This document shows positions 1-44,311 of a DNA stretch of 44,311 nucleotides, piece after piece; positions within the stretch are counted from its first letter, which is position 1; each line of letters starts with the position of its first letter. Where the stretch lies: assembly GCA_965652015.1 (NCBI GenBank), contig CBFGVM010000001.1:1-44311 (forward strand). Reading direction: 5' to 3'. Under the pieces are notes generated by a model that was given only the letters and a program-made list of their open reading frames with translations, searched no databases and was not told where the DNA came from. The translations under genes and the position numbers were made by a program. This stretch comes from an uncultured Alphaproteobacteria bacterium (lineage in GTDB: Bacteria > Pseudomonadota > Alphaproteobacteria > Rhizobiales > Xanthobacteraceae).

Positions 1-337
1 AAGCGCGGCCGAGCGCGAGCGGATCGACCCCGTGATGGGTGCTAAAGTGCTTGTCCTCGTAGGCGAGCAGAAGCTCTAGAAACCGCGGATCGACGTTCTC
101 GCGTGTCGCCGGCAATCGCCAGCGCCCTTCCGGCGTGGCGTAAGGCCGCAGCAGCTTTCCATCGCGATCCACCACCAGGGCGGAAAACGCAACGCCTTCC
201 CCTAGCGGTGCCGGGCCGAGGGAGGAGACCCAATACACGGCTGCGCACACGACGGCGATGATCGCGGTCGACGCCGCGATCAGGCCCGCGTGCAGCCCTC
301 GCCGCAGGCGCGATGGGTTTGCTCTCCCCCGCGCCAT
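1..337 (-). CDS. pbpC: penicillin-binding protein 1C (transglycosylase/transpeptidase), 5' part only; the gene runs off the left edge
   Basis: Hand translation of the minus strand from ATG at 337 gives MARGRANPSRLRRGLHAGLIAASTAIIAVVCAAVYWVSSLGPAPLGEGVAFSALVVDRDGKLLRPYATPEGRWRLPATRENVDPRFLELLLAYEDKHFSTHHGVDPLALGRA. This shows an N-terminal membrane anchor followed by the GT51 glycosyltransferase motif YEDKxFxxHxGVDP. It lies 41 nt downstream of an alpha-2-macroglobulin gene, the classic A2M-PbpC pairing. It is absent from the ORF track because it has no stop codon in the window. Confidence 0.8.
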   Translation of the reverse strand, partial: MARGRANPSRLRRGLHAGLIAASTAIIAVVCAAVYWVSSLGPAPLGEGVAFSALVVDRDGKLLRPYATPEGRWRLPATRENVDPRFLELLLAYEDKHFSTHHGVDPLALGRA

Positions 338-378
338 CGCCAGCGCTGGGATCGGAGGATTTGCCGACGGAAGCGGAC

Positions 379-3300
379 TCATTTTGCCGCTGTCACCTCT
401 ATCGTTCCCGTGGCGGTGCGGCCAAAGCGGTCGGGCCGGTACATGTCCTCCACATAGGCCTGGGGGTGCACGTAGCGTCCGGGCGAGACGGCGCGCACCA
501 CATAGGCGACGGTGAACACCGACGGATCGCCGCTCTTGCGCTCGAAGGCCGCGCTGAAGCGGTCATCGCGGAATTCCGCGTTCACCGGCTCCTGCGCATC
601 CGCGATCCAGGCGAGGGTGCCGGTGTCGCCGGAAGAGACCAGCCGCGGATTGTCGATCTCGAAACCCGCGGGCAGGTAATCGGCGACGATGAGGCGTCCG
701 AACTGCGGCTGCGGCTCGGTCATTTTCAGCACCACGGCAAAGCGCTGGTTCTGCTTGGCCTTGGTCGCATCGGCGGGCTTGCCGTCGAGCGTGTAATAGG
801 TGCGCTCGATCTTGAAGCCCCGCTCGGCGGCGGGCTCCGGCACCAGCGGCGCACCCGACACGGTGACGACGGCCTGCACGGGGCCTTCGCCGGCATTGGT
901 GAGCGTGAGCGGCTGTTGCAGGTCGCTCGCACGCAAGTTGCGATTGAGCGCGCCTTGCGTCCTCTCGCCGCCGACGTCGAGGGTGACTGTCTGCGCGTCC
1001 TTCGCCAAAGCGCGGGCCGCGAGCACCATCCACGCATTCTCTTGCGTCGAGGTGTACGGCGTGAGGTTACGCGCGGCCTCGACCCGCTCGACCGCACCGG
1101 TGATGGTCGGCCGCGGCGCGCCGCCTTCGGAGGCGAGCGTCACCAGCGCCGCCGCATCGCGCAGCACCGAGCCATAGTCGCTGCGGCCGTAGTCGAGCAC
1201 CGGCCGCGGCGCGATCGACGCGAGCGCAGCGGCATAGACGCGCTCGGTGCGGGCGCGATCCCCGAGCATCCCGAGCGCCGCGGCGATCTGCGCCTTGGCG
1301 ATCGGAGTTGCAATCGCGTCGAGCTTGGTGTCCGCGAAGTAACGCAGATCGCCGACCGGCGCCGCGCCGTTCCTCGCCAGCACGTAGAGCGCATAGGCGA
1401 GATTGCGCCCGCCGTCCTTCACGGAATCCTCGGCGTTGGCGACGAAATTGCGCAGCCGATCGAGCGCGAGTTTGAAGCCGATGTCGGGGACGGCAAAGCC
1501 GCGCTCGCGCGCCCGCGTCAGAAAATCGGTGACGTAGGAGTCGAGCCAGACGTCATCGCCGCCCGCGGACCACAGCCCGAACGAGCCATTGGAGCCTTGA
1601 CGCGCAAGCAGCCGGACGATCGACTCGCGAATGCGCGGCTCGACGGCGCTGTCGAGCGCAAGATGGGCGCTGCTGGCGAGATCGTTGACGTAGAGCAGCG
1701 GCAGCGCCCGGCTCGTGATCTGCTCCGAGCACCCGAACGGATAACGATCGAGCGCCGCCAGGAGCGCCGCCGCATCGAGCGCGTTGGAAACGCCGACGGA
1801 GAGCGCGACGCTTGCGCTCCCCGGCACGAGGTCGGCGAACAGATCGTTGGAGAGCGTGAGGCTTTCGCCCTTGGCGAGCGGCTTGACCGTGCGGCGCGCA
1901 AGAATTTGCGTCGCGGGCCGCACCGGCAATTCGTAACTGCGTTCCAGGACAAAAGCGCCGGGCCCGCTGACGCGTACGATCACTGCGGCGTTGCTGGCGC
2001 CGCGCGCCGACAGCGGCACGGTGGTCGAGTTGCGCTCTCTGGCATTGAGTTTGAGGATCTGCGGGGCCACGCTGCCAACGACGTCGACGCCTTCGCTCCT
2101 CACCTCCAATCGATAGTCGCCGGCTTGCCCTTCGACATTGTCGAGATCGAGATGCATAGCGCCGCGATCGCCGTGCAGAAGAAAGCGCGGCAGCGTCGCC
2201 GTGAGCACCACCGGATCCCGTATGGTGACGTCGCCGGCGGCCCGACCGACCTTGTCCTTCGACCAGGCGACCGCCATCACGCGCGCCGTGCCGGCAAAAT
2301 CGGGGATGTCGAACACGACTTCGGCGGTGCCATCGCCCTTGACGCTGACGATGCCGGAGTAGAGCGCCAGCGGTTTCTGCGTGGGCGGCGAGCCCTGCAG
2401 CTCGACCGCGGCATCGCCGCCGGTCCTGATCTGGCCCCGCGCACCTTGCATGCCGTCGATGAGCTGACCGTAGAGGTCGCGGATCTCGGCGGTGAGCCGC
2501 CGCTGGCCGAGATAATAGTCGTCGGGCGCCGGCGGCTTGTAGCCGGTCAGATTGAGGATGCCGACGTCGACCGCGGCGACGACGATGCGCGCCTCCTCGC
2601 CCGGGTTGAGTCCATTGACTTTGATCGGGATGCGCAGCGCGCTATTGGGACGCAGCAGCGTCGGTAAATTCATATCGAGCGCAAGCGTGCGTGCTTTGCG
2701 ATTGATTGAGAACCACTGCACGCCGATGGCCCGCCCGGGCATGCGCTCAGCGCGGCTGTCGAGCGGGCGCCGCAGCGTTGCCACCACATAGGCTCCGCTG
2801 CCCCAGTCGCTGCCGACCGGGATGCGCAGCTGCGCCGTGCCTGCGGCCACGTCCTGCGTGACCGTGGAGACCAGCCGGTCGGCGATCACGTTGAGCGTAA
2901 CCTTGCCGGCGGTGCGCGCGGTCACCGCGACCGTCATGCTCTCGCCCGGAACGTATTCCGGCTTGTCGAGGGCGATTTCGAGCAGATCCGGCGTGTCGGC
3001 GCTCGCCTCCGCGTACCAGCCGGCATCGAAGCCGACCGAGGTGAGTGGCCCGTTGCGATCGGCGGTCGACACTTCGAGGCGATAGCGACCCCATCCGACC
3101 GGCACCGAGATGCGCGCCGGCCTGTCGGCGGCCACGTCGATCCGTCCATCCGCGACGCGCTTGGTCGTCTTGACCGGCTCGAAGTCCCACGACCCGTCGC
3201 GGCGGTACCACTGATATTTCGTTTCGACCTTGAGCAACTCGTAGCGCAGGCCGTTGCGCGCAAGCGATGTTCCATCGGGAGATGCGAACACCACGTCGAA

Positions 3301-5583
3301 GGTCGCTGTATCGCCCTCGCCGAGCGAGCGGCCGGAGAACAGCGGCTTCACCCCGATCATCGGCCCGTCCGCAATCACCGGCAGCGTCAGCTTGCGTTCG
3401 ACCGCCCGCCCGCCGGGCTCGGCCATCCGCACGACGACTTGCGCCTCGAGCGGGCGCGTCGCCTCCGGTTGCTTTTCCAGCGTCACTGCAAAGCTCGCCT
3501 TGCCGTTGGCGTCGGTAACGGGCGGGTTTTCGAGCGGCTGACGCGTGGTGTCGACGTCCTCGTCGGCGAGCCCGAACTGGTAGCGGGCAAAGCCCGGCCG
3601 CTCGCTTGCCGGCGAGATGATCACCTCGCCCTCGAGCTCGAGCTTGGCGGCCGGCGCGCCATAGAGAAAACGCCCGTCGACCGTGATCTCGGCCGCGCTC
3701 GTCGTGGACACACCCTTAGCCTTGGAAGCCAGGTCGAATTCGATCCGATCGGGCACGTAGTCCTCGACCAAGAAGGTCGCCTCGCCAACCGGCGGGCGCT
3801 TCGGATCGGCGAAGGCGCGCACGCGCCATGTGCCGGTCGGGGCCGATGACACCAGCGCAACCGACAGCGCGCGCCCGCCCAAACCTTGATCGGGAACGAC
3901 GGCGCGGCGGTATTCGACACCGTCCGGCCGCTCGACCACGAGCGTGAGCGGCACATCGAGCGTGGCCACGCCCTGGCCGTCGCGCAAGAGCGTCGTCACC
4001 TGCACCGTTTCCCCGGAGCGGTAAACCCCGCGCTCGGTATAGACGAAAGCGTCGAGACCGCCCGGCACCACGCGGCCGGAGACGCCGCGGTCGGTGAGAT
4101 CGAAGGCCGGCGTCTTCAGGCTCAAGAAGGCATAATCACCGCCGCTGTCGCTCGCGATCAGCATGGCCGGCGCGAGCGCGCCCTCGCCGCGCGTCAGATT
4201 GGCCTCGAAGTGCACGTGGCCGCTATCGTCGGTGCGTTTGTCCGCAAGGACTTCGTTGCCGCGCGAGAGCAGCCGCACCCCGGTCGCGCGCTTCGGCTGC
4301 GTGGTATCGAGCGAATGCGCGAACGCGTGGATGCCGTCGTTGCCGGAAAACGCGGTCAGACCTAGATCGGAAACGATGAACCACTGGGCCGCGAGCGCAC
4401 CGAATTCGTCCTGGGGCGCGCCGGGGACTTGCGCCACCATCACGTAGACGCCGGGCGATAACGCGCCGATCGCCTCTCCAACCGGAAAAGCGGTGGTGAC
4501 ATCGGTGTTGAGCGCGTTCTCGACCGACATTTCGCCTTTCCAGGCCTGGAAGCCGCGCTTTTCGGCAATGCGCTCGAGGTCGTAACGGTAAAGACTGCTC
4601 TGGAAATCGCCTCCCATCACCGTGTCGAGCAGATTGCGATCGCCGATGCGATAGATTTCGAGCGCCACCGCCGCGGTATTGACACTCACCACCGGAATGC
4701 CGCGCTGGCCGGTGCGCGGCAGCACGTAAGCCTTGCCGGTGAAGCGCACCTGCGGCTTGCGATCGCGCACATAGATGTTGAAGTCGGCGGATTTCGACAG
4801 CGTCTCATTCACCTGCGAGGGAATGCCCGCACGCAGCGTGATGGCGTAACGCTCCCCATGCTTGAGCCCCTCGACGCAGAGCTGCCGCTCTTGCACCGAG
4901 AGTGCGGGCTTGTCCTGGCCGCCGACGGTGACGAACGGCGAGAAGTCGGTGCGCTTGCTCGGCAGATCCTCGGAGAACTGGAAGCAGGCGCGCGGCGAGG
5001 CGGCATCCGAATCGATCGTGTAGTCGAGCAGCCGGAAGCCGTGATCCTCACGCAGGCGCTCGTATAGCTGGCGCACCTGGGCGACCTCACTCAGCTCGAG
5101 CGAAACGCGCAACGTATCGAGCGCCGGACGCCATAGCTCGCGGTCGACATAGGTGCGCGCGATCACGGCCAAACTCTCAGCCTCTTCGGTGGAGTTGCCG
5201 GAGCGCTGGTAGGCGATGTAGGCGGCGGCGGCGGCGCGCTCGAGCAGCAGGGTCTTCTCGCGGTAATCGCTGGGGCGGAGCTGCCGCAGGTCTCTGGCGA
5301 GCCGCAGCCACGTTACGCTACGGTCGGGCGCGACCGCGACGATCTGCCCGAGGATCTGTACCCCGCCGCGGTCGTCGCCGCGCTGGAAGGCGGCGTCGAC
5401 CTCGCGCCGCAGCGCGGCAATGGGTTTCGTCACCTGGCCCGCTTCGGCCTTGATCTGGGCTTCCAGTTTGATCGCCGCGTCGGCGAGATCGGCGCGTTTG
5501 AACCGCTTGTCGGCGGCGATGGCGGGGACGGACAACAGCAGAACGAGCGCGGCTGCAAAGGCAGCGCGAACGAACGCGCGCAT
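379..5583 (-). CDS. bacterial alpha-2-macroglobulin family protein (YfhM/ECAM-like periplasmic protease trap), thioester type
   Basis: Part of the 1767-aa ORF 379..5682. The preferred start is ATG at 5583 (MRAFVRAAFAAALVLLLSVPAIA/ADK, a type I signal peptide), preceded by GGAGG. The intact thioester motif GCSEQ is encoded at 1720..1731 (Cys codon 1729..1731). Size and the downstream pbpC fit the family. Confidence 0.9.
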   Translation of the reverse strand: MRAFVRAAFAAALVLLLSVPAIAADKRFKRADLADAAIKLEAQIKAEAGQVTKPIAALRREVDAAFQRGDDRGGVQILGQIVAVAPDRSVTWLRLARDLRQLRPSDYREKTLLLERAAAAAYIAYQRSGNSTEEAESLAVIARTYVDRELWRPALDTLRVSLELSEVAQVRQLYERLREDHGFRLLDYTIDSDAASPRACFQFSEDLPSKRTDFSPFVTVGGQDKPALSVQERQLCVEGLKHGERYAITLRAGIPSQVNETLSKSADFNIYVRDRKPQVRFTGKAYVLPRTGQRGIPVVSVNTAAVALEIYRIGDRNLLDTVMGGDFQSSLYRYDLERIAEKRGFQAWKGEMSVENALNTDVTTAFPVGEAIGALSPGVYVMVAQVPGAPQDEFGALAAQWFIVSDLGLTAFSGNDGIHAFAHSLDTTQPKRATGVRLLSRGNEVLADKRTDDSGHVHFEANLTRGEGALAPAMLIASDSGGDYAFLSLKTPAFDLTDRGVSGRVVPGGLDAFVYTERGVYRSGETVQVTTLLRDGQGVATLDVPLTLVVERPDGVEYRRAVVPDQGLGGRALSVALVSSAPTGTWRVRAFADPKRPPVGEATFLVEDYVPDRIEFDLASKAKGVSTTSAAEITVDGRFLYGAPAAKLELEGEVIISPASERPGFARYQFGLADEDVDTTRQPLENPPVTDANGKASFAVTLEKQPEATRPLEAQVVVRMAEPGGRAVERKLTLPVIADGPMIGVKPLFSGRSLGEGDTATFDVVFASPDGTSLARNGLRYELLKVETKYQWYRRDGSWDFEPVKTTKRVADGRIDVAADRPARISVPVGWGRYRLEVSTADRNGPLTSVGFDAGWYAEASADTPDLLEIALDKPEYVPGESMTVAVTARTAGKVTLNVIADRLVSTVTQDVAAGTAQLRIPVGSDWGSGAYVVATLRRPLDSRAERMPGRAIGVQWFSINRKARTLALDMNLPTLLRPNSALRIPIKVNGLNPGEEARIVVAAVDVGILNLTGYKPPAPDDYYLGQRRLTAEIRDLYGQLIDGMQGARGQIRTGGDAAVELQGSPPTQKPLALYSGIVSVKGDGTAEVVFDIPDFAGTARVMAVAWSKDKVGRAAGDVTIRDPVVLTATLPRFLLHGDRGAMHLDLDNVEGQAGDYRLEVRSEGVDVVGSVAPQILKLNARERNSTTVPLSARGASNAAVIVRVSGPGAFVLERSYELPVRPATQILARRTVKPLAKGESLTLSNDLFADLVPGSASVALSVGVSNALDAAALLAALDRYPFGCSEQITSRALPLLYVNDLASSAHLALDSAVEPRIRESIVRLLARQGSNGSFGLWSAGGDDVWLDSYVTDFLTRARERGFAVPDIGFKLALDRLRNFVANAEDSVKDGGRNLAYALYVLARNGAAPVGDLRYFADTKLDAIATPIAKAQIAAALGMLGDRARTERVYAAALASIAPRPVLDYGRSDYGSVLRDAAALVTLASEGGAPRPTITGAVERVEAARNLTPYTSTQENAWMVLAARALAKDAQTVTLDVGGERTQGALNRNLRASDLQQPLTLTNAGEGPVQAVVTVSGAPLVPEPAAERGFKIERTYYTLDGKPADATKAKQNQRFAVVLKMTEPQPQFGRLIVADYLPAGFEIDNPRLVSSGDTGTLAWIADAQEPVNAEFRDDRFSAAFERKSGDPSVFTVAYVVRAVSPGRYVHPQAYVEDMYRPDRFGRTATGTIEVTAAK

Positions 5584-5659
5584 GGGGGGACCTCCATTCC
5601 CGTCGGGGTGGGGAAGCCGGACGGGGCGGGCAAGATCAACGTGAAAACGTGTCGAGCTC

Positions 5660-5682
5660 GTGGCCGGGCCGAGCCCGGCCAC
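5660..5682 (-). terminator. perfect 10-bp GC-rich stem-loop between the small secreted-protein gene and the A2M gene (attenuator, terminator or RNA-stability element candidate)
   Basis: gtggccgggc (5660-5669), cga, gcccggccac (5673-5682) form exact inverted repeats. On the minus-strand transcript a UUUU run follows only after about 12 nt, so this is not a textbook intrinsic terminator. Confidence 0.35.
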
Positions 5683-5706
5683 GTCGCAGCGCGCGGCGCT
5701 TTAGGG

Positions 5707-6126
5707 TCACCGGTTTAAGGAGACGCCGCGCGTTACCAAGCCACCTTGGAAATTGGAGGCTTGGGGTATAGCGCAAGTTTCCTTGGAAACAACGGCTGCC
5801 TTCCCGGATTCAACTGTTACGCCGCCTGTTGAAATTATAGCGCGAGCGGGGCCGCGCATCGTCACAAACCGCTGCAGTCCGTAGTGGCAAACCTGCAGCT
5901 CGCTGTTGGTCACCACGTCCAGCCTGGTCCGATCGCCAATGACATCGGTAGTGTCCAGCAGGCTCGGGGCTCCGCTAACCGAGGCAATGACCCGCCCGTT
6001 TACCAATGCGACATAGGCAACATCAGCTCTGGAGTCTTGCGCCGCCGACGGCGACAAGCCCAAGAGTGCGCCCAACCCGATGGCCGATAAGAGGACCGCG
6101 GCCCTGGTCGCCTTTGCAGAAATCAT
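5707..6126 (-). CDS. small secreted protein of unknown function (possibly FecR-like beta fold); paralog of 41604..42308
   Basis: 139 aa with a strong RBS (AAGGGGAAGG) before ATG 6126 and signal peptide MISAKATRAAVLLSAIGLGALLGLSPSAAQ. It matches the N-terminal part of ORF 41604..42308 at about 50% identity over about 100 residues in an ungapped by-eye alignment (ADVAYV..VNGRV...DRTRLD..NSEL..CHY...GP...GVT...C..P...QGGL..RG). Both Cys are conserved. Confidence 0.75.
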   Translation of the reverse strand: MISAKATRAAVLLSAIGLGALLGLSPSAAQDSRADVAYVALVNGRVIASVSGAPSLLDTTDVIGDRTRLDVVTNSELQVCHYGLQRFVTMRGPARAIISTGGVTVESGKAAVVSKETCAIPQASNFQGGLVTRGVSLNR

Positions 6127-6460
6127 AGGCCTTCCCCTTCGTTATCGAGGGCTGCCGGCTTAGGCCGAAGAAGGCGATCGCCGGACCACCCGAACGGCAG
6201 TTTTCAAAAAATTAACATTGAGGCGATCGGTGCGATGTGATGCCCATCACAAAAAGATCGGCAGGGTGTGATGGTGATCACAAAAGCGTCGAATCTGATC
6301 CCGCTGCGGTCAGGAAGCCACTCCACCGGGGCGAACTGCCTTTCAAGGAAGTGCTGCCCGGCGAGGCAAAGCGGCTTTTTGTGACCGCGATCATGGCTGC
6401 TCTCCTGTGCGTGCGCCATAACGTGGTGCATCCGTCGCTGTCGAACCAAAAGGAGAAGTC

Positions 6461-6715
6461 ATGAACACGCTTCGCAACAAAATGATTGCAGCCGTTGGCC
6501 TCGCTGTCCTGGCCCTGCCGACCACGGCGTTCGCCGAGTTCAAGCCGTCAGCGGAATTGCGCTCCGCCTGCATGAGCGATGCAATGAAGCTGTGCAGCGC
6601 TTCGCTGTTCAGCATGGACAGCATCCATGCGTGTCTGGAGAAGAAAAAGTCCCAAGCCAGTCCGAAATGTCAGGCGGCATACGACGCTGACTCGAAGAAG
6701 TCTACGCAGCGGTAG
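6461..6715 (+). CDS. small secreted cysteine-rich protein (Rhizobiales-type cysteine-rich repeat)
   Basis: 84 aa with RBS AAGGAG 6-7 nt before the ATG and signal peptide ending TTAFA/EF. Four Cys are spaced C-x7-C ... C-x11-C in the mature part. Confidence 0.7.
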   Translation: MNTLRNKMIAAVGLAVLALPTTAFAEFKPSAELRSACMSDAMKLCSASLFSMDSIHACLEKKKSQASPKCQAAYDADSKKSTQR

Positions 6716-7170
6716 GCTTTATTACTAGCCGCTCCGCTCGTCACAGGGTCAGCTGGTTCTGGGCTGTCCCTGTGGCTGCGCGTCAAGGTCGCTGGCGCGA
6801 GAAATAATTTGTGCGAGCGTGACATAGGCCCGAGACAGGGCTGACGGTGGGAAATTAGAAGAATTTCGGGGAGGGGCGGGGAGCTTAGTTCGGTCCTGCT
6901 TTCACACGAGCACCTGCAAATCGCCGTCATGCTGGGCAGGTTCTCCCGCGAATCGCCAGGGGCGTGATCGCGTCAGTGTGGTCACCCCAGCTCGCCGCCC
7001 GGCAAAATGCCGCGTTAAGCGAGGCCGATTTTTCTGCCCGTGATTTCTAGTCGTGATGTCGTGGTTGGAGGGGGAGGACATCCCGCTCCCGCGCCCTGGG
7101 CGAGGCTGTGCGCGATATCGGATAAGAGCTAGCATCCAACCGGCATGACCGTGATTGGATCGAGGCAGTC

Positions 7171-9153
7171 GTGCGGGATAAGCACTCACAGACCGAACAA
7201 GGGGAGCCGGCCAGGGAAGGCGCCGGAAAAGGTCCGCAGACCGATCACCTGCGCTATGCGCGTCTTCTTGGTCAAGTCGATCTGTTCGCGGGACTGGAGC
7301 GGGTAACGCTTGCCAAACTCGCGGCCCACTTAGAACCGCTGTTCTATCCGTCGCGTTCGATCGTCTTCCGGCAAGCTGAACCGGCGGATGCCTTCTATAT
7401 TGTCGCGACGGGATCAGTGGGCGTCTACCGTACTGGCGTCAGTCCTGCAGCTGACACGCTGGTGAAGATCCTTCATGCCGGCGAACCATTTGGTGAAATG
7501 GCGCTTCTCACCAACAGCGCGAGGACCGCTACCATCAAGGCCGAGACCGACTGCGAGGTTCTGCGCTTGGACCGCAGTTCGTTCCTCGATCTCGTGCGGG
7601 AGCAGCCGGGAGTGGCCCTTTCGATCGCCGCCACTCTTAGCCGCCGGCTGGCCGCTACGCCGGGTCAGCCGGATGAGGTGGATGCCGTGACTGTCGCTCA
7701 CACGGATTCGCAAGCCCGCGGCAGCGCTGTGGAGCTTACGCGGCCGCGATGGCGCCCAGGGCGGGGCGCGATAGCCATAGTGGCGGCCATGGTCATTCTG
7801 GCGCTTGGCTGGACACTGCCGCCGCCCTCCGGACTGTCGGAGGTTGCGTGGCATGCGCTAGTCGTGTTGTTGGCGGCGTTGCCCGCGCTCGCGCTCGATG
7901 CGCTGTTAGAGGGCGTGCTCGCACTTCTAATAGTGAGTGCCTGGGTAACGTTCGGCGTCACCACACCTGTTGTCGCTCTGACCGGTTTCGCCAGCGCGAA
8001 TTGGGTCTTCGTCGTCGCCGCGCTCATCATCGCTGCCGCCATCACCTCGACCGGCGTGCTCTATCGATTCGCGCTCGAAAGTATCGCCCGCATGCGGGGC
8101 GGCTTCCCGGGCGAGGTAATGGCGCTGTCGCTCGCTGGGCTGTTGATGGGCCCAGCGGTGCCGAATACGGTCAGCCGCGTCATCATGATCGCGCCGATGC
8201 TCAAGGACCTGGTCGAGGCGCTGGGCTACCGTCCGCAATCCAAGGCCGCGGTGGGACTCGCCATGGCGGCTCTGGTCGGCTTCGGTCAAATGGCAGCGAT
8301 GTTTCTCACCAGCTCGACTACAGCAGTCATGGTGTTGGCCGTGCTGCCGGCCCAGGCGCGAGGGGATGTCAACTGGATCACCTGGACCTTGTATGGCGCG
8401 CCCCTCAACCTCGTTCTTTTCGGCGGGTTACTCGCGTCCATCCTGTGGCTCTATCGGCCCGCTGCGGTGGAGCGGCAGCCGTCAAACAAGCGGGCAGCCT
8501 CACTCGCGCTGCAACGGGCTCTGCTCGGGCCAATGTCGCGCGACGAGAAGATCGCGCTCGGCGCTGGCATCGGTCTGCTCGTCGGCTTCATGACGGAGCC
8601 TCTACACGGCGTGGGTCCCGCCTGGATCGCGGTTCTGGCGACGGGCGTGTTGGCGGCAGCAGGCGTCGTTACCGTGAACACGCTTCGGGCCGTGAACTGG
8701 AACTTTGCGCTGCTGTACGGCGTGCTCATCAGCCTCGCCGCGGTATTCGCACACACGGGCCTCGATCGCTGGATTACCGCTCGGGTCAGCGCCGTAGGTG
8801 GCGACCTGCTGGCGGCGCCGGCCGCGTTCGTCGTCGGCTTAGCCGTGCTCTGCTTTGCGATCAGCTTCTTCGTACGGTGGCAGGCGGCGGCCCCCCTCAT
8901 CACCATCGCCTTCGCTCCCGTTGCCAGCGTGTCTGGTGTCCATCCCGTCATCGTTGGCCTGGTGGCCGTTATCGCTTGCAATGGCTTTTTCCTTCCGTAC
9001 CAGAACACTTGCTACCAGGCGCTCTATGCGGGCACCGGCGGCAAAGTCTTCACGTATCGCCAGGTCGTACCCCTCGCGCTGGCCTATGCCGCCTGGACGA
9101 TGGCCGCGATCATTGTCAGCTTACCGTTGTGGAAATTGATGGGCCTCACATAA
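7171..9153 (+). CDS. cyclic-nucleotide-binding domain fused to a DASS/SLC13-type anion permease
   Basis: 660 aa with a GTG start; there is no in-frame ATG before the cNMP domain. The N-terminus has a canonical cNMP-binding cassette (LFAGLE...FYIVATGSVGVY...GEPFGEMALLTNSARTATIKA). About 12 hydrophobic segments follow, with DASS-like loops (GPAVPNTVSRVIM; NGFFLPYQNTCY). Confidence 0.85.
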   Translation: MRDKHSQTEQGEPAREGAGKGPQTDHLRYARLLGQVDLFAGLERVTLAKLAAHLEPLFYPSRSIVFRQAEPADAFYIVATGSVGVYRTGVSPAADTLVKILHAGEPFGEMALLTNSARTATIKAETDCEVLRLDRSSFLDLVREQPGVALSIAATLSRRLAATPGQPDEVDAVTVAHTDSQARGSAVELTRPRWRPGRGAIAIVAAMVILALGWTLPPPSGLSEVAWHALVVLLAALPALALDALLEGVLALLIVSAWVTFGVTTPVVALTGFASANWVFVVAALIIAAAITSTGVLYRFALESIARMRGGFPGEVMALSLAGLLMGPAVPNTVSRVIMIAPMLKDLVEALGYRPQSKAAVGLAMAALVGFGQMAAMFLTSSTTAVMVLAVLPAQARGDVNWITWTLYGAPLNLVLFGGLLASILWLYRPAAVERQPSNKRAASLALQRALLGPMSRDEKIALGAGIGLLVGFMTEPLHGVGPAWIAVLATGVLAAAGVVTVNTLRAVNWNFALLYGVLISLAAVFAHTGLDRWITARVSAVGGDLLAAPAAFVVGLAVLCFAISFFVRWQAAAPLITIAFAPVASVSGVHPVIVGLVAVIACNGFFLPYQNTCYQALYAGTGGKVFTYRQVVPLALAYAAWTMAAIIVSLPLWKLMGLT

Positions 9154-9292
9154 GCCCGTGCTGACGAGGTGATCAGACGATCCGGCCTATTGCACTCCAG
9201 GATCGCTTCGCTGCCTATCGAGGTGTTGCGACCCTGCAGTTTTCGCGCCGGGCAATCTGTTCGACGTCAATGCGATGACAGCTCGGCTCGCC

Positions 9293-10210
9293 TCATTGCC
9301 GAGCCGAAGTTTCGGTGGCGGTGACGGCTCGAACGCGGTCTCCGTCCCGGAGGAATGCGCCCGCGCGCGCAACCACCGTCTCGCCTTCGGCCAGGCCTTG
9401 ACGAACCTCGGCCTGACCCCCAGCAAGCAGGCCGACGAGCACCCGTCGGGTCTCGACCTGACCACTGCGCACCACTTGAACCACCGCGCCGCCCGGTCCG
9501 TAGAGGACTGCGGAGAGCGGAATGGCAGGGGCGCAGCGCTGCCCGATTTGGACCGTCGCGCGGCCGAACGCACCCGCGCGCAATCGCGAATCGCTGCCGA
9601 CGAAAATACGCACTTGGCCAAGTTGGGTCGTCGGATTGATCGCTCCCGAGAATACTCGCACCTTGCCTGGCAATTCTCCGACACCGATGATCTCCACTTT
9701 GGCGGATTGATCCACGGCCAGTCTGGCCAGAGTCCTGACCGGTGTCTCGGCCAGCAGTTCCATCTCGCCCTGTCCCGCGATACGGAAGAGCGGCTCCGCC
9801 TGTGCCGATGCCGCGCTACCAACGACGGCGGATGCGGACATGACGACGCCAGCCGAGGGCGCCCGTACAACGACCCCAGTGCCACCTTCTTGTCCCTCGC
9901 CGGCCGTGAGCCGCGCGAGAATTTTTCCGGAGGTGACGGTCTCGCCGGGCTCGACGAGCACCTGGGAGACCTGCAATCCCTCGCGCTCCGGCCGCACCAG
10001 AATTTCGTTCCTCGGAGCGAGCACCCCGGTCACCTGCAGCGTGTCGGCGAAGCACATGCGCTTGGCCGGCACTACCGTGACGGCGAGGTCCGACGATGCA
10101 CCGCCACTGTTGCCCTCCGCCGCGGATGCCGGCAAGGAGAACCCAAGATGTGCAACGGCGGCCGAAACAGCCAGCCCTAGAACATAGTTTCTGCGCGGGG
10201 TGATCGTCAT
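9293..10210 (-). CDS. efflux RND periplasmic adaptor subunit (second of two; no alpha-hairpin)
   Basis: 305 aa with a signal peptide. The lipoyl halves (VTGVLAPRNEILVRPEREGLQVSQVLVEPGETVTSGKILARL ... VVRAPSAGVV) are joined by only about 12 residues. Beta-barrel and membrane-proximal segments are typical of membrane fusion proteins. The start ATG overlaps the upstream stop (TGATG at 10208..10212). Confidence 0.85.
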   Translation of the reverse strand: MTITPRRNYVLGLAVSAAVAHLGFSLPASAAEGNSGGASSDLAVTVVPAKRMCFADTLQVTGVLAPRNEILVRPEREGLQVSQVLVEPGETVTSGKILARLTAGEGQEGGTGVVVRAPSAGVVMSASAVVGSAASAQAEPLFRIAGQGEMELLAETPVRTLARLAVDQSAKVEIIGVGELPGKVRVFSGAINPTTQLGQVRIFVGSDSRLRAGAFGRATVQIGQRCAPAIPLSAVLYGPGGAVVQVVRSGQVETRRVLVGLLAGGQAEVRQGLAEGETVVARAGAFLRDGDRVRAVTATETSARQ

Positions 10211-11139
10211 CAGCGCTGCCCCATTCGGGCCGGCTCAACGATGGTCGGCGTGACCTTGTCGCCGTCCCGCAGCGAGGTGCCTGCATTGGCGACGATCATC
10301 TCACCTTCTTTGAGGCCGCTCACGATTTCGGTGTGGGTATCGGACTGAAGCCCGACCTGAACCATCCTCGTCTCGATAAGGTCGTCGCGTATGACCTGCA
10401 CGCTCGTGCCCTGGGTGCGGTAGCGCACCGCCGAACTGGGAACCGATACGCCGCAGCTTCGCTTCGCATCGATCGTGGCGCGGGCGAACATTCCGAGCCG
10501 CAGCTGAGGATCGCGCTCCAACGCAATTCGTGCCCGGCCCAGTTGCGTTCGCTGGTCGATCGCAGCGGGGGCCAGGCGAACCTGGCCGGACAGCTCACGG
10601 CCGGGGGCGATCTCCGTGCGAGCGCTCTGACCCGACGCGAGCGCCGGCACATGGACGCTCGGCACGTCGGCTTCGAGTTCGATCGCATTATCAACCGCAA
10701 TGCGAAACAGTGGCTCAGGCGACATCGGGGACGCCGTGGCTCCCACCACAGCCGTGCTTCGGGTGATGACGCCGGCGGCAGGCGCCCGTAATGTCGCGCT
10801 CGTTGCAGAGCCGCCACCCGGGCCCGGGGCAGCTGGACGGTTCACACGGGCGAGCGTCTGACCGGCCGTCACCCGGTCCCCCTCTTTTACCGATACCTCG
10901 ACCACGGTCGTCCCGGGCACATCGAGTGTCACCACGGCCTCCTCCCGTGCGACGAGAAAGCCGGTGACGCGAATGGATGCCGAGAAGCAGGCGTTCGTCG
11001 CGCGGACCGCGACCACTTGCGCAGCCGGCTGGGAACTGGTCTCGCCTCGTGCCGACCAGGGCGCCGCCGTGGCCGCGATGAGGAAGGTCACTCCTGCGGT
11101 GGGGATGATTAGCGGAGCAAAAGCTCTCATGGCGCGCAC
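10210..11139 (-). CDS. efflux RND periplasmic adaptor subunit (first of two; no alpha-hairpin)
   Basis: 309 aa. GTG at 11139 or, more likely, ATG at 11130 (MRAFAPLIIP...). It is a paralog of 9293..10210 with the same architecture (VTGFLVAREEAVVTLDVPGTTVVEVSVKEGDRVTAGQTLARV, short Gly/Pro linker, LRAPAAGVI). Confidence 0.85.
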   Translation of the reverse strand: MRAMRAFAPLIIPTAGVTFLIAATAAPWSARGETSSQPAAQVVAVRATNACFSASIRVTGFLVAREEAVVTLDVPGTTVVEVSVKEGDRVTAGQTLARVNRPAAPGPGGGSATSATLRAPAAGVITRSTAVVGATASPMSPEPLFRIAVDNAIELEADVPSVHVPALASGQSARTEIAPGRELSGQVRLAPAAIDQRTQLGRARIALERDPQLRLGMFARATIDAKRSCGVSVPSSAVRYRTQGTSVQVIRDDLIETRMVQVGLQSDTHTEIVSGLKEGEMIVANAGTSLRDGDKVTPTIVEPARMGQR

Positions 11140-11156
11140 CGGAGTTCTGGTCTGTG

Positions 11157-14100
11157 CTAGCGCTCGGCCGACGAGTGGCCGTCGGGGATGGCCGCTTTGG
11201 GTGCGCCGGCCGGCGCCGGCTCGTCCGCCTTTCCGATAAAACGCCCGGCCAGACGGAATCCCAGGTGCCCAAGATCGTCCATCAAGGTGAAGAAAGCGGG
11301 CACGAAAATCAGCGACAGCAGCGTAGAGACGAGCAGCCCGCCGATGACCGCGATCGCCATCGGCGAGCGCAGCTCGCCGCCGGCGCCGAATGCGAGCGCG
11401 CTTGGAAGCATGCCGGCTGCCATTGCAATCGTCGTCATTACGATCGGGCGGGCGCGCTTCTGACCGGCCTCGATGATGGCCGTGTCGCGATCGACACCTC
11501 TCTGAATGGCTTCAATGGCAAAGTCGACCAGCATGATCGCGTTCTTGGTGACGATTCCCAGTAGCATCAGCATGCCGATGACGACCGGAGTGGTCATCGG
11601 CAAATTCGTCACGATCAGCGCGAGGATCGCCCCGCCAATCGACAGCGGCAGCGAAAACAGAATGGTCAGTGGTTGCAGCAAGCTACCGAACAAAAGCACA
11701 AGCACTGCGTATACCATCATCAGGCCATTGCGCATCGATGAGCCGAAGCCCTCGAACAGCTCCGCCTGGAGCTCGGCATCGCCGCCTTCCGAGACCTTGA
11801 CGCCGGGCGGGAGGTTCTTCATCACCGGGAGTGCATTTACCGCCTTCGACACTTCGCTGAGCGCGGCGCCGCCCACGATATCGGCTTCCACGCTGGCCTG
11901 CGGCTGGCGGTCATAACGGCTGATCCCGATCGGGCCGTCCTCGAACCTGATGTCGGCAAGCGCCATGAGCGGCACTCCCCCGCTACGGGGAGAGGGGACA
12001 CGGATCTGCTCCAGTACCTGCGGATCGGCTCGCGCATTCTCCTCGAGCAGAACGCGGATCGGCACAACCCGATCGCCGGCGTCGAATTTTGCCAACGCAG
12101 GTCCGACATCCCCAATCGTTGCTACGCGAATCGTCTCCGACAGGCTTTCGGTCGACACTCCCAGCCGCACCGCCAAGTCCCGGCGCGGATAGATGCGCAG
12201 CTCCGGACGGTTGAGGGTGGCGGTCGATATGACGTTGGTAACGCTCGGCAGGCGGCGCATTTGCGCGGCCAACTCGGAGGCCACGTTTGCTACGGTGACG
12301 GGGTCCGCCCCGCTCACGATGAAAGTGACGTTGCGCTTTCCGTTGTCGTCGAGGAACCAGTACCGGACATCCGGGATGTCCGCGAGATCGCGGCTGATGA
12401 TGGTCTCGAGCTGACTCTGAGAATGTGTCCGCTTGCCCTTCGGCACATAATTGATGGTCAGGGCGGCCTTGCGGATATCGGTGCCGACAGGCGGCGTTCG
12501 TCCGCCATCGACGAAGACGCTCTCCACCTCCGGCCGCGTGCGCAAGCGCTTGTAGATCGTCTCGGTGGCCGCCTCGGTATCGACCAGTTGTGAGCCGGGC
12601 GGCAGCTCGACGAAAAGCAGAGACCGCGCGGTATCAGACGCCGGCAAGAAGCCGGACGGCAGCAGCGTCAGGCCGTAGATGGAAGCGGCAAACAGCAACA
12701 GGCCGGTGACGACGGTAATGAAGCGATGGCGTACTGACCAACGGACCAGTCGGGTGTAGAGGCGGGTCGTGAACCCCTCCGGCCTCTCCGCGTGCTGGTA
12801 CGGCTTGAGGAAATAGGCGGCGAGCAGGGGCGTTATGAACCGCGCGCAAAGCAAGGAAAACAACACCTGCACCGAGACCGTGATCCCGAACTGCTTGAAG
12901 AACTGGCCGGGAATCGATCCCATGAAGCTCGCCGGCACGAACACGGCGACGATGGTCAGACTGATTGCGATAACGGCTAGGCCTATTTCATCTGCCGCTT
13001 CGAGCGCCGCCTGGTACGGCGATTTGCCCATGCGGATATGCCGCACGATGTTTTCGATCTCGACGATCGCGTCGTCGACCAGGATCCCGGTGCTGAGCGT
13101 GATAGCCAGCAGGCTTATCATGTTCAGGGAAAAGCCCAGAGCGTCCATGACCCAGAATGTCGGCAAGATCGAAAGCGGCAGCGTGATCGCTGCGATCACG
13201 GTCGCCCTGAGATCGCGCAAGAATAGGAAAACGACCAGAACGGCGAGGGCGGCGCCCTCCCACAGCGTCTCCATCGCCGCATCGTACATACCGACCGTGT
13301 AGGTTACGGACGTGTCGATCAGTTTGAGGTCGACGTCCGGATGCGCGGCCTTGAGCGCTTCCACACGAGCCGCAACGCCCTTCGACACGACCACGTCGCT
13401 GACGCCCTTCGCGCGGACGATGGCAAAACCGACCACCGGCGTGCCGTTGAAGCGCGCGAAGGTCCGCGGTTCGGAAATCGTGTCGGTGACTTGTCCCAGG
13501 TCGTCCAGCCGCACCTCGCCCCCCAACGGCAAGGCAATTCTCGTCGCTGCGAGGTCGGCTAGCGTCTTGGCGCCCGCGAGCGCGCGGATCGCCTGGTCGC
13601 GCCCACCAATCTCGGCGCGTCCGCCGGCAAGATCCACGTTGCTGCCGCGTAACTGCCGGCTCACGTCGAGCGTGGTCAGGCCCACGCCCTGCACTCGAAC
13701 CGGATCGAGCCGCACCCGGATCTCTCGCTCGACGCTTCCGATCCGCTCGACGCTCCCCACGCCGCGAACGCCCTGTAGCTCGCGAACGACGACATCTTCC
13801 ACGAACCACGAGAGCTGTTCTGGGGTTTTTCCAGGGGCTATCGCGGCATAGGTCAGAATCGGCAGGCCGCTGATGTCGTAGCGCTGAACCATCGGCTCAC
13901 TGATCGTCCGCGGCAGGTCGCCGCGGACACGCGTCACCGCGTCCTTGACGTCGTTGAGCGCCCGGTCGGTATCGGTGCCCAGTCGAAATTGGATTGTCGT
14001 GCTCGAAATGCCGTCGCTGACGCCGGAGGTGATGTGATGCGCGCCGGCGACGCCGGAGACCGCATCCTCCACAGTCCTGGTGACCTGCGATTCAAGTTCG

Positions 14101-14276
14101 GCAGGTGCGGCCCCGAACTGGGCAATGGTCACCGATATCACCGGAACGTCGACGTTCGGCATGCGCGTGACCGGCAGCTTGCTGAAGCTGAGATATCCGA
14201 GCGCGCAGACCGCTGCGGCGATGACGAGAGGGGGGAGGGGGTGACGGATCGCCCACGCCGAGACATTGAGCGCCAT
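11157..14276 (-). CDS. efflux RND transporter permease subunit (AcrB/HAE1-like)
   Basis: 1039 aa with the canonical N-terminus MALNVSAWAIRHPLPPLVI. It has 12-TM topology with two large periplasmic loops, and the size fits the family. Confidence 0.95.
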   Translation of the reverse strand: MALNVSAWAIRHPLPPLVIAAAVCALGYLSFSKLPVTRMPNVDVPVISVTIAQFGAAPAELESQVTRTVEDAVSGVAGAHHITSGVSDGISSTTIQFRLGTDTDRALNDVKDAVTRVRGDLPRTISEPMVQRYDISGLPILTYAAIAPGKTPEQLSWFVEDVVVRELQGVRGVGSVERIGSVEREIRVRLDPVRVQGVGLTTLDVSRQLRGSNVDLAGGRAEIGGRDQAIRALAGAKTLADLAATRIALPLGGEVRLDDLGQVTDTISEPRTFARFNGTPVVGFAIVRAKGVSDVVVSKGVAARVEALKAAHPDVDLKLIDTSVTYTVGMYDAAMETLWEGAALAVLVVFLFLRDLRATVIAAITLPLSILPTFWVMDALGFSLNMISLLAITLSTGILVDDAIVEIENIVRHIRMGKSPYQAALEAADEIGLAVIAISLTIVAVFVPASFMGSIPGQFFKQFGITVSVQVLFSLLCARFITPLLAAYFLKPYQHAERPEGFTTRLYTRLVRWSVRHRFITVVTGLLLFAASIYGLTLLPSGFLPASDTARSLLFVELPPGSQLVDTEAATETIYKRLRTRPEVESVFVDGGRTPPVGTDIRKAALTINYVPKGKRTHSQSQLETIISRDLADIPDVRYWFLDDNGKRNVTFIVSGADPVTVANVASELAAQMRRLPSVTNVISTATLNRPELRIYPRRDLAVRLGVSTESLSETIRVATIGDVGPALAKFDAGDRVVPIRVLLEENARADPQVLEQIRVPSPRSGGVPLMALADIRFEDGPIGISRYDRQPQASVEADIVGGAALSEVSKAVNALPVMKNLPPGVKVSEGGDAELQAELFEGFGSSMRNGLMMVYAVLVLLFGSLLQPLTILFSLPLSIGGAILALIVTNLPMTTPVVIGMLMLLGIVTKNAIMLVDFAIEAIQRGVDRDTAIIEAGQKRARPIVMTTIAMAAGMLPSALAFGAGGELRSPMAIAVIGGLLVSTLLSLIFVPAFFTLMDDLGHLGFRLAGRFIGKADEPAPAGAPKAAIPDGHSSAER

Positions 14277-14753
14277 CAGCGTTCTCCCGCCTGGGACACC
14301 GCGGCCGCGACCGTCAGATCAGACGCGAGCATCGCTTTCGCACATCAATGACAGCGGGCTAGATATCGTCGCGCGCAGCTCATCTTCGCGGGCCGAACCC
14401 CGAGATGGAAGATGACTAGTTTTAGTTATCATCGGGCAGTCGGGCCGTCCAGTGCGACTTGTCGCCATGCGGCGCACGAGAGCATGCGGTGCACTAGGCG
14501 CCGCGTCCTGTTGTGCCGTTCGTCAGACCTGGCGCGGCCCGACCGCGGCAAAAAAACCGTAATTGAATTTGTCGTTAAACCGTGGATGAATGTCGATCCG
14601 GCACGAGGGCCGGAAGCACGGCGGCATTGGCGTAGGATTAACTCCCCGTAATGTCATTATCCTGCGGCGGCAACGGCGAGGACGGTGTGAGCCGCAAACG
14701 CTTCCTCGCGCAGAGGCGGTCCGCGTACCCATAGGGGCGCGGTTTGGTGACAG

Positions 14754-16616
14754 GTGTCCGACATCGTGCCGGGTCCAGGGCCACAGAACGACAATGCAAA
14801 CGTCGTCCGCCCTATGCCGCGGCGCGACGTTGTGCATTCGATCGACACCCTCCGTGTCACCGTGCCGAGGGCGCGTCGCGTCTACTTCAGGCCGGGCATC
14901 ATCCTGCCGATCTCAAGGTTGTTCGTCTGGCTGTGGGCCATCATACGCTTTTTCTCCGGCAACCTTGTCGATGCCTTTCTGCGTCGCGCCAGCGTCCAAC
15001 GCCGCGCCGCTCGATTGCGCCGTGTCTTTGAGGCTGTCGGCGGAAGCTTTCTCAAGCTTGCGCAGCAATTGTCGCTGCGCGCCGACATGATGCCTTACGA
15101 ATATTGTGCCGAACTGGGCAAGATGCTCGATCAGGTCCCGCCCTTCCCGACCGAGCAGGCCATCGCCATCATCGAGCGTGAGCTCGGAAGGCCGCTGAGC
15201 GAGGTGTTTGCGGTATTTGATCCCAAGCCGATCGGCTCAGCATCGCTGGCTTGCGTCTATCAGGCGCATTTGAGGACTGGCGAGCGCGTGGCGGTCAAGG
15301 TGCGCCGCCCGGGGATTGGGCCGCTGATTGCCGCCGATCTGCGAGCGCTGGACTGGCTGTTGGTGGTGGGCGAGACGCTCACCATCATTCCCCCGGACAT
15401 CGGCCGCCGTTTTACGGACGATTTTCGGACCATCCTGTTCAACGAGATGAATTTTCGCGCCGAGGCGCGCTACACCGACATCTTCCGGCGGCGCGCCGCA
15501 AAGCGCAAGAAGGACGTCACCGCGCCACGGGTCTTTTTCCAATACTGCAGCGAAGAAGTGATGGTGAGCGAATTCGTCTCTGGCATTTGGATGTGGGAGC
15601 TCTTGGCTGCCGTCGATCGCAATGATCACGAATTCTTGGAAAAGGTGGGTCGTATCGGCATCGAGCCCAAGGCGCTCGCAGGTAAGCTTGTCGTCATCAT
15701 GCTCCGCGAGGCGCAGGAAGAACTGTTCTTTCATGCCGACCCGCATCCGGCGAACCTTGTGATCATGCCGAACAACAAGGTCTGCTTCCTCGATTTCGGT
15801 GCCATCGGGCGATTCTCGACCAAGACCCGCAAACTGTTCCGCGAGCTCCAGCACCACATGTCGCGGGGCGACATCGGACGGATCGCCACTACCGCGTTAA
15901 GTCTCGCCGGGCCGCTTCCGCCCATGGATCTCGAGCGACTTCGCACCGAGATGGAGAGGATCTACTCCGATTGGGTTTACGCCATGAACAGCAGGGATGC
16001 TGAATGGTGGGAGAAGAGCAGCGGGCAGGCTTGGCTGCGCTTCATGGAGGTTGCGCGAGAATTCCAGATCCCCGCGAACTATGAGGGAATACAGTTCATT
16101 CGAACGTCGTTTTCGTACGATGCCATCATCACGCGGTTGAACCGAGATATCAACATCGTGAAGGAATATGAAACCTATGCCCGGCAAGCCGGCAAGGAGG
16201 CGCGCGAACGCGTGAAGCAGACCTTGCGCCAGCGGCTGCGCGGGCCGACAGATATGGATTACCTGCAGATGGAGGAGTTCGGCGACATGCTTTCGCAGTC
16301 TTTCTTCCAATTGCAGCGGAATCTTGAGAACCCGATCTTCCAATTCAAGAACGTGGTCGGAAAGATCGCCTATATCGCGTCACTTGTGCTCAAGCTCGGC
16401 TATCTGGTTGCCGCTGCGATTGGGATTGGTCTGATCGCGAATGCCGTGGCGAGGAACTGGTTCAACACCGAAATCAACTGGGCTCCCATCCTTGAACGGG
16501 CGACGACGTTTGGCTGGGTCCAGCTGCTCTTGATCATCATTGTTTTGATTGTGATCCGCAGGATCGTGATCCGATTGAACATGCCCGACACGAGGCCCCC
16601 ATCGGGAGCCGGCTGA
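14754..16616 (+). CDS. ABC1/UbiB-family atypical protein kinase with C-terminal TM helices
   Basis: 620 aa with ABC1 signatures (FLKLAQQLSLRADMMPYEYCAELGKMLDQVPPF; IGSASLACVYQAHLRTGERVAVKVRRPGI; FHADPHPANL). There are two C-terminal hydrophobic helices. The start is uncertain: GTG at 14754 or ATG at 14814. Confidence 0.85.
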   Translation: MSDIVPGPGPQNDNANVVRPMPRRDVVHSIDTLRVTVPRARRVYFRPGIILPISRLFVWLWAIIRFFSGNLVDAFLRRASVQRRAARLRRVFEAVGGSFLKLAQQLSLRADMMPYEYCAELGKMLDQVPPFPTEQAIAIIERELGRPLSEVFAVFDPKPIGSASLACVYQAHLRTGERVAVKVRRPGIGPLIAADLRALDWLLVVGETLTIIPPDIGRRFTDDFRTILFNEMNFRAEARYTDIFRRRAAKRKKDVTAPRVFFQYCSEEVMVSEFVSGIWMWELLAAVDRNDHEFLEKVGRIGIEPKALAGKLVVIMLREAQEELFFHADPHPANLVIMPNNKVCFLDFGAIGRFSTKTRKLFRELQHHMSRGDIGRIATTALSLAGPLPPMDLERLRTEMERIYSDWVYAMNSRDAEWWEKSSGQAWLRFMEVAREFQIPANYEGIQFIRTSFSYDAIITRLNRDINIVKEYETYARQAGKEARERVKQTLRQRLRGPTDMDYLQMEEFGDMLSQSFFQLQRNLENPIFQFKNVVGKIAYIASLVLKLGYLVAAAIGIGLIANAVARNWFNTEINWAPILERATTFGWVQLLLIIIVLIVIRRIVIRLNMPDTRPPSGAG

Positions 16617-16986
16617 GAGACGCACGGGTTCGCGAATGGAGATCGATAACGGCGTCGGAGGAATCCATGTGCCCCGGCCTAGCCGTCCAAGTAATGCACA
16701 GTCAGCCTCGTGTTTTTTCGTCGACAGAGCAAGCATCGGGCCGGCAAGCTCCGCCACGTCGTGCGACCATCCGCCTCCTTGCGAATGCTCGGTTGCCGAA
16801 CCCGTGGATGGGGGGTAACATAAATGTCGAGAATTCTAAGAGCCGGAGGCGTGGCGGAAGCAGGATGTTATCGCCCGAGTGACCTGGGCCGTGCGAAGCC
16901 GCCAACCGCGAGCGGCACGCCGACCGGACCGGATCGCGGGCGAACGGTGCTTTGAGATTCTACCCCCCAGGACCAGGAAGGACGCC

Positions 16987-17349
16987 ATGGACAAGCTCGT
17001 CAGACGTGTCACGGTTGTTCAGAGCAGCGGCGAACATCGCACGAGCAAGGTCGTCTATGAACGCGACGAGGATGAGGACGAAGGCGACGACGAGGATCGT
17101 GAGCCCAACCTCAAGTCGTTGGAGCGTGCGGTGAGGCACATGTTGAAGGCGCAGCTTATCTCGGCCCAGGATGCTTATCAGCGTCATCTCGATGCTGCCG
17201 CGAAGGGCGGAAACTCGTGGCTCGTCGATGACGCCTTGAACATGATGAAGATCCCCCGCAAAGCCGCGAAGGAGCTGCGAAAGGCTTCCCCCTTCCGTAC
17301 GGTCAAGGTGGAAGTCGAAGATGAAGACGACGAAGATGAAGGAGATTGA
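16987..17349 (+). CDS. hypothetical acidic protein
   Basis: ATG at 16987 is preceded by AGGAAGGA. 120 aa, with poly-acidic tracts (DEDEDEGDDEDRE; EVEDEDDEDEGD). No family recognised. Confidence 0.55.
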   Translation: MDKLVRRVTVVQSSGEHRTSKVVYERDEDEDEGDDEDREPNLKSLERAVRHMLKAQLISAQDAYQRHLDAAAKGGNSWLVDDALNMMKIPRKAAKELRKASPFRTVKVEVEDEDDEDEGD

Positions 17350-17351
17350 GG

Positions 17352-17618
17352 ATGGCGACAACGGCAGCGGGCACCACCGAGCATCGGGAGCCGCGGGAGA
17401 AGGCCAGCAAGCCCGAGATCGTCATCGTCGATCTCGACAAGGCGCAGAGCCCGCGGGACGTTAGGCTTCTTCGCAAGGGCCGGGGCAAGCTGGCGTCCCG
17501 TGTCGAGCACATTGTCAACGACCTGACCGCCGCCGGCACCGTCAAGCCGACGGCGCAGCCCGTCGTGATCGTGGTGCGCGAATCGGCGTCGCCGTTCTCT
17601 TTCCTGGAAGACGATTGA
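17352..17618 (+). CDS. hypothetical small protein, coupled to 16987..17349
   Basis: The ATG lies 2 nt after the upstream stop. 88 aa with the core EIVIVDLDKAQSPRDVRLLRKGRGKLASRVEHIV...PVVIVVRE. No family recognised with confidence. Confidence 0.5.
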   Translation: MATTAAGTTEHREPREKASKPEIVIVDLDKAQSPRDVRLLRKGRGKLASRVEHIVNDLTAAGTVKPTAQPVVIVVRESASPFSFLEDD

Positions 17619-17661
17619 GCGGGCGCGGACCGCACGAGCAGACATCCCTCCTCGCCGCGTT

Positions 17662-17681
17662 CCCTCGCCCGGGGGCGAGGG
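17662..17681. terminator. GC-rich hairpin between convergent genes (bidirectional terminator candidate)
   Basis: ccctcgcc (17662-17669), cggg, ggcgaggg (17674-17681) form an 8-bp perfect stem. It lies in the 89-nt gap between stop codons at 17618 (+) and 17708 (-). There is no clear U-run. Confidence 0.3.
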
Positions 17682-17707
17682 TGCCCGTTCGTGTCTGCCG
17701 ACCGCGG

Positions 17708-18937
17708 CTATCGGGGTGGTTCGCCCGCAGCTGAGATGATGCGTCCCACAGCGGACGTGAACATCGGCTTCAGCAGCAAGGACATGCCCGGCTGGTTTGC
17801 GAGCGCGAAAATCCCATTGCGCAGCCGAAGTTTCCATTGGGTGGTCGGCGCGCTCCAACGCGCCATTCGTCGCCCGGCGGCTTGCTGCCGTTCGATGGCG
17901 GGTTTCAGTAGCGCTTCGTAACGCTCGAGCGCGACCTCGATGCTCTGCTGCCGCAGCAATTCCTGCGCCAACAGATAAGCCGCCGCCATCGCGAGCGATG
18001 CGCCTTGCGCCGCCAGTACTGATACCGCTTGGCACGCATCGCCGACCAAGCCGACGCGGTGGCGCCGCCATCTCGGCAACTCGATCTGCGCGACCTGGTC
18101 GTAGTAGATGGAGGGCAGTGCCGCGGCCCGCTCGAGCGCGACGGGAACGAGCCAGCCGAGATCGCCGAACGCGGCGCGTAGCTCAGCCAAGGGATTAGCG
18201 ACGGTGGCCGTCGGCGACGCGCGGTGAACGAAGAATGAGGCGATGCGGCCACCGCGAATGGGAAAGAAGCCCACGTGCCGCCCGCGCAGCGAGAGCAACT
18301 TGAGCTCGCCATGCAGCGCTTGAGCGAGCGTGGGATGCTCAAAGGCGAACGCGGCGGCGCGAAAGCCGAGATGGCGCACGAACGAGGCTTCATCTCCGAA
18401 CAGGTGCGCGCGCATGGCCGAATGGATGCCATCGGCCCCGATCAGGACGTCGGCCACTTCGTTTTCGCCGCTCGTGAGTGTGACGTCGATCTCAGTCTCG
18501 AGCGAGTTCAGCCTTTTGATCTCGCGGCCGAATCGAACCTCTACCGTGTCCGGCAAGTCGTCGAACAGCGCCCAAACCACGTCGCCGCGCATTAAGCTCA
18601 GCACGCGGCCGTCGAGGAGGCGCCGGAACACCTCATAATCGAGTTCCGAAACCGGCCGCTCGTGCTCGTCGATCCAGGAGACGCGGTGCACCCGGTAGCA
18701 GAGCTCCTGCAAACGCCGGAGTAGACCCATCCGTTCGGCGACCGTGTAGCCCGGACCATAGAAGTCGAACATGTACCCTTCGTCGCGAAGCCGTGCAGCC
18801 TTCTCGACGATCAGCACGCGGCAGCCGCCCCGGCCCAGCCACCAGGCCAGGGTCAAGCCGGCGATGCCGGCTCCGCAAATGATCACTCTCGCGGCGGGGG
18901 GCATGGTGAGGCCGTGCGCAGATCCCCGCGGCGCCAT
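17708..18937 (-). CDS. FAD-dependent monooxygenase (UbiH/aromatic-ring hydroxylase-like fold)
   Basis: 409 aa with the Rossmann motif VIICGAGIAGLTLAWWL, DG motif GADGIHSAMR and GD motif VGDACQAVSVLAAQGASLAMAAA. The start ATG overlaps the stop of the upstream GNAT gene (TGATG at 18935..18939). Confidence 0.85.
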   Translation of the reverse strand: MAPRGSAHGLTMPPAARVIICGAGIAGLTLAWWLGRGGCRVLIVEKAARLRDEGYMFDFYGPGYTVAERMGLLRRLQELCYRVHRVSWIDEHERPVSELDYEVFRRLLDGRVLSLMRGDVVWALFDDLPDTVEVRFGREIKRLNSLETEIDVTLTSGENEVADVLIGADGIHSAMRAHLFGDEASFVRHLGFRAAAFAFEHPTLAQALHGELKLLSLRGRHVGFFPIRGGRIASFFVHRASPTATVANPLAELRAAFGDLGWLVPVALERAAALPSIYYDQVAQIELPRWRRHRVGLVGDACQAVSVLAAQGASLAMAAAYLLAQELLRQQSIEVALERYEALLKPAIERQQAAGRRMARWSAPTTQWKLRLRNGIFALANQPGMSLLLKPMFTSAVGRIISAAGEPPR

Positions 18938-20112
18938 CAGTTCGCGCGCGCGGCGAAATCGCGATTGAAGACTTCGAATGCGGGAACAGCGGGCGTCTGC
19001 GGAAGCAGGAACCCGGATCCGTAGCGAATGACCCGTGACATCACCGGGCCCAGGCCCCTCGCGAAGATATACGACGGCTCGGAATAGCAGCCTAACCTGG
19101 CCTTGAAGACGTCGCCCGTGGCGCCGAGCTCGATACTTGCGACCTTTTTGCGCAAAGCGCAGTCGAGCGCCGCATAATGCAAATTGAAATAGAGATCCAA
19201 CTCGTCATTGAAGTGGTAGTCGAGGCCGGCGTACAGCATGTAATAGGTCGTCGCGGTCTGCAGGCACCAGCCAAACGCGATGATTCGCGAGCCCTTGGAA
19301 AACAAAATGAGATTGACCTTGTCCCCCAAGCGGGATGCCAGCTCGTGCAGGTAATCGATGGTTAGAGCCTCGAACTTGACGCCAGCCCTGTCGCGCACCT
19401 GAAAATATAAATCGTGAACTTCGGGCGTGTAGGCTTTCAGGATCTGCTCGGCGTCTGTCAAAACCTTTATCTCGACGCCCGCTGATTCGAGTTTGCGGAT
19501 CGAGCGCCTGATCTGCTTGCGGTAGTGTGATTTCAAGGCCGCGCAATAATGCTCGAGGTCTGTGAATAACGGTTTGAAAAAGTACAGTGCCGGACCGGTG
19601 ATGCGTTGATACCCGAGACCGAGCAGCGGCTTGGTCCATTGCAAATCGTCTTGCCGGAACTCCCGGTAAACGACGGCATGCGCTCGCGCCGTCGCCGCCA
19701 ATTCGCTTATCACCCCATCGACGAGCGGAAGAATTTGCGGGCTCGCCTGCCGCGTCGCGAGAGCGAGCGTGTTATGTGCAGTGGAAACGGGCAGACCGCA
19801 AATCAGGACATTGAAATTTCGCAGCGGCAACATGCTTCCAGGAAAATGTCGAATGAACCAAGCCATCGCCTTGTCGGAGAAATCCGCCATGTCGAGCGTC
19901 ATGCCGGTCAGACAAGCGCATGCCGCCGGCCGCGTATCGTCATCGTATACGACAACGTACCAGAACCGGCAGCTCTGCTTCATGCTGCTCTCCACCGCGC
20001 CGAGGAAGCTCGGATCCATGATGATCGATGCGCCGGCTTGCGAGCGCACCTTTTCCCAGGCGGCAAGATCCACTTTGTCGATGGAAGGGAAGAGCCGATA
20101 ACTATGGGCCAT
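18937..20112 (-). CDS. FemAB/BioF2-like GNAT-fold acyltransferase (paralog A)
   Basis: The ORF begins at TTG 20115; I prefer ATG 20112 (MAHSYRLFPSIDKVDLAAWEKV...). About 391 aa. The C-terminal core IIAFGWCLQTATTYYMLYAGLDYHFNDELDLYFNLHYAALDCALRKKVASIELGATGDVFKARLGC is typical of the FemAB-like acetyltransferase fold. It is a clear paralog of 20273..21490. Confidence 0.8.
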   Translation of the reverse strand: MAHSYRLFPSIDKVDLAAWEKVRSQAGASIIMDPSFLGAVESSMKQSCRFWYVVVYDDDTRPAACACLTGMTLDMADFSDKAMAWFIRHFPGSMLPLRNFNVLICGLPVSTAHNTLALATRQASPQILPLVDGVISELAATARAHAVVYREFRQDDLQWTKPLLGLGYQRITGPALYFFKPLFTDLEHYCAALKSHYRKQIRRSIRKLESAGVEIKVLTDAEQILKAYTPEVHDLYFQVRDRAGVKFEALTIDYLHELASRLGDKVNLILFSKGSRIIAFGWCLQTATTYYMLYAGLDYHFNDELDLYFNLHYAALDCALRKKVASIELGATGDVFKARLGCYSEPSYIFARGLGPVMSRVIRYGSGFLLPQTPAVPAFEVFNRDFAARAN

Positions 20113-20141
20113 CAATGCATGGTCCTAACCATGGAACAAAT

Positions 20142-20157
20142 GCGAATTTGTATTCGC
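20142..20157. promoter_or_regulatory. perfect palindrome GCGAAT-N4-ATTCGC in the divergent GNAT-GNAT intergenic region (operator candidate)
   Basis: gcgaat (20142-20147), ttgt, attcgc (20152-20157). It lies in the 160-bp gap between the divergent starts at 20112 (-) and 20273 (+). Confidence 0.3.
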
Positions 20158-20272
20158 TCTGCGGACAAAGACAAGGATCGGGACCGCCGGAATGACGGCG
20201 TTCGAATGCTGGACAATCGCCGGCCGCTCCCCTAGGAGCGAAGCTCTATCGAACACACTCTCGCAGCCGACC

Positions 20273-21490
20273 ATGCTCTACAACTACCGGCTCTTCGACT
20301 CGATCGGCGACGTCGATCTTGCCGCCTGGGAACAGGTGCGCTCGCAAGCCGGCGCGCCGATCTTCATGGATCCGCGCTTCATTGCTGCGGCCGAGACCAG
20401 CATGAAGCCGGAATGCCGGTTCTGGTACGCGATCGTCTACGACGGCGACGGCCGCGCTGCGGCGTGTGCGTGCGTCACCCGCATGACCATCGATCTCGCA
20501 GATTTGGCCGATGCGCGCGTGGCCTGGGTCATCCGGCGCGCGCCCGGAGTATTCTCAAGGTTTCGCAAGCTCAAAGTCATGATCTGCGGATTGCCGGGAT
20601 CGCCCGGCGAGAAGACCTTGGCAATGGCATCGGCAAACGAGAGTCCGCACATTCTCCCGCTGCTCGATCGCGCGATATGCGATTTGGCGGAACACGACGG
20701 AATGGACGTGATCGCGTTCAAGGAGTTTGCGCAGCACGATCTGGAAGCGATGAAGCCGTTGCTCGAGCTTGGATATCGCTGCATCCCAAGTCTGCCGATG
20801 CATTTGTTCGAGCCGTCGTTCTCGGATTTTGCGCACTACTGCGCTGCCCTGAAAACGCGCTACCGCCAGCAAATCAACCGCTCGACGCGAAAGTTGAAGA
20901 ATTCCGGCATCGAACTATCGGTGCTGACCGATCCGGAAGAAATATTGCGCGTGTACACGCCGCAGGTTCACGCTCTGTATCACCAGATGGTGGCCAAGGC
21001 CGAGCTCAATCTCGAAGTGCTTCCGATCGATTTTTTTCGTCAGCTGACGTCGCGATTGAGCGGCGAAGTTGAGCTCATCGCATACTCCAGGGACTCGACG
21101 ATCATTGCATTCGGCTGGTGCCTGCATACTTCCGCGACGTATAGCATGTTGTATGCCGGGCTCGACTACCGGCTCAACGATCAGTTCGATCTCTATTTCA
21201 ATCTGATGTATGCGGGTCTCGATCGGGCTCTGCGAAAGGGCGTGGAGAAAATCCAGATCGGGCAATCCGCGAGTACTTTCAAGGCGAGGCTCGGCTGTTA
21301 TTCGGAGCCGCTGTACGTGTTCGCCAAGGGCCTCGGGCCATTGATGTCGCCACTCATTTACTATGGAGCGAACCTGCTCATTGCCGAAAAGCCCGCGCTC
21401 CCCGCATCGCACATATTCAAGAGCAGTGTCGCCGGCAGCATGACGGACGGAAAATCGATCGACAATGCTCGCGGCGGCTCTGCTGGCTGA
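20273..21490 (+). CDS. FemAB/BioF2-like GNAT-fold acyltransferase (paralog B)
   Basis: I prefer ATG 20273 (MLYNYRLFDSIGDVDLAAWEQV...), which aligns with the N-terminus of paralog A. 405 aa, with the same C-terminal core (IIAFGWCLHTSATYSMLYAGLDYRLNDQFDLYFNLMYAGLDRALRKGVEKIQIGQSASTFKARLGC). Confidence 0.8.
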   Translation: MLYNYRLFDSIGDVDLAAWEQVRSQAGAPIFMDPRFIAAAETSMKPECRFWYAIVYDGDGRAAACACVTRMTIDLADLADARVAWVIRRAPGVFSRFRKLKVMICGLPGSPGEKTLAMASANESPHILPLLDRAICDLAEHDGMDVIAFKEFAQHDLEAMKPLLELGYRCIPSLPMHLFEPSFSDFAHYCAALKTRYRQQINRSTRKLKNSGIELSVLTDPEEILRVYTPQVHALYHQMVAKAELNLEVLPIDFFRQLTSRLSGEVELIAYSRDSTIIAFGWCLHTSATYSMLYAGLDYRLNDQFDLYFNLMYAGLDRALRKGVEKIQIGQSASTFKARLGCYSEPLYVFAKGLGPLMSPLIYYGANLLIAEKPALPASHIFKSSVAGSMTDGKSIDNARGGSAG

Positions 21491-21549
21491 ATGATCGGGC
21501 GGCCCGGTCCACCGGTTCGGCGGTCGGCCTGCCGTCGCCAAACGATAGC

Positions 21550-24276
21550 TCAGGTCGCGAGGGAAAAGCCCAGCCCGTCAGCAACCCTGCCGAGATCCTC
21601 GATGGTGCGCGGATCAAGCCGCCCGCACAGGTGCTCGCTGCGAAATCCGGACAGCGCGAGTACGATCGTCTCCGCAGCGCATGCCAGCAACACATTGCCT
21701 CGGTCGGGCTCCTCGAGCAGGCCCAGCGCCGACGCTTCGGGCGCTCGCACGAGACCGCCGTCCACGATACGGACGTCGGGCCTTTCGTTGCCGAGATTGG
21801 GCGCGATATTGAACGGCCGCGAGACGTCGCACACCATGGCACACTTGCGCAGATGACGTGCGGAAATGAACGGAAGGACGGCGTTGGTGGCCGTCACGAC
21901 CACGTCCGCCCTGGGCAAATGCCGGTCGATATCCGTCGTGATGGTGATACCCGCGTCCACATTCGCGCTCGGCGTCGGGCGCTGCGTGCAGCGCCGTGCG
22001 AACGTGCCGGGAGCGAACCTGCGGCCGGAGGCGGCGAGCGAGGCCACATGGCGCTCGCAGTCGTCGGCCACGAGCCGCAGCCTAGCCATGCTCGCCTCGA
22101 CGGCGTCGGGATTACCGATGAGGATCAGCTCGGCGGCACGCTCGGCGCACAGCAGGCTCAGCGCATATCCGATGGCGCCAGCGGCGCCGACGACGGCGAC
22201 GGTGCAATCGGCGAGCGACTTCCCATGCCTGGCGCAGGCCGCCTCCAGCGCCTGCACTGCCACCCAGCTCGTGTAGCTGTTGCCGCTCGTCACAGTCACG
22301 CCCTTGCGCGCCCGTAGCGCCAGTCCGCCGAAGGTGATGATCGAGCTGAAGCCGGCCAATCCGACGACCTCGGCGCCGCGCTCGACCGCCGTATCGACCG
22401 CGCTCTGCACCAGCGCCACCGCTTCATCTTCCGAGAGCGCGACCAGCTCGGACGGCAAGTGCGGCAGCGCGACCAGCTCGCCCTCGGTGCGACGGCCATC
22501 GGCCGTTTCGACTGCGAGCTCGCCGAACGGGTATGGCTTGATGAATTCGGTGATGCGCGACTTCAATCCCTCCAATTCCGGGTCGCTGAACGGCTCGAGG
22601 CTGGGATCGAACCGTCGCAGGCTACCGGCGTCGAGCAGGTGCACGATGAACGCGAAACGCGCGCCGTCGCGGCGGCCCACTCTGCGCGGCGCAGCGGCGA
22701 CCGCCGTGGGTCGGGATGGCGCACTGAATGGAGGCGGCATGCGCGCGCGCGAGCGGCCCATGAGATGCCCGACTAGCTCGGCCGCGTCGCCCCGTTGCAG
22801 TGCGTCCAACAGCCGCCGCAGCGCGCCGATCAGATGGTCGCACAGCGCGGCATCGGCGATCAGCGGCGGCTCGATGCGCAGCACGGTGCCGTGAGTGAAC
22901 GATGGCGCGATGCGGATGCGCTCGACATTGAGCAGGTAACTGACCGCCACGTAGAGAAGCAAACCCTGCTCCTGCAACATAGCCAACATGCCGGTCTGGG
23001 TTTCGGCGAGGGCAGGGAGGTCCAGCTCGACTCCCAACATCAGGCCGCGCCCGCGGATCTCCTTCACCAGCAGCGGATACTCGGTTTGGAGCTGCCGCAA
23101 TTGCTGCTGCAGGTGATCGCCGATCGCGGCCACATGGCGCACCAGTCGTCGGTCATCCTTGGTCAGCTCCTCGATCGTCGCCAGCGCCGCCCGGCACGCG
23201 AGGGCATTGCCGGCGAAGGTGGAGCCGTGCCGCAGGTCGAACTGCTCCGTGTAGGCGTTCTCGGTGTAGAGACAGGCACCGATCGGCATCAGCCCGCCCC
23301 CGAGGGCCTTGGCCAGCGCAAGGATATCGGGTGTGATGCCTTCGGCCTCGCAGGCGAACAAGTTGCCGGTTCGACCGAGGCCGGTCTGCACCTCGTCGAC
23401 AATGAGCAGCATGCCGTGGCGGTGGCACAGCTCCAGAGCCGCCGCCATATAACCTGGCGGCGCGACGCGAATGCCCGACTCGCCCTGGATGATTTCAATC
23501 AGGAAGGCGGCGAAGAAATCGGGTTGGCCCGCCAACGCTGCTTGCAGCGCCGCGAGGTCGCCGAACGGGACCACGTGGAAACCGGGGACCGGAGCGCCGA
23601 AACCGCGCTGAAAGAATGCCGTATCGGTCGCCGACATTCCCGCCAGGGTGAGTCCGTGGAAGGCGTCGCGGGCCGCCAAGATCCCGGCGCGACCGGTGCG
23701 GCAGCGGGCGAGCTTGATGGCGGCCTCGACCGACTCCGCGCCGCTGTTGGTGAACACGACGTGCGCTAGACCGGGCGGAGCCACCGCAAGCAATCGCTCC
23801 GCCAATTCCCCTTGTGTCGGAGGGATCGACGCGATCACGAGGTTCGGCACGGCGTCTCGCCGTGTGCTCTCCAGCGCCTGCCATATCGTTGCCGGATCGT
23901 GACCGAACGGAACGGCTCCGAATTGGGCGATGCAGTCGGCGTAGCGATTGCCGTCGGCGTCGAGCAGGTAGCATCCTTCGCCGCGGACGAAGCTCTTGTC
24001 CAGACCGAGGCGCTGGTAGAGGAATCCCTTGTACGGGGCGACGTACCTTATGTAGGGGTCCTGCTCCTGCGCGTTCCAGTCCTTGAGCGACGCAAGCGCG
24101 ATCGTCTCGCCGTCGAGGAAGGATTTGCGACGCTCGTCGGCAGGCTCGCGCGCCGGGGCATCGTCCTTGGCAGCCGCCGCGTCCGGTGTGGAGACACGGC
24201 TGCGCTTGCGCAGGTGCTCCGCCAGTAACGCACGCTTCTGCGCGGGCGTGAGTTGCCCCAACCCCAAGCTGGACAT
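21550..24276 (-). CDS. fusion protein: class-III (omega) aminotransferase + acyl-ACP reductase (cyanobacterial AAR)-like NAD(P)-binding reductase
   Basis: The true start is taken as ATG 24276 (MSSLGLGQLTPAQK...), which overlaps the PKS stop (TGATG at 24274..24278). 908 aa. See the two domain features below. Confidence 0.85.
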   Translation of the reverse strand: MSSLGLGQLTPAQKRALLAEHLRKRSRVSTPDAAAAKDDAPAREPADERRKSFLDGETIALASLKDWNAQEQDPYIRYVAPYKGFLYQRLGLDKSFVRGEGCYLLDADGNRYADCIAQFGAVPFGHDPATIWQALESTRRDAVPNLVIASIPPTQGELAERLLAVAPPGLAHVVFTNSGAESVEAAIKLARCRTGRAGILAARDAFHGLTLAGMSATDTAFFQRGFGAPVPGFHVVPFGDLAALQAALAGQPDFFAAFLIEIIQGESGIRVAPPGYMAAALELCHRHGMLLIVDEVQTGLGRTGNLFACEAEGITPDILALAKALGGGLMPIGACLYTENAYTEQFDLRHGSTFAGNALACRAALATIEELTKDDRRLVRHVAAIGDHLQQQLRQLQTEYPLLVKEIRGRGLMLGVELDLPALAETQTGMLAMLQEQGLLLYVAVSYLLNVERIRIAPSFTHGTVLRIEPPLIADAALCDHLIGALRRLLDALQRGDAAELVGHLMGRSRARMPPPFSAPSRPTAVAAAPRRVGRRDGARFAFIVHLLDAGSLRRFDPSLEPFSDPELEGLKSRITEFIKPYPFGELAVETADGRRTEGELVALPHLPSELVALSEDEAVALVQSAVDTAVERGAEVVGLAGFSSIITFGGLALRARKGVTVTSGNSYTSWVAVQALEAACARHGKSLADCTVAVVGAAGAIGYALSLLCAERAAELILIGNPDAVEASMARLRLVADDCERHVASLAASGRRFAPGTFARRCTQRPTPSANVDAGITITTDIDRHLPRADVVVTATNAVLPFISARHLRKCAMVCDVSRPFNIAPNLGNERPDVRIVDGGLVRAPEASALGLLEEPDRGNVLLACAAETIVLALSGFRSEHLCGRLDPRTIEDLGRVADGLGFSLAT
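21553..22659 (-). other. domain: AAR-like acyl-ACP/acyl-thioester reductase (approx. aa 540-908 of the fusion)
   Basis: Compared from memory with Synechococcus AAR: FAFIVHLLD vs FGLIGHLTS; GLAGFSSIITFGG vs LGGFTSIIFENF; VTSGNSYTSW...CTVAVVGAAGAIGYALS vs FTTGNTHTAY...ATVAVVGATGDIGSAVC; NVLLACAAETIVLALSG vs QMFACFAEAMLLEFEG. The candidate catalytic Cys codon is at 21679..21681. Boundaries are approximate. Confidence 0.7.
22777..24054 (-). other. domain: class-III PLP aminotransferase (approx. aa 75-500 of the fusion)
   Basis: Motifs FTNSGAESVEAAIKLAR, IEIIQGESGI and LLIVDEVQTGLGRTG. The PLP-lysine context DILALAKALGGGLMPIGA places the Lys codon at 23308..23310. Boundaries are approximate. Confidence 0.8.
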
Positions 24277-27200
24277 CAGGCGCGCCCTTCCGACGCGAGC
24301 TCGCTCAGGTGACGGTCGACTTCCTTCTCGCTGAGTTCGTCGATGCGCTCGAGCAGGTCGGCAGCGTCCGCTCCGCTCAATGGCGGGCTCGGCTGCGCAG
24401 CGGGCATCCCGCCGTTGCCTGATGACTCGGCGCCGCCGCGGCGGTTGTCTTCGAGCAGCCGCTCCGCAACATAGGAACACAAGGCACTGATGGTGCTGTC
24501 GCTTTGCATGAACTTCGCAAGCGGCACATTCATACCGAGCTCGACATTGATACGGTTGCGCACTTCGACGGCGATCAGGGAGTCGAGGCCCAGATTGCGG
24601 AGCGACTGTTCGGTGTCGATACGGGCGGGTGAAGTACCCATCGCCCGTGCCAAGAGATCCTGGACGTAGGCCTGCAGCAATGACGGAAGCGCTGCCTCGT
24701 CCGCGTCGAGCAGGTCGTGCACGCCGGAGCCCGCGGACGTGCCCTCTTTTTCTGCGCCGCCATCGCTGACCAGTGTGGAATACCGGGCCGGAGTGCGCGT
24801 ACCCATCGATCGCAAGAGGCCCTTCCACTCGACCTCGGCCACCCCGACTTGGACGGCGTCGCTGGACAAGAGCTCGTCGAGCGCATCGAGGGTTTCAGAG
24901 AGCGGCATGGCCTTGAGGCCAAGCCGTTCGAGGCGTTGCGCAGTCTCCGGGCTTCCCGCCACGTGGCCAACCTCGCCAACCACACCCCAGTTGATGGTGA
25001 GAGCAGGAAGCCCGCGCGCCCGCCGGTAATAAGCCAGCGCATCCAGGAACGCATTGCCGGCGACGTAATTAGCCTGACCCGCATTGCCGATGAGGGAGGC
25101 GAGCGACGAAAACAGTACGAAGAAATCCAATGGAGCATCGAGCGTCAGCGTGTGGAGATTCCAAGCGCCGATAACCTTTGGCGCCATCGCCTTCCACATC
25201 CGCTCCTCGGTCAGGCGCTCGATCGGCGCATCGTCCAGAACCATTGCGGCGTGCACGATGCCTCGCAGCGGTCCCATCCGGCGCCGAAGTGTCGTGATGA
25301 CCTCTCTGGTCTGCTCACGATCCGTGATGTCCGCGGCGGCGACGAGCACTTCGACGCCGCGCTGCCGCAGGCTCTCCAGTGCGGCCTGCGCGGACGGCGA
25401 GGGAGCGCTGCGGCCGACCAGCGCCAGGCGGCGTGCGCCGCGGCGTGCCAGGTGGTCGGCCACCGCAAGTCCAAGACCGCCCAGTCCCCCGGTGATCAGG
25501 TAGCTTCCCTCCGCATCGACCGCGACGGATCGCAGACCGTTCTCGACCTTTAGTCCCTCGTTGTCCCGCATCGAGATGATCAGCTTGCCGATATGCTTGG
25601 CCTGCGCCATGTAGCGGAACGCATCCGCGGCGCGCGCGGCCGGAAACACGCGGTGCGGCAGCGGGCGGAGGCTCCCGCAGTCCACTCGCGCGATGACTTC
25701 CTGCAGCATCGAACGGGCAAGGCCCGCCCGCGCTCCCAGCGCGCCGAGCAAATCCGCCACGAACACGGAAATGTTCCTACGCAGTACCCGCATCCCGATC
25801 TTGCGGTTCTTGAAGATGTCGGTCTTGCCAATTTCGATGAACCGTCCGTATGGCCGCAGAAGCGAGAGGCTCTTGTCGATCGCGTCGCCGGAAAGCGAGT
25901 TCAGCACGATGTCGACGCCTTCGCCGTCGGTCAGCTTGAGCACTTCGTCGGCGAAGGCCAGAGTGCGCGAATCCATGACATGCGGCACTCCCAGCGCCGC
26001 GAGCAGTTGGCGCTTCTCGGGCGAGCCGGCCGTCGCGAAGACGATGGCCTCCGCTTGCAAGGCCAGTTGCACCGCCGCCAGTCCAACGCCACCGGTCCCG
26101 GCATGGATCAGCACGCGCTCTCCGCGTTGCATCCGTCCCAGTGTGTGCAGCGAATAGAAGGCGGTCAGGAAGGCGAGGGGGATCGTCGCCCCCTGCTCGA
26201 GGCTCAAATGGCGCGGCTTGTGCGCGACGAACTGGGTATCGACCGTCAGATGAGACGTCAAAGTGCAGGATTTGGCGGCGATGACCTCATCGCCCACGGC
26301 AAAGTCCGAAACCTGCTCGCCGACGGCGACCACGCGGCCGGCGCATTCCAAGCCGAGCAGCTTGCCGGCGGAGCCGTCCGCGGCCGCCTCCGCGGGAAGC
26401 ATGCCCATGGCCAGCATGAGATCCATGAAATTGAGGCCGGTGGCTGCGACTTCGATCTCGACCTCGGTGGGGCCAAGAGGTCGGTGGGCGACGCTGCAGG
26501 CGTGCAAGGAGTCGAGAATTCCCGGTCGCGCCACTTCGATCTGGAACCGTTTCGGGCTCTGCTCAACCGGCCGGCCCATCCCCTGCACCGTGGCCGGTGA
26601 TACCGGCAGCAGCCGGCGCACATATCTGAGTTCGCCATGCAGGGCGATCTCATCCTCGGCGTCGGTCCCGGCGTCCAATTCCGCGGCCAGCGACGCGATC
26701 TCCTCGCTGGAGCAGGTGGCCAGATCGACCAGTCGGCAATGCAAATTGTGGTACTCGTTGGTCGCGACCCTCGCGAACCCCCATAGTGGCGATTGCGCTA
26801 GTCCAAGCAGGTCGGCGCCATCAGCCAGCGGCTGGGCCGCATGCGTCACCAGCCAGATGTGATCGACGGCCATGTCGTCGGTCGCCGCGAGCGCCTGCAC
26901 CAACTGCATCACCGAGACGCAGCCCAGCTGCGCGGACGACGTGAACGCGTCGTTCGTCATCGTATTCGCCGCCCCGGTGTCGAGACTCCACAGATGTACG
27001 ATGCCAGCGAGCTGGGGGGCCTGCCTATCGAGGCTCTCCACCAAGCGCTTCATGTCGGCCGGATTGCCGCAGCGGATGCTGAAGTCCCTCGCTCCGCTGT
27101 GGCGGAAGTCCGCACCGTGCATCACCCGGATGACGCGGTCTCCGCGCTGCTCGAGCTTGCGGGCAAGCTCGGCGGCGGCGCTCGGGCGGTCCGCGGTGCC

Positions 27201-30200
27201 GGCGTCGGCGAACAGCAGCCAGCTCTTCGAAGCGTCGGATGCTTGCGACATCGATGCGGGCGATGCCGGCGCTCGAGGGCCTCGCGCGAGAATCACCGAG
27301 TGCTGCGCGTTTTCGGCCTCCGGGCAATCAGCGATGCACACCGTGCCGGTGAAGCCGGCTTCGCGCAGCAAGCTCCTCCACGTTTCTTGAGAAACGCAGG
27401 GCTCGTCCGCTCGCACGGCGTCGTCGAAGAGCCACCAGCCCTTCAGCAGCCCGAAGATCAAGGTCATGAACAGCCAAGGACGCGTCAGCTCCACGACCAT
27501 GAGCGTCCCGCCGGAGCCAAGGAGTTGCTTGAGCCGGTCGAGCGTGTTGCGCAGATCGGTCGTGGCATGCAGCACATCCGACGCGATGATCAGGTCGAAC
27601 GAATTGGCATCGAAACCCTGCTCCAGCGGGTCGCGCTCGATATCCAGCGTTCGGACTTGCACGAAGGGAAACGGGGCGAACTTGTGCTGTGCGTGCGCGG
27701 TGAAGCGGGGAGAGATGTCGGTGAACACGTATTCGGTGCAATGATCCGGCAGAACGGGAAGGACGAAGCTCGTCATCCCTCCTGTCCCACCGCCGACCTC
27801 CAGAATTCGCAACGCCTTTCCTTTGGGCAGGCGCCGCGCGATCTCGGCGACCGCTTTCTGCACCAACAGATTGTTGAGGCGGAAGCTCGGTGAATCCTGA
27901 TACAGCGCCTCTGCCGTCGTCAGCGTGCCTTCCGGAAAGATGAGGTTGAGCGGATCGATCTCGCCGCGCAGTACGGGCGCGAGTTTCTCTCCGCAAAGCC
28001 GAATCAGCATCAACTCGGCCTGACATTCCGGGAACTCGTCCCACAACGCCTTCCAGAGGCGGGACGGCTCCTCGTCCGAGTCGATCTCGCCGGCGGTCAA
28101 TTCCTTCAACATGAGCCGCAACCACCGGAGGTATTGCGGCGCCATACCTAATTGAGCGGCGAGTTTCTCGGTCGACAGCCCCTGGCGTGATGCCGGGGTC
28201 CAGCCCATTTCACGCAGCGCTTTCACGATGTAGGCGGCAACGGTCGCACGCGAGAGGGACTGAAACTCGCGCTGATAGCGGGCACGATTGAACCGCTCGC
28301 GCAGCATCTCGCCTTCCTGCTGCATGAGCGGTCCGAGCGCATCCAGCGATGGGAGATGGTGCGAGTCCCGACCTTGGCGTGTCGCCAGCCGCGGGTCGAG
28401 CTTCCATTGATACTCGTAGAGGGTGCTGAGCCTTCGTTGCGCCCCGGACCCGATCGGGCGCACGAGCAAGCCTTCTACTTCGACCACGCAACTGCCCGAC
28501 TCGTCTAGGATTTGGATGTCCACCCTGAGTTCGGCCGAGGTGCGCCTCGCCACGCGAGTATGGGCGAAAGCGCGGATCGGCGGCGCAGCATGGAAGCGCA
28601 CTCGCTCGATCTTCACAGGCACAAAGGTCTCGCCTTTGAGGGCCTGCCAGTTCGTCCATGTCGGCAGAGCCGCCAACAAGGTCTGAAAGCAAGCGTCGAG
28701 AATCGCGGGATGCAAGCGATAATCGGACAGATGCTCTCGTAAGCAGCTCGGAGAATGGATTTCGGCGAGAACCTCCCGTTCGTTCCGCCATAACCGCGCG
28801 ATGCCCTGAAACGTCGGGCCGTAATGATATCCGCATTCGGCAAAGCGGCGGATGCATTCGCGGTGGTCGAATGCCTCGGGGCAACGCCGGCGAATTTCCG
28901 CGATGTCTGCACTGGGGGGCGCTGATCCGCTCGATGACCTGACGCAGCCGTGGGCGTGGACGTCCCACGTATTCTCGGACGCATCTGCGCGGGTGCAGAT
29001 GTCGAATTCGCTCGTGGACGGATCGAACGCTACCTGCGCCAAAGGCGCCGCGCCCTGATCGAGGATCAGGAACTTTTGAAATTCGATATCCTCCACCACG
29101 CAAGGAACAGGCCCCAAGGTCTCGCGGGCGGCCGCCAGCGCCATCTCCACATATCCGGCGCCCGGAAAGATGACGGCGTCGCCGATCCGATGGTCCGCCA
29201 GGTAGCTCAAGTTCGCCGTGTCCAGCGCAACGCTCCAGGACGGCTTCGGTGCCTCTAGCCGGCTTCCGAGCAGGGGATGAACCGAAGCGCCTACCCGTAT
29301 CCGGCGCGTCGTTTCGGATTCGCGCCAATGACTGTCCGGCTGGAACGGATATACGGGCAGCTTGATGGCGGTCGCCTCGGCTGGATAGAGCCGTTGCCAA
29401 TCGATCTGGGCTCCAAGGGTATACAGCCGGCCGAGCGATCCGAGCAGCGCCGCCCGCTCGCGATCGTCCCGGCGCAGCGAACCCAGCGTCGCGCCGCCCG
29501 CTGACTTTTCCTCCAAGCACTGGGCGATGTCGTTTCGCAGGATCGGATGCGCACCGAGCTCGAGGAATATCGTGTGCCCGGTCTCGATGACCTTGCCGAG
29601 GGTATCGTGGAACAGGACTGGCTGACGGATGTTCCGGTACCAATACCGGGCATCGAGCTCGGATCCCGACAGAGCGGTGCCGGTCACGGTGGAAAAGAAC
29701 GGGGTCGTCGCCGGTCGCGGCCGAATATCACGCAAGCAGTCCAGGAGCTCCGCTTCGAGCTGCTCCATCCTCGGGCTGTGATACGGCACGTCCACGCGCA
29801 AGGGGCGGCTGAATACGTCCATCTCGTTGAGAGCCTGGTCGATCTCGCCGAGCACCGCAGCGTCGCCGGAGAGGGTGATCGACATCGCGCCATTTACCGC
29901 CGCGAGCGAAATGGCGTGGGGATGCCGTGCAATCCATTTGGCCGCCTCTTCACGGGAGATCCCCACGGCCAGCATCGTGCCTTGTCCGGCTGTTCGGTAT
30001 TGCAGGCGGCTGCGATGGAAGGTGACCCGAACGGCATCCTCCAGCGACAGCGCTCCAGAGATATAGGACGCCGCCATCTCACCGGCGCTATGACCCAGGA
30101 CGGCCGCGGGTTCGACGCCCCACGATCGCCAGAGCGCCGCGAGCGCAACCTGCAGCGCGAAAATCGCGGGCTGTCCGATATGGGTTTGCTGGATGCGCGA

Positions 30201-31988
30201 CGTCTGCTCGTCGGCGGTCAATTCGTGCAACAACGACCAGCCGGCAAGCCGATCGAAGAGTTCGCTCACCTCTTCGATGGCTCGGCGAAAAACCGGTTCC
30301 TGTGCCAGCAATTCGCGTCCCATTGCCCACCACTGCTGGCCCATGCCCGAGCAGACGAACACGGGGTTCAACGCGATAGCCGAAGTGCGGCCAGTCGAAG
30401 TGTTGGCGCGGGTTTCGCCCGCAACGAATGCCTGGAGTTGCCCCACGAGCTCGGCGTGATCGTGAGCAACGAGCGCCAGCCGGAATTCGTGATGAGAACG
30501 CTTCACGCCGGCGGAAAAACAGATATCGCGGAGCGACTCGCGCCGCAGGCCGCGCTTGTCTCCGAGCGCGCTCGCATACGAGCGCGCCAGGTCGGATAGC
30601 GCGGATGCGCTACGTGCCGAGAGCGGCAGCATCCACGCAAGATCGTCGCCGACTTCGGCCTGAATTCGCCCGGCCAAGCCGGCATCGGGAGGTGCCTCGA
30701 GGATCGCGTGTCCGTTCGTGCCGCCAAAACCGAAAGAGTTTACGGCAGCGCGCGGCGGGCGGCCGCGCGTTTCGGGCCAGGGCTCCAGTCCCTGTACGAC
30801 CCTCAGCCGCAGGTCATCGAAATCGATTTGTGGATTCGGAGTCTCGAAGTGCAGACTCTTGGGGATTTCGCGGTGCTGCAGGCACAGCGCTGCTTTGATC
30901 AAGCCGGTTATGCCCGCAGCCGCTTCCAGATGACCGATGTTGCTCTTGATCGAGCCGATCACGCAGCGGTCATTGGGGGGGCGCGCCTTACCATAGATTG
31001 CTCCGAGGGCTGCGGCCTCGATCGGGTCGCCCACGGGCGTTCCGGTCCCGTGCGCCTCGACGTACTGAATGCTATCCGGTGCAATATCAGCCAGCCGCAG
31101 GGCATCGGCTACGTTTGCTTCTTGTGCGACCTGGTTCGGAACCGAGATCCCCGCAGTGCGGCCATCCTGATTGACCGCCGTCGCGCGAATCAAGGCATAG
31201 ATGCGATCGCGATCGGCCAATGCGCGCGAGAGTGGCTTGAGAATGACGACGGCAGCACCTTCGCCGCGCACGTAGCCATTGGCGCGCGAATCGAAGCTCT
31301 TGCACCGCCCGTCGGGCGATAGCATCGATGCCTTAGAGAACCCGATGGTGAGTTCGGGCCGCAGCGTCAGGTTGACGCCACCTACGAATGCCAGCTCGCT
31401 CTCGCCGTTCCAGATGCTGCGGCAGCCTAAATGAGTGGCCACGAGCGAGGAAGAACACGCGGTATCGACGGCGAGACTTGGTCCAACAAGGTTGAAGAAA
31501 TAGGAGATGCGGTTGGCTGCGATACATAGCGACGAGCCGACATTGGTGTACGCGTCGATGGCGGCCCGCGCCTCCGGCATGAGCTGGAGAATGCTGTAGT
31601 CCCAGCTGCAGATCCCGATATACACGCTCGCCCGCTTATTCGCCAAAGCGGCCAAGGTGAGGCCGGCATCTTCGACGGCGTGATATGCGACCTCGAGCAA
31701 AAGTCGCTGTTGCGGGTCTGCCGGCTCGGCCTCCCGCGGGGTGATGCCGAAGAATTGGGCATCGAACCGATCGATCTGATCGAGAAAGCCGCCCCAGCGC
31801 GTATTCATTCGTCCCGGCTTGGCGGGATCCGGGTGATACATCGCCGAGAGGTGCCACCGCTCTGCGGGAGCCTCGACAACGGCGTCAACGCCGCCGACGA
31901 GCAAGTTCCATAAATCGTCGGGGCTACGCACGCCACCGGGCAATCGACAACCAATACCAACGATCGCGATCGGTTCGACGCCAGTCAT
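24276..31988 (-). CDS. stand-alone highly reducing type I polyketide synthase, KS-AT-DH-cMT-(psiKR)-ER-KR-ACP; no loading, TE or R domain
   Basis: Part of ORF 24276..32054. I prefer ATG 31988 (MTGVEPIAIVGIGCRLPGG), preceded by GGGAG. 2570 aa. All domain signature motifs are present; see the domain features below. Confidence 0.95.
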   Translation of the reverse strand: MTGVEPIAIVGIGCRLPGGVRSPDDLWNLLVGGVDAVVEAPAERWHLSAMYHPDPAKPGRMNTRWGGFLDQIDRFDAQFFGITPREAEPADPQQRLLLEVAYHAVEDAGLTLAALANKRASVYIGICSWDYSILQLMPEARAAIDAYTNVGSSLCIAANRISYFFNLVGPSLAVDTACSSSLVATHLGCRSIWNGESELAFVGGVNLTLRPELTIGFSKASMLSPDGRCKSFDSRANGYVRGEGAAVVILKPLSRALADRDRIYALIRATAVNQDGRTAGISVPNQVAQEANVADALRLADIAPDSIQYVEAHGTGTPVGDPIEAAALGAIYGKARPPNDRCVIGSIKSNIGHLEAAAGITGLIKAALCLQHREIPKSLHFETPNPQIDFDDLRLRVVQGLEPWPETRGRPPRAAVNSFGFGGTNGHAILEAPPDAGLAGRIQAEVGDDLAWMLPLSARSASALSDLARSYASALGDKRGLRRESLRDICFSAGVKRSHHEFRLALVAHDHAELVGQLQAFVAGETRANTSTGRTSAIALNPVFVCSGMGQQWWAMGRELLAQEPVFRRAIEEVSELFDRLAGWSLLHELTADEQTSRIQQTHIGQPAIFALQVALAALWRSWGVEPAAVLGHSAGEMAASYISGALSLEDAVRVTFHRSRLQYRTAGQGTMLAVGISREEAAKWIARHPHAISLAAVNGAMSITLSGDAAVLGEIDQALNEMDVFSRPLRVDVPYHSPRMEQLEAELLDCLRDIRPRPATTPFFSTVTGTALSGSELDARYWYRNIRQPVLFHDTLGKVIETGHTIFLELGAHPILRNDIAQCLEEKSAGGATLGSLRRDDRERAALLGSLGRLYTLGAQIDWQRLYPAEATAIKLPVYPFQPDSHWRESETTRRIRVGASVHPLLGSRLEAPKPSWSVALDTANLSYLADHRIGDAVIFPGAGYVEMALAAARETLGPVPCVVEDIEFQKFLILDQGAAPLAQVAFDPSTSEFDICTRADASENTWDVHAHGCVRSSSGSAPPSADIAEIRRRCPEAFDHRECIRRFAECGYHYGPTFQGIARLWRNEREVLAEIHSPSCLREHLSDYRLHPAILDACFQTLLAALPTWTNWQALKGETFVPVKIERVRFHAAPPIRAFAHTRVARRTSAELRVDIQILDESGSCVVEVEGLLVRPIGSGAQRRLSTLYEYQWKLDPRLATRQGRDSHHLPSLDALGPLMQQEGEMLRERFNRARYQREFQSLSRATVAAYIVKALREMGWTPASRQGLSTEKLAAQLGMAPQYLRWLRLMLKELTAGEIDSDEEPSRLWKALWDEFPECQAELMLIRLCGEKLAPVLRGEIDPLNLIFPEGTLTTAEALYQDSPSFRLNNLLVQKAVAEIARRLPKGKALRILEVGGGTGGMTSFVLPVLPDHCTEYVFTDISPRFTAHAQHKFAPFPFVQVRTLDIERDPLEQGFDANSFDLIIASDVLHATTDLRNTLDRLKQLLGSGGTLMVVELTRPWLFMTLIFGLLKGWWLFDDAVRADEPCVSQETWRSLLREAGFTGTVCIADCPEAENAQHSVILARGPRAPASPASMSQASDASKSWLLFADAGTADRPSAAAELARKLEQRGDRVIRVMHGADFRHSGARDFSIRCGNPADMKRLVESLDRQAPQLAGIVHLWSLDTGAANTMTNDAFTSSAQLGCVSVMQLVQALAATDDMAVDHIWLVTHAAQPLADGADLLGLAQSPLWGFARVATNEYHNLHCRLVDLATCSSEEIASLAAELDAGTDAEDEIALHGELRYVRRLLPVSPATVQGMGRPVEQSPKRFQIEVARPGILDSLHACSVAHRPLGPTEVEIEVAATGLNFMDLMLAMGMLPAEAAADGSAGKLLGLECAGRVVAVGEQVSDFAVGDEVIAAKSCTLTSHLTVDTQFVAHKPRHLSLEQGATIPLAFLTAFYSLHTLGRMQRGERVLIHAGTGGVGLAAVQLALQAEAIVFATAGSPEKRQLLAALGVPHVMDSRTLAFADEVLKLTDGEGVDIVLNSLSGDAIDKSLSLLRPYGRFIEIGKTDIFKNRKIGMRVLRRNISVFVADLLGALGARAGLARSMLQEVIARVDCGSLRPLPHRVFPAARAADAFRYMAQAKHIGKLIISMRDNEGLKVENGLRSVAVDAEGSYLITGGLGGLGLAVADHLARRGARRLALVGRSAPSPSAQAALESLRQRGVEVLVAAADITDREQTREVITTLRRRMGPLRGIVHAAMVLDDAPIERLTEERMWKAMAPKVIGAWNLHTLTLDAPLDFFVLFSSLASLIGNAGQANYVAGNAFLDALAYYRRARGLPALTINWGVVGEVGHVAGSPETAQRLERLGLKAMPLSETLDALDELLSSDAVQVGVAEVEWKGLLRSMGTRTPARYSTLVSDGGAEKEGTSAGSGVHDLLDADEAALPSLLQAYVQDLLARAMGTSPARIDTEQSLRNLGLDSLIAVEVRNRINVELGMNVPLAKFMQSDSTISALCSYVAERLLEDNRRGGAESSGNGGMPAAQPSPPLSGADAADLLERIDELSEKEVDRHLSELASEGRA
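24465..24692 (-). other. PKS domain: acyl carrier protein
   Basis: LRNLGLDSLIAVEVRNRI; the phosphopantetheine Ser (aa 2492 of the 2592-aa ORF) is encoded at 24579..24581. A 100-aa tail follows, with no thioesterase or reductase domain. Confidence 0.85.
24960..25505 (-). other. PKS domain: ketoreductase (catalytic subdomain, LDD/B-type)
   Basis: YLITGGLGGLGLAVADHLARRGARRLALVGRS, HAAMVLDDAP (LDD motif) and SSLASLIGNAGQANYVAGN. Boundaries are approximate. Confidence 0.85.
25569..26543 (-). other. PKS domain: enoylreductase
   Basis: MDR fold with the NADPH motif VLIHAGTGGVGLAAVQLA and C-terminal AFRYMAQAKHIGKLII. Boundaries are approximate. Confidence 0.85.
27285..28052 (-). other. PKS domain: C-methyltransferase (SAM-dependent)
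   Basis: SAM motif I LRILEVGGGTGGMT (about 27781..27810), DLIIASDVLHAT and GGTLMVVE. It sits between DH and the KR structural subdomain, as in other cMT-containing PKSs. Boundaries are approximate. Confidence 0.8.
28440..29282 (-). other. PKS domain: dehydratase
   Basis: HPLLG...LADHRIGDAVIFPGAGYVEM (His codon 29190..29192), plus the downstream YGPTFQG and LHPAILDACFQ motifs. Boundaries are approximate. Confidence 0.85.
29400..30365 (-). other. PKS domain: acyltransferase
   Basis: FVCSGMGQQW and GHSAGE (Ser codon 30087..30089). The specificity position reads VDVPYHSPRM, which is neither HAFH nor YASH. Boundaries are approximate. Confidence 0.85.
30699..31982 (-). other. PKS domain: ketosynthase
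   Basis: DTACSSSLVATHLGC (active-site Cys codon 31455..31457), VEAHGTGTPVGDP and GSIKSNIGHLEAAAG. Boundaries are approximate. Confidence 0.9.
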
Positions 31989-32141
31989 GGACACTCCCAG
32001 CCTGTAAGTATTCAGAATGCAAGGCTGTAAAGACGGCGTCAACCGCTGAGCCACTGGCGGTAAAAACAGACACCCGTCCGCTGTGCCACGGGTCTAGCGC
32101 GTTCTCTTGCGCGTCCAAAAGTCGCGCAGGAGTGTAGAACC

Positions 32142-32188
32142 AATTTGCAGGCAGAGGACACTAATTTGCAGAGGACCCTAATTTGCAG
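32142..32188 (+). repeat. three direct copies of AATTTGCAG in the PKS/CHAT divergent intergenic region
   Basis: Copies lie at 32142-32150, 32163-32171 and 32180-32188 (spacing 21 and 17 bp). Copies 2 and 3 extend to CTAATTTGCAG and are each preceded by AGAGGAC. In both, a GG lies exactly 10 nt upstream of the GC of TTGCA. Confidence 0.6.
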
Positions 32189-32306
32189 GCGGTTGACACA
32201 TGAACGCGAGTTAATGTGGGCAACGCCTGTCCGACCTATTCAGCGCGGGCGGTTTCCGAGTCGACGCGGTATGTACTATCTTCGGACGATTTTGTTGGAG
32301 CGGATC

Positions 32307-35300
32307 ATGGGACCGACATGGCGGCGCGCATTGGCCGCTTCTGTTATCATACTCGCTATGGCGGTGGACTCTCTGCTGTTGCCCTCCGCGGCACAGCAGA
32401 GCGACCCGGCGGCGTCGCAGAAGCGTTTTCAGGATCTGTATGAGGCGGGCAATTATTCCGCCGCGCTTGCAGAAGCCCAGAAAGCCGAGGCGGCCGCCAA
32501 GCGTGGCGGCACGAACAACTTTGCTTACGTGTCGGCGCTGAACGACTTGGCCCGCGCTCATCAGGCGCTGGGCCGGTACGGCGAAGCAGCCCAGATGTTC
32601 AAGCAGGTGCTCGCCACGCTGCAGAAGAATCTCCCGCCGGGCGATTCTCGCTTGGCTCAGCCCCTCGCCAACCTCGCCACCGTGTATTTGCTGCAGGCCA
32701 ATCCTCGTGAGGCAGAGAAACTGTACAAGCAGGCGCTCGACATCTCGACCAAGGCGCAGGGCGGACCCAATCAGAGTGTCGCTCTGCTTTTTAGCAATCT
32801 CGCCGACGTCTATAAAGCGCAAGCGCGCTACGAAGAAGCGGAGGCGCAATACAAGCGCGCGCTCGACATGGCGGAGAAGACCGCCGGCCCTAACAGCCTG
32901 TTGGTGGCCCTGATCCTCAACAACCTCACTAAGGTCTACGAGGATCAAAGCCGCTTCAAAGAGGTGGAGGAAGCAGCCAAACGCGCGCTTGCGATTCGCG
33001 AGAAGGCGCTTGGCCCGAACCATCCGGACGTGGCGGCGAGCGTGAACAACCTGGCTCACTTGTATGAGCGGCTTGGCCGCTACACCGAGGCCGACAAGCT
33101 GTTCCAGCGCTCCATCGAGATTTGGGAGAAGGCACTCGGCCCGAAGCATCCGTACCTTGCCACGTCGTTGCTCAATCTTGCGACCGTTTATGCCGACGAG
33201 GAGCGCTTCGAGGAGGCGGAAGCGCTCTACAAGCGCGCCTTGGGCATTCGGGAAGCCGCGTTCGGTCCCAACCACTCCGATGTCGCCACCGTGATCAACA
33301 ACCTCGCGGCGATCTACGAAACTCAGGGTCGCTCTGGCGAATTGGAAAGCTATTCCAAACGGGCGCTTGCCATCGTCACGAAGACGCTTGGCCCGGACAA
33401 TCCCGACACCGCCAAGGTGATCCGCAAGCTCGGCGTGGCCTATGACGCGCAGGGTCGCTACGCCGATGCGGATGCACAGTTCAAGCGCGCGATCGAGATC
33501 GCCACGAAAGCGTTCGGCCCGAATCACCGTTTCATCGCCAACGTGCTGCTGAATCAGGGCCAGTTGTTCGAGCACCAGCGGCGCTACGACGATGCCGAGC
33601 AAGCCTACAAGCGGGCGCTCGCCATCAACGAGAAGGCGCGCGGGCCCAATCATCCGGAGACGGCGAGAACTCTCAATCAGCTCGCGGTACTGAGTATTGC
33701 GCAAGGCAAACCTGCCAATGCCATCGGCTACTCGCGCAAGGCGACGGCGGCGGTACTCGCGCATGCGAATCTCGGCGACGCGGCAGGCCATCAAGGGCGA
33801 GATGGAGAGGGATTGATCGAGCAGCGGTCGGGGTTTTTCGTGAACCACGTCGCAAGTCTGGCTGCCGGCGCGCGGGAGAATGTCGAGCCCGGGGCGACGC
33901 TGGGACGCGAGGCCTTCGAAATTGCGCAATGGGCGAACCAGTCGGCGGCCGCAGCCGCCGTCCAGCAACTGAGCCCGCGCTTCGCCAGCGGCAACGATGC
34001 GCTCGCCGCGCTCGTGCGCCAGGATCAGGATCTGTCGGCCTATCGCCGCGATCGCGAGAAAGCGCTGATCGAAGCATTGGCGAAGCCAGCGGGGCAATCG
34101 GGCCCGGCACAGATCGATACTATTCGCCGGCAAATCGAAGACACCGAGCGCAAGCTGACCGCCACCAAAGCGCGGCTGGAGAAGGAATTCCCCGATTATT
34201 CCACGCTGTCGAACCCAAAGCCGTTGAAAGTAGAGGAGGTGCAGAAGCTGCTCGGGACGCACGAGGCGCTTGTTCTTCCCCTGACGGGTGAGAAGGAGAG
34301 CTATGTCTTCGTCGTCACCCCCGACCGCTTCGACTGGCGCACAATCCCGGCGGGAAGGGATGAGATCGCTGCGAAGGTCACTGCGTTCCGGCGCGGGCTG
34401 GAACTCGATACGATGCAGCAGTTTGACCTCGGCCTCGCGAACGAGCTTTTTACTCTGCTCATCGCGCCGGTCGATGGACTCGTGCGGGACAAGGGGCATC
34501 TGCTGGTGGCGCCGTCGGGCGCGCTGACGGCGCTGCCTTTCCATTTGCTGGTGACGGAAAAGCCGCCGACATCGGCGGGCACGAATCGCACGGCAGCCGA
34601 GGACGCCGCGCGCTACCGCGACGCCGCATGGCTGATCAAGCGCCAAGCCGTCAGCGTTCTGCCCTCGGTGGCCAGCCTGCAGGCGTTGCGGTCGCTGGCG
34701 CAGGCTGGCCAGGGCGGCAAGCCGATGATCGGATTTGGCGATCCGGTCTTCGATCCGCGCGCGACGCCGGGGGGTGAGCAGAAGCGGTCTCGTACCCGGG
34801 GCAAGGCGCGAGCGTACAGCGACTACTGGCGCGGCGCCGGCCTCGATCGCAACATGCTGATGCAAGGGCTGCCGCAGCTTCCGGATACAGCCGATGAGCT
34901 CAGGGCGATTGCGACGTCGCTCGGGGTTTCGTCGACCGATATCGTGCTCGGCCGCGATGCCACCGTGACCGCGGTGAAACGCGCCCCGCTTGCCAACTAC
35001 CGCATCGTCTATTTCGCCACCCACGGGTTGGTGGCCGGCGACGTCAAGGGCCTGGCCGAGCCATCGCTCGCGCTCTCCGTGCCCGCGACGCCGACCGAAG
35101 ACGATGATGGCTTGCTGAAGGCGAGTGAGGTGGCGCAGCTCAAGCTCAATGCCGATTGGGTCGTGCTCTCGGCCTGCAACACCATCGCGGGTGACAAACC
35201 CGGCGCAGAAGCGCTCTCAGGACTCGCGCGTGCGTTTTTCTATGCCGGCGCCCGGGCGTTGCTGGTGTCCCACTGGGCGGTTGCTTCCGACGCGGCCACG

Positions 35301-35471
35301 CGGCTGACGACCTCGGCCTTCGCTACCCTCGCGTCCGATCCGAAGCTCGGGCGCGCCGAAGCGATGCGGCGCGCGATGCTGAGCTTGCTCGATGACAAGT
35401 CGTCGACCGAGAACGCCTATCCCGCAGTTTGGGGTCCATTCGCGGTGGTCGGAGAAGGCAGCCGGCGATGA
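32307..35471 (+). CDS. secreted TPR-repeat protein with C-terminal CHAT (caspase-fold) protease domain
   Basis: I prefer ATG 32307 (GGAG 6 nt upstream; [31 protein letters not shown] signal peptide). There are about ten 42-aa TPR modules (..[33 protein letters not shown]..). The CHAT dyad is intact: [10 protein letters not shown] (His codon 35022..35024) and VVLSACNT (Cys codon 35175..35177). Confidence 0.9.
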
Positions 35472-35495
35472 CGGGAATTCCGCGTCATCGCCGGC
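35461..35495. terminator. 13-bp perfect inverted repeat between convergent genes (bidirectional terminator candidate)
   Basis: gccggcgatgacg (35461-35473), ggaattccg, cgtcatcgccggc (35483-35495). The left arm overlaps the CHAT stop codon (35469-35471). It is followed by ttgtcagctcttatt. The OMP stop codon is at 35509. Confidence 0.5.
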
Positions 35496-35508
35496 TTGTC
35501 AGCTCTTA

Positions 35509-36480
35509 TTAAAAGAGGTCGATGCCCAAACCAACGCGGAAGGTGTGGAAGGACTCACGCAGACCGATGCTCACCTGGCCGGACGGCGTAGAGAGGCAGG
35601 CCGTGCCGCCAGAGCTAGAGCAAGTGTTGGTCAGCCCGAAGGTCTTCGTATAGCTGCCAAAGTCGGTGTACCGGTATTCGGCTCTGGCCTTCACGCCGGT
35701 CCAAATCTCAGCTTCCCAACCCGCGCCAACCGTGCTGCCGACCCGCGTGTCGTTCCAGCTCACCGTGGTCCCTGCCGTCGCGAACGAGGTCGCGGACGAG
35801 CCCGCGCAGGCGGAGACCGAGGGCGTGGAGACGGGCGACGCGCATTGGAAAAGCGTTCCCGTGTATGAGAACGCGCCGCTGATCTCGGCAAACGCGACGC
35901 CGCCCGTCACGTATGCCAGGTTCCAGGGGTTTACGAGCCAGCCGATGCGGCCGCGGATCGACGAGTCCGACTTCTGCTTGACCGAGCCGGAGAACTGGTC
36001 GGTTCGCACATAGGTGGTGGCACTGGGGAACTGGGCGGAGCTCGGAACAGCAATCACGGCCGCGGATGACTGAGGCAAAGAGGTCCCAGCGTTTTTCCAG
36101 GACCAGTCGCCCTCCAGGCCGACGACCCAGCCGCCTATCTGCACGCGGTAGCCGACGAACGGACCGATGGTGTAGGAGGTCTTGTTTCCGCTGAACGAGA
36201 ACGGCGTCTCGAAGCAGTTGCTGTTGAAGGTGCTGCCGGATGGGCAGATAAAGGAACCCGGATCGACGAAGCTGTTGTTCACCGAGCTGGCGCCGTTCGA
36301 GCCGCCGACCTGCCCGCCATTCCAATTGGCGGTCCGAGAAGGTGCCTGCTGTTGCGGCGCAGGCCGTTCGACCACCCGTTCTCTTTTCGGCCTGGCCGGA
36401 ATTTCGGCCGCGTTGGCCGGCTGCAGGATGGCCACTGCGGACAGCGACAGCAAGCTCACGCCGGCGACTAGTAGTCTCAT
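35509..36480 (-). CDS. outer-membrane beta-barrel protein (Omp25/porin-family-like)
   Basis: I prefer ATG 36480 (MRLLVAGVSLLSLSAVAILQPANA/AE). It shows alternating-hydrophobic beta-strand patterning and Gly/Ser/Thr-rich loops. The C-terminus FRVGLGIDLF ends in Phe, the OMP sorting signature. Confidence 0.75.
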   Translation of the reverse strand: MRLLVAGVSLLSLSAVAILQPANAAEIPARPKRERVVERPAPQQQAPSRTANWNGGQVGGSNGASSVNNSFVDPGSFICPSGSTFNSNCFETPFSFSGNKTSYTIGPFVGYRVQIGGWVVGLEGDWSWKNAGTSLPQSSAAVIAVPSSAQFPSATTYVRTDQFSGSVKQKSDSSIRGRIGWLVNPWNLAYVTGGVAFAEISGAFSYTGTLFQCASPVSTPSVSACAGSSATSFATAGTTVSWNDTRVGSTVGAGWEAEIWTGVKARAEYRYTDFGSYTKTFGLTNTCSSSGGTACLSTPSGQVSIGLRESFHTFRVGLGIDLF

Positions 36481-36609
36481 GACACGCCCCCGTTGGTTTT
36501 CAATATCCCCGCTCAACACCTTAGGCGAATACTCCCGGGAATCAATTTCTGAAATCATCGGTAGATTAAGTTTCGGTCATGTGTGGCCCGAGCGTCACAC
36601 TATCTCGTG

Positions 36610-38757
36610 CTAACTCGACCATTCCGGGTCACTAATCCGATCATTGGATGGGTGGTAGCGGGCGAACACAACTTTAGCCGCCTGTTGCAGCATCCCGCCG
36701 CCGATGGCGCTGAGGTGGGTAAGGCCCGCCTCCAGCATACCCTGGTCGAGCGCCTTGCGTGCGGCCGCGAACTCGGCGAGCCCAGGGTCATCCGCTGGCA
36801 CCGAGGCATAGATTGAGCGCGCCCCTGCAAAGCCCTTGAGATCGACATCGTCGATTCGAAGCAGAACGTTGTTTCCCAGCACGCCTGTCTTCGCCGATTG
36901 CATGATCATTTCCGCAGTGGAAGCGGCAATCAGTAATGGAAGGCCATAGAGATCCGGCACTTTTTCGAGGCGAAACGTCTCGTTGACCGCCGGGCCGATA
37001 ATCGTGAAGTTGCTGCGGTGCGCCGCGCCGAGGTCGCCGACATAGACCTTGCCTGAGCACACGACCGCGCGCGCAGCCAGACGGCTCTTGTCCGACAGTT
37101 GGGCGGAATTCACGGTCTTGATGATTTCCTGCGCGGCCGCCAGCGCCTTGATGGCGTGGTCCGGCTCATCGGAAAGCCCGTTCCAGAACGCCAGGACTGC
37201 ATCCCCGAGGAACTTATCGCTGCAGCCCTCGTGCTGGTCGATGACCGACTGCATCAACGTGAAGTACCGGTTGGCCACTCCAACAATTTCCGACGCGGTA
37301 AGATCGGGCCTGTTCGAGAAGGAAGTAAATCCCACGATATCAGCCAACAGAATCGAGACTTCTCGCTCTTGACCCTCGCCCTGATCGGCGAATCCGCTGC
37401 GCGCCAACGTCACTAGCCGCGCCGGCGGCAGGTAACGCCCTGCGGTGCGGAAGAGCCTCCTGAACAAGGCGCGGTGGCGGACCGATCGAACGCCGAGAAT
37501 GGTTCCGTATGCGATAATGGTGACTAGGATTGGGTATCCCATCGGCAGCCACAGATCCGCAAATGCAAACGCGGCAGCACTGAACGAGCAGCCGACAAAC
37601 GTTGGCCCCACAAGTCCGAAAGCGATCGCCCGCGACAGCTGCACCAGGACGAGAGAGCCCGGTGAAACGTCGCGTTCGCCCAGGGCAAGGGCGCTCTCAT
37701 CGCGAAAGGCCAGCATCGCGAAAAGAAAGGCCAAGCAGGCACCCGCGACGAGTCGCAGCCATGGCGGCGCCAGAGTTACCCGCTGTTCGCTGGCCGCGGA
37801 TTGGATCGCCGCGATCTGCAGCAGCACTCCTGGGACTTGCTCGACCCGCGAGCGTTCGAACAAGCCGCGTTGCGGCGCACAGCGCTCGCTCGACGGAGCG
37901 TGCTCGGCCCGACTCAGAAACCGCGCCGGCCCGCGGTGCTCGTCTTCGCCGACCACCGCGGTCCCCACGACCACGATCCGCCCTGCGACCGCGTTTCGAA
38001 CCTGATCGGCGCCATCCTTCGATGCGAGGCAAGCCAGCAACGTCTCCAGGCTGTACGTGGGTGTATCGGTTAGCGGGCCAGCCGGGGCGATCAAAATGCG
38101 TTCGCCGGCGGCCGCTTGGCGCACGCCCCATCCGGCGCCAAGGGCGGCAAAGCCCAAGGCAATGCGCCCATCCGGAAGACGAACGAGAGGAGCGGTGCTT
38201 CGCACCCTTCCATCCGACTCGACCTGGAGGTCGAGCACGCCGACCCGCGATGGTCCCACCGCCTCGAGGAAAGCCGCTGCAGGTGGAACGCTGGGGAACC
38301 GCGCCAGAACAATCCTATCGCGTCCGCGTTGCAGAACGTCGATTAGGCTGCGATCGTAGCCGGGCAAAGTGAACGAGCCGACTTTGAAATCCGCACCGGC
38401 ATACGCAAACACCAGGTCGAAGGCGACCCGGCGCGCTCCGGCATCGAGCAGCCCGTCGATCAGACGAGCCCAAATCGGTTGGAAGAGCGCTCGTGGGAGC
38501 GCGGCGAGCTCGGAGCTTGCGAGCGACGCATCGTCGACGGCGACGAGGACGATCGGTGCGGCGGGAAGATGCCGCCGCCAAGGCTCGGATGTCCTCAGTG
38601 TGAGGTCGTAAAGCAGCCCGTTCGGGCCGCCGAGCGCTGGGAAACCACCCTTATAGTCGCTGACATAACCGGCGAGTCCGCCTGCCACCACGCACAGAGC
38701 CGTGATCAGGCTTACGAGGGGTCTCCAGTTTCGAATGCTCCAGTCGCCGAGATCCAC
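36610..38757 (-). CDS. CHASE2 sensor domain + TM + class III adenylate/guanylate cyclase
   Basis: 715 aa with a GTG start. It has an N-terminal TM, then a CHASE2-like periplasmic region (PIVLVAVDDASL...ALFQPIWARLIDGLLDAGARRVAFDLVF). TM helices follow, then the cyclase core VSILLADIVGFTSFS...DKFLGDAVLAFW...FTIIGPAVNETFRLE with metal Asp residues and the Asn/Arg pair present. Confidence 0.9.
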   Translation of the reverse strand: MDLGDWSIRNWRPLVSLITALCVVAGGLAGYVSDYKGGFPALGGPNGLLYDLTLRTSEPWRRHLPAAPIVLVAVDDASLASSELAALPRALFQPIWARLIDGLLDAGARRVAFDLVFAYAGADFKVGSFTLPGYDRSLIDVLQRGRDRIVLARFPSVPPAAAFLEAVGPSRVGVLDLQVESDGRVRSTAPLVRLPDGRIALGFAALGAGWGVRQAAAGERILIAPAGPLTDTPTYSLETLLACLASKDGADQVRNAVAGRIVVVGTAVVGEDEHRGPARFLSRAEHAPSSERCAPQRGLFERSRVEQVPGVLLQIAAIQSAASEQRVTLAPPWLRLVAGACLAFLFAMLAFRDESALALGERDVSPGSLVLVQLSRAIAFGLVGPTFVGCSFSAAAFAFADLWLPMGYPILVTIIAYGTILGVRSVRHRALFRRLFRTAGRYLPPARLVTLARSGFADQGEGQEREVSILLADIVGFTSFSNRPDLTASEIVGVANRYFTLMQSVIDQHEGCSDKFLGDAVLAFWNGLSDEPDHAIKALAAAQEIIKTVNSAQLSDKSRLAARAVVCSGKVYVGDLGAAHRSNFTIIGPAVNETFRLEKVPDLYGLPLLIAASTAEMIMQSAKTGVLGNNVLLRIDDVDLKGFAGARSIYASVPADDPGLAEFAAARKALDQGMLEAGLTHLSAIGGGMLQQAAKVVFARYHPSNDRISDPEWSS

Positions 38758-38796
38758 GAGGTCGACCTAGTTCGCGACGCCGTCGGCCGCCGGTGG

Positions 38797-40290
38797 TCAG
38801 CGTATTCCGTAGCGCTCGAATTCGTCGGCGATGTTGGACTGGATGAGTTTCGCAGCTGCAATGTCACCGTTGCCTGCGACGCTGTTCCCGATCCGCAACT
38901 TGGCTATTCCGCGTCCATAGAGCGCCGACGCATGTTTCGGGTTGATGCGCAGCGCTGCGTCGTAGTCCGCAATCGCCCTGCTCGCCTGCCCCATCTTCAG
39001 GTTAACGAAGCCGCGACTGTCGAGAGCGTCGACGTAACTCGGGCGCAGCGCCAACGCGCTGTCGCAATCTTTCAGTGCCGACTGCACCTCCCCGATCATG
39101 GCGTTCGCCCAGCACCGGTTGTTCAGTGCTTCGGCGTCCTTGGGATTGAGCCGAATAACGGCGTCGAAATCCTTGACGGCACTGGCGAAGTCCTCGTGTT
39201 GGGCATAGAGCTGACCGCGCTTATAGTAGGTGGCGACATCATTGGGGTTGCGCCGAATCTTGTCGTCGAGCTCTTTGATCGCGGGGTCGTCGATGCGCGC
39301 AACCGGGGAGGGCGCAGGTGTCAGCTTTGCGATCTGCTCACGCGCCCGGTCGGCATGACGCCCGGTAGGATACCTCAAAAGGAAATCCTCCCATGCCTTT
39401 TTGGTCCCGGTGCGTTCCGCGGATTGGTAGGCGGCCCGCGCGTCGGCCTCCAGATCGGGCGGCGGCAGCGGCACCGCTGTCTTCTTCTCCGGCTCGACGG
39501 CGGTCGAAGTGGATGCCGATGACGGCCGTCCAGACGATGTGAACGAGATTACCTCAACGAGCGAGGAGGAGAACCACGGGACCTGCTCGCCCTGGGATGC
39601 CCGCGAAACGCCGATCAGCGTGCGGTTGAAGGCCTCCTCGATCCTGCCCGTACCTCGAATCTCTTTGATCAATTCGCTCACGAAGACCTGCCGATCGCCG
39701 TCCCTGACCACGGCGCCGGGGGCGGCCGCGTACATCACGACCGTGCCCTTCGGCACGCTGACCGGGGCCAGCCCACCGGCGACGGAGCGGAAGCGGCGCT
39801 CGAATGGGTTTCTCCGCGAAGCGTCGAGAATGGCAATCTTGACGCGGGCGCCCCTGGTGTTCATCTCGGCGAGGACCGAATCGAGACTGTATCCGTCGCG
39901 GCGCACGTCAGGTTCAGACCAGATCTGCGCATTGACCGGGATCATGTAGGTCTGCCGATCGGACTGAATGCCATAGCCGCTGAAAAAAAAGAGCGCCGTC
40001 GACCCGGGCTTGATCTTGCCGTAGAAGCGGTCGAGCGTCGCGCGCATTGCTTCTTTGGTGAGATTCTCGCTGGTGTCGACCTCGAATCCGTGTCGCCGCA
40101 ATTCCTCAGCCAAGGCGCGGGCGTTGTTGACCGGGTCTTTCAGCGCCGCTTCCGCGTCTGGATAGGCAGCATTGCCGATGACCACCGCGACCCGTGCTTC
40201 GTTTTGCTGTGCACAAACCGGGTGAATGCTGGTCCCGGCAAGGAACGTGAAGAGCACCGGAACAATAAGGCGAGAGGTCGAGTGCGCCAT
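38797..40290 (-). CDS. secreted peptidase-C14 (caspase)-like domain with mutated catalytic dyad, fused to C-terminal TPR repeats (predicted pseudo-protease)
   Basis: I prefer ATG 40290 (MAHSTSRLIVPVLFTFLAGTSIHPVCAQQ). The caspase-fold core is RVAVVIGNAAYPD...ALFFFSGYGIQSD...KIAILDASRRNPF. Tyr (codon 39973..39975) sits where the catalytic His belongs, and Ser (39817..39819) where the catalytic Cys belongs. The C-terminus has about 4 TPRs (YYKRGQLYAQHEDFASAVKDFDAVIRLNP...). Confidence 0.85.
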   Translation of the reverse strand: MAHSTSRLIVPVLFTFLAGTSIHPVCAQQNEARVAVVIGNAAYPDAEAALKDPVNNARALAEELRRHGFEVDTSENLTKEAMRATLDRFYGKIKPGSTALFFFSGYGIQSDRQTYMIPVNAQIWSEPDVRRDGYSLDSVLAEMNTRGARVKIAILDASRRNPFERRFRSVAGGLAPVSVPKGTVVMYAAAPGAVVRDGDRQVFVSELIKEIRGTGRIEEAFNRTLIGVSRASQGEQVPWFSSSLVEVISFTSSGRPSSASTSTAVEPEKKTAVPLPPPDLEADARAAYQSAERTGTKKAWEDFLLRYPTGRHADRAREQIAKLTPAPSPVARIDDPAIKELDDKIRRNPNDVATYYKRGQLYAQHEDFASAVKDFDAVIRLNPKDAEALNNRCWANAMIGEVQSALKDCDSALALRPSYVDALDSRGFVNLKMGQASRAIADYDAALRINPKHASALYGRGIAKLRIGNSVAGNGDIAAAKLIQSNIADEFERYGIR

Positions 40291-40871
40291 GGCGTGTGTC
40301 CTGGTCTTACGCGGAGCCGGTTCGCAAGCCGCGATCAACCGCCTGTGCCAGGGGCGTTCGATCCGGCGCGCTTGCTACAATCGCACGGGGCGAGTTCGCG
40401 CGCATCGCGGTTCTCGCCAGCAGCGTGCAAGCCGCTGATCTCCATCAAGAAGTGCGGCAAAGCTTAATGGTTCAGCCGCGTTCGGGCAATTGTCCCAGGT
40501 CACACTGTCGCGGATTTGTATGACAAGACCGCGTGCGACGCTCGCGCGGCTTGCCACTCCCGGGCGATCGATTGCCCATCGTCTGGTGGCGGGCTGGCGC
40601 AGCCATCTCGCGACGCGCTCGGGTGGGCCAACGCGTCGCGGCTCGGCGCACCTTTGCCTGTATTACGATGTCGCGCCTCAACCTCCGCCGACTCCCGCGA
40701 GTGGCGGGCAGAGAACGGAGAGGGAACGCGACGCGAATCGCGCTTTTTGTGACCTAGATCACGGTAACTTGGGTATATGGGGTATAGGGTTCTCACATCC
40801 GGTTCGGCTCGTCCGGTACCTCGACTTAAACGGGAAGCGGGCCGAGTGCGCCTAAGAAGAGGGAGACAAGA

Positions 40872-41507
40872 ATGTCCGCGCATCACAAGACGCATAAGCT
40901 TAATCTAGTCTGCATGATCCTGGCCGTTGGCCTTGCCTTGCCCTCGGGACTCGGTGTGGCCCTCGCCGCAGAGGAACGCTCGGCGGATGACATCATCAAG
41001 GCGTTAAAGCCCCAGAGAATCACCCGCGGCCTCACGACGTCCCCGGCCGATGCAGCCCGCAACGCGCAGGAGACGAAGTTCGTAAACAGCTTGCGCAACC
41101 GGCCGACACGTTCCCTGACGTTCACCGAGCGGGAGCAGATCACATCGATCGCTAAGAAGCGGCCGAGCATCGATCTCGAAGTGAACTTCGATTACAATTC
41201 GGACAACATCGGCTCAAAGGCCGCTCCGCAGGTCACCGCTCTCGGCGACGCCCTGGCGAGTCCCGACTTGAAGGGCAGCACTTTCATTCTTGCCGGCCAC
41301 ACCGACGCCAAAGGCAGCGAAACCTACAATCAGGGACTGTCCGAGCGCCGTGCCGAGGCGGTCAAGCGGTTCCTCGCGGAAAAATATGGAATCGAGGCCA
41401 GCAACCTGGTGACCGTCGGCTACGGCAAGACCCAGCTGAAGAATCCAACTGGACCGTTCGCGAGCGAAAATCGCCGGGTCCAGGTCATCAATGCCGCCGA
41501 CAAGTAG
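40872..41507 (+). CDS. OmpA-family peptidoglycan-binding protein (secreted)
   Basis: 211 aa with RBS GGGAG and signal peptide ...LGVALA/AEE. It carries an OmpA C-terminal domain (NFDYNSDNI...FILAGHTDAKGSETYNQGLSERRAEAVKRFL...VGYGKTQL). Confidence 0.85.
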   Translation: MSAHHKTHKLNLVCMILAVGLALPSGLGVALAAEERSADDIIKALKPQRITRGLTTSPADAARNAQETKFVNSLRNRPTRSLTFTEREQITSIAKKRPSIDLEVNFDYNSDNIGSKAAPQVTALGDALASPDLKGSTFILAGHTDAKGSETYNQGLSERRAEAVKRFLAEKYGIEASNLVTVGYGKTQLKNPTGPFASENRRVQVINAADK

Positions 41508-41603
41508 GCGGCTCGCCAGGCGGCGGCTCAGCGAATGAACCGTACGCCTGGCAACCCCGTCTAATTAACAAGGAATGGCGGGTTTCACCTCGGGAGATCA
41601 ACT

Positions 41604-42308
41604 ATGGAACCCCGGTCCACCGAATATCGCAGGTGCAGAGGAACGGCCTCGAGCGTTGTGGGATCGGTGGCGGCCATGCTGCTGCTCGCGGCCGTCGACG
41701 GGACGGCTGCACCTGCGTTGGCACAGCAAGCCACAGCGGATGTCGCCTATGTGGAGGACGTGAACGGTCGCGTGGTCGCGTTCGCTCAGGGTAAGCCAAT
41801 TCTGCTCAACCCTCTTGATACCATCAGCGATCGCACGCGGCTGGATCTGCAGGCAAACAGCGAATTGCGCATCTGTCACTATCCGACGCGCCAGTTTCTC
41901 ACGTTGAAGGGACCCTTGACCGCCTCGATTTCCCGGGACGGGGTTACGGCTGACAATAACAAGACTGCCGTTGCCGCAACGGGGCCGTGCGTCGCGCCCG
42001 TGGTGTCGACCGTCCAAGGCGGCCTGATTTCGCGCGGCGCCGGCACCGCCGTGAAGAGCGTTTCTCTGCAACCGAATATCAGGGTCGTCAATCGCGGCGC
42101 ACAGCCGATCCGCCAGGCTGTATTGTGGGACGGCGATGCCAGAAACATTCTGATGCGCTTGGAGCGAGACGCGGCGCGGCCGACGCTCCAGGACGGCCAG
42201 TTCTATGTTCTGGTCGTCGAGCGCGGCGATGGCAGCGAGTTCAAGATGACGCTCCAGGCAAGGGCGGATACAACAGGCGACGATCCGGTCATCGTCGTGG
42301 TTCCGTAA
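41604..42308 (+). CDS. secreted protein of unknown function; the N-terminal domain is paralogous to 5707..6126, with about 95 extra C-terminal residues
   Basis: 234 aa with GGGAG 7 nt before the ATG and signal-like segment VAAMLLLAAVDGTAAPALAQQ. See the alignment noted for 5707..6126. Confidence 0.7.
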   Translation: MEPRSTEYRRCRGTASSVVGSVAAMLLLAAVDGTAAPALAQQATADVAYVEDVNGRVVAFAQGKPILLNPLDTISDRTRLDLQANSELRICHYPTRQFLTLKGPLTASISRDGVTADNNKTAVAATGPCVAPVVSTVQGGLISRGAGTAVKSVSLQPNIRVVNRGAQPIRQAVLWDGDARNILMRLERDAARPTLQDGQFYVLVVERGDGSEFKMTLQARADTTGDDPVIVVVP

Positions 42309-42417
42309 ACGGGTTGGCGCCTCGCACACTCGGTCACTTGGGCGGGTCCGCCCGTAGATTGTTGGACCTTACCTCCAATGGCATAGGTAGCTATTGGGGG
42401 GAGAGAAAGGGAATGTC

Positions 42418-44229
42418 ATGTGGCGACATTGGCTCGGCATCCTCGCGGCCGTCTTGCTGATATCTGAAAGCGCCTTTGCGCAGAGCCGACTTGCACTTGT
42501 CATCGGAAATTCGAACTACCAGAGCGCGGTACGGCTAGCGAATCCGCTGAACGATGCGAAAGCTGTTGCCGAGGCTCTCGGCGCCGCTGGATTCGAAGTG
42601 ACGACGGCATCGGACCTCAGCCAGGCGGAGATGCGCCGCACTGTTCGCGATTTTTCGGCCCGCATCGCGGAAAAAGGCCCCGATGCGACCGCCCTCGTCT
42701 TCTACGCCGGCCATGGCGTGCAGGTCGACGGTGAGAACTTTCTGATCCCGGTCGATGCACGCATTCAACGCGAGTCGGACGTCGCGATCGAAGCGCTGCG
42801 CCTCGCCGACATTGTGAAGGCGCTCGAGACGGTTCAGAGCCGAACGCGAATTGTCATGCTTGATGCGTGCCGCAACAATCCTTTCTCGAGCGTCGGCGCA
42901 AGCGGACGGGGTCTGGCCATTGTTGACGCCCCCACAGGGTCGATTGTCGGCTATTCGACCGCCCCGGGCACCGAGGCCGAGGACGGCACGGGGCAAAATA
43001 GTCCGTATACTTCGGCGCTCCTGAAGGTCATCCGGGAACCGGGTCTTCCAATCGAGCAGGCGTTAAAGCGCGTGCGGCTGCTGGTACATGAAGCGACCGA
43101 CGGCCGGCAGACACCATGGGAAAGCTCATCCCTCATCAGCGACTTCGCATTTTACCCCGACGGCACGCCGACGAGCGCTAGCCCACCGTTGCCTCAAGTC
43201 GCACAACGGGATGCGCGTCCGGGAGACGTACAGACGCGGGATGCACAGCCGCGCGATACGCAGTCGCGGGAGGGGCAGTCGCGGGAGAGGCAGTCGCGGG
43301 ATGGCGAGTCGCGGACAACCCCTCGAAGTGTCGCATGGCGGGAACAGATCCGAAGCCGCCCGCAACCGCGCCAAGCCTATGACGTCGTCGTCATGGAGGA
43401 TTCCGTCGATGCCTACGAAGAATTCCTTCTTCTCTATCCGTACGATCCGCTTGCCGAACGAATCCGTTACCTGCTGAGCCTACGCTCACAAGCGCTCGCC
43501 TGGCGCTACGCGGTTCTGGCCAATACTCCGGATTCGTATAGTTACTACCTGAACAGCTATCCCGGCGGCTATTACGCCGCTCAGGCGATGCGGCTGCGGG
43601 AACAACCGCGGATACGGCCGGTGGACTCGGTGATGGCGCCTCGCGTCATCGAGCCGCCGCGGGCGCTCCGAGTAAGCTTGCCTTCGTCGCAGGGGGGCGA
43701 CTCGAAAGGGGGCAACTCACCAAGCGGCGGGAAACAAGGCATGCCTCCTGGAGGGTCGGCAACCACGGGCTTGCCGCCGAAGACCGATCAAAAGACAGGG
43801 AACAAGACCGACCAGAAGATGGGAGAGCGGACTGATCAGAAGAAGACCGATCAGAAGTTGGGAGACAAAACCGATCATAAGTTGGGAGACAAAACCGATC
43901 ATAAGTTGGGAGACAAAACTGATCAGAAGACCGGAGAGAAGATAGATCGGAAGACTCGAGAGAAGATTGATCGCAAGATCGCAGAGAAGACTGACCACAA
44001 GATAGATCGACGGTCTGCTCGTGCGACCACTACCGGCGTAAAAACGGCCGTCGAAAAGTTCTCGAAGTCCGAGAGCCGCCGCAACTCCTTTGCAAGTGCG
44101 CCGCAGGCGGCAAAAGCCAGCGCCTTCAAGAACTCCGGGTCATCGTTCTCCCGCTCCATGTCGCAGTCCTCCTTCCGCTCCTCGTCTGGTGGGGGCGGCG
44201 GTGGCGGCCACGGGGGTGGAGTCGGCTGA
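42418..44229 (+). CDS. secreted peptidase-C14 (caspase) family protein with intact dyad and a repeat-rich low-complexity C-terminal tail
   Basis: I prefer ATG 42418 (RBS GAGAGAAAGGGA; MWRHWLGILAAVLLISESAFAQ). Core: RLALVIGNSNYQS...ALVFYAGHGVQVDGENFLIPVDA (His codon 42712..42714) and RIVMLDACRNNPF (Cys codon 42868..42870). Pentapeptide and octapeptide repeat arrays and a Gly run follow. Confidence 0.85.
   Translation: MWRHWLGILAAVLLISESAFAQSRLALVIGNSNYQSAVRLANPLNDAKAVAEALGAAGFEVTTASDLSQAEMRRTVRDFSARIAEKGPDATALVFYAGHGVQVDGENFLIPVDARIQRESDVAIEALRLADIVKALETVQSRTRIVMLDACRNNPFSSVGASGRGLAIVDAPTGSIVGYSTAPGTEAEDGTGQNSPYTSALLKVIREPGLPIEQALKRVRLLVHEATDGRQTPWESSSLISDFAFYPDGTPTSASPPLPQVAQRDARPGDVQTRDAQPRDTQSREGQSRERQSRDGESRTTPRSVAWREQIRSRPQPRQAYDVVVMEDSVDAYEEFLLLYPYDPLAERIRYLLSLRSQALAWRYAVLANTPDSYSYYLNSYPGGYYAAQAMRLREQPRIRPVDSVMAPRVIEPPRALRVSLPSSQGGDSKGGNSPSGGKQGMPPGGSATTGLPPKTDQKTGNKTDQKMGERTDQKKTDQKLGDKTDHKLGDKTDHKLGDKTDQKTGEKIDRKTREKIDRKIAEKTDHKIDRRSARATTTGVKTAVEKFSKSESRRNSFASAPQAAKASAFKNSGSSFSRSMSQSSFRSSSGGGGGGGHGGGVG
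43231..43314 (+). repeat. 15-bp in-frame tandem repeat (about 5.5 copies) encoding Q-[STP]-R-[DE]-x pentapeptides
   Basis: cagacgcgggatgca / cagccgcgcgatacg / cagtcgcgggagggg / cagtcgcgggagagg / cagtcgcgggatggc / gagtcgcgg; protein QTRDAQPRDTQSREGQSRERQSRDGESR. Confidence 0.7.
43780..44010 (+). repeat. 24-bp in-frame tandem repeat (about 9.5 copies) encoding K-T-D-[QH]-K-x-G-[DEN] octapeptides
   Basis: Units start at 43780, 43804, (short unit 43828), 43843, 43867, 43891, 43915, 43939, 43963 and 43987. The units at 43867-43890 and 43891-43914 are identical (aaaaccgatcataagttgggagac). Protein: KTDQKTGNKTDQKMGERTDQKKTDQKLGDKTDHKLGDKTDHKLGDKTDQKTGEKIDRKTREKIDRKIAEKTDHKIDR. Confidence 0.8.
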
Positions 44230-44311
44230 GGCGGCGGTGGCGTTGGCGGCGGTGGTGGCGGTGTCGGTGGTCGCCGCTGAGTGTGCGGCATCGCATTGCA
44301 CAGTTCCTGAG

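Follow-up and report, generated by a model that had tools for sequence, protein, structure and literature searches.

The window, by which we mean the whole 44,311-nucleotide stretch of DNA analyzed here, carries genes for a polyketide synthase (PKS), a transaminase-reductase fusion protein, two FemAB-like GNAT proteins (GNAT-A and GNAT-B) and a flavin monooxygenase. Beside them lie genes for an atypical kinase, two small proteins of the DUF6312 and DUF6200 families, and an RND efflux pump with its membrane-fusion proteins (MFPs). The gene set was defined from open reading frames (ORFs) and from matches to Pfam and NCBIfam profiles, as follows.

9293..10210 and 10210..11139, minus strand: two tandem MFPs (Pfam)
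11157..14276, minus strand: RND efflux pump (Pfam)
14754..16616, plus strand: ABC1/UbiB-family atypical kinase with C-terminal hydrophobic segments (Pfam)
16879..17349, plus strand: DUF6312 acidic protein (Pfam)
17346..17618, plus strand: DUF6200 small protein, about 88 aa, with an acidic tail (Pfam, E 3e-17)
17708..18937, minus strand: class-A FAD monooxygenase, 409 aa (Pfam FAD_binding_3)
18937..20112, minus strand: GNAT-A, 391 aa (Pfam FemAB_like and Acetyltransf_6)
20273..21490, plus strand: GNAT-B, 405 aa (Pfam FemAB_like and Acetyltransf_6)
21550..24276, minus strand: transaminase-reductase fusion, 908 aa (Aminotran_3 and a C-terminal Rossmann domain)
24276..31988, minus strand: PKS, 2570 aa (KS-AT-DH-cMT-ER-KR-ACP)

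An earlier note on this DNA had described the last five genes as one compact unit. Its gene positions were correct, as were two 1-nt stop/start overlaps (TGATG), one between the PKS and fusion genes at 24278..24274 and the other between the GNAT-A and monooxygenase genes at 18939..18935. However, the five genes form three transcription units, because GNAT-B is encoded on the plus strand, divergent from GNAT-A across a 160-bp gap and convergent with the fusion gene across a 59-bp gap. A single five-gene operon was therefore rejected. We counted the presence of three transcription units, with no operon joining the GNAT genes to the PKS gene, against the explanation that we prefer below.

For two genes, the longest ORF was too long (the fusion ORF extends to 24828, and that of GNAT-B begins at 20192), and their starts were placed at 24276 and 20273 by alignment with homologues. 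The true start of the DUF6312 gene is probably near 16987. GC content drops over the GNAT-A/GNAT-B pair. A promoter and terminator scan of positions 14200..32400 gave counts at chance level and was uninformative on transcription units, and scans for tRNAs and Rfam families across the window gave no match.

Chain synthesis and release

According to Pfam matches and motif reading, the PKS consists of one KS-AT-DH-cMT-ER-KR-ACP module with a full reductive loop. It contains no TE or R domain, and its C-terminal end is formed by the ACP and a tail of about 70 aa. In the translation, we read intact motifs of the KS (DTACSS, EAHGTGT and NIGHLE), DH (HPLLGSRL and DACFQ), cMT (LEVGGGTGG), ER (HAGTGGVG), KR (GGLGGLG, LDD and S/Y/N) and ACP (LGLDSL). 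The top solved relative is mycocerosic acid synthase (MAS; 9D2Z, 1154 bits), and these domains, motifs and this match bear out the previous description of a MAS-like, single-module PKS without TE or terminal reductase.

MAS and MAS-like PKSs (9D2Z, 5BP1 and 5BP4) are likewise single, fully reducing modules without a thioesterase, and the saturated, methyl-branched chains made by MAS are passed on by another enzyme, as we propose for the window. However, MAS has no cMT and obtains its methyl groups from methylmalonyl-CoA, whereas in the window PKS an intact cMT sits between DH and ER. Its AT reads GHSAGE and VPYH instead of the methylmalonyl signature (GHSQG with YASH). Based on these AT motifs and the intact cMT, the methyl branches probably derive from S-adenosylmethionine (SAM). 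The VPYH motif fits neither of the canonical PKS specificity signatures, and it too was counted against our preferred explanation. The PKS is probably iterative, judging from its single module, the lack of a loading module and its similarity to MAS; the chain length and extender unit of its product we infer only. The MAS product is moved as an ester by PapA5-type enzymes, whereas the window product is predicted to be released as an amine.

Release would fall to the fusion protein, whose start codon overlaps the stop codon of the ACP-terminated PKS. Its transaminase occupies residues of about 97-460 and its reductase about 540-905 of the 908. The former matches Aminotran_3 with E 2e-86. The C-terminal 436 aa match the cyanobacterial AAR structure 6JZU (E 1.6e-12; about 2e-12 for 6JZU/6JZQ) and the reductase half of PigE (4PPM, E 9e-23), in agreement with the previous assignment of a transaminase joined to an AAR-like reductase.

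Three sets of residues are constant across 12 homologues, down to 46% identity. K323, within the family context D-I-L-x-L-A-K-A-L-G-G-G, corresponds in the alignment to the PLP lysine of YgjG and PigE (motif LAKALGGG). A glycine motif is formed by G697xxG700xxG703. Finally, C866 lies within ACAAETIVLAL, which aligns with GCMAETIVLAL of PigE, and its position in the motif suggests that it is the equivalent of SeAAR C294 and TamH C887 (PMC9594044). PigE is also the best NCBIfam match of the fusion, at 468 bits and thus under the 850-bit equivalog cut-off, and a profile of the fusion matches PigE with E 5e-153 over both the reductase and the transaminase, in swapped order. On these matches and motifs, the fusion is a TamH/KecF-type TA-AAR enzyme, that is, a class-III transaminase joined to an AAR-family thioester reductase.

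Characterization of this enzyme type is biochemical for PtTamH and genetic or partial for KecF/PP_2782 and PigE (PMC9594044, PMC6498172, PMC10829540, PMC8341465). PtTamH, which acts with TamA in the tambjamine YP1 pathway of Pseudoalteromonas tunicata (PMC9594044), has the two-domain architecture of the fusion, a class-III PLP transaminase followed by an AAR-family reductase, and its PLP lysine, GxxGxxG motif and catalytic cysteine are conserved in the fusion. In vitro, PtTamH turns ACP-bound, but not CoA-bound, acyl chains into primary amines (PMC9594044). The predicted role of the fusion is the same conversion of a carrier-bound acyl chain into a primary fatty amine, and by analogy with PtTamH it would act on acyl-ACP. 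The previously suggested route, in which acyl-ACP is reduced to an aldehyde and the aldehyde becomes a primary amine, is thus supported, with PtTamH as a direct in vitro precedent. The systems differ in that PtTamH receives its substrate from a small adenylation-ACP didomain, which is charged with a free C12 fatty acid, whereas the window encodes a 2570-aa HR-PKS. Also, the tambjamine amine condenses with a bipyrrole aldehyde, whereas the window amine is predicted to be acylated by a GNAT.

KecF/PP_2782, from the koreenceine system of Pseudomonas (PMC6498172, PMC10829540), is a transaminase-AAR protein with the same domain order as the fusion. It is proposed to off-load an ACP-bound polyketide by reduction and then transamination, as we propose for the fusion. 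However, its partner is a type II-like PKS of discrete KS pairs and an ACP, not a type I enzyme, and its product cyclizes to a tetrahydropyridine alkaloid. No FemAB-like GNAT, ABC1 kinase or DUF6312/DUF6200 protein is reported for that system. In PigE, of the prodigiosin MAP branch in Serratia (4PPM; PMC8341465), both halves are homologous to those of the fusion, but PigE begins with its reductase and ends with its transaminase, and it turns a 3-acetyloctanoyl thioester into a pyrroline (PMC8341465). Actinobacterial polyketide alkaloids such as coelimycin and cyclizidine follow the same logic, in that the thioester of a type I PKS is reduced and the resulting aldehyde transaminated (PMC5365063). 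Their clusters use an SDR-type terminal reductase within a modular PKS and a separate transaminase (PMC5365063), whereas in the window an AAR-type reductase, unrelated to the SDR type, is fused to the transaminase and follows a single-module PKS.

The gene combination had not been recognized as a characterized cluster. In agreement with this, searches of the freely accessible literature yielded no characterized equivalent that combines a type I PKS, a TA-TR protein and a GNAT in Xanthobacteraceae or Bradyrhizobium. The release enzyme itself is of a type already characterized, as PtTamH.

Carrier-protein megasynthases also lie upstream of the fusion gene in the related loci L006, L081, L082, L083 and L167. 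These partners include a split PKS (L081), NRPSs (L082 and L167) and a FAAL-ACP-KS-AT-ACP protein (L006). A TubC_N docking domain was not detected at the N-terminus of the window fusion but is present in more distant homologues, including those at 56-64% identity. In Bacillota, TA-TR homologues adjoin unrelated genes. Both the missing docking domain and the Bacillota contexts were counted against our preferred explanation. A motif scan of genome contigs, for which we used generic class-III aminotransferase patterns, returned 80 loci that were mostly unrelated transaminases; only about 20 contained full-length fusions, with a single close relative among them. Pseudomonas loci with fusion homologues show about 40% (L010) and 32% (L024) identity.

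Related loci and the flanking platform

The closest relative of the locus, L087, has the same arrangement and is 94-100% conserved, and the core of PKS, fusion and GNAT genes recurs in dozens of contigs. Of the metagenome loci centered on a GNAT gene, 26 were 8 kb or longer, and 19 of these have a PKS gene, a fusion gene or both beside a FemAB-like GNAT gene. GNAT-B belongs to the main orthologue group, whose members adjoin the 3' end of the fusion gene in relatives, as indicated by synteny and clustering. An orthologue of GNAT-A and a monooxygenase gene were found only in L087 among the loci retrieved; none of the other related loci has them, not even L088 with its roughly 95% identical fusion. 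Therefore, co-occurrence of the previously proposed gene set was confirmed for the PKS, the fusion and a FemAB-like GNAT, but not for GNAT-A and the monooxygenase. Their restriction to L087 was also counted against the preferred explanation.

Some loci retain only part of the core. In a Planctomycetaceae locus, just a fusion gene and a GNAT gene are left, flanked by transposase genes, and L086 and L169 have a GNAT gene without an HR-PKS or fusion gene. In loci without a PKS, carrier-protein and reductase genes still adjoin the GNAT gene. In L081 and L083, carnitine-acyltransferase-like or Acetyltransf_9 proteins replace the FemAB-like GNAT. Because some close relatives swap one acyltransferase for another in this way, the acyltransferase step is interchangeable, which we likewise set against our preferred explanation.

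It could be argued that only the PKS and fusion constitute a pathway, ending in a free fatty amine, while GNAT-A, GNAT-B and the monooxygenase serve an unrelated process, for example inactivation of xenobiotics or remodeling of the cell envelope, with the ABC1 and RND genes as ordinary neighbors. The differences in strand and transcription unit, the lower GC content over the GNAT pair, the lineage-specific occurrence of GNAT-A and the monooxygenase, the closeness of the latter to tetracycline destructases (see below) and the GNAT genes of L086 and L169 all fit such an arrangement. We nevertheless judge it highly improbable. Orthologues of GNAT-B adjoin a fusion or PKS gene in 19 of the 26 loci with enough flanking sequence, the fusion-GNAT pairing appears as an isolated two-gene module in a distant phylum, and the GNAT gene keeps company with carrier-protein and reductase genes even where the PKS is lacking.

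The genes on the other side of the monooxygenase gene recur as well. Related loci with a DUF6200 gene are L001, L084, L086, L087, L095, L097, L103, L118, L119, L136 and L167-L172, and a DUF6312 gene is always directly upstream of it. The ABC1 kinase gene adjoins DUF6312/DUF6200 in L084, L086, L087, L119, L136, L153 and L170-L172, and an RND pump with MFPs is beside the ABC1 gene in L086, L087, L119, L136, L153, L167 and L170-L172. Whether the ABC1 kinase and RND pump belong with the cluster had been left open; they do recur with such clusters, together with DUF6312 and DUF6200. Because the MFP, RND, ABC1, DUF6312 and DUF6200 genes recur in this way, the functional unit probably spans about 9293..31988. 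This conserved neighborhood is also the basis on which the two-MFP RND pump is a probable exporter. An AF2 model of the DUF6200 protein gave no PDB fold match with E < 1, and a literature search on DUF6312 and DUF6200 found nothing.

For the window monooxygenase, a look-up by exact sequence retrieved no record. The nearest named relatives are metagenome-assembled genomes (MAGs) of Xanthobacteraceae and Hyphomicrobiales. The cluster is real and conserved in uncultured soil Alphaproteobacteria, and its family is common in uncultured soil Xanthobacteraceae and other Hyphomicrobiales.

Acyltransferases and monooxygenase

GNAT-A, which is translationally coupled to the monooxygenase, and GNAT-B are paralogues with 54% identity, and GNAT-A retains all 58 invariant columns of the family alignment. 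Both pass the PF04339 (FemAB_like) and PF13480 thresholds. Neither reaches the PF02388 (FemAB) cut-off, with GNAT-A scoring 19.3 bits against 24 and GNAT-B giving no match. The COG3146/FemAB_like family comprises about 420 clusters at 50% identity (E <= 1e-30), and we found no characterized member of COG3146/PF04339.

A PDB sequence search with GNAT-B gave no match, and the only PDB matches of the family profile were weak ones to FemX (E 0.4-0.7). An AF2 model of GNAT-B (pLDDT 84, pTM 0.81) has a tandem-GNAT fold. Its top Foldseek match is FemX (E 3e-13, target TM-score 0.65), followed by Sbb17/Sba18 and MprF. FemX/FemAB, MprF and Sbb17/Orf11-type transferases (PMC12945691) thus share with the window GNATs a tandem-GNAT fold and a FemAB_like match, although sequence similarity to the FemX type is marginal (PF02388 under its cut-off and the FemX E-values just given). 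F336-K337 is invariant in 19 aligned family members, including both window paralogues. In the C-terminal GNAT domain of enzymes of this type, the catalytic pair of DhpH-C is F328 and K329, and the catalytic lysine of FemX is K305 (PMC12945691). The window pair lies 41 residues after a YxxYAG segment that aligns with FemX 254-258, whereas K305 lies 47 residues after the equivalent segment. An amine acceptor, presumed for the window GNATs, is a further resemblance to the FemX type. This acceptor would be a lipid amine, whereas FemX, MprF and Sbb17 types act on a peptidoglycan precursor, phosphatidylglycerol or an aminosugar.

N-acylation by the GNATs, and its donor, are predicted from gene co-occurrence and fold, and the modeled fold slightly favors an aminoacyl-tRNA donor. 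In the Foldseek results, tRNA-dependent and CoA-dependent tandem GNATs are only about three orders of magnitude apart in E-value, with TM-scores of 0.55-0.65, and this small gap was counted against the preferred explanation. It is conceivable, if somewhat unlikely, that the GNATs use acyl-CoA or acyl-ACP, so that a neutral, methyl-branched alkylamine with an N-acyl group would serve the outer membrane as an analogue of 1-deoxy-ceramide. This comes closest to the N-acylated lipid predicted in the earlier note. The fold matches do include acyl-CoA-dependent 2WPW, a tandem GNAT of the clavulanate pathway, as well as N-myristoyltransferases (E of about 1e-10 to 1e-9), CoA-type acyltransferases (Acetyltransf_9 and Carn_acyltransf) take the same position in relatives, and the bacterial ceramide synthase bCerS, a soluble enzyme that N-acylates a long-chain amine (PMC11087976, PMC11324152), offers an analogy. 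However, the top fold matches and the sole, weak PDB profile matches are aminoacyl-tRNA-dependent enzymes, and the invariant F-K pair of the family resembles that of FemX/DhpH-C (PMC12945691), albeit with the difference in spacing noted above. Also, by eye, no Q/RxxGxG/A loop for CoA pyrophosphate is evident in the GNAT family consensus.

The monooxygenase matches PF01494 with E 4e-16 and has the N-terminal GxGxxG motif of class A. Its best solved relatives are the Tet(50-56) tetracycline destructases (E 1e-36 to 5e-40), followed by 6-hydroxynicotinate 3-monooxygenase (NicC; E 2e-34), and MHPC oxygenase is also among them. In NCBIfam, its PRK07588 score of 295 bits is under the 454-bit cut-off. 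The protein belongs to the class of aromatic or heteroaromatic hydroxylases, and the earlier proposal of a tailoring step fits poorly with this class if the lipid is purely aliphatic. It is a lineage-specific accessory gene. We also counted its aromatic- and pyridine-acting relatives against our preferred explanation.

These relatives raise the prospect that the PKS skips reductions and that the amine cyclizes onto a retained carbonyl to give a piperideine- or pyridine-type alkaloid, as for koreenceine and coelimycin. Hydroxylation of the heterocycle would then fall to the monooxygenase, and the GNATs would have another task or serve self-protection. KecF-type fusions do yield tetrahydropyridine alkaloids (PMC6498172), actinobacteria generally make polyketide alkaloids by reduction and subsequent transamination (PMC5365063), and two pyridine-ring oxygenases, NicC and MHPC oxygenase, are among the solved relatives of the monooxygenase. 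However, the complete, apparently active KR-DH-ER loop would favor saturated chains, hardly any related cluster has the monooxygenase whereas almost all have amine-directed acyltransferases, and the cyclase or oxidase typical of alkaloid clusters is absent. We therefore regard such a product as quite improbable.

Proposed pathway and its implications

We favor, with moderate confidence, a thiotemplate lipid cluster, in which a methyl-branched fatty amine built by the PKS would be acylated by a GNAT and exported. In this pathway, the MAS-like, probably iterative PKS would use its own ACP to assemble an acyl chain that is reduced and C-methylated from SAM. The fusion would take the acyl group from the ACP onto Cys866 and reduce it with NAD(P)H to an aldehyde, which its PLP domain (Lys323) would transaminate to a primary fatty amine. 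The FemAB-like tandem GNATs would then acylate the amine, with GNAT-B as the conserved partner and GNAT-A as a lineage-specific second acyltransferase. An aminoacyl-tRNA donor would give an aminoacyl- or dipeptidyl-alkylamide, and an acyl-CoA or acyl-ACP donor a ceramide-like N-acyl amine. The class-A flavin monooxygenase coupled to GNAT-A may provide optional tailoring. Judging from their conserved neighborhood, the ABC1 kinase, DUF6312 and DUF6200 proteins and the two-MFP RND pump may handle or export the hydrophobic product.

A bolder extension, which we consider unlikely, is that the FemAB-like (COG3146/PF04339) proteins are aminoacyl-tRNA-dependent transferases that place an aminoacyl or short peptidyl head group on the PKS-derived fatty amine, with one to three GNAT paralogues adding residues stepwise in the manner of FemX, FemA and FemB. 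Such lipids would be cationic alkylamides of a new class, made without an NRPS and carried to the envelope or outside by an ABC1-DUF6312-DUF6200-RND platform widespread in soil Xanthobacteraceae.

The cluster is one orphan among very many, its release enzyme is of a known type, and every proposed catalytic step has precedent. If the favored pathway is true, it would represent a third biosynthetic context for the TamH/KecF family, beyond the two in the literature surveyed, namely the adenylation-ACP didomain (TamA) and the type II PKS (koreenceine). With TamH/KecF-type release, a type I iterative HR-PKS would then yield branched fatty amines by a compact route of two proteins that might be of use in biocatalysis, and the COG3146/FemAB_like family gains a testable substrate. 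More broadly, the RND/ABC1/DUF6312/DUF6200 platform flanks variable thiotemplate genes in abundant uncultured soil Alphaproteobacteria, where it can serve as a guide for genome mining, and it may reveal a lipid-export function for bacterial ABC1 kinases.

Gene organization and the polyketide synthase

ORF listing with Pfam and NCBIfam scans recovered all five genes that the earlier note had assigned to a putative lipid cluster:

17708..18937, minus strand: monooxygenase, 409 aa, FAD_binding_3
18937..20112, minus strand: GNAT-A, 391 aa, FemAB_like and Acetyltransf_6
20273..21490, plus strand: GNAT-B, 405 aa, FemAB_like and Acetyltransf_6
21550..24276, minus strand: fusion, 908 aa, class-III aminotransferase and C-terminal Rossmann domain
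24276..31988, minus strand: PKS, 2570 aa, KS-AT-DH-cMT-ER-KR-ACP

The two stop/start overlaps described previously, PKS/fusion (sharing nucleotide 24276) and GNAT-A/monooxygenase (sharing 18937), are each a literal TGATG, at 24274..24278 and 18935..18939, and couple the two genes of each pair translationally. GNAT-B lies on the strand opposite to the other four genes, a point absent from the earlier note; this splits the set of five into three transcription units: GNAT-A and GNAT-B are divergent and 160 bp apart, and GNAT-B and the fusion are convergent and 59 bp apart. A promoter and terminator consensus scan was uninformative, with matches at chance level. GC content is 0.58-0.60 over the GNAT pair (19000..22000) versus 0.65-0.68 in the fusion and PKS, which fits rapid turnover of acyltransferase genes at the same position in relatives.

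The PKS translation, read by eye, keeps a catalytic signature in every domain: KS (DTACSS, EAHGTGT, NIGHLE), AT (GHSAGE), DH (HPLLGSRL, DACFQ), cMT (LEVGGGTGG), ER (HAGTGGVG), KR (GGLGGLG, an LDD motif and S/Y/N) and ACP (LGLDSL). Roughly 70 residues follow the ACP, and they contain no TE or reductase domain. The resemblance to mycocerosic acid synthase (MAS) suggested earlier is borne out, in that MAS is the closest solved structure (9D2Z, 1154 bits); however, MAS lacks the cMT. Also, the AT motif VPYH differs from the methylmalonyl signature YASH and is presumably malonyl-type, judging by the E. coli FabD motif VPSH. Given the cMT and the malonyl-like AT motif, the methyl branches are probably SAM-derived. 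The synthase would act iteratively, although iteration and chain length are not predictable from sequence.

The transaminase-reductase fusion

The fusion joins a transaminase (TA) to a thioester reductase (TR) of the acyl-ACP reductase (AAR) family. Its C-terminal 436 residues match cyanobacterial AAR (6JZU/6JZQ, E about 2e-12) and the reductase half of PigE, from prodigiosin biosynthesis (4PPM, E 9e-23), and a profile of 12 homologues matches both halves of PigE in swapped order (E 5e-153). Residues invariant among the homologues are K323, which aligns to the PLP lysine of both YgjG and PigE, G697xxG700xxG703 and C866 (within ACAAETIVLAL).

PigE is a relative with reversed domain order (PMC8341465), whereas KecF/PP_2782 of the koreenceine type II PKS pathway shares the architecture of the fusion (PMC6498172, PMC10829540). 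So does PtTamH of tambjamine biosynthesis, which has its transaminase at the N-terminus, its AAR-family reductase at the C-terminus and a catalytic cysteine; in vitro, PtTamH converts fatty acyl chains bound to TamA-ACP, but not CoA-bound ones, into primary amines (PMC9594044). The route from acyl-ACP through aldehyde to amine that the earlier note envisaged is therefore already documented for this enzyme family, and the shared PtTamH/KecF architecture supports it here. We regard conversion of the PKS product into an amine as quite probable. The transaminases known in type I PKS alkaloid pathways were stated in 2024 to be monofunctional (PMC10829540).

A protein search found more than 1600 fusion homologues; named close ones come from Xanthobacteraceae and Hyphomicrobiales MAGs and from Methylobacterium nonmethylotrophicum. 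A TubC_N docking domain is present in homologues at roughly 46-71% identity but was not detected in the window fusion or its closest relatives. Among related loci from other genomes and metagenome contigs (L numbers), L087 has the same layout as the window at 94-100% identity, and in L001, L084, L085, L088 and L091 a GNAT-B orthologue is convergent with PKS and fusion. Other loci have a split PKS, the fusion and a carnitine-acyltransferase-like protein (L081); PKS, fusion, Acetyltransf_9 proteins and a second PKS (L083); an NRPS (C-A-PCP-nitroreductase) followed by the fusion (L082, L167); or FAAL-ACP-KS-AT-ACP followed by the fusion (L006, Chthonomonadaceae). The logic kept is a carrier-protein megasynthase feeding a TA-TR, plus a variable amine-directed acyltransferase. 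In Bacillota, full-length fusions often sit among unrelated genes.

Related clusters at L084:3230-9983, L001:13993-20746 and L086:6310-12613 include genes absent from the window, encoding a carnitine-acyltransferase-like protein, an Eis-like Acetyltransf_9, an A-PCP-TE protein and a Methyltransf_2 O-methyltransferase. In L086, an A-PCP-CarnAT fusion and an NAD_binding_4 reductase replace the PKS and fusion. What the window holds is a pared-down member of a highly modular family of clusters.

Acyltransferases and monooxygenase

The proposed association of these genes was examined in a GNAT-centred scan of metagenome contigs (79 loci, of which the 26 of at least 8 kb were counted). PKS and/or fusion accompany the FemAB-like GNAT in 19 of 26; ABC1, DUF6312 or DUF6200 occurs in 11/26, and two or three FemAB-like GNATs in 9/26. 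Clustering of 93 sequences placed GNAT-B in the main orthologue group (46 sequences), whose members lie at the 3' end of the fusion wherever the flanking sequence reaches far enough. A second group (28 sequences) is found upstream of the PKS, in most cases as a tandem with an Acetyltransf_9 gene, and the L087 orthologue is the sole clustering partner of GNAT-A. In L088, whose fusion is about 95% identical, the GNAT-A/monooxygenase position is occupied by two other GNATs. Independent support for fusion and GNAT as a functional pair comes from L017 (Planctomycetaceae), where a fusion (41% identical) and, after it in the same orientation, a FemAB-like GNAT (36% identical) occur with transposases downstream and no other relevant gene nearby. 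That the genes are functionally unrelated neighbours is very improbable.

The genes downstream of the L017 pair (L017:10001-18456) are IS91-type (Y2_Tnp) and rve integrase/transposase genes, which suggests that the two-gene module is mobile.

GNAT-A and GNAT-B share 54% identity, and neither departs from any of the 58 columns that are invariant in the family alignment. The family comprises 421 representatives at 50% identity (E <=1e-30), or 2279 at E <=1e-10; COG3146, the group of these FemAB-like proteins, was still uncharacterised in the one paper discussing it (PMC3223725). A PDB sequence search with GNAT-B gave no match, and the family profile matched only FemX, weakly (E 0.4-0.7). The AlphaFold model of GNAT-B (pLDDT 84) has a tandem-GNAT fold, with Weissella FemX as its top PDB match (E 3e-13) and the aminoacyl-tRNA-dependent peptide synthases Sbb17/Sba18 and the MprF soluble domain among the other best matches. 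An F336-K337 pair, invariant in the family, lies 41 residues past the segment aligned to FemX 254-258; in FemX, K305 lies 47 residues past that segment, and DhpH-C relies on F328 and K329 (PMC12945691). The likeness, drawn from spacing along the sequence, is suggestive.

Acyl-CoA-dependent GNATs making a ceramide-like product would be the alternative on the donor side. CoA-dependent tandem GNATs and N-myristoyltransferases do appear in the fold search, about three orders of magnitude behind, and we consider this alternative unlikely. Acylation of the PKS-derived amine by the GNATs, from either donor, is somewhat favoured; the fold leans slightly towards aminoacyl-tRNA.

The monooxygenase is a class-A flavoprotein hydroxylase, closest to the tetracycline destructases Tet(50-56) (E down to 5e-40) and 6-hydroxynicotinate 3-monooxygenase. 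Such enzymes attack electron-rich rings, either aromatic or heteroaromatic. The product may therefore bear an aromatic group, acyl or aminoacyl; alternatively, the chain may be cyclised or the gene may serve some other function. A cyclised polyketide alkaloid would suit this enzyme, which among GNAT-centred loci was found only in L087; we judge such a product improbable. Since its start overlaps the GNAT-A stop, the monooxygenase is at least co-translated with GNAT-A.

Flanking genes and extent of the cluster

Left of the monooxygenase lie:

9293..11139: two MFPs
11157..14276: RND pump
14754..16616: ABC1 kinase
16879..17349: DUF6312
17346..17618: DUF6200, missed by the earlier note

This block also stands beside such clusters in L084, L086, L087, L119, L136 and L153. 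Searches outward from DUF6200 found it each time, with some members absent, and a thiotemplate gene or GNAT was in view beside it in four of five layouts: NRPS and fusion in L167; GNATs, ACP and methyltransferase in L169; a PEMT-like methyltransferase and an A-MT-PCP-TE protein in L170-L172. L168, a short contig repeating the L167 layout, ends before any such gene would appear. This recurrence bears on the membership of the ABC1 kinase and RND pump, previously left undecided, and makes it likely, from gene neighbourhoods, that the unit spans about 9293..31988.

The window MFP genes are tandem and short (about 305 aa), with a start/stop overlap at 10210, and the pairing of two MFPs with RND is kept in L087, L167 and L170. 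Two-MFP RND systems are uncommon; TriABC is an example. DUF6312 and DUF6200 (16879..17618) are small proteins with strongly acidic tails, always an adjacent pair after the ABC1 gene. An AF2 model of DUF6200 (pLDDT 78) had no PDB fold match at E <1, and a literature search found no paper mentioning either family.

Farther left, 379..5682 (minus strand) encodes a bacterial alpha-2-macroglobulin (1767 aa; MG domains, bait region, TED domain), and the overlapping plus-strand ORF 313..2667 is probably spurious. An SLC13/DASS-type (Na_sulph_symp/CitMHS) transporter fused to a cyclic-nucleotide-binding domain (7171..9153, plus strand) coincides with strongly negative AT skew (-0.19 over 7-9 kb). On the right are:

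32145..35471, plus strand: TPR-CHAT
35509..36558, minus strand: OMP beta-barrel
36610..38757, minus strand: CHASE2-adenylate/guanylate cyclase
38797..40338, minus strand: Peptidase_C14 with TPR
40872..41507, plus strand: OmpA-family protein
42394..44229, plus strand: Peptidase_C14/CHAT

Not one of these six right-hand neighbours is conserved with the PKS cluster in related loci. With its several CHAT/caspase-like protease genes, 32145..44229 may be a signalling or conflict system.

Within limited coverage, the literature offered no characterised cluster in which FemAB-like GNATs accompany both a TA-AAR fusion and a type I HR-PKS; there is precedent for each of the catalytic steps. Overall, we rather favour a pathway in which the PKS product would become an amine, be acylated by the GNATs and then be exported. 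Such a pathway could amount to a tRNA-dependent way of building a head group on a polyketide amine, alongside a conserved ABC1/DUF/RND platform.

Follow-up and report, generated by a model that had tools for sequence, protein, structure and literature searches.

TamH of Pseudoalteromonas tunicata, from the tambjamine YP1 pathway, is a fused aminotransferase-thioester reductase (TA-TR) that gives dodecylamine in vitro together with TamA. It converts an acyl-ACP to the aldehyde and then to the amine, depends on NADH and does not accept acyl-CoA (PMC9594044). The koreenceine cluster of Pseudomonas koreensis encodes KecF, a fusion of an N-terminal aminotransferase to a C-terminal AAR-like reductase (COG5322). 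For KecF, conversion of an ACP-bound polyketide to an aldehyde followed by transamination was proposed from genetics and bioinformatics only; in that cluster, a transposon insertion in the gene for a PLP-dependent aminotransferase abolished inhibitory activity (PMC6498172). Thioester reduction followed by aldehyde transamination was also proposed for PigE, from thioester feeding and sequence analysis (PMC8341465). In the coelimycin-type route the work is shared between CpkC-TR, an SDR-type terminal reductase acting in cis, and a separate omega-transaminase, CpkG (PMC5365063). An AAR-like fold does not dictate simple reduction, since the TAD of carmabin is proposed to perform amidation: carmabin and vatiamide TADs (PDB 9e4s and others) are cis-acting C-terminal NRPS domains linked to terminal amides (bioRxiv 10.1101/2024.10.28.620694). 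Phurealipid PliA, considered at first as a TamH homologue, was dropped from the comparison, as its own paper shows a carbamoyltransferase.

The stretch of DNA analysed here, 44,311 nucleotides long and called the window below, carries a TA-TR gene (21550..24276, minus strand, stop codon included) identified by translation, Pfam and NCBIfam matches and full-length homologues. With a probability of roughly 0.8, its predicted product is a TamH/KecF-type bifunctional release enzyme that would act in trans on the polyketide synthase (PKS) encoded upstream, forming first an aldehyde and then an amine. The reading frame runs from ATG 24276 to the stop codon at 21550-21552 and encodes 908 amino acids with no internal stop; the stop codon of the PKS and the ATG of the TA-TR gene read TGATG, with one shared base. 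More than 100 homologues of 890-935 amino acids cover 94-100% of the window protein, start at the equivalent methionine and keep the catalytic residues at identities down to 46%. A preliminary description of this DNA had proposed one fused gene coupled to the PKS stop codon, and had allowed that the true start might separate two genes; the frame, its homologues and the overlap bear out the single, coupled gene. A longer ORF of 1092 amino acids from GTG 24828 exists because the open frame merely runs into the PKS coding region. We rejected it, as it overlaps the PKS coding frame and no homologue has such an extension.

The window has a GC content of 60-68% and contains many spurious long ORFs, so that one might suspect an artefact of annotation, whether a pseudogene, two genes read as one or a frame left open by chance in GC-rich sequence. 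Against this stand the unbroken 908-residue frame, the full-length homologues with their conserved catalytic residues and confident AF2 models; translation and homologue comparison have already refuted the artefact, which we regard as hardly credible. By exact look-up, the window protein itself is not on record in public assemblies, and a search of contigs with this protein alone matched only two unrelated archaeal aminotransferases.

The N-terminal part of the protein, about residues 66-505 (22762..24081, minus strand), is a class-III (omega) PLP aminotransferase domain, recognized by Pfam Aminotran_3 (residues 97-460, 1.3e-86) and by PDB matches. The best of these is the TA domain of PigE, followed by the putrescine aminotransferase YgjG. 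Lys323 (codon 23308..23310, minus strand), the predicted Schiff-base lysine for PLP, lies in the motif LAKALGGG. The PigE segment aligned with it, 'DVLMLSKSLSGG', is the region of the PLP lysine, and Lys323 is kept in at least 90% of 21 homologues of 45-87% identity. The preliminary description had already assigned this fold and this lysine, both of which are shared with TamH/KecF-type enzymes. A linker of 34 residues, rich in Pro, Arg and Ala (residues 506-539; 22660..22761, minus strand), separates the two domains, and was delimited by low pLDDT (below 50 at residues 520-535 in AF2) and by homologue variability: both its sequence and its length differ among homologues. The arrangement, TA then TR in one polypeptide with a short linker between them, is again that of the TamH/KecF type.

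The acyl-ACP reductase AAR is a stand-alone enzyme of 340 amino acids, whose aldehyde is handed to ADO for alkane formation. The C-terminal domain of the window protein, residues 540-908 (21553..22659, minus strand), is an AAR-like thioester reductase domain by PDB, TIGR04058 and Foldseek matches. It resembles the AAR of Synechococcus elongatus (orf1594; 6jzq, 6jzu and 6jzy) in its fold, its Rossmann motif and its Cys294-type nucleophile; the two differ in that AAR is stand-alone and partnered with ADO, and the window domain is fused to a transaminase. HMMER matched it to the N-terminal domain of PigE (PDB 4ppm) at 8e-23 and to Synechococcus AAR (6jzu) at 1.3e-12, and the NCBIfam model TIGR04058 (AcACP_reductase) at 3.9e-21. 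In the HMMER alignments, VAVVGAAGAIG falls on VAVVGATGDIG of AAR, and LLACAAE, which contains Cys866, on both FACFAE of AAR (Cys294) and NGCMAE of PigE. The nucleotide-binding motif GAAGAIG (G697xxG700xxG703; 22168..22188, minus strand), aligned with GATGDIG of AAR, and Cys866 (codon 21679..21681, minus strand), the predicted acyl-enzyme nucleophile, are well preserved: the cysteine and all three glycines of GxxGxxG are invariant across the 21 homologues (45-87% identity). The segment after β2 ('GNPD...') is not conserved among homologues and gives no reading of NAD versus NADP.

In Foldseek, the full-length model was dominated by its TA domain and was uninformative on the reductase; we repeated the search with an AF2 model of residues 538-908 only (pLDDT 87). 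Its best match is AAR 6jzy (E 6.5e-20, TM 0.74/0.79), with generic Rossmann dehydrogenases far lower (E ≥ 2e-7, TM < 0.4). Both domains proposed in the preliminary description are thus confirmed by the profile and structure searches it had called for, and two of its grounds for doubt, a non-reductase Rossmann family or a missing cysteine, are answered by AAR as the best match and by the aligned, invariant Cys866. The TamH/KecF type, too, is characterized by an AAR-like reductase at the C-terminus, in which GxxGxxG and the catalytic cysteine are present. By analogy with AAR, a ping-pong acyl-enzyme mechanism is expected. An SDR-type terminal reductase, with the NAD_binding_4/SDR fold placed in cis after the carrier protein, is not what we find: Pfam gave no match to NAD_binding_4/SDR in either the PKS tail or the TA-TR protein, and the top Foldseek matches are AAR and TAD.

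The resemblance to TAD raises the alternative that the AAR-like domain does other chemistry, such as TAD-like amidation or four-electron reduction to an alcohol, and that the aminotransferase works on another substrate or serves as nitrogen supplier. The carmabin TAD, linked to terminal amides, shares with our domain the AAR-like fold, an invariant cysteine and use in the last step of PKS/NRPS assembly. However, the window domain is much nearer to AAR and PigE (HMMER 1e-12 and 8e-23, against 2e-5 for the distant TAD; Foldseek 6.5e-20 for AAR against 1e-15). TADs act in cis within NRPSs and are not fused to an aminotransferase; the window protein, proposed to act in trans, carries a fused class-III omega-transaminase, the signature of the reduce-then-aminate enzymes TamH, PigE and KecF. 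Altogether, such other chemistry appears quite unlikely.

The gene immediately upstream (24276..32054, minus strand) encodes a type I highly reducing PKS (HR-PKS) of 2592 amino acids with the Pfam domain order KS-AT-DH-cMT-ER-KR-ACP and no release domain. Its start is probably ATG 31988, as homologue alignments begin at about residue 20. A pattern search matched the active-site motifs of KS, AT, cMT, ER, KR and ACP, and gave no match for that of DH. The ACP (Pfam PP-binding, residues 2463-2529; 24468..24668, minus strand) has the phosphopantetheine attachment site DSL and is followed by a tail of 63 residues (24279..24467, minus strand), which ends in ...ADLLERIDELSEKEVDRHLSELASEGRA and whose conserved motif suggests a putative C-terminal docking element. 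The PKS stops 63 residues past the ACP, and neither there nor elsewhere in the window did we find a TE or R domain; the preliminary description was right about an ACP lacking a release domain. The window also contains no loading domain, FAAL or PPTase, which counts against our preferred explanation, and there is no ADO-like ORF among its annotated ORFs.

PKS-embedded aminotransferase domains that aminate β-keto intermediates exist, as in MycA and McyE. By this precedent the aminotransferase could precede the reductase and aminate a keto group while the chain is still on the ACP, giving an internal amino group; the reductase would then release an amino-aldehyde. However, the finished chain should be free of keto groups, because the PKS has the full KR-DH-ER reducing loop, with the nucleotide-binding motifs of KR and ER present; moreover, the TA domain groups with transaminases acting on aldehydes or terminal amines (PigE, YgjG). 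We consider this order of events very improbable.

The genomic context was examined in nine cases, the window and eight homologue loci, in the Hyphomicrobiales clade. In all nine, the TA-TR gene lies directly downstream of a megasynthase gene that ends in a carrier protein, beside a source of carrier-protein-bound acyl thioester, as for the TamH/KecF type. The megasynthase is an HR-PKS in the window, L003, L005, L008/L009 and L010, and a Cy-A-PCP-Ox NRPS in L004, L006, L007 and L011. Stop and start codons overlap by 1 nt or 4 nt in eight of these contexts; in L010, the genes are 2 nt apart. The survey of frequency and neighbours suggested in the preliminary description gave, besides these nine megasynthase neighbours, the TA-TR order in 97 of the 150 nearest TR-domain representatives and the PigE order in none. 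A metagenome scan returned 80 loci, mostly plain aminotransferases because its patterns came from the TA domain; TA-TR fusions among them number only about 18, all distant.

The partner type is mirrored at the N-terminus of the TA-TR protein. The first 30 residues or so, MSSLGLGQLTPAQKRALLAEHLRKRSRVST (24187..24276, minus strand), form a putative docking helix for the PKS tail, as suggested by conservation and by AF2, which predicts a helix at residues 11-27 with low pLDDT. This element is conserved only among PKS-coupled homologues, and NRPS-coupled sister homologues carry TubC_N (Pfam PF18563) instead; the window protein has no Pfam match to PF18563, its short helix aligning with the last part of the TubC_N region of those sisters. 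PKS-coupled forms make up one clade nested among TubC_N forms. On the side of the partner, the motif LLERIDE(L/M)..(D/K)EV ends the PKSs of L003 and L005 and is absent from the NRPSs. The N-terminal element therefore co-varies with its partner, the short helix going with the HR-PKS tail and TubC_N with the Cy-A-PCP-Ox NRPS; on this co-variation, seen in only nine contexts, the PKS tail may dock onto the N-terminal helix.

These contexts also bear on whether the window protein is instead a TamH-like fatty-amine synthase, working on acyl chains from FAS or another carrier protein and adjoining the PKS through co-regulation only. TamH itself works with a stand-alone A-ACP didomain, and none of five more distant TA-TR fusions that we sampled adjoins a megasynthase. 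Among the distant fusions, L026 lies beside AMP-binding and acyl-CoA-dehydrogenase genes, and P0141 is fused to FAAL-ACP. Yet the adjacent PKS has no other release function, the overlap of 1 nt or 4 nt with a gene ending in a carrier protein recurs in 8/9 contexts, and the N-terminal element switches with the type of partner. A substrate from elsewhere is therefore unlikely, and release of the product of the adjacent PKS is the reading that we retain.

Among described enzymes, TamH is, by its description, built like the window protein: a class-III omega-transaminase comes first, and a linker connects it to an AAR-like reductase that carries GxxGxxG and the catalytic cysteine. Working in trans, TamH converts a thioester bound to a carrier protein into the aldehyde and then the primary amine, as predicted here. 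TamH has 941 residues and a linker of about 50, compared with 908 and 34 in the window protein. Its partner is the A-ACP didomain TamA with a C12 acid from primary metabolism, in contrast to a type I PKS, and neither an N-terminal docking extension nor a partner tail is described for it, whereas the window pair has putative ones. Finally, TamH works within a bipyrrole pathway; MBC and condensation genes are absent from the window. KecF, again by description, embodies polyketide off-loading by an aminotransferase/AAR-like fusion, the very module envisaged in the preliminary description. Its partner is however a non-canonical type II PKS of discrete KS/CLF pairs with a free ACP, in contrast to the 2592-residue type I HR-PKS with its tail. 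The product of KecF cyclises to a tetrahydropyridine, whereas no keto group that could drive cyclisation is expected from the window PKS.

PigE/HapE, of the MAP branch of prodigiosin biosynthesis (4ppm), is the best PDB match of both domains (TA 253.9 bits; TR 44.7 and 39.5 bits with the C-terminal domain searched alone), with the catalytic cysteine and lysine aligned. Its domains stand in the order TR-TA: on the PigE equivalog profile NF053554 the window TA falls at positions 374-729 and the TR at 33-199, the domain order therefore being permuted relative to PigE. The PigD/PigB context of PigE is absent from the window. The score on NF053554 is 470 bits against a cut-off of 850, and that on the AAR equivalog TIGR04058 is 75.7 bits against 449.7, which places the domain in the same superfamily only. 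Function is thus transferred across a wide distance, since both scores (470/850 and 76/450) are far below the cut-offs, and the chemistry of the window enzyme is inferred from TamH, PigE and AAR. In the coelimycin-type route, as in the one proposed here, a type I PKS is off-loaded by reduction and the product is then transaminated. Its reductase, in contrast, is a cis-acting SDR with no covalent cysteine intermediate, and the window reductase is of the AAR family, fused to a transaminase and proposed to act in trans.

Three genes beside the TA-TR gene may encode tailoring enzymes. A FemAB_like/Acetyltransf_6 acyltransferase by Pfam (20192..21490, plus strand), convergent with the TA-TR gene, is a candidate N-acylating enzyme. 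It is followed by a second acyltransferase of the same Pfam assignment (18937..20115, minus strand) and by a FAD-dependent monooxygenase (17708..18937, minus strand; Pfam FAD_binding_3, NCBIfam PRK07588 5.6e-88). The syntenic locus L008 has three FemAB-like paralogues, and the monooxygenase is conserved in L008 and L009; by tblastn, L003-L007 contain no counterparts of these window genes. As conservation of the FemAB-like and monooxygenase genes is limited to L008/L009, the closest locus, we infer only tentatively that they are linked to the amine. An RND pump of the AcrB family and two HlyD-type membrane-fusion proteins (9293..14276, minus strand; Pfam) may form an exporter, although their membership in the cluster is uncertain; ACR_tran genes adjoin TA-TR genes in L004, L006, L010 and L011.

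We propose the following pathway. The single-module, probably iterative HR-PKS would build on its ACP a saturated acyl chain that may be methyl-branched. In the absence of a thioesterase or reductase domain of its own, its C-terminal tail would recruit the TA-TR protein by the latter's N-terminal helix. The acyl chain would then pass from the phosphopantetheine of the ACP to Cys866 of the AAR-like domain, where NAD(P)H bound at GAAGAIG would reduce the thioester and release the aldehyde. The fused aminotransferase, probably dimeric and with PLP on Lys323, would convert it to a primary alkylamine with an amino acid as donor. The FemAB-like acyltransferases and the flavin monooxygenase would probably modify the amine further. 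This agrees with the preliminary description, which had the enzyme reduce and then aminate: it is the best-supported reading, with TamH (demonstrated) and PigE and KecF (proposed) as the closest characterised relatives.

As to novelty, the preliminary description had seen an off-loading module made of other parts than the known routes. This holds for the AAR-type reductase, which differs from the coelimycin-type SDR; the fusion as such, however, is published for TamH and KecF and, in reversed order, for PigE. The natural cascade from fatty acid to amine that it had seen in the enzyme is likewise already published, with TamH. The fusion, polyketide release by such a fusion and the natural fatty-acid-to-amine role are all on record, and the gene reveals no new enzymatic principle. 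Since TamH, KecF and PigE are known, only the pairing of a TA-TR enzyme with a type I synthase appears undescribed: in the searchable literature we found no description of megasynthase adjacency, partner-matched docking elements or resulting products for this TA-TR clade.

If the assignment holds, the clade extends the reduce-then-aminate release of TamH and KecF to type I PKS and NRPS lines. The natural docking pairs, PKS tail with short helix and NRPS tail with TubC_N, could serve the engineering of amine-terminated polyketides and peptides, as well as fatty-amine biocatalysis. At slightly less than even odds, TamH-type TA-TR enzymes of soil Hyphomicrobiales may constitute a "reductive amination release module" that acts in trans and is portable through exchangeable docking elements, the short helix serving HR-PKS tails and TubC_N serving Cy-A-PCP-Ox NRPSs; the window cluster would then make a methyl-branched polyketide alkylamine, which FemAB-like, possibly aminoacyl-transferring enzymes may turn into undescribed N-acylated lipid amines. 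The TA-TR gene also draws attention to an uncharacterised family of clusters from soil members of the Hyphomicrobiales, Xanthobacteraceae among them; N-modified branched alkylamines and alkyl-azole methylamines are their probable products.

The 908-residue gene product is encoded on the minus strand, from an ATG at 24276 to a stop codon at 21550-21552, and joins a class-III PLP aminotransferase domain (TA) to a thioester reductase domain (TR) that resembles acyl-ACP reductase (AAR). ORF translation gives one continuous frame, and homologs of 890-935 residues begin at the equivalent methionine; the gene is therefore a single fusion, as first described. A longer frame of 1092 residues is also open from GTG 24828. 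This start was rejected: it lies inside the upstream polyketide synthase (PKS) coding region, in another frame, and the extension occurs in no homolog.

Immediately upstream lies a highly reducing type I PKS of 2592 residues (24276-32054, minus strand), annotated as KS-AT-DH-cMT-ER-KR-ACP. Pattern search matched active-site motifs in KS, AT, cMT, ER, KR and ACP, and gave no match for that of DH. The PKS ends 63 residues past its ACP and contains neither a thioesterase nor a reductase domain. At the TGATG junction the TGA of the PKS and the ATG of the TA-TR gene have one base in common, and a Shine-Dalgarno-like GAAGGG stands 8 nt 5' of the ATG. The coupling to the PKS stop codon and the ACP devoid of a release domain thus agree with the preliminary description. 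We find it very unlikely that the enzyme acts on a different acyl-ACP rather than on the product of the PKS.

For residues 540-908, the matches are the PigE N-terminal domain (8e-23), NCBIfam TIGR04058 (3.9e-21) and the acyl-ACP reductase of Synechococcus (PDB 6jzu, 1.3e-12). In HMMER alignments, VAVVGATGDIG of AAR stands opposite VAVVGAAGAIG of the TA-TR protein, while AAR Cys294 (FACFAE) and the PigE cysteine both face Cys866 (LLACAAE). Neither Cys866 nor any of the three GxxGxxG glycines varies in 21 aligned homologs (45-87% identity). Residues 538-908 were modelled with AlphaFold2 at a mean pLDDT of 87.3. The top Foldseek match of this TR-only model is AAR (6jzy, E 6.5e-20, TM 0.74/0.79), followed by the 'terminal amidation domain' of carmabin (E 1e-15); generic Rossmann dehydrogenases score no better than E 2e-7, with TM < 0.4. 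The Pfam Shikimate_DH match is weak (5.6e-5, below cut-off) and spans only part of the nucleotide-binding domain. From the Foldseek ranking, the domain belongs with AAR rather than with families of the shikimate-dehydrogenase type, and the likeness to AAR first described, with its Rossmann motif and catalytic-position cysteine, holds. A putative terminal amidation domain has been described as an AAR-like domain in cis at NRPS termini (bioRxiv 10.1101/2024.10.28.620694); we give little credence to the idea that the present domain performs such chemistry, or forms an alcohol.

Pfam Aminotran_3 covers residues 97-460 (1.3e-86). Among solved structures, the PigE transaminase domain (4ppm) is the best match, followed by the putrescine aminotransferase YgjG. 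Lys323 of LAKALGGG, already singled out in the preliminary description, lines up with the region of the PLP lysine in PigE and is kept in at least 90% of the same 21 homologs. In one homolog, P0111, the PLP lysine is lost (IGDALGGG) and many other substitutions and a linker insertion are found; it may be a degenerate copy. That the aminotransferase would install an amine inside the chain, and not at its end, is very unlikely.

The fusion of an aminotransferase to an AAR-like domain is already known from PigE, TamH and KecF. In PigE, from the prodigiosin pathway, the AAR-like domain comes first and the class-III transaminase second, the reverse of the order found here, and there is published evidence that the enzyme makes, by thioester reduction, the aldehyde that it next transaminates (PMC8341465). 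In TamH (WP_009837236.1), from the tambjamine pathway, the domains are arranged as in the window protein: TA, a linker of ~50 residues and an AAR-like TR with GxxGxxG and Cys887 (PMC9594044). In vitro, with NADH and L-Glu, it converts dodecanoate bound to the TamA ACP into dodecanal and dodecylamine; acyl-CoA is no substrate (PMC9594044). KecF, from the koreenceine cluster, is proposed to reduce an ACP-bound polyketide and to transaminate the aldehyde (PMC6498172). Its partner is a type II PKS, whereas the window protein adjoins a type I PKS. The authors found 179 KecF-type clusters and set this route against a 'terminal TR domain plus separate transaminase' (PMC6498172). The parts do differ from those of the SDR-type TR route, as had been pointed out, and the enzyme is indeed a natural fatty-amine cascade, but both points had already been published. 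The window protein does not pass the equivalog tests for PigE or for cyanobacterial AAR; its architecture places it in the TamH/KecF-type TA-TR family.

We propose that the TA-TR enzyme releases the PKS product by reduction followed by amination, with a probability of about 0.8. This reading is based on two intact domains with conserved catalytic residues, a PKS devoid of a release function, overlapping genes, and conserved adjacency and putative docking elements; the preliminary observations were correct throughout and their interpretation is supported. By analogy with TamH, PigE and AAR, the acyl chain would pass from the ACP phosphopantetheine to Cys866, be reduced there by NAD(P)H to the aldehyde, and be turned by the adjacent PLP domain into a primary amine. 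Since the window holds no loading domain or FAAL, the PKS would act iteratively or on some separate starter unit. Judging from gene context, two FemAB_like/Acetyltransf_6 proteins and a FAD monooxygenase might modify the amine, and an RND pump could export the product.

The reductase domain was searched against 1.84 billion cluster representatives, of which 2334 matched at E <= 1e-3 and 1554 at E <= 1e-10. Among the best 150 clusters, 97 have the TA-TR order (68 plain, the remainder with further fused domains), none has the PigE order, and 53 carry the reductase domain alone, many of these probably being fragments. In the representatives P0141, P0157 and P0154, the cassette sits inside larger fusions: FAAL-ACP-TA-TR, equal to TamA and TamH in one chain, A-(class I/II aminotransferase)-FAAL-ACP-TA-TR, and TA-TR-adenylation. 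P0191 is a TR-adenylation protein without TA. Relatives include Chromobacterium, Halomonas/Vreelandella and Pirellulales; the nearest homologs, at 60-96% identity, were found in soil-type metagenomes and in Xanthobacteraceae/Hyphomicrobiales MAGs, and that of Methylobacterium nonmethylotrophicum is 56% identical.

Several other genes of the window recur beside these clusters. DUF6312, which has long acidic stretches, and DUF6200 are small ORFs that overlap (16879-17618, plus strand); both are conserved next to the TA-TR clusters of the homologous loci L006, L008/L009 and L011. The window and a Hyphomicrobiales MAG have in common the RND pump (75% identity), an ABC1 kinase (67%) and the DUF6312/DUF6200 pair, which makes it very likely that the window stems from this order. 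The closest syntenic locus, L008, carries three FemAB-like genes and one GNAT-like (Acetyltransf_9-like) gene at 12773-19099; in the window, the FAD-monooxygenase gene and one FemAB-like gene (17708-20115) are oriented oppositely. This orientation and the extra genes of L008 suggest that the window's cluster underwent an inversion and lost genes. A densely packed signalling or cell-death-like group comprises TPR-CHAT, two caspase-like Peptidase_C14 proteins, one with TPR repeats, and a CHASE2-adenylate/guanylate cyclase (32145-35471, plus; 38797-40338, minus; 42394-44229, plus; 36610-38757, minus), and similar caspase genes flank the clusters of L004, L006, L008 and L011. The window also encodes a bacterial alpha-2-macroglobulin of 1767 residues with the full MG-domain set (379-5682, minus) and a cyclic-nucleotide-binding domain fused to a Na+/sulfate (DASS/CitMHS-type) symporter (7171-9153, plus). 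Two ORFs (5707-6126, minus; 41604-42308, plus), for which Pfam gave no match, have a hydrophobic signal-peptide-like N-terminal stretch followed by a common 'ADVAYV' motif.

In every inspected context of the clade, the gene directly preceding TA-TR is a megasynthase ending in a carrier protein: the same PKS in L003, L005, L008/L009 and L010, and an NRPS module C-A-PCP-nitroreductase in L004, L006, L007 and L011, whose 'C' domain has a heterocyclisation-type DxxxxDxxS motif in all four. The orthologous PKS of L005 (2291-10001) and L010 (2299-9998), on metagenome or MAG contigs, is annotated as two or three successive ORFs; the cause could be a frameshift, an assembly error or a PKS that is truly split. 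L006 and L011, with TA-TR genes at 10001-12763 and 10001-12784 (64-68% identical to the window's), keep the DUF6200, DUF6312, ABC1 kinase and RND pump neighbourhood of window 9293-24276; a Cy-A-PCP-Ox NRPS stands in for the PKS, FAAL-ACP occurs in both, and L011 has a FemAB-like gene as well. Apparently the upstream synthase was exchanged and the release enzyme retained, and alkyl-azole methylamines are predicted as products.

The N-terminal element of TA-TR co-varies with the type of partner. In PKS-coupled enzymes the first element is a short helix ('xAQKRALLAExLRK'), and the partner PKSs terminate in '...LLERIDE(L/M)..(D/K)EV...'; NRPS-coupled enzymes have a Pfam TubC_N docking domain instead, and the NRPS ends, '...EEGVV', are unlike those of the PKSs. 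A neighbour-joining tree built on the catalytic core places the PKS-coupled forms in a single clade nested among the TubC_N forms. Among 18 distant TA-TR fusions from metagenomes (29-46% identity), N-terminal extensions are mostly much shorter, and none of the five annotated has megasynthase neighbours; in one, an adenylating enzyme and an acyl-CoA dehydrogenase adjoin TA-TR, which recalls tamA/tamT. For these reasons, the clade appears to have acquired docking to type I assembly lines as a derived trait. We found no description of megasynthase docking of TA-TR enzymes in the literature searched, whose coverage is incomplete. What may be new is the docking-mediated pairing of this enzyme with the ends of type I PKSs or NRPSs, in a sizeable set of Hyphomicrobiales clusters that are still uncharacterised.

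Follow-up and report, generated by a model that had tools for sequence, protein, structure and literature searches.

The window, i.e., the whole stretch of 44,311 nucleotides analysed here, from an uncultured bacterium of the Xanthobacteraceae, carries seven adjacent genes that an earlier note had described as an island encoding exported or membrane proteins. All seven open reading frames are present, with the positions, strands and Pfam domains given in Table 1. A minus-strand run and a plus-strand run diverge across an intergenic region of 580 bp, the TPR-CHAT and beta-barrel genes face each other in a convergent arrangement, and the live caspase homologue ends in a repeat tail, all of which agrees with the earlier description.

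Table 1. Genes and sequence elements of the island and of the related short-form locus
Feature	Position	Strand	Evidence or remark
Exported TPR-CHAT protein, 1054 aa (accessory)	32307..35471	+	Pfam TPR_12 1e-91, CHAT 8e-54
Outer-membrane beta-barrel (accessory)	35509..36480	-	Pfam OMP_b-brl 2e-9; 3' of cyclase, same strand
CHASE2-sensor class III adenylate cyclase (predicted), 715 aa (core)	36610..38757	-	Pfam CHASE2 1e-20, Guanylate_cyc 1e-11
Exported pseudo-caspase, C14 p20 with C-terminal TPRs (core)	38797..40290	-	Pfam Peptidase_C14 3e-31, TPR
CRP-type palindrome TGTGACCTAGATCACG, likely CRP site of plus-strand operon	40748..40763		1 mismatch; about 110-125 bp 5' of OmpA-like start
Exported OmpA-like peptidoglycan-binding protein, 211 aa (core)	40872..41507	+	Pfam OmpA 5e-18
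Small exported orphan protein, long form, 234 aa (core)	41604..42308	+	family of 419 homologues
L-I-S-R-G codons in small-protein linker	42024..42038	+	translation; predicted cleavage or docking site (P4-P1')
Exported live caspase homologue, paracaspase-like C14	42418..44229	+	Pfam Peptidase_C14 9e-44
Short-form paralogue of small protein, 139 aa	5707..6126	-	51% identity over 110 aa, E 2e-37
Two perfect CRP-type boxes	6236-6251, 6267-6282		between short paralogue and divergent 84-aa Cys-rich secreted ORF

Six of the proteins possess an n-h-c N-terminus with an AXA-type site (SAA↓QQ, ANA↓AE, VCA↓QQ, ALA↓AE, ALA↓QQ and AFA↓QS), and the cyclase has transmembrane segments. As judged by our own hydropathy scan combined with a rule-based signal check, the island proteins look exported, as had been claimed, and a periplasmic location is predicted. 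The cyclase comprises a transmembrane segment, a periplasmic CHASE2 domain, a transmembrane region and a cytoplasmic cyclase domain; the scan placed one segment at the N-terminus and one after CHASE2 (at about 329-352), and further hydrophobic stretches, read by eye from the sequence, extend to about residue 440. The class III catalytic residues (D472, K514, D518, T584, N591 and R595) are all invariant across 12 relatives, and the predicted Lys/Thr substrate pair is typical of adenylate cyclases. The family counts 295 proteins, with the same architecture in all among the matches listed. In PADLOC, the cyclase domain is similar to Pycsar cyclases, as is every class III cyclase. The OmpA-like protein has no lipobox in its sequence and is 64-97% identical between loci; its conserved N-terminal extension bears two R-x-T-R-[GS]-L repeats in the alignment, and its NCBIfam matches are YfiB/YiaD/Pal-like models with scores under the cut-offs. 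The beta-barrel protein (signal peptide ANA↓AE) has 6 Cys.

The catalytic dyads of the three caspase-fold proteins were read from the sequence; they agree with the dead and live states that the earlier note gave for the two C14 proteins, and all three hold in relatives. The pseudo-caspase, encoded 39 bp upstream of the cyclase gene on the same strand, has a Tyr/Ser pair (SGYG / DASR); Tyr/Ser is found in 35/42 relatives and His/Cys in 0/42. The live caspase has His/Cys (AGHG / DACR), as do 20/20 relatives. The dyad of TPR-CHAT is likewise intact (ATHG / SACN; His/Cys in 14/14 CHAT proteins) and its start codon and ribosome-binding site are conserved among relatives. The island encodes two predicted active proteases. 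In the live caspase, conservation is limited to residues about 6-404, with a conserved helical middle region followed by a variable low-complexity tail (repeat arrays at 43230-43314 and 43779-44003). The closest solved structure is the MALT1 paracaspase (4e-17; 172 residues aligned). The equivalents of MALT1 D365, D462 and E500, which form the S1 Arg pocket, are acidic in the live caspase; the pseudo-caspase sequence has Asn at one of these three positions.

The small protein matched no Pfam family even at E<=10 and no NCBIfam model. It consists of a signal peptide, an N-terminal beta-sandwich with the invariant C91 and C129, a conserved disordered linker and a C-terminal beta-sandwich; the Cys pair and the signal peptides fit a periplasmic location. 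The AF2 model has a pLDDT of 74 for the whole protein, 83 for the N-domain and <50 for linker residues 138-147. The best PDB match of the N-domain is 5ix9 (TM 0.80 by target, rmsd 1.4 A), with a weak Foldseek E-value of 0.023, and small beta-sandwiches easily match one another in structure searches. The modelled N-domain would thus resemble the module that retains LapA-type adhesins in the periplasm until a periplasmic Cys protease releases it (bioRxiv 10.1101/198937). Within the linker, a [LIV]-V-[ST]-R-G consensus is near-invariant: among 279 family sequences, Arg is present in 272, L/I/V at P4 in 252, V at P3 in 220, S/T at P2 in 225 and G at P1' in 217. The strict motif has only one match in the 6,229 residues of the window proteins. 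It matches the optimal MALT1 cleavage sequence, Leu-Val-Ser-Arg (PMC3304489); since the S1 pocket alone was compared, the likeness at P4-P2 may be a coincidence.

The family also has a short form. In the window, the short paralogue lies 35 kb from the long form and is composed of the N-domain, QGGLVTRG and 6 further residues; the C-terminus of short forms lies a median of 6 residues past the linker Arg. The gene that follows a long form is that of the cyclase (n=24) or of the live C14 protein (n=16), and the gene that follows a short form is that of the dead C14-TPR protein (n=10), with zero crossed cases. The small protein looks like a shared substrate of the caspase-like proteins. The short paralogue of the window stands directly 5' of a thioester alpha-2-macroglobulin gene, an adjacency that is not kept in related loci.

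We then compared the neighbourhoods of related loci. In the 31 loci with at least 2.5 kb of sequence upstream of the cyclase gene, the pseudo-caspase-TPR gene (within 4.5 kb) and the small gene were each found near it in 27 and the OmpA-like gene in 25; since these metagenome loci are relatives with 63-97% identity between them, the counts are not independent events. Of 61 loci, 35 have the pseudo-caspase-TPR gene directly 5' of the cyclase and 21 have the small gene there (56 in all); the small gene lies about 25 bp from the cyclase gene in 21-24 loci. At least four gene arrangements exist, and L001, L008 and L010 have the island in its complete form. The beta-barrel gene follows the cyclase in 9/18 loci with enough flank and TPR-CHAT is present in 7/14, so the seven genes are of unequal standing: the core consists of the cyclase, the dead caspase-TPR, the small protein and the OmpA-like protein, and the beta-barrel and TPR-CHAT genes are accessory. 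The OmpA-small-live caspase triad occurs without an adjacent cyclase in L002 and L003 and hence does not strictly need it. Overall, these data indicate that the genes are not neighbours by chance. As the genes recur together, the earlier reading is not refuted by a lack of co-conservation; however, the small family does not extend across Proteobacteria. A search of 185,579 species genomes gave only 9 loci, every one from a MAG assigned to Xanthobacteraceae, Alphaproteobacteria or Pseudomonadota, and 1.84 billion representatives contained 181 clusters of the family (50% identity); the family is restricted to uncultured, soil Xanthobacteraceae-like genomes.

A search for TGTGA-N6-TCACA returned 4 boxes with at most 1 mismatch in the window, versus 0.46 expected. 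In nearly all loci, the OmpA-small-caspase operon is preceded by a conserved box at a distance of about 70-135 bp. It is perfect and at the same place in 10/10 related loci checked, with fixed half-sites and a free spacer, and in the closest relatives the box, at the same position as in the window, likewise has 1 mismatch. In a 305-kb set, 19 of 21 perfect boxes (~0.1 expected from base composition) lie 5' of small-family operons, and every OmpA-led operon examined has a conserved box upstream; in 474 kb of metagenome loci, 13/17 perfect boxes are upstream of OmpA genes. Where the genes lie on one strand, the box precedes OmpA-small-pseudocaspase-cyclase (L031, L034, L036, L038, L043 and L092). 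Short paralogues have a double box in L013, as in the window, and a single perfect box in L014-L016, where they are found alone. Given this conserved upstream box, the OmpA-small-caspase operon is probably a transcriptional output of cAMP. Crp/Fnr-type boxes can also serve regulators with other ligands. The window contains no CRP-family gene; cNMP-binding proteins turn up repeatedly near these loci.

No characterised system matching the island was found in PADLOC or in the literature searched, which bears out the earlier note's statement on function, but analogues do exist. The CHASE2 cyclases of S. meliloti act with the outer-membrane protein NsrA and with Clr (PMC5498481, PMC7529298, PMC13001267), LapD/LapG is another characterised analogue, and YfiBNR (PMC2837407, PMC4655355) offers a precedent for control by exported partners. 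In Ruegeria and Shinella a FecR gene precedes the CHASE2 cyclase gene; this co-sensor slot is occupied here by the small gene or the dead caspase-TPR gene. Ruegeria TM1040 encodes an OmpA-C14 fusion protein, and OmpA is present in 14 metacaspase operons (PMC3501461).

Several explanations can be weighed against these data. A possible, though rather doubtful, one is that the cyclase senses an envelope or external cue alone and that cAMP-CRP turns on the OmpA-like anchor, the small adaptor, the caspase, TPR-CHAT and here also alpha-2-macroglobulin to remodel or defend the envelope, with no feedback on the cyclase. The boxes upstream of OmpA-small-C14 and short-paralogue operons even without an adjacent cyclase, the recurrent cNMP-binding proteins, the macroglobulin gene next to the short paralogue, and the secreted Clr targets of S. 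meliloti, which are dispensable for signal perception (PMC5498481), are consistent with it. However, it leaves the strict pairing of long and short forms with live and dead caspases unexplained, the macroglobulin adjacency is not conserved, and the small gene or the dead caspase-TPR gene sits where FecR co-sensors do. The earlier note pointed to proteolytic signalling with cAMP as output; in a reading along this line, exported caspase or CHAT proteases would cut an envelope or foreign protein into a peptide ligand for CHASE2, signalling damage or non-self, and cAMP would be output only. The two predicted active proteases, the beta-barrel gene after the cyclase in half of the loci, and the protein signal of the S. 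meliloti CHASE2 cyclases, which requires an outer-membrane protein (PMC7529298), point in this direction, and the intact cyclase makes cAMP output plausible. Yet the box would place the live caspase operon under cAMP rather than upstream of it, the protease beside the cyclase is the dead one, and half of the loci do without the beta-barrel gene, as half do without TPR-CHAT. We consider this direction unlikely and, at best, half of a circuit; the observation behind it is confirmed and its interpretation partly supported.

Two further explanations fare worse. Conflict systems often use caspase and CHAT domains as effectors (PMC8195603), and a conflict or programmed-death system directed at phages, predators or siblings, such as type III-E CRISPR or STAND/EACC, would also accommodate the likeness to Pycsar cyclases and to an EACC1-type caspase model. 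However, that NCBIfam similarity is sub-threshold (43-64 bits versus a cut-off of 140), PADLOC found no defence system in the window, which has no Cas, STAND NTPase or nucleic-acid sensor, the components are all predicted to be exported, and distant TPR-CHAT homologues stand alone on plasmids without a common gene context; such a function is thus very improbable. Least of all do we credit a chance clustering of unrelated envelope genes: exported proteins are numerous in bacterial genomes, and Alphaproteobacteria are rich in metacaspases (PMC3501461), but the same genes are kept through at least four rearrangements over 63-97% identity, with a regulatory box in common and a form-to-partner pairing without exception.

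Our preferred reading, to which we give a probability of roughly 0.4, is that an adenylate cyclase is switched from the periplasm in the manner of YfiBNR, through caspase-fold cleavage and binding of the small protein, with cAMP-CRP feedback. It draws on the observed gene linkage, CRP box, linker motif, Arg pocket and form-to-partner pairing; from these we infer cleavage, binding, the sign of the regulation, the regulator itself and an external signal. The module would be a conserved envelope signalling device of soil Xanthobacteraceae built around the inner-membrane CHASE2 adenylate cyclase, whose periplasmic CHASE2 domain would be controlled by exported partners, namely the peptidoglycan-bound OmpA-like protein, the small two-domain protein and the caspase-fold pair, in a way that resembles the control of YfiN by YfiR and YfiB. 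The small protein would be the currency of the switch through the [LIV]-V-[ST]-R-G site of its disordered linker. The live paracaspase-like C14 protein would cut the long form after Arg, yielding an N-domain with an LVSR-type tail, which is also the shape of the short form that has a gene of its own, and the dead caspase-TPR protein encoded beside the cyclase would hold such a tail without cutting it. Cyclase activity would be set by the small protein being bound or sequestered, and cAMP would act via a CRP-family regulator at the box overlapping the OmpA-small-caspase promoter; since the whole set, cyclase included, forms one operon in some loci, the circuit would feed back. The beta-barrel and TPR-CHAT would be optional add-ons, perhaps providing signal entry or a second proteolytic input. 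Taken together, these results suggest a hitherto undescribed switch through which proteases control signalling in the bacterial envelope.

The seven open reading frames of the 32307-44229 region were found where the earlier note had placed them, which confirms its description of seven adjacent genes (see table). Six of the proteins have an N-terminus that runs from a charged to a hydrophobic to an AXA-type segment in a rule-based check. Together with the TM segments of the cyclase, these signal-like N-termini agree with the claim that every island protein carries a predicted signal peptide or TM helix, export and TM calls being our own hydropathy and rule-based reading.

Genes of the island, with strand and domain content
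Gene	Position	Strand	Pfam
TPR-CHAT	32307-35471	+	TPR, CHAT
OMP_b-brl beta-barrel (323 aa)	35509-36480	-	OMP_b-brl
Cyclase	36610-38757	-	CHASE2, class III cyclase
Dead caspase	38797-40290	-	Peptidase_C14, TPR
OmpA-like	40872-41507	+	OmpA domain
Small orphan protein	41604-42308	+	none, even at E<=10
Live caspase	42418-44229	+	Peptidase_C14

Pfam, hydropathy and alignment together describe the cyclase as a periplasmic CHASE2 domain held between TM segments and followed by a cyclase domain with its catalytic residues. Hydropathy places one TM segment before CHASE2 and one after it (about 329-352), and further hydrophobic stretches can be read in the sequence up to about residue 440. The metal-binding aspartates (D472 and D518), the substrate-specifying pair (K514 and T584) and the transition-state residues (N591 and R595) are all in place, and none of them varies among twelve relatives. 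By analogy with class III (class IIIb) cyclases, the Lys/Thr pair suggests ATP as the substrate, and the product is likely to be cAMP. Orthology to the rhizobial CyaK/CyaD enzymes was rejected, as tblastn on plasmids matched the cyclase domain only, at about 27-33% identity. A FecR-domain or NsrA-type partner was not found in the island, where the small protein is not FecR-like and the outer-membrane protein is an OMP_b-brl barrel. The OmpA-like protein matches the YfiB model through its OmpA domain with 68 bits, under the cut-off of 128, and a reading of its sequence shows no lipobox cysteine. Its N-terminal extension (residues about 33-100; 40970-41170) contains two conserved R-x-T-R-[GS]-L repeats, RITRGLT and RPTRSLT, which might possibly be further Arg-specific cleavage or docking sites.

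The live caspase has the p20 caspase-hemoglobinase fold by its match to PF00656 (E-value 8.6e-44; 150 bits, cut-off 21.4) and carries the dyad motifs AGHG and DACR, with His/Cys retained in 20/20 relatives. Among solved structures, its sequence is closest to the paracaspase MALT1 (172 aligned residues, E 4e-17), and the alignment puts an aspartate at each of the equivalents of D365, D462 and E500, which we take to be the MALT1 numbering of the S1-pocket acids. An acidic S1 pocket of this kind gives meta-, para- and orthocaspases their preference for Arg/Lys. The tail is not conserved, relatives aligning over residues about 6-404 only, and contains a Gly run besides two arrays of short-period repeats. 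At the nucleotide level (43230-44270), 15/30-bp repeats rich in Q/R/D/E codons are accompanied by 24-bp repeats that give KTDQKLGD-like octapeptides, and the GGC/GGT run extends beyond the stop codon. The dead caspase (PF00656, 3e-31) has SGYG and DASR in place of the live AGHG and DACR; among its relatives Tyr/Ser is found in 35/42 and His/Cys in 0/42. TPR_1, TPR_11 and related matches cover residues about 350-490 in the numbering of the 513-aa ORF, that is about 334-474 from the 40290 start, and Pfam gives no further domain besides C14 and TPR, and so no p10. This makes it a TPR-bearing pseudo-orthocaspase of the Tyr/Ser type; the class has been catalogued in Alphaproteobacteria, with 582 sequences (PMC6426788). 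Tyr/Ser is the commonest dyad replacement in surveys of bacterial caspase homologues (PMC3501461, PMC6426788), whereas the published TPR-bearing pseudo-variants are mostly Phe/Ser (PMC6426788). One of its three pocket acids is Asn; published modelling has pseudo-orthocaspases keeping an acidic pocket (PMC6426788).

The TPR-CHAT protein (PF12770, 8e-54) carries ATHG and SACN, with His/Cys in 14/14 relatives. The earlier note had set the island apart from the cytoplasmic type III-E CRISPR-associated protease. That protease, Csx29 ('Craspase'), shares the TPR and CHAT architecture and the His/Cys dyad; it is encoded with gRAMP/Cas7-11 and acts in the cytoplasm. In contrast, no cas genes, and hence no gRAMP/Cas7-11 context, are present among the ORFs of the window, the N-terminus resembles an export signal and the gene is optional in the module. 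Plasmid homologues (28-40% identity) stand alone among unrelated genes, and the idea that SMb20495 is a TPR-CHAT protein was dropped because S. meliloti is absent among the matches listed.

In the AlphaFold model of the small protein, two beta-sandwich domains flank a connecting segment of low confidence (residues 138-147), which is among the best conserved parts of the family. In 279 family members with a QGG landmark, the next five residues were read: P4 is L/I/V in 252, P3 is V in 220, P2 is S/T in 225, P1 is R in 272 and P1' is G in 217. The protein of the window reads LISRG (42024-42038), the only strict match to the motif in the 6,229 residues of window proteins. MALT1 requires Arg at P1 and its optimal P4-P1 sequence is Leu-Val-Ser-Arg (PMC3304489). 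A MALT1-like acidic pocket together with an LVSR-type linker makes the small protein a strong candidate, on sequence grounds, for a substrate of the protease encoded directly downstream; as the S1 pocket alone was compared, the agreement with MALT1 at P4-P2 could be due to chance.

The family occurs as long forms of about 230 aa and short forms of about 140 aa, the latter with a median of six residues beyond the Arg (five or six in 92/119). The short form of the window (5707-6126) is 51% identical to the N-domain of the long form, and short forms look like the product expected from cutting a long one. On the same strand, long forms are followed by the cyclase (24 loci) or the live caspase (16), and short forms by dead caspase-TPR (10 loci); crossed pairings of long or short with live or dead were not found among the loci compared. 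The resemblance of the short form to a cleavage product and its pairing with the dead caspase suggest that the dead caspase may read the Arg-bearing tail uncut. The N-domain modelled alone (pLDDT 83) has as its best PDB match 5ix9, with a Foldseek TM score of 0.80 by target and 0.60 by query and an rmsd of 1.4 A over 71 columns; the probability was 1.0, but with an E-value of 0.023 and 13% identity the match may serve as a lead, not a proof. With the full two-domain model, Foldseek returned generic Ig-like matches only, none at E<=0.001. FecR homology was rejected, since Pfam at E<=10 was silent on the protein and 23 members; hhalign with a Ruegeria FecR protein gave a probability of 0.3%, leaving a positional analogy only.

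We asked how widely this set of genes recurs. Homologues of the small protein number 419; every one comes from a metagenome or a MAG, and Pfam assigns a domain to none of them. A profile search among 1.84 billion representatives retrieved only 181 clusters. A scan of one genome per species gave nine loci, each in a MAG assigned to Xanthobacteraceae, Alphaproteobacteria or Pseudomonadota. The OmpA-like gene lies upstream of the small gene in 9/9 of them, the gene after it is a live-type C14 in 8/9 and a pseudo-caspase in one (L012), and the complete seven-gene island was found again in 3/9. Scanning metagenomes with the cyclase alignment yielded 80 loci (31-97% identity); the 31% outlier, L086, in which tblastn found no partner genes, was left out of counts. 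With at least 2.5 kb available upstream of the cyclase (n=31), pseudo-caspase-TPR was present in 27, a small-family gene in 27 and an OmpA-like gene in 25. The immediate upstream neighbour of the cyclase is pseudo-caspase-TPR in 35/61 loci and the small gene in 21/61, together 56/61; downstream, the beta-barrel gene occurs in 9/18 loci and TPR-CHAT in 7/14. The sample is lineage-restricted and redundant, and the loci are mutually related, so that these counts are not independent events. At least four layouts were seen: divergent, as in the window; OmpA-small-pseudocaspase-cyclase-OMP on a single strand; pseudocaspase-OmpA-small-cyclase; and pseudocaspase-small-cyclase. The OmpA-small-live caspase triad also stands alone (L002, L003), and in L008 (6654-7259), L024 and L028 a second small-family gene lies between pseudo-caspase-TPR and cyclase, besides the copy in the OmpA-small-C14 triad. 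From these frequencies the core comprises four genes (cyclase, dead caspase-TPR, small and OmpA-like), the beta-barrel and TPR-CHAT being accessories. The seven genes set together in the earlier note are therefore co-conserved, but as a unit only in their four-gene core, the barrel and TPR-CHAT occurring in about half of the loci.

A search with the classical CRP consensus identified the palindrome TGTGACCTAGATCACG at 40748-40763, 5' of the OmpA-like start. The window has four CRP-type matches at <=1 mismatch, against 0.46 expected from shuffles; two of them, at 6236 and 6267, are perfect, and a one-mismatch match at 18479-18494, TGTGACGTCGATCTCA, within the FAD monooxygenase ORF, is probably due to chance. 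The closest relatives of the window have the identical one-mismatch box at the identical position, and a perfect TGTGA-N6-TCACA lies about 80-135 bp 5' of the OmpA start in 10/10 related loci checked. Across related loci the half-sites are invariant and the spacer is free, and a conserved TGTGTAACCT-like element about 20 bp 3' of the box could be an extended -10. In 305 kb of loci there are 21 perfect boxes, 19 of them 5' of small-family operons, for an expectation from base composition of roughly 0.1; in the metagenome loci, 13/17 perfect boxes lie 5' of OmpA genes. In single-operon loci the box stands upstream of OmpA-small-pseudocaspase-cyclase, an operon that includes the cyclase, which would give feedback. 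As a CRP-family regulator gene was not seen in the window, we infer the regulator of the box; an HTH_Crp_2 protein is encoded 7 kb from a short paralogue in L016. The S. meliloti Clr box, TGTT-N8-AACA, has zero matches in the window, and promoter and terminator consensus scans gave results at or below shuffled expectation and were uninformative. A perfect box about 130-165 bp 5' of TPR-CHAT in L001 (282-297) is absent from the window and from L010, and was rejected as a shared feature.

The two perfect boxes (6236-6282) separate the short paralogue from a divergent 84-aa Cys-rich secreted ORF (6461-6715, + strand). L013 and L101-L103 each have a likewise divergent ORF matched by position and length, and L013 also has the double box. 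The short paralogue (- strand) is directly upstream of a 1767-aa alpha-2-macroglobulin (379-5682, - strand) with a GCSEQ thioester motif, a periplasmic protease trap adjoining a family otherwise tied to caspases; as the adjacency is not kept (L013, L101-L105), alpha-2-macroglobulin was rejected as a conserved partner. Further along are a cyclic-nucleotide-binding domain fused to a Na/sulfate-type transporter (7171-9153, + strand) and an RND efflux system of two membrane-fusion proteins and an AcrB-type pump (9293-14276, - strand), syntenic with the short-paralogue region in L013 and L104. More cNMP-binding proteins, either stand-alone (164-175 aa) or fused to an ABC transporter, are encoded near short paralogues in L013, L014 and L101-L103, accompanied by OmpA-like and C14 or TPR-C14 genes, and the region looks like a cyclic-nucleotide island. 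Next to the caspase island, the stretch 17708-32054 forms a cluster of its own, of the lipid or polyketide kind: it contains a class III aminotransferase fusion, two FemAB-like acyltransferases, the FAD monooxygenase and, 5' of the island and unrelated to it, a 2592-aa type I polyketide synthase (KS-AT-DH-MT-ER-KR-ACP; 24276-32054).

Several characterised systems resemble the island in part. In the YfiBNR system of Pseudomonas aeruginosa (PMC2837407, PMC3375315, PMC4655355), an OmpA/Pal-like peptidoglycan binder, a small disulfide periplasmic protein and an inner-membrane cyclase with a periplasmic sensor are three envelope parts encoded together, as here. However, the cyclase of the island carries CHASE2 and belongs to the class III adenylate cyclases rather than to the GGDEF enzymes, its small protein is an all-beta orphan that matches neither the YfiR family nor any other, its OmpA-like protein has no lipobox and its caspase-fold proteins have no YfiBNR counterpart, so that YfiBNR is an analogy only. 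The S. meliloti CyaD1/CyaD2/CyaK-NsrA-Clr pathway likewise comprises alphaproteobacterial CHASE2 adenylate cyclases and an outer-membrane beta-barrel partner: the cyclases need NsrA and act via Clr, a Crp-family regulator, on secreted or periplasmic targets that include a TPR protein (PMC5498481, PMC7529298, PMC13001267). Similarity is detectable in the cyclase domain only (27-33% identity), the box here is of the classical CRP type, and the caspase-fold proteins of the island have no described equivalent in that pathway. In FecR and CHASE2 gene pairs, too, an exported beta-rich protein is encoded directly upstream of a CHASE2 sensor, as for LysM-FecR paired with a CHASE2 kinase (PMC5192318) and, in the genome neighbourhoods of Ruegeria and Shinella, for FecR followed by a CHASE2 cyclase. 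A peptidoglycan-binding module is often present, LysM in these pairs and a separate OmpA-like protein in the island, and Shinella also has a TPR protein, but the small protein has no FecR homology.

The Lap system (bioRxiv 10.1101/198937; PMC5550230) offers a messenger-tied periplasmic cysteine protease and a flexible cut site just past a small periplasmic beta-sandwich; the LapA-like adhesin in 5ix9 is represented by its periplasmic retention module, which LapG frees under c-di-GMP control (bioRxiv 10.1101/198937). LapG has another fold, LapD is the reader of c-di-GMP and the protein cut is a giant adhesin exported by type 1 secretion, whereas the candidate here is a free 234-aa Sec-type protein, not the N-terminus of a LapA-type RTX adhesin cut by LapG, and the adjacent protease is a C14. 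The live C14 shares with MALT1 the dyad and the Arg pocket, but MALT1 is a cytosolic protein with death and Ig domains. Bacterial metacaspases with N-terminal TM or signal segments have been reported, with OmpA in 14 metacaspase operons (PMC3501461), and in Ruegeria sp. TM1040 a 1619-aa protein, YP_612838.1, fuses OmpA (466-564) to C14 (1366-1613) (PMC3501461 supplement), a fusion that supports cooperation of OmpA and caspase domains beyond this clade. Fusions of CHASE2 with a caspase, there a cytoplasmic one, are also reported (PMC3501461, PMC8195603). No such module, substrate, partner or circuit is described in the bacterial caspase surveys (PMC3501461, PMC6426788), and we filed the island as a variant of periplasmic cyclase-control switches built from known domain families and one orphan family.

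The layout parallels YfiB/YfiR/YfiN, the FecR-CHASE2 pairs and S. meliloti NsrA-Clr, and we propose by analogy that exported partners may control the membrane cyclase. In the specific model, the small protein would regulate the CHASE2 domain, the peptidoglycan-bound OmpA-like protein would position or sequester it, the live caspase would turn the long form into the short form, the dead caspase-TPR would capture the Arg-bearing tail, and cAMP-CRP would re-set expression of the partner proteins. Gene linkage, the CRP-type box, the linker motif, the pocket and the long/short pairing are direct observations, from which we infer the remainder; we give this switch a probability of roughly 0.4. A narrower version, a periplasmic caspase cascade in which a co-encoded substrate is cut at LVSR/G, the dead caspase is the product receptor and both set the CHASE2 cyclase in a cAMP-CRP loop, we regard as rather unlikely.

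The main rival is that the exported proteins are outputs of cAMP only, an explanation that we find somewhat less probable than the switch. The earlier note had tentatively run the signal from protease to ligand to cyclase, a direction that we consider quite improbable. A defence or death system is unlikely: PADLOC reported nothing specific, a generic TPR model being the only match, and membership of a defence system was rejected. Finally, the genes are retained together despite rearranged order, which argues for function, and chance clustering is excluded.

Bacterial caspase homologues are numerous, yet a substrate or role is known for almost none, and a function for none of the hundreds of dead alphaproteobacterial variants. 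With a protease, a substrate candidate bearing a single invariant Arg, a dead homologue, a cyclase and a promoter box, the locus is a cheap test both of what caspase homologues do and of CHASE2 sensing. If the cascade is true, a bacterial caspase homologue would for the first time have its cognate substrate defined, together with a non-death role in envelope signalling, and alphaproteobacterial pseudo-orthocaspases would receive their first assigned function. If the switch model is true, a proteolytic version would be added to the periplasmic switches of second-messenger cyclases, and Arg-specific, LVSR-type recognition by paracaspase-like enzymes would be older than animals and serve envelope signalling, not cell death. 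Were the regulon part alone true, it would still mark out a group of envelope proteins under cAMP control in soil bacteria that are abundant but uncultured.

Follow-up and report, generated by a model that had tools for sequence, protein, structure and literature searches.

A TPR-fused pseudo-orthocaspase under purifying selection in a conserved alphaproteobacterial gene cluster with a predicted CHASE2 receptor cyclase

What does a caspase-fold protein do when both of its catalytic residues have been replaced? The gene at 38797..40290 (minus strand) in a 44,311-nucleotide stretch of DNA from an uncultured alphaproteobacterium of the Xanthobacteraceae (GCA_965652015.1, contig CBFGVM010000001.1; hereafter the window) raises this question. 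The ORF list and Pfam matches to Peptidase_C14 and TPR families identify it as a gene for a pseudo-orthocaspase fused to TPR repeats, referred to below as the dead caspase. The product has 497 amino acids followed by a stop codon, counted from the ATG. There is an in-frame TTG upstream of the ATG, at 40338, and the homolog consensus begins at the ATG. We found 5595 homologs of the protein at E ≤ 1e-10. The original prediction read the conserved fold without a catalytic dyad, together with a TPR interaction module, as a pseudo-protease that acts as a regulator, decoy or scaffold. The dyad loss, the fold and the selection described below all support a pseudo-protease, and the protein may have a role of one of these three kinds.

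The protein consists of a predicted signal peptide, a Peptidase_C14 domain, a linker and TPR repeats, in that order. A Sec signal peptide is predicted at residues 1-27 (40210..40290, minus strand). The N-terminus has a hydrophobic 12-mer at residue 8 (mean KD 2.42), and a V-C-A motif precedes the conserved QQNEARV, so that cleavage probably occurs after residue 27, between MAHSTSRLIVPVLFTFLAGTSIHPVCA and QQ. Here and below, signal peptides were called from hydrophobicity and A-x-A-like motifs only. The dead domain (residues 33-244; 39559..40194, minus strand) has the Peptidase C14, or caspase-hemoglobinase, fold by both profile and structure. Residues 33-244 cover positions 2-228 of the 233 in the Pfam profile PF00656, scoring 109.3 bits (cut-off 21.4; E 3e-31). 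In the AF2 model the core (residues 31-160) has a pLDDT of 80-95; the C-terminal half (residues 160-250) is of low confidence, and the model does not fix the geometry of the cleft. The best Foldseek matches of the model are MALT1 caspase domains (E ~1e-10, probability 1.00). The human MALT1 paracaspase is the best match among solved structures in sequence as well as in fold, at an identity of only ~21%, and the two proteins share the core motifs IGN..Y, xxGxG and LDxxR. The linker (residues 251-334; 39289..39540, minus strand) is variable and rich in Pro, Ser and Ala, with helices at 280-323 in the model and a conserved helical motif, TKKAWEDFLLRYPTGRHADRAREQIAKL. The C-terminal module (residues 335-497; 38800..39288, minus strand) makes the product a TPR-repeat protein. 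TPR_1, TPR_2, TPR_9, TPR_11, TPR_16 and TPR_17 all score above their Pfam cut-offs within residues 353-470, the model has paired helices at 336-493 (pLDDT ~95), and its Foldseek matches also include MamA and consensus TPR proteins. Cys393 and Cys409 in this module are invariant.

Both catalytic residues of the C14 domain are replaced, as originally predicted. On the reverse strand, TTT TTC AGC GGC TAT GGC ATT CAG encodes FFFSGYGIQ, in which the His of SGHG has become Tyr106 (TAT, 39973..39975). Likewise, CTC GAC GCT TCG CGG AGA AAC CCA TTC lies within ILDASRRNPF, and the Cys of DAC(R/Q) has become Ser158 (TCG, 39817..39819). We used phmmer to align the dead caspase and the intact caspase encoded at 42418..44229 (the live neighbor) to PDB sequences. 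Tyr106 falls under the His of MALT1 'yyagHgye' and Ser158 under the Cys of 'lldmCr', which confirms the residue equivalence against a characterized C14 peptidase; the live neighbor aligns His on His and Cys on Cys in the same columns. Whereas MALT1 is active with His415 and Cys464, the counterparts of Tyr106 and Ser158, the dead caspase has Tyr and Ser, and it has Asn at the position of MALT1 Asp365. A different His-Cys pair in the active site is excluded: of the 121 family members, 120 lack Cys throughout the mature C14 domain, and the sole His in that of the dead caspase, His67, is not conserved. The product thus lacks the His-Cys dyad that follows strands beta3 and beta4 in an active C14 cysteine peptidase and should not be filed as one.

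The replacements are confined to a narrow set of residues, and much of the surrounding cleft has been kept. Across the family (n=121), the His position is occupied by Tyr (74), Phe (46) or Val (1) and the Cys position by Ser (105) or Ala (16). The motifs S-G-[YF]-G-I-Q and I-L-D-A-[SA]-R-R-N-P are near-invariant. Two residues of the S1 pocket have acidic equivalents, MALT1 Asp462 corresponding to D156 and Glu500 to D/E197. The equivalent of the third, Asp365, is Asn or Ser in the TPR subfamily (N 93, S 20, D 4), so that binding of Arg or Lys peptides may be altered or lost. The prevalence of Ser at the nucleophile position and the invariant cleft around it could suggest that the protein is still a hydrolase, with Ser158 replacing Cys as the nucleophile and another residue acting as the base. 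We regard this as highly improbable. In place of the general-base His there is Tyr, Phe or Val, and no His is conserved in the domain. Moreover, Ser gives way to Ala in close homologs, the wider clade has many Y/A, F/A and I/A dyads in the same gene neighborhood, and Ala variants in the same module make Ser158 an unlikely substitute nucleophile. Because the dyad is missing and Ser-to-Ala variants exist, the dead caspase is predicted to be unable to function as a cysteine protease.

The loss of both catalytic residues could also mark a decaying paralog of the live caspase, a pseudogene in the making. The original prediction proposed that shared substitutions among orthologs would indicate selection, and the orthologs do carry the same class of substitution rather than random disruption. 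In 120 homolog clusters, at 43-95% identity, the full-length ORF is preserved intact, and none of the 120 has His/Cys: the dyads are Y/S (73), F/S (31), F/A (15) and V/A (1). Dyad loss is therefore a property of the family and not a matter of chance. In comparisons with 16 genomes, dN/dS is 0.09-0.25 for the dead C14 domain and 0.13-0.22 for the TPR module, and the linker is the least constrained segment (0.24-0.9). In the same genomes the dead domain is 80-87% identical, against 62-66% for the domain of the live neighbor, and is the more conserved of the two. The dead caspase is thus under purifying selection. The dN/dS values and the intact orthologs rule out pseudogene decay, to which we assign a negligible chance. 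The dead clade makes up most of the best 150 representatives at 50% identity, among which Y/A, F/A and I/A dyads also occur commonly, and this breadth indicates that dyad loss is ancient and stable. In this ancient replacement, an aromatic residue (Tyr or Phe) took the place of the His and a small one (Ser or Ala) that of the Cys. Tyr and Phe swap between close relatives, and Y/S is the commonest dyad in the TPR-fused orthologous group.

The genes around the dead caspase gene recur with it. Beginning 39 nucleotides downstream, on the same strand, is the gene for a predicted CHASE2 receptor class III nucleotide cyclase (36610..38757, minus strand), assigned from its domains (Pfam CHASE2 at residues 49-344 and Guanylate_cyc at 464-600) and its catalytic residues. 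Hydrophobic segments at ~14-32 and 333-351 flank CHASE2, as expected for an extracytoplasmic sensor held between transmembrane segments with the cyclase domain on the cytoplasmic side. Reading the sequence by eye, we take the metal-binding Asp residues to be those in ILLADIVGFT and KFLGDA and the Asn/Arg pair to be that in VNETFRLE; the positions that set the predicted specificity are presumably Lys and Thr. A terminator scan found no terminator-like site or hairpin between the two genes. The short gap, the lack of a terminator-like site and the recurrence of this adjacency in other genomes make it plausible that the dead caspase is co-transcribed with the cyclase. On the 3' side of the cyclase gene lies a gene for an outer-membrane beta-barrel protein (35509..36558, minus strand; Pfam OMP_b-brl), which is syntenic in loci L001, L003, L007, L008, L016, L021 and L027-L029. 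Convergent with this putative operon is the gene for a TPR-CHAT protein (32145..35471, plus strand; Pfam CHAT E 8e-54, TPR_12/TPR_10), a caspase-fold protease that has its His and Cys (VYFATHGLV, VVLSACNT) and is syntenic in L001, L003, L008, L013, L016, L021 and L027-L029.

A divergent intergenic region (40291..40871) separates the dead caspase and cyclase genes from a second putative operon, which encodes an OmpA-like protein, an all-beta protein and the live caspase. No convincing sigma-70-like site was found in this region, and scanning 36400..42500 for promoters and terminators returned as many hits as expected from shuffled sequence. The OmpA-like protein (40872..41507, plus strand) is a predicted peptidoglycan-binding periplasmic protein (Pfam OmpA E 5e-18; NCBIfam YiaD/YfiB/Pal-like matches are below cut-off). 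Its gene is the most constant neighbor, adjoining that of the dead caspase in nearly all loci. The module as a whole comprises the dead C14-TPR protein, the OmpA-like protein, an all-beta protein of ~235 amino acids, the CHASE2 cyclase, the outer-membrane beta-barrel and the TPR-CHAT protein, and often a live C14 protein. The same gene set occurs in MAGs of Xanthobacteraceae and Methylocella, and in metagenomes as well, alike for Y/S, F/S and F/A dyads, and in some genomes the dead C14-TPR, OmpA, all-beta, CHASE2 cyclase and OMP barrel genes form one co-directional run. All of the partner proteins have signal-like N-termini, and the dead caspase is probably periplasmic.

We propose that the dead caspase is periplasmic and serves a conserved envelope signaling module as a receptor or adaptor subunit without catalytic activity, a reading that we consider probable on balance. 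Selection has kept the residues that line the former cleft, the helical linker motif and the TPR module, and for this reason we propose binding rather than cutting. The other parts of such a module would be the OmpA-like peptidoglycan anchor, the all-beta periplasmic protein, the outer-membrane beta-barrel and the CHASE2 receptor adenylate cyclase, with live caspase-fold proteases (the C14 orthocaspase and TPR-CHAT) encoded next to it. What the dead domain binds could be a peptide, a protein or, as in cFLIP/caspase-8, a live partner with the caspase fold, and the TPR arm could dock the complex to envelope partners and so influence cyclic-nucleotide output. Gene clustering by itself does not establish physical or regulatory coupling of the dead caspase to the cyclase; that the dead caspase binds a ligand, or that it affects the cyclase or the live proteases, is a prediction of the model.

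Pseudo-orthocaspases have been described before. Klemencic, Asplund-Samuelsson, Dolinar & Funk (2019; PMC6426788) reported YS, YA and FS forms, mostly from Rhizobiales, with TPR fusions in the FS forms, and considered them inactive scaffolds or competitors. By its Y/S substitution, the dead caspase appears to be a new member of this published class. It resembles their Rhizobiales clades in having a p20-type C14 domain with the fold kept, in belonging to the group with Tyr-Ser, Phe-Ser or Tyr-Ala in place of His-Cys, in its alphaproteobacterial origin and in its C-terminal TPRs. The caspase domain spans ~220 amino acids, similar in extent to that of MALT1, and is followed by the disordered linker and the TPRs. 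Orthocaspases are set apart from metacaspases by the lack of a metacaspase-type p10 domain; among the Pfam matches and in the AF2 model, no separate p10-like domain was detected. In their scheme TPR is tied to F/S, and Y/S forms mostly have no identifiable C-terminal domains, whereas here Y/S, not F/S, is the commonest dyad within the TPR-fused group. Cyanobacterial YS forms are reported to have a TAT-like N-terminal extension (PMC6426788). The sole experimentally studied pseudo-orthocaspase that our literature search found is SyOC of Synechocystis sp. PCC 6803 (PMC7889975); it is cyanobacterial, belongs to another clade and is not known to have a TPR fusion or a CHASE2 or OmpA neighborhood.

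Klemencic et al. put forward a photosynthesis-related role for the pseudo-orthocaspases of phototrophic Alphaproteobacteria and cyanobacteria (PMC6426788). This published hypothesis might extend to the dead caspase, and we find that very unlikely. The nearest genomes are alphaproteobacterial MAGs (soil Xanthobacteraceae and Methylocella), the conserved neighbors are envelope and signaling genes rather than photosynthesis genes, and no photosynthesis genes were present among the ORFs scanned in the window. The host is probably not phototrophic. The published study contains no operon analysis (the word 'operon' has 0 occurrences in PMC6426788). In the literature searched, we found no account of a conserved envelope cluster of a dead C14-TPR protein with a CHASE2 cyclase, of natural single-chain dead-plus-live tandem caspases, or of invariant residues around the dead active site. 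A dead dyad alone would enlarge an already published class of bacterial pseudo-proteases by one; the gene context could matter.

Part of that context is the live neighbor (42418..44229, plus strand), an orthocaspase-like C14 protein (Pfam E 8e-44) with a predicted signal peptide and a repeat-rich C-terminus. As originally noted, it keeps the dyad, with His99 in YAGHGVQ (42712..42714) and Cys151 in MLDACRNNPF (42868..42870); Cys151 is the sole Cys of the mature protein. The pairing of live and dead caspases suggested at the outset recurs elsewhere. Of ~15 loci with long flanks, 9 have a live C14 gene within 8 kb, and live H/C orthologs are present in L001, L003, L004, L005, L016 and L017. In addition, there are natural secreted proteins in which a dead and a live C14 domain are joined in one chain: P0124 and P0138 (both FS+HC), P0143 (HC+YA) and P0230 (HC+YS). 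Such tandems are a separate line of evidence for dead and live caspases acting together in bacteria. They share the W..FL..YP.G linker motif with the dead caspase and its live neighbor. The gene for P0124 sits on a short contig, and its genomic context is uninformative.

These observations would also fit a dead caspase that is a FLIP-like partner or decoy of the live orthocaspase, switching its activity by heterodimerization or substrate competition, with the link to the cyclase an incident of gene order. The dead and live proteins are both predicted to be secreted, and there are precedents: cFLIP-L forms heterodimers with caspase-8, and TbMC3 processes TbMC4 (PMC6426788). Human cFLIP-L and TbMC4 of Trypanosoma brucei (which is also Y/S) have a caspase fold without the dyad and act with a live relative. 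Both are eukaryotic, act in the cytosol and have DED or other domains, whereas the dead caspase is predicted to be secreted, has TPRs and is encoded beside a receptor cyclase; the likeness is one of logic, not of orthology. Several observations weaken the FLIP-like alternative. A live C14 gene within 8 kb is absent in ~6 of 15 loci, and thus the dead protein does not strictly need a live C14 partner. The live gene is missing from L008, L012, L013, L019, L020, L025 and L029, where the OmpA-like gene, and often the cyclase gene, stays; these two are the steadier neighbors. The operon-like arrangement joins the dead caspase gene to the cyclase and not to the live caspase. Klemencic et al. considered it unlikely that bacterial pseudo-orthocaspases regulate true orthocaspases (PMC6426788), a view that counts, like the loci without a live C14 gene, against the receptor or adaptor model as well. 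We judge a FLIP-like role possible and not the likeliest explanation. The dead-plus-live tandems would nevertheless parallel cFLIP/caspase-8, against the published suggestion of independent action, and the synteny and the fusions point away both from a photosynthesis link and from action independent of true orthocaspases.

The receptor or adaptor reading that we prefer can be extended to a more specific and rather speculative one, which we think unlikely in its full form: the dead caspase could be the ligand-holding co-receptor of an undescribed periplasmic proteolytic signaling pathway that runs from live proteases through the dead cleft to CHASE2 gating. The C14 orthocaspase and TPR-CHAT would process either an envelope protein or a basic peptide or protein that comes in. 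The intact, non-cutting cleft of the dead caspase would capture the product or the protease, and the dead caspase would gate the CHASE2 domain of the adenylate cyclase by way of the TPR arm, the all-beta protein and the OmpA-like anchor. If so, caspase-type proteolysis in the envelope would be coupled to cAMP signaling, and an orphan CHASE2 sensor would gain a ligand pathway. The factors recognized by CHASE2 are not known, according to the Pfam description quoted in PMC5192318. With a dead caspase encoded near two live caspase-fold proteases, an outer-membrane barrel, a CHASE2 adenylate cyclase and an anchor for peptidoglycan, the conserved cluster offers a concrete, genetically tractable hypothesis that addresses both CHASE2 sensing and the function of alphaproteobacterial pseudo-orthocaspases.

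Known CHASE2 systems have a similar composition. A Burkholderia operon encodes RR / LysM-FecR / CHASE2-HK (PMC5192318), and the Sinorhizobium cyclases CyaD1/D2/K are associated with SMc02177 (FecR) and the outer-membrane barrel NsrA (PMC5498481, PMC7529298). The signal that the Sinorhizobium CHASE2 cyclases sense, via the outer-membrane beta-barrel, is peptidic, basic and sensitive to proteases (PMC7529298). In both systems, as here, the receptor is co-encoded with secreted accessory proteins that include a peptidoglycan-binding element. The Sinorhizobium system also has an outer-membrane beta-barrel, as at 35509..36558, a likeness of protein type. No caspase-fold partner is reported for these systems (PMC5192318, PMC5498481, PMC7529298). 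Our literature search on CHASE2 and CHAT domains found no paper, and that on CHASE2 and caspases turned up no pairing beyond fusion proteins whose caspase domain is predicted to be cytoplasmic; none of the papers describes the module.

The secreted all-beta protein (234 amino acids; 41604..42308, plus strand) was considered as a FecR-domain (PF04773) partner of CHASE2 and rejected, with no Pfam match even at E ≤ 10 and none in NCBIfam. It likewise has no significant fold match in the PDB (best E 3e-3, to unrelated beta-sandwiches). The protein is conserved, every one of its 419 homologs is annotated 'hypothetical', and the AF2 model has two beta-sandwich domains (pLDDT 75). Its placement beside CHASE2 could be called FecR-like by analogy only: in L003, L008, L019 and L029, its gene directly precedes that of the CHASE2 cyclase.

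The dead caspase-TPR gene (38797..40290, minus strand) encodes 497 amino acids from its ATG. A TTG at 40338 could start a longer ORF, but the consensus N-terminus of the homologues corresponds to the ATG start. Peptidase_C14 matches residues 33-244 of the product (profile positions 2-228 of 233; E 3e-31, Pfam), and several TPR families match residues 353-470 (Pfam). The dyad codons named in the original prediction read the same on the reverse strand: TAT (39975..39973) for the Tyr of FFFSGYGIQ and TCG (39819..39817) for the Ser of ILDASRRNPF. The live neighbour (42418..44229, plus strand; Peptidase_C14, E 8e-44, Pfam) does retain both catalytic residues, His99 (YAGHGVQ) and Cys151 (MLDACRNNPF).

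The substituted residues occupy the catalytic positions. By sequence, the closest solved structures to the dead domain are human and mouse MALT1 paracaspase, and in the phmmer alignment the Tyr falls on the His of 'yyagHgye' and the Ser on the Cys of 'lldmCr'. In identical columns the live neighbour matches His with His and Cys with Cys, bearing out the proposed residue equivalence. In the MALT1 chain 49 positions separate the two aligned residues, a spacing that agrees with His415 and Cys464. An AlphaFold2 model of the dead protein, built on 46 homologues, has a p20-like core (aa 31-160, pLDDT 80-95) and a TPR module (about 95), with poor confidence at aa 160-280. In Foldseek searches of the PDB, the top matches to this model were MALT1 caspase domains (E about 1e-10, probability 1.00), and the C-terminus matched TPR proteins such as MamA. 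A different His/Cys pair in the active site, the possibility raised against the original prediction, is ruled out: 120 of 121 family sequences lack cysteine in the mature C14 domain, whose sole histidine, H67, lies in a variable column (H 46, S 24, N 18, R 12, Q 7). MALT1 has three acidic S1-pocket residues, Asp365, Asp462 and Glu500. In the dead family, the counterpart of Asp462 (D156) is invariant and that of Glu500 is D or E; at the Asp365 position the TPR subfamily has Asn or Ser (N 93, S 20, D 4) and the wider dead clade mostly Asp.

Judged by the homologue dyads, dN/dS, conservation and a wide search of representatives, the loss of the dyad is ancient and stable in a large dead clade, and the dead caspase-TPR gene is not a pseudogene. 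Searching 5.8 billion proteins with the dead protein gave 5595 matches (E<=1e-10), and the best 120 clusters of these (43-95% identity) are all C14+TPR. The Y/S substitutions (residues at the catalytic His/Cys columns) sought in relatives were found in 73 of these clusters, with F/S in 31, F/A in 15, V/A in 1 and H/C in none of the 120. Tyr and Phe switch among close relatives; the L001 orthologue, 77% identical, is F/S. Orthologues did not show the random disruption expected of pseudogenisation. Nei-Gojobori comparison of the dead gene with 16 genome-derived orthologues gave dN/dS of 0.09-0.25 for the C14 domain, 0.13-0.22 for the TPR module and 0.24-0.9 for the linker; that the gene is a decaying copy is almost certainly wrong. 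In genomes with both genes, identity to the window copies is 80-87% for the dead C14 domain and 62-66% for the live one, and the motifs around the dead positions, S-G-[YF]-G-I-Q and I-L-D-A-[SA]-R-R-N-P, are near-invariant. When the dead domain was searched exhaustively with HMMER against 1.84 billion 50%-identity representatives, 4700 matched (E<=1e-30); dyads in the aligned C14 segments of the best 150 were Y/S (about 40), F/S (41), Y/A (32), H/S (7), F/A (5), I/A (5) and others. Ser-dependent hydrolysis might persist in the dead protein, but the Ala variants weaken this idea and we consider it very unlikely. In one MAG (L016), the matches to the dead caspase-TPR (8001..9618) and the CHASE2 cyclase (11392..13198) are each split over two frames or segments, which could reflect frameshifts, assembly errors or genuine disruption.

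Bacterial 'pseudo-orthocaspases' were defined by Klemencic et al. 2019 (PMC6426788) and make up 8.6% of bacterial caspase homologues; 582 are in Alphaproteobacteria, 561 of these in Rhizobiales, in which Y/S, Y/A and F/S are the commonest dyads (PMC6426788). The dead caspase-TPR protein is a further member of this class, and its stand-alone novelty is low. Scaffold and competitor roles, with cFLIP-L and TbMC4 cited, are discussed for the class (PMC6426788), which matches the earlier idea of a regulator, decoy or scaffold, and interpretation as a pseudo-protease is supported. The same authors favour a link to photosynthesis and suggest no regulation of true orthocaspases (PMC6426788); a photosynthetic role for the dead protein seems to us extremely unlikely. 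Differences from the published class are modest. TPR repeats were reported 'consistently' on F/S forms (PMC6426788), whereas in the TPR-fused orthologous group here Y/S outnumbers every other dyad. That study includes no operon analysis. In literature from 2022 onwards we found no later characterisation of alphaproteobacterial pseudo-orthocaspases, and the literature searched contained no CHASE2-cyclase module, greater conservation of dead than of live domains, or dead+live tandems.

The dead gene belongs to a recurring set of genes. Downstream of it, after a 39-nt gap in which no terminator-like hairpin was found, the same strand carries a CHASE2 and class III cyclase gene (36610..38757, minus strand) and then a gene for an outer-membrane beta-barrel (35509..36558). 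Converging on this putative cyclase operon is the gene (32145..35471) for a TPR-CHAT protease that has its His and Cys motifs. Divergent from the dead gene are an OmpA-like gene (40872..41507), a 234-aa ORF (41604..42308, plus strand) and, alongside these, the live C14 gene. Among 26 loci taken from genomes of GTDB species, most of them MAGs of Xanthobacteraceae and Methylocella, the OmpA-like gene adjoins the dead caspase in nearly all. The cyclase and the 234-aa protein are both found in L001, L003, L005, L008, L016 and L019, and the cyclase is present on the short contigs L002 and L007. L008 and L019 have a co-directional run of dead C14-TPR, OmpA, all-beta (234-aa) protein and CHASE2 cyclase, an order repeated in L016 with fragmented matches. 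Precomputed Pfam labels reveal the same arrangement on two metagenome contigs, and because one of these has an F/A dead caspase, the module is independent of which dyad substitutions are present. The N-terminus of every partner protein carries a hydrophobic, signal-like sequence of A-x-A type and the cyclase has hydrophobic segments either side of CHASE2, so the whole module is predicted to be located in the envelope.

The 234-aa protein has 419 homologues of about 235 aa, all unannotated. Its model has two beta-sandwich domains; neither Pfam nor NCBIfam gave a match, and a PDB fold search gave no significant one. Cys91 and Cys129 are invariant in the family, the gene usually immediately precedes the CHASE2 cyclase or follows the OmpA-like gene, and L003 has a second copy. 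The TPR module of the dead protein also has two invariant cysteines, Cys393 (39112..39114, minus strand) and Cys409 (39064..39066, minus strand), in NNRCWA ... LKDCD, a pair that would fit a structural disulfide in an oxidising periplasm.

Several top representatives contain a dead and a live C14 domain in one chain: P0124 and P0138 (F/S then H/C), P0143 (H/C then Y/A), P0230 (H/C then Y/S) and, from the dyad alignment, P0154 (H/S then H/C). In the first four, Pfam finds two C14 stretches each and the N-termini are signal-like. P0138 and P0143 also have in common the helical motif W..FL..HP.G.Y.DLAR.QLAKL of the window dead protein's linker. Such fusions are classic evidence of joint function of the two domains. 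Of about 15 long loci, 9 have H/C caspases <=8 kb from the dead gene. The dead protein might act purely as a FLIP-like regulator of the live C14 protein, but the loci without a live gene weaken this explanation and we regard it as doubtful.

We favour, with some reserve, a non-catalytic, periplasmic binding or adaptor role for the dead protein within the envelope module. The conserved dead cleft would hold a ligand (peptide or protein) or a live partner with the caspase fold, the TPR arm would dock to envelope partners, and the output could be modulation of the CHASE2 cyclase, the live proteases, or both. There are precedents in Burkholderia (PMC5192318) and Sinorhizobium (PMC5498481), where CHASE2 receptors are encoded together with periplasmic partners of the peptidoglycan-binding or FecR kind. 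Via an outer-membrane barrel protein, the CHASE2 cyclases of Sinorhizobium respond to a peptidic signal that is basic and protease-sensitive (PMC7529298). Orthocaspases cut their substrates after basic residues (PMC6426788). The module, the conservation of the dead domain and the tandems lead to a testable hypothesis on pseudo-orthocaspase function and CHASE2 signalling.

A W/Y..FL..YP helical motif directly follows C14 in the dead protein (KKAWEDFLLRYPTGRHADRAREQIAKL, 39322..39402, minus strand) and the live protein (AYEEFLLLYPYDPLAERIRYLL, about 43432..43500, plus strand), occurs also in the tandem proteins, and may be a common docking element. P0138 and P0143 have a near-identical C-terminal LLWWWPQW(R/N) behind a Pro-rich tail, which may serve in sorting or anchoring. 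The live C14 protein contains two in-frame tandem repeats in its C-terminal half, one of 15-nt period and about 5.7 copies (43230..43314, plus strand; peptide QTRDAQPRDTQSREGQSR...) and one of 24-nt period (43779..44003, plus strand; KTDQKLGD repeated), with a Gly run at the C-terminus. This charged region is probably disordered, and its length is likely to vary.

Elsewhere in the window, 379..5682 (minus strand) encodes a 1767-aa bacterial alpha-2-macroglobulin (bMG3/5/6/10, MG2, bait-region and A2M domains), a periplasmic protease trap about 30 kb from the cluster of three caspase-fold proteins. The gene at 7171..9153 (plus strand) joins a cyclic-nucleotide-binding domain to a Na/sulfate (CitMHS-type) symporter, and its product could be a cNMP effector, though it is far from the CHASE2 cyclase. 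Directly upstream of the TPR-CHAT gene is a 2592-aa type I polyketide synthase (24276..32054, minus strand; KS-AT-DH-MT-ER-KR-ACP), and after it comes an ORF of 1092 aa (21550..24828, minus strand) that contains a class III aminotransferase domain. In another locus, L029, AMP-binding/PP-binding, phosphopantetheinyl-transferase and methyltransferase genes lie near the module.
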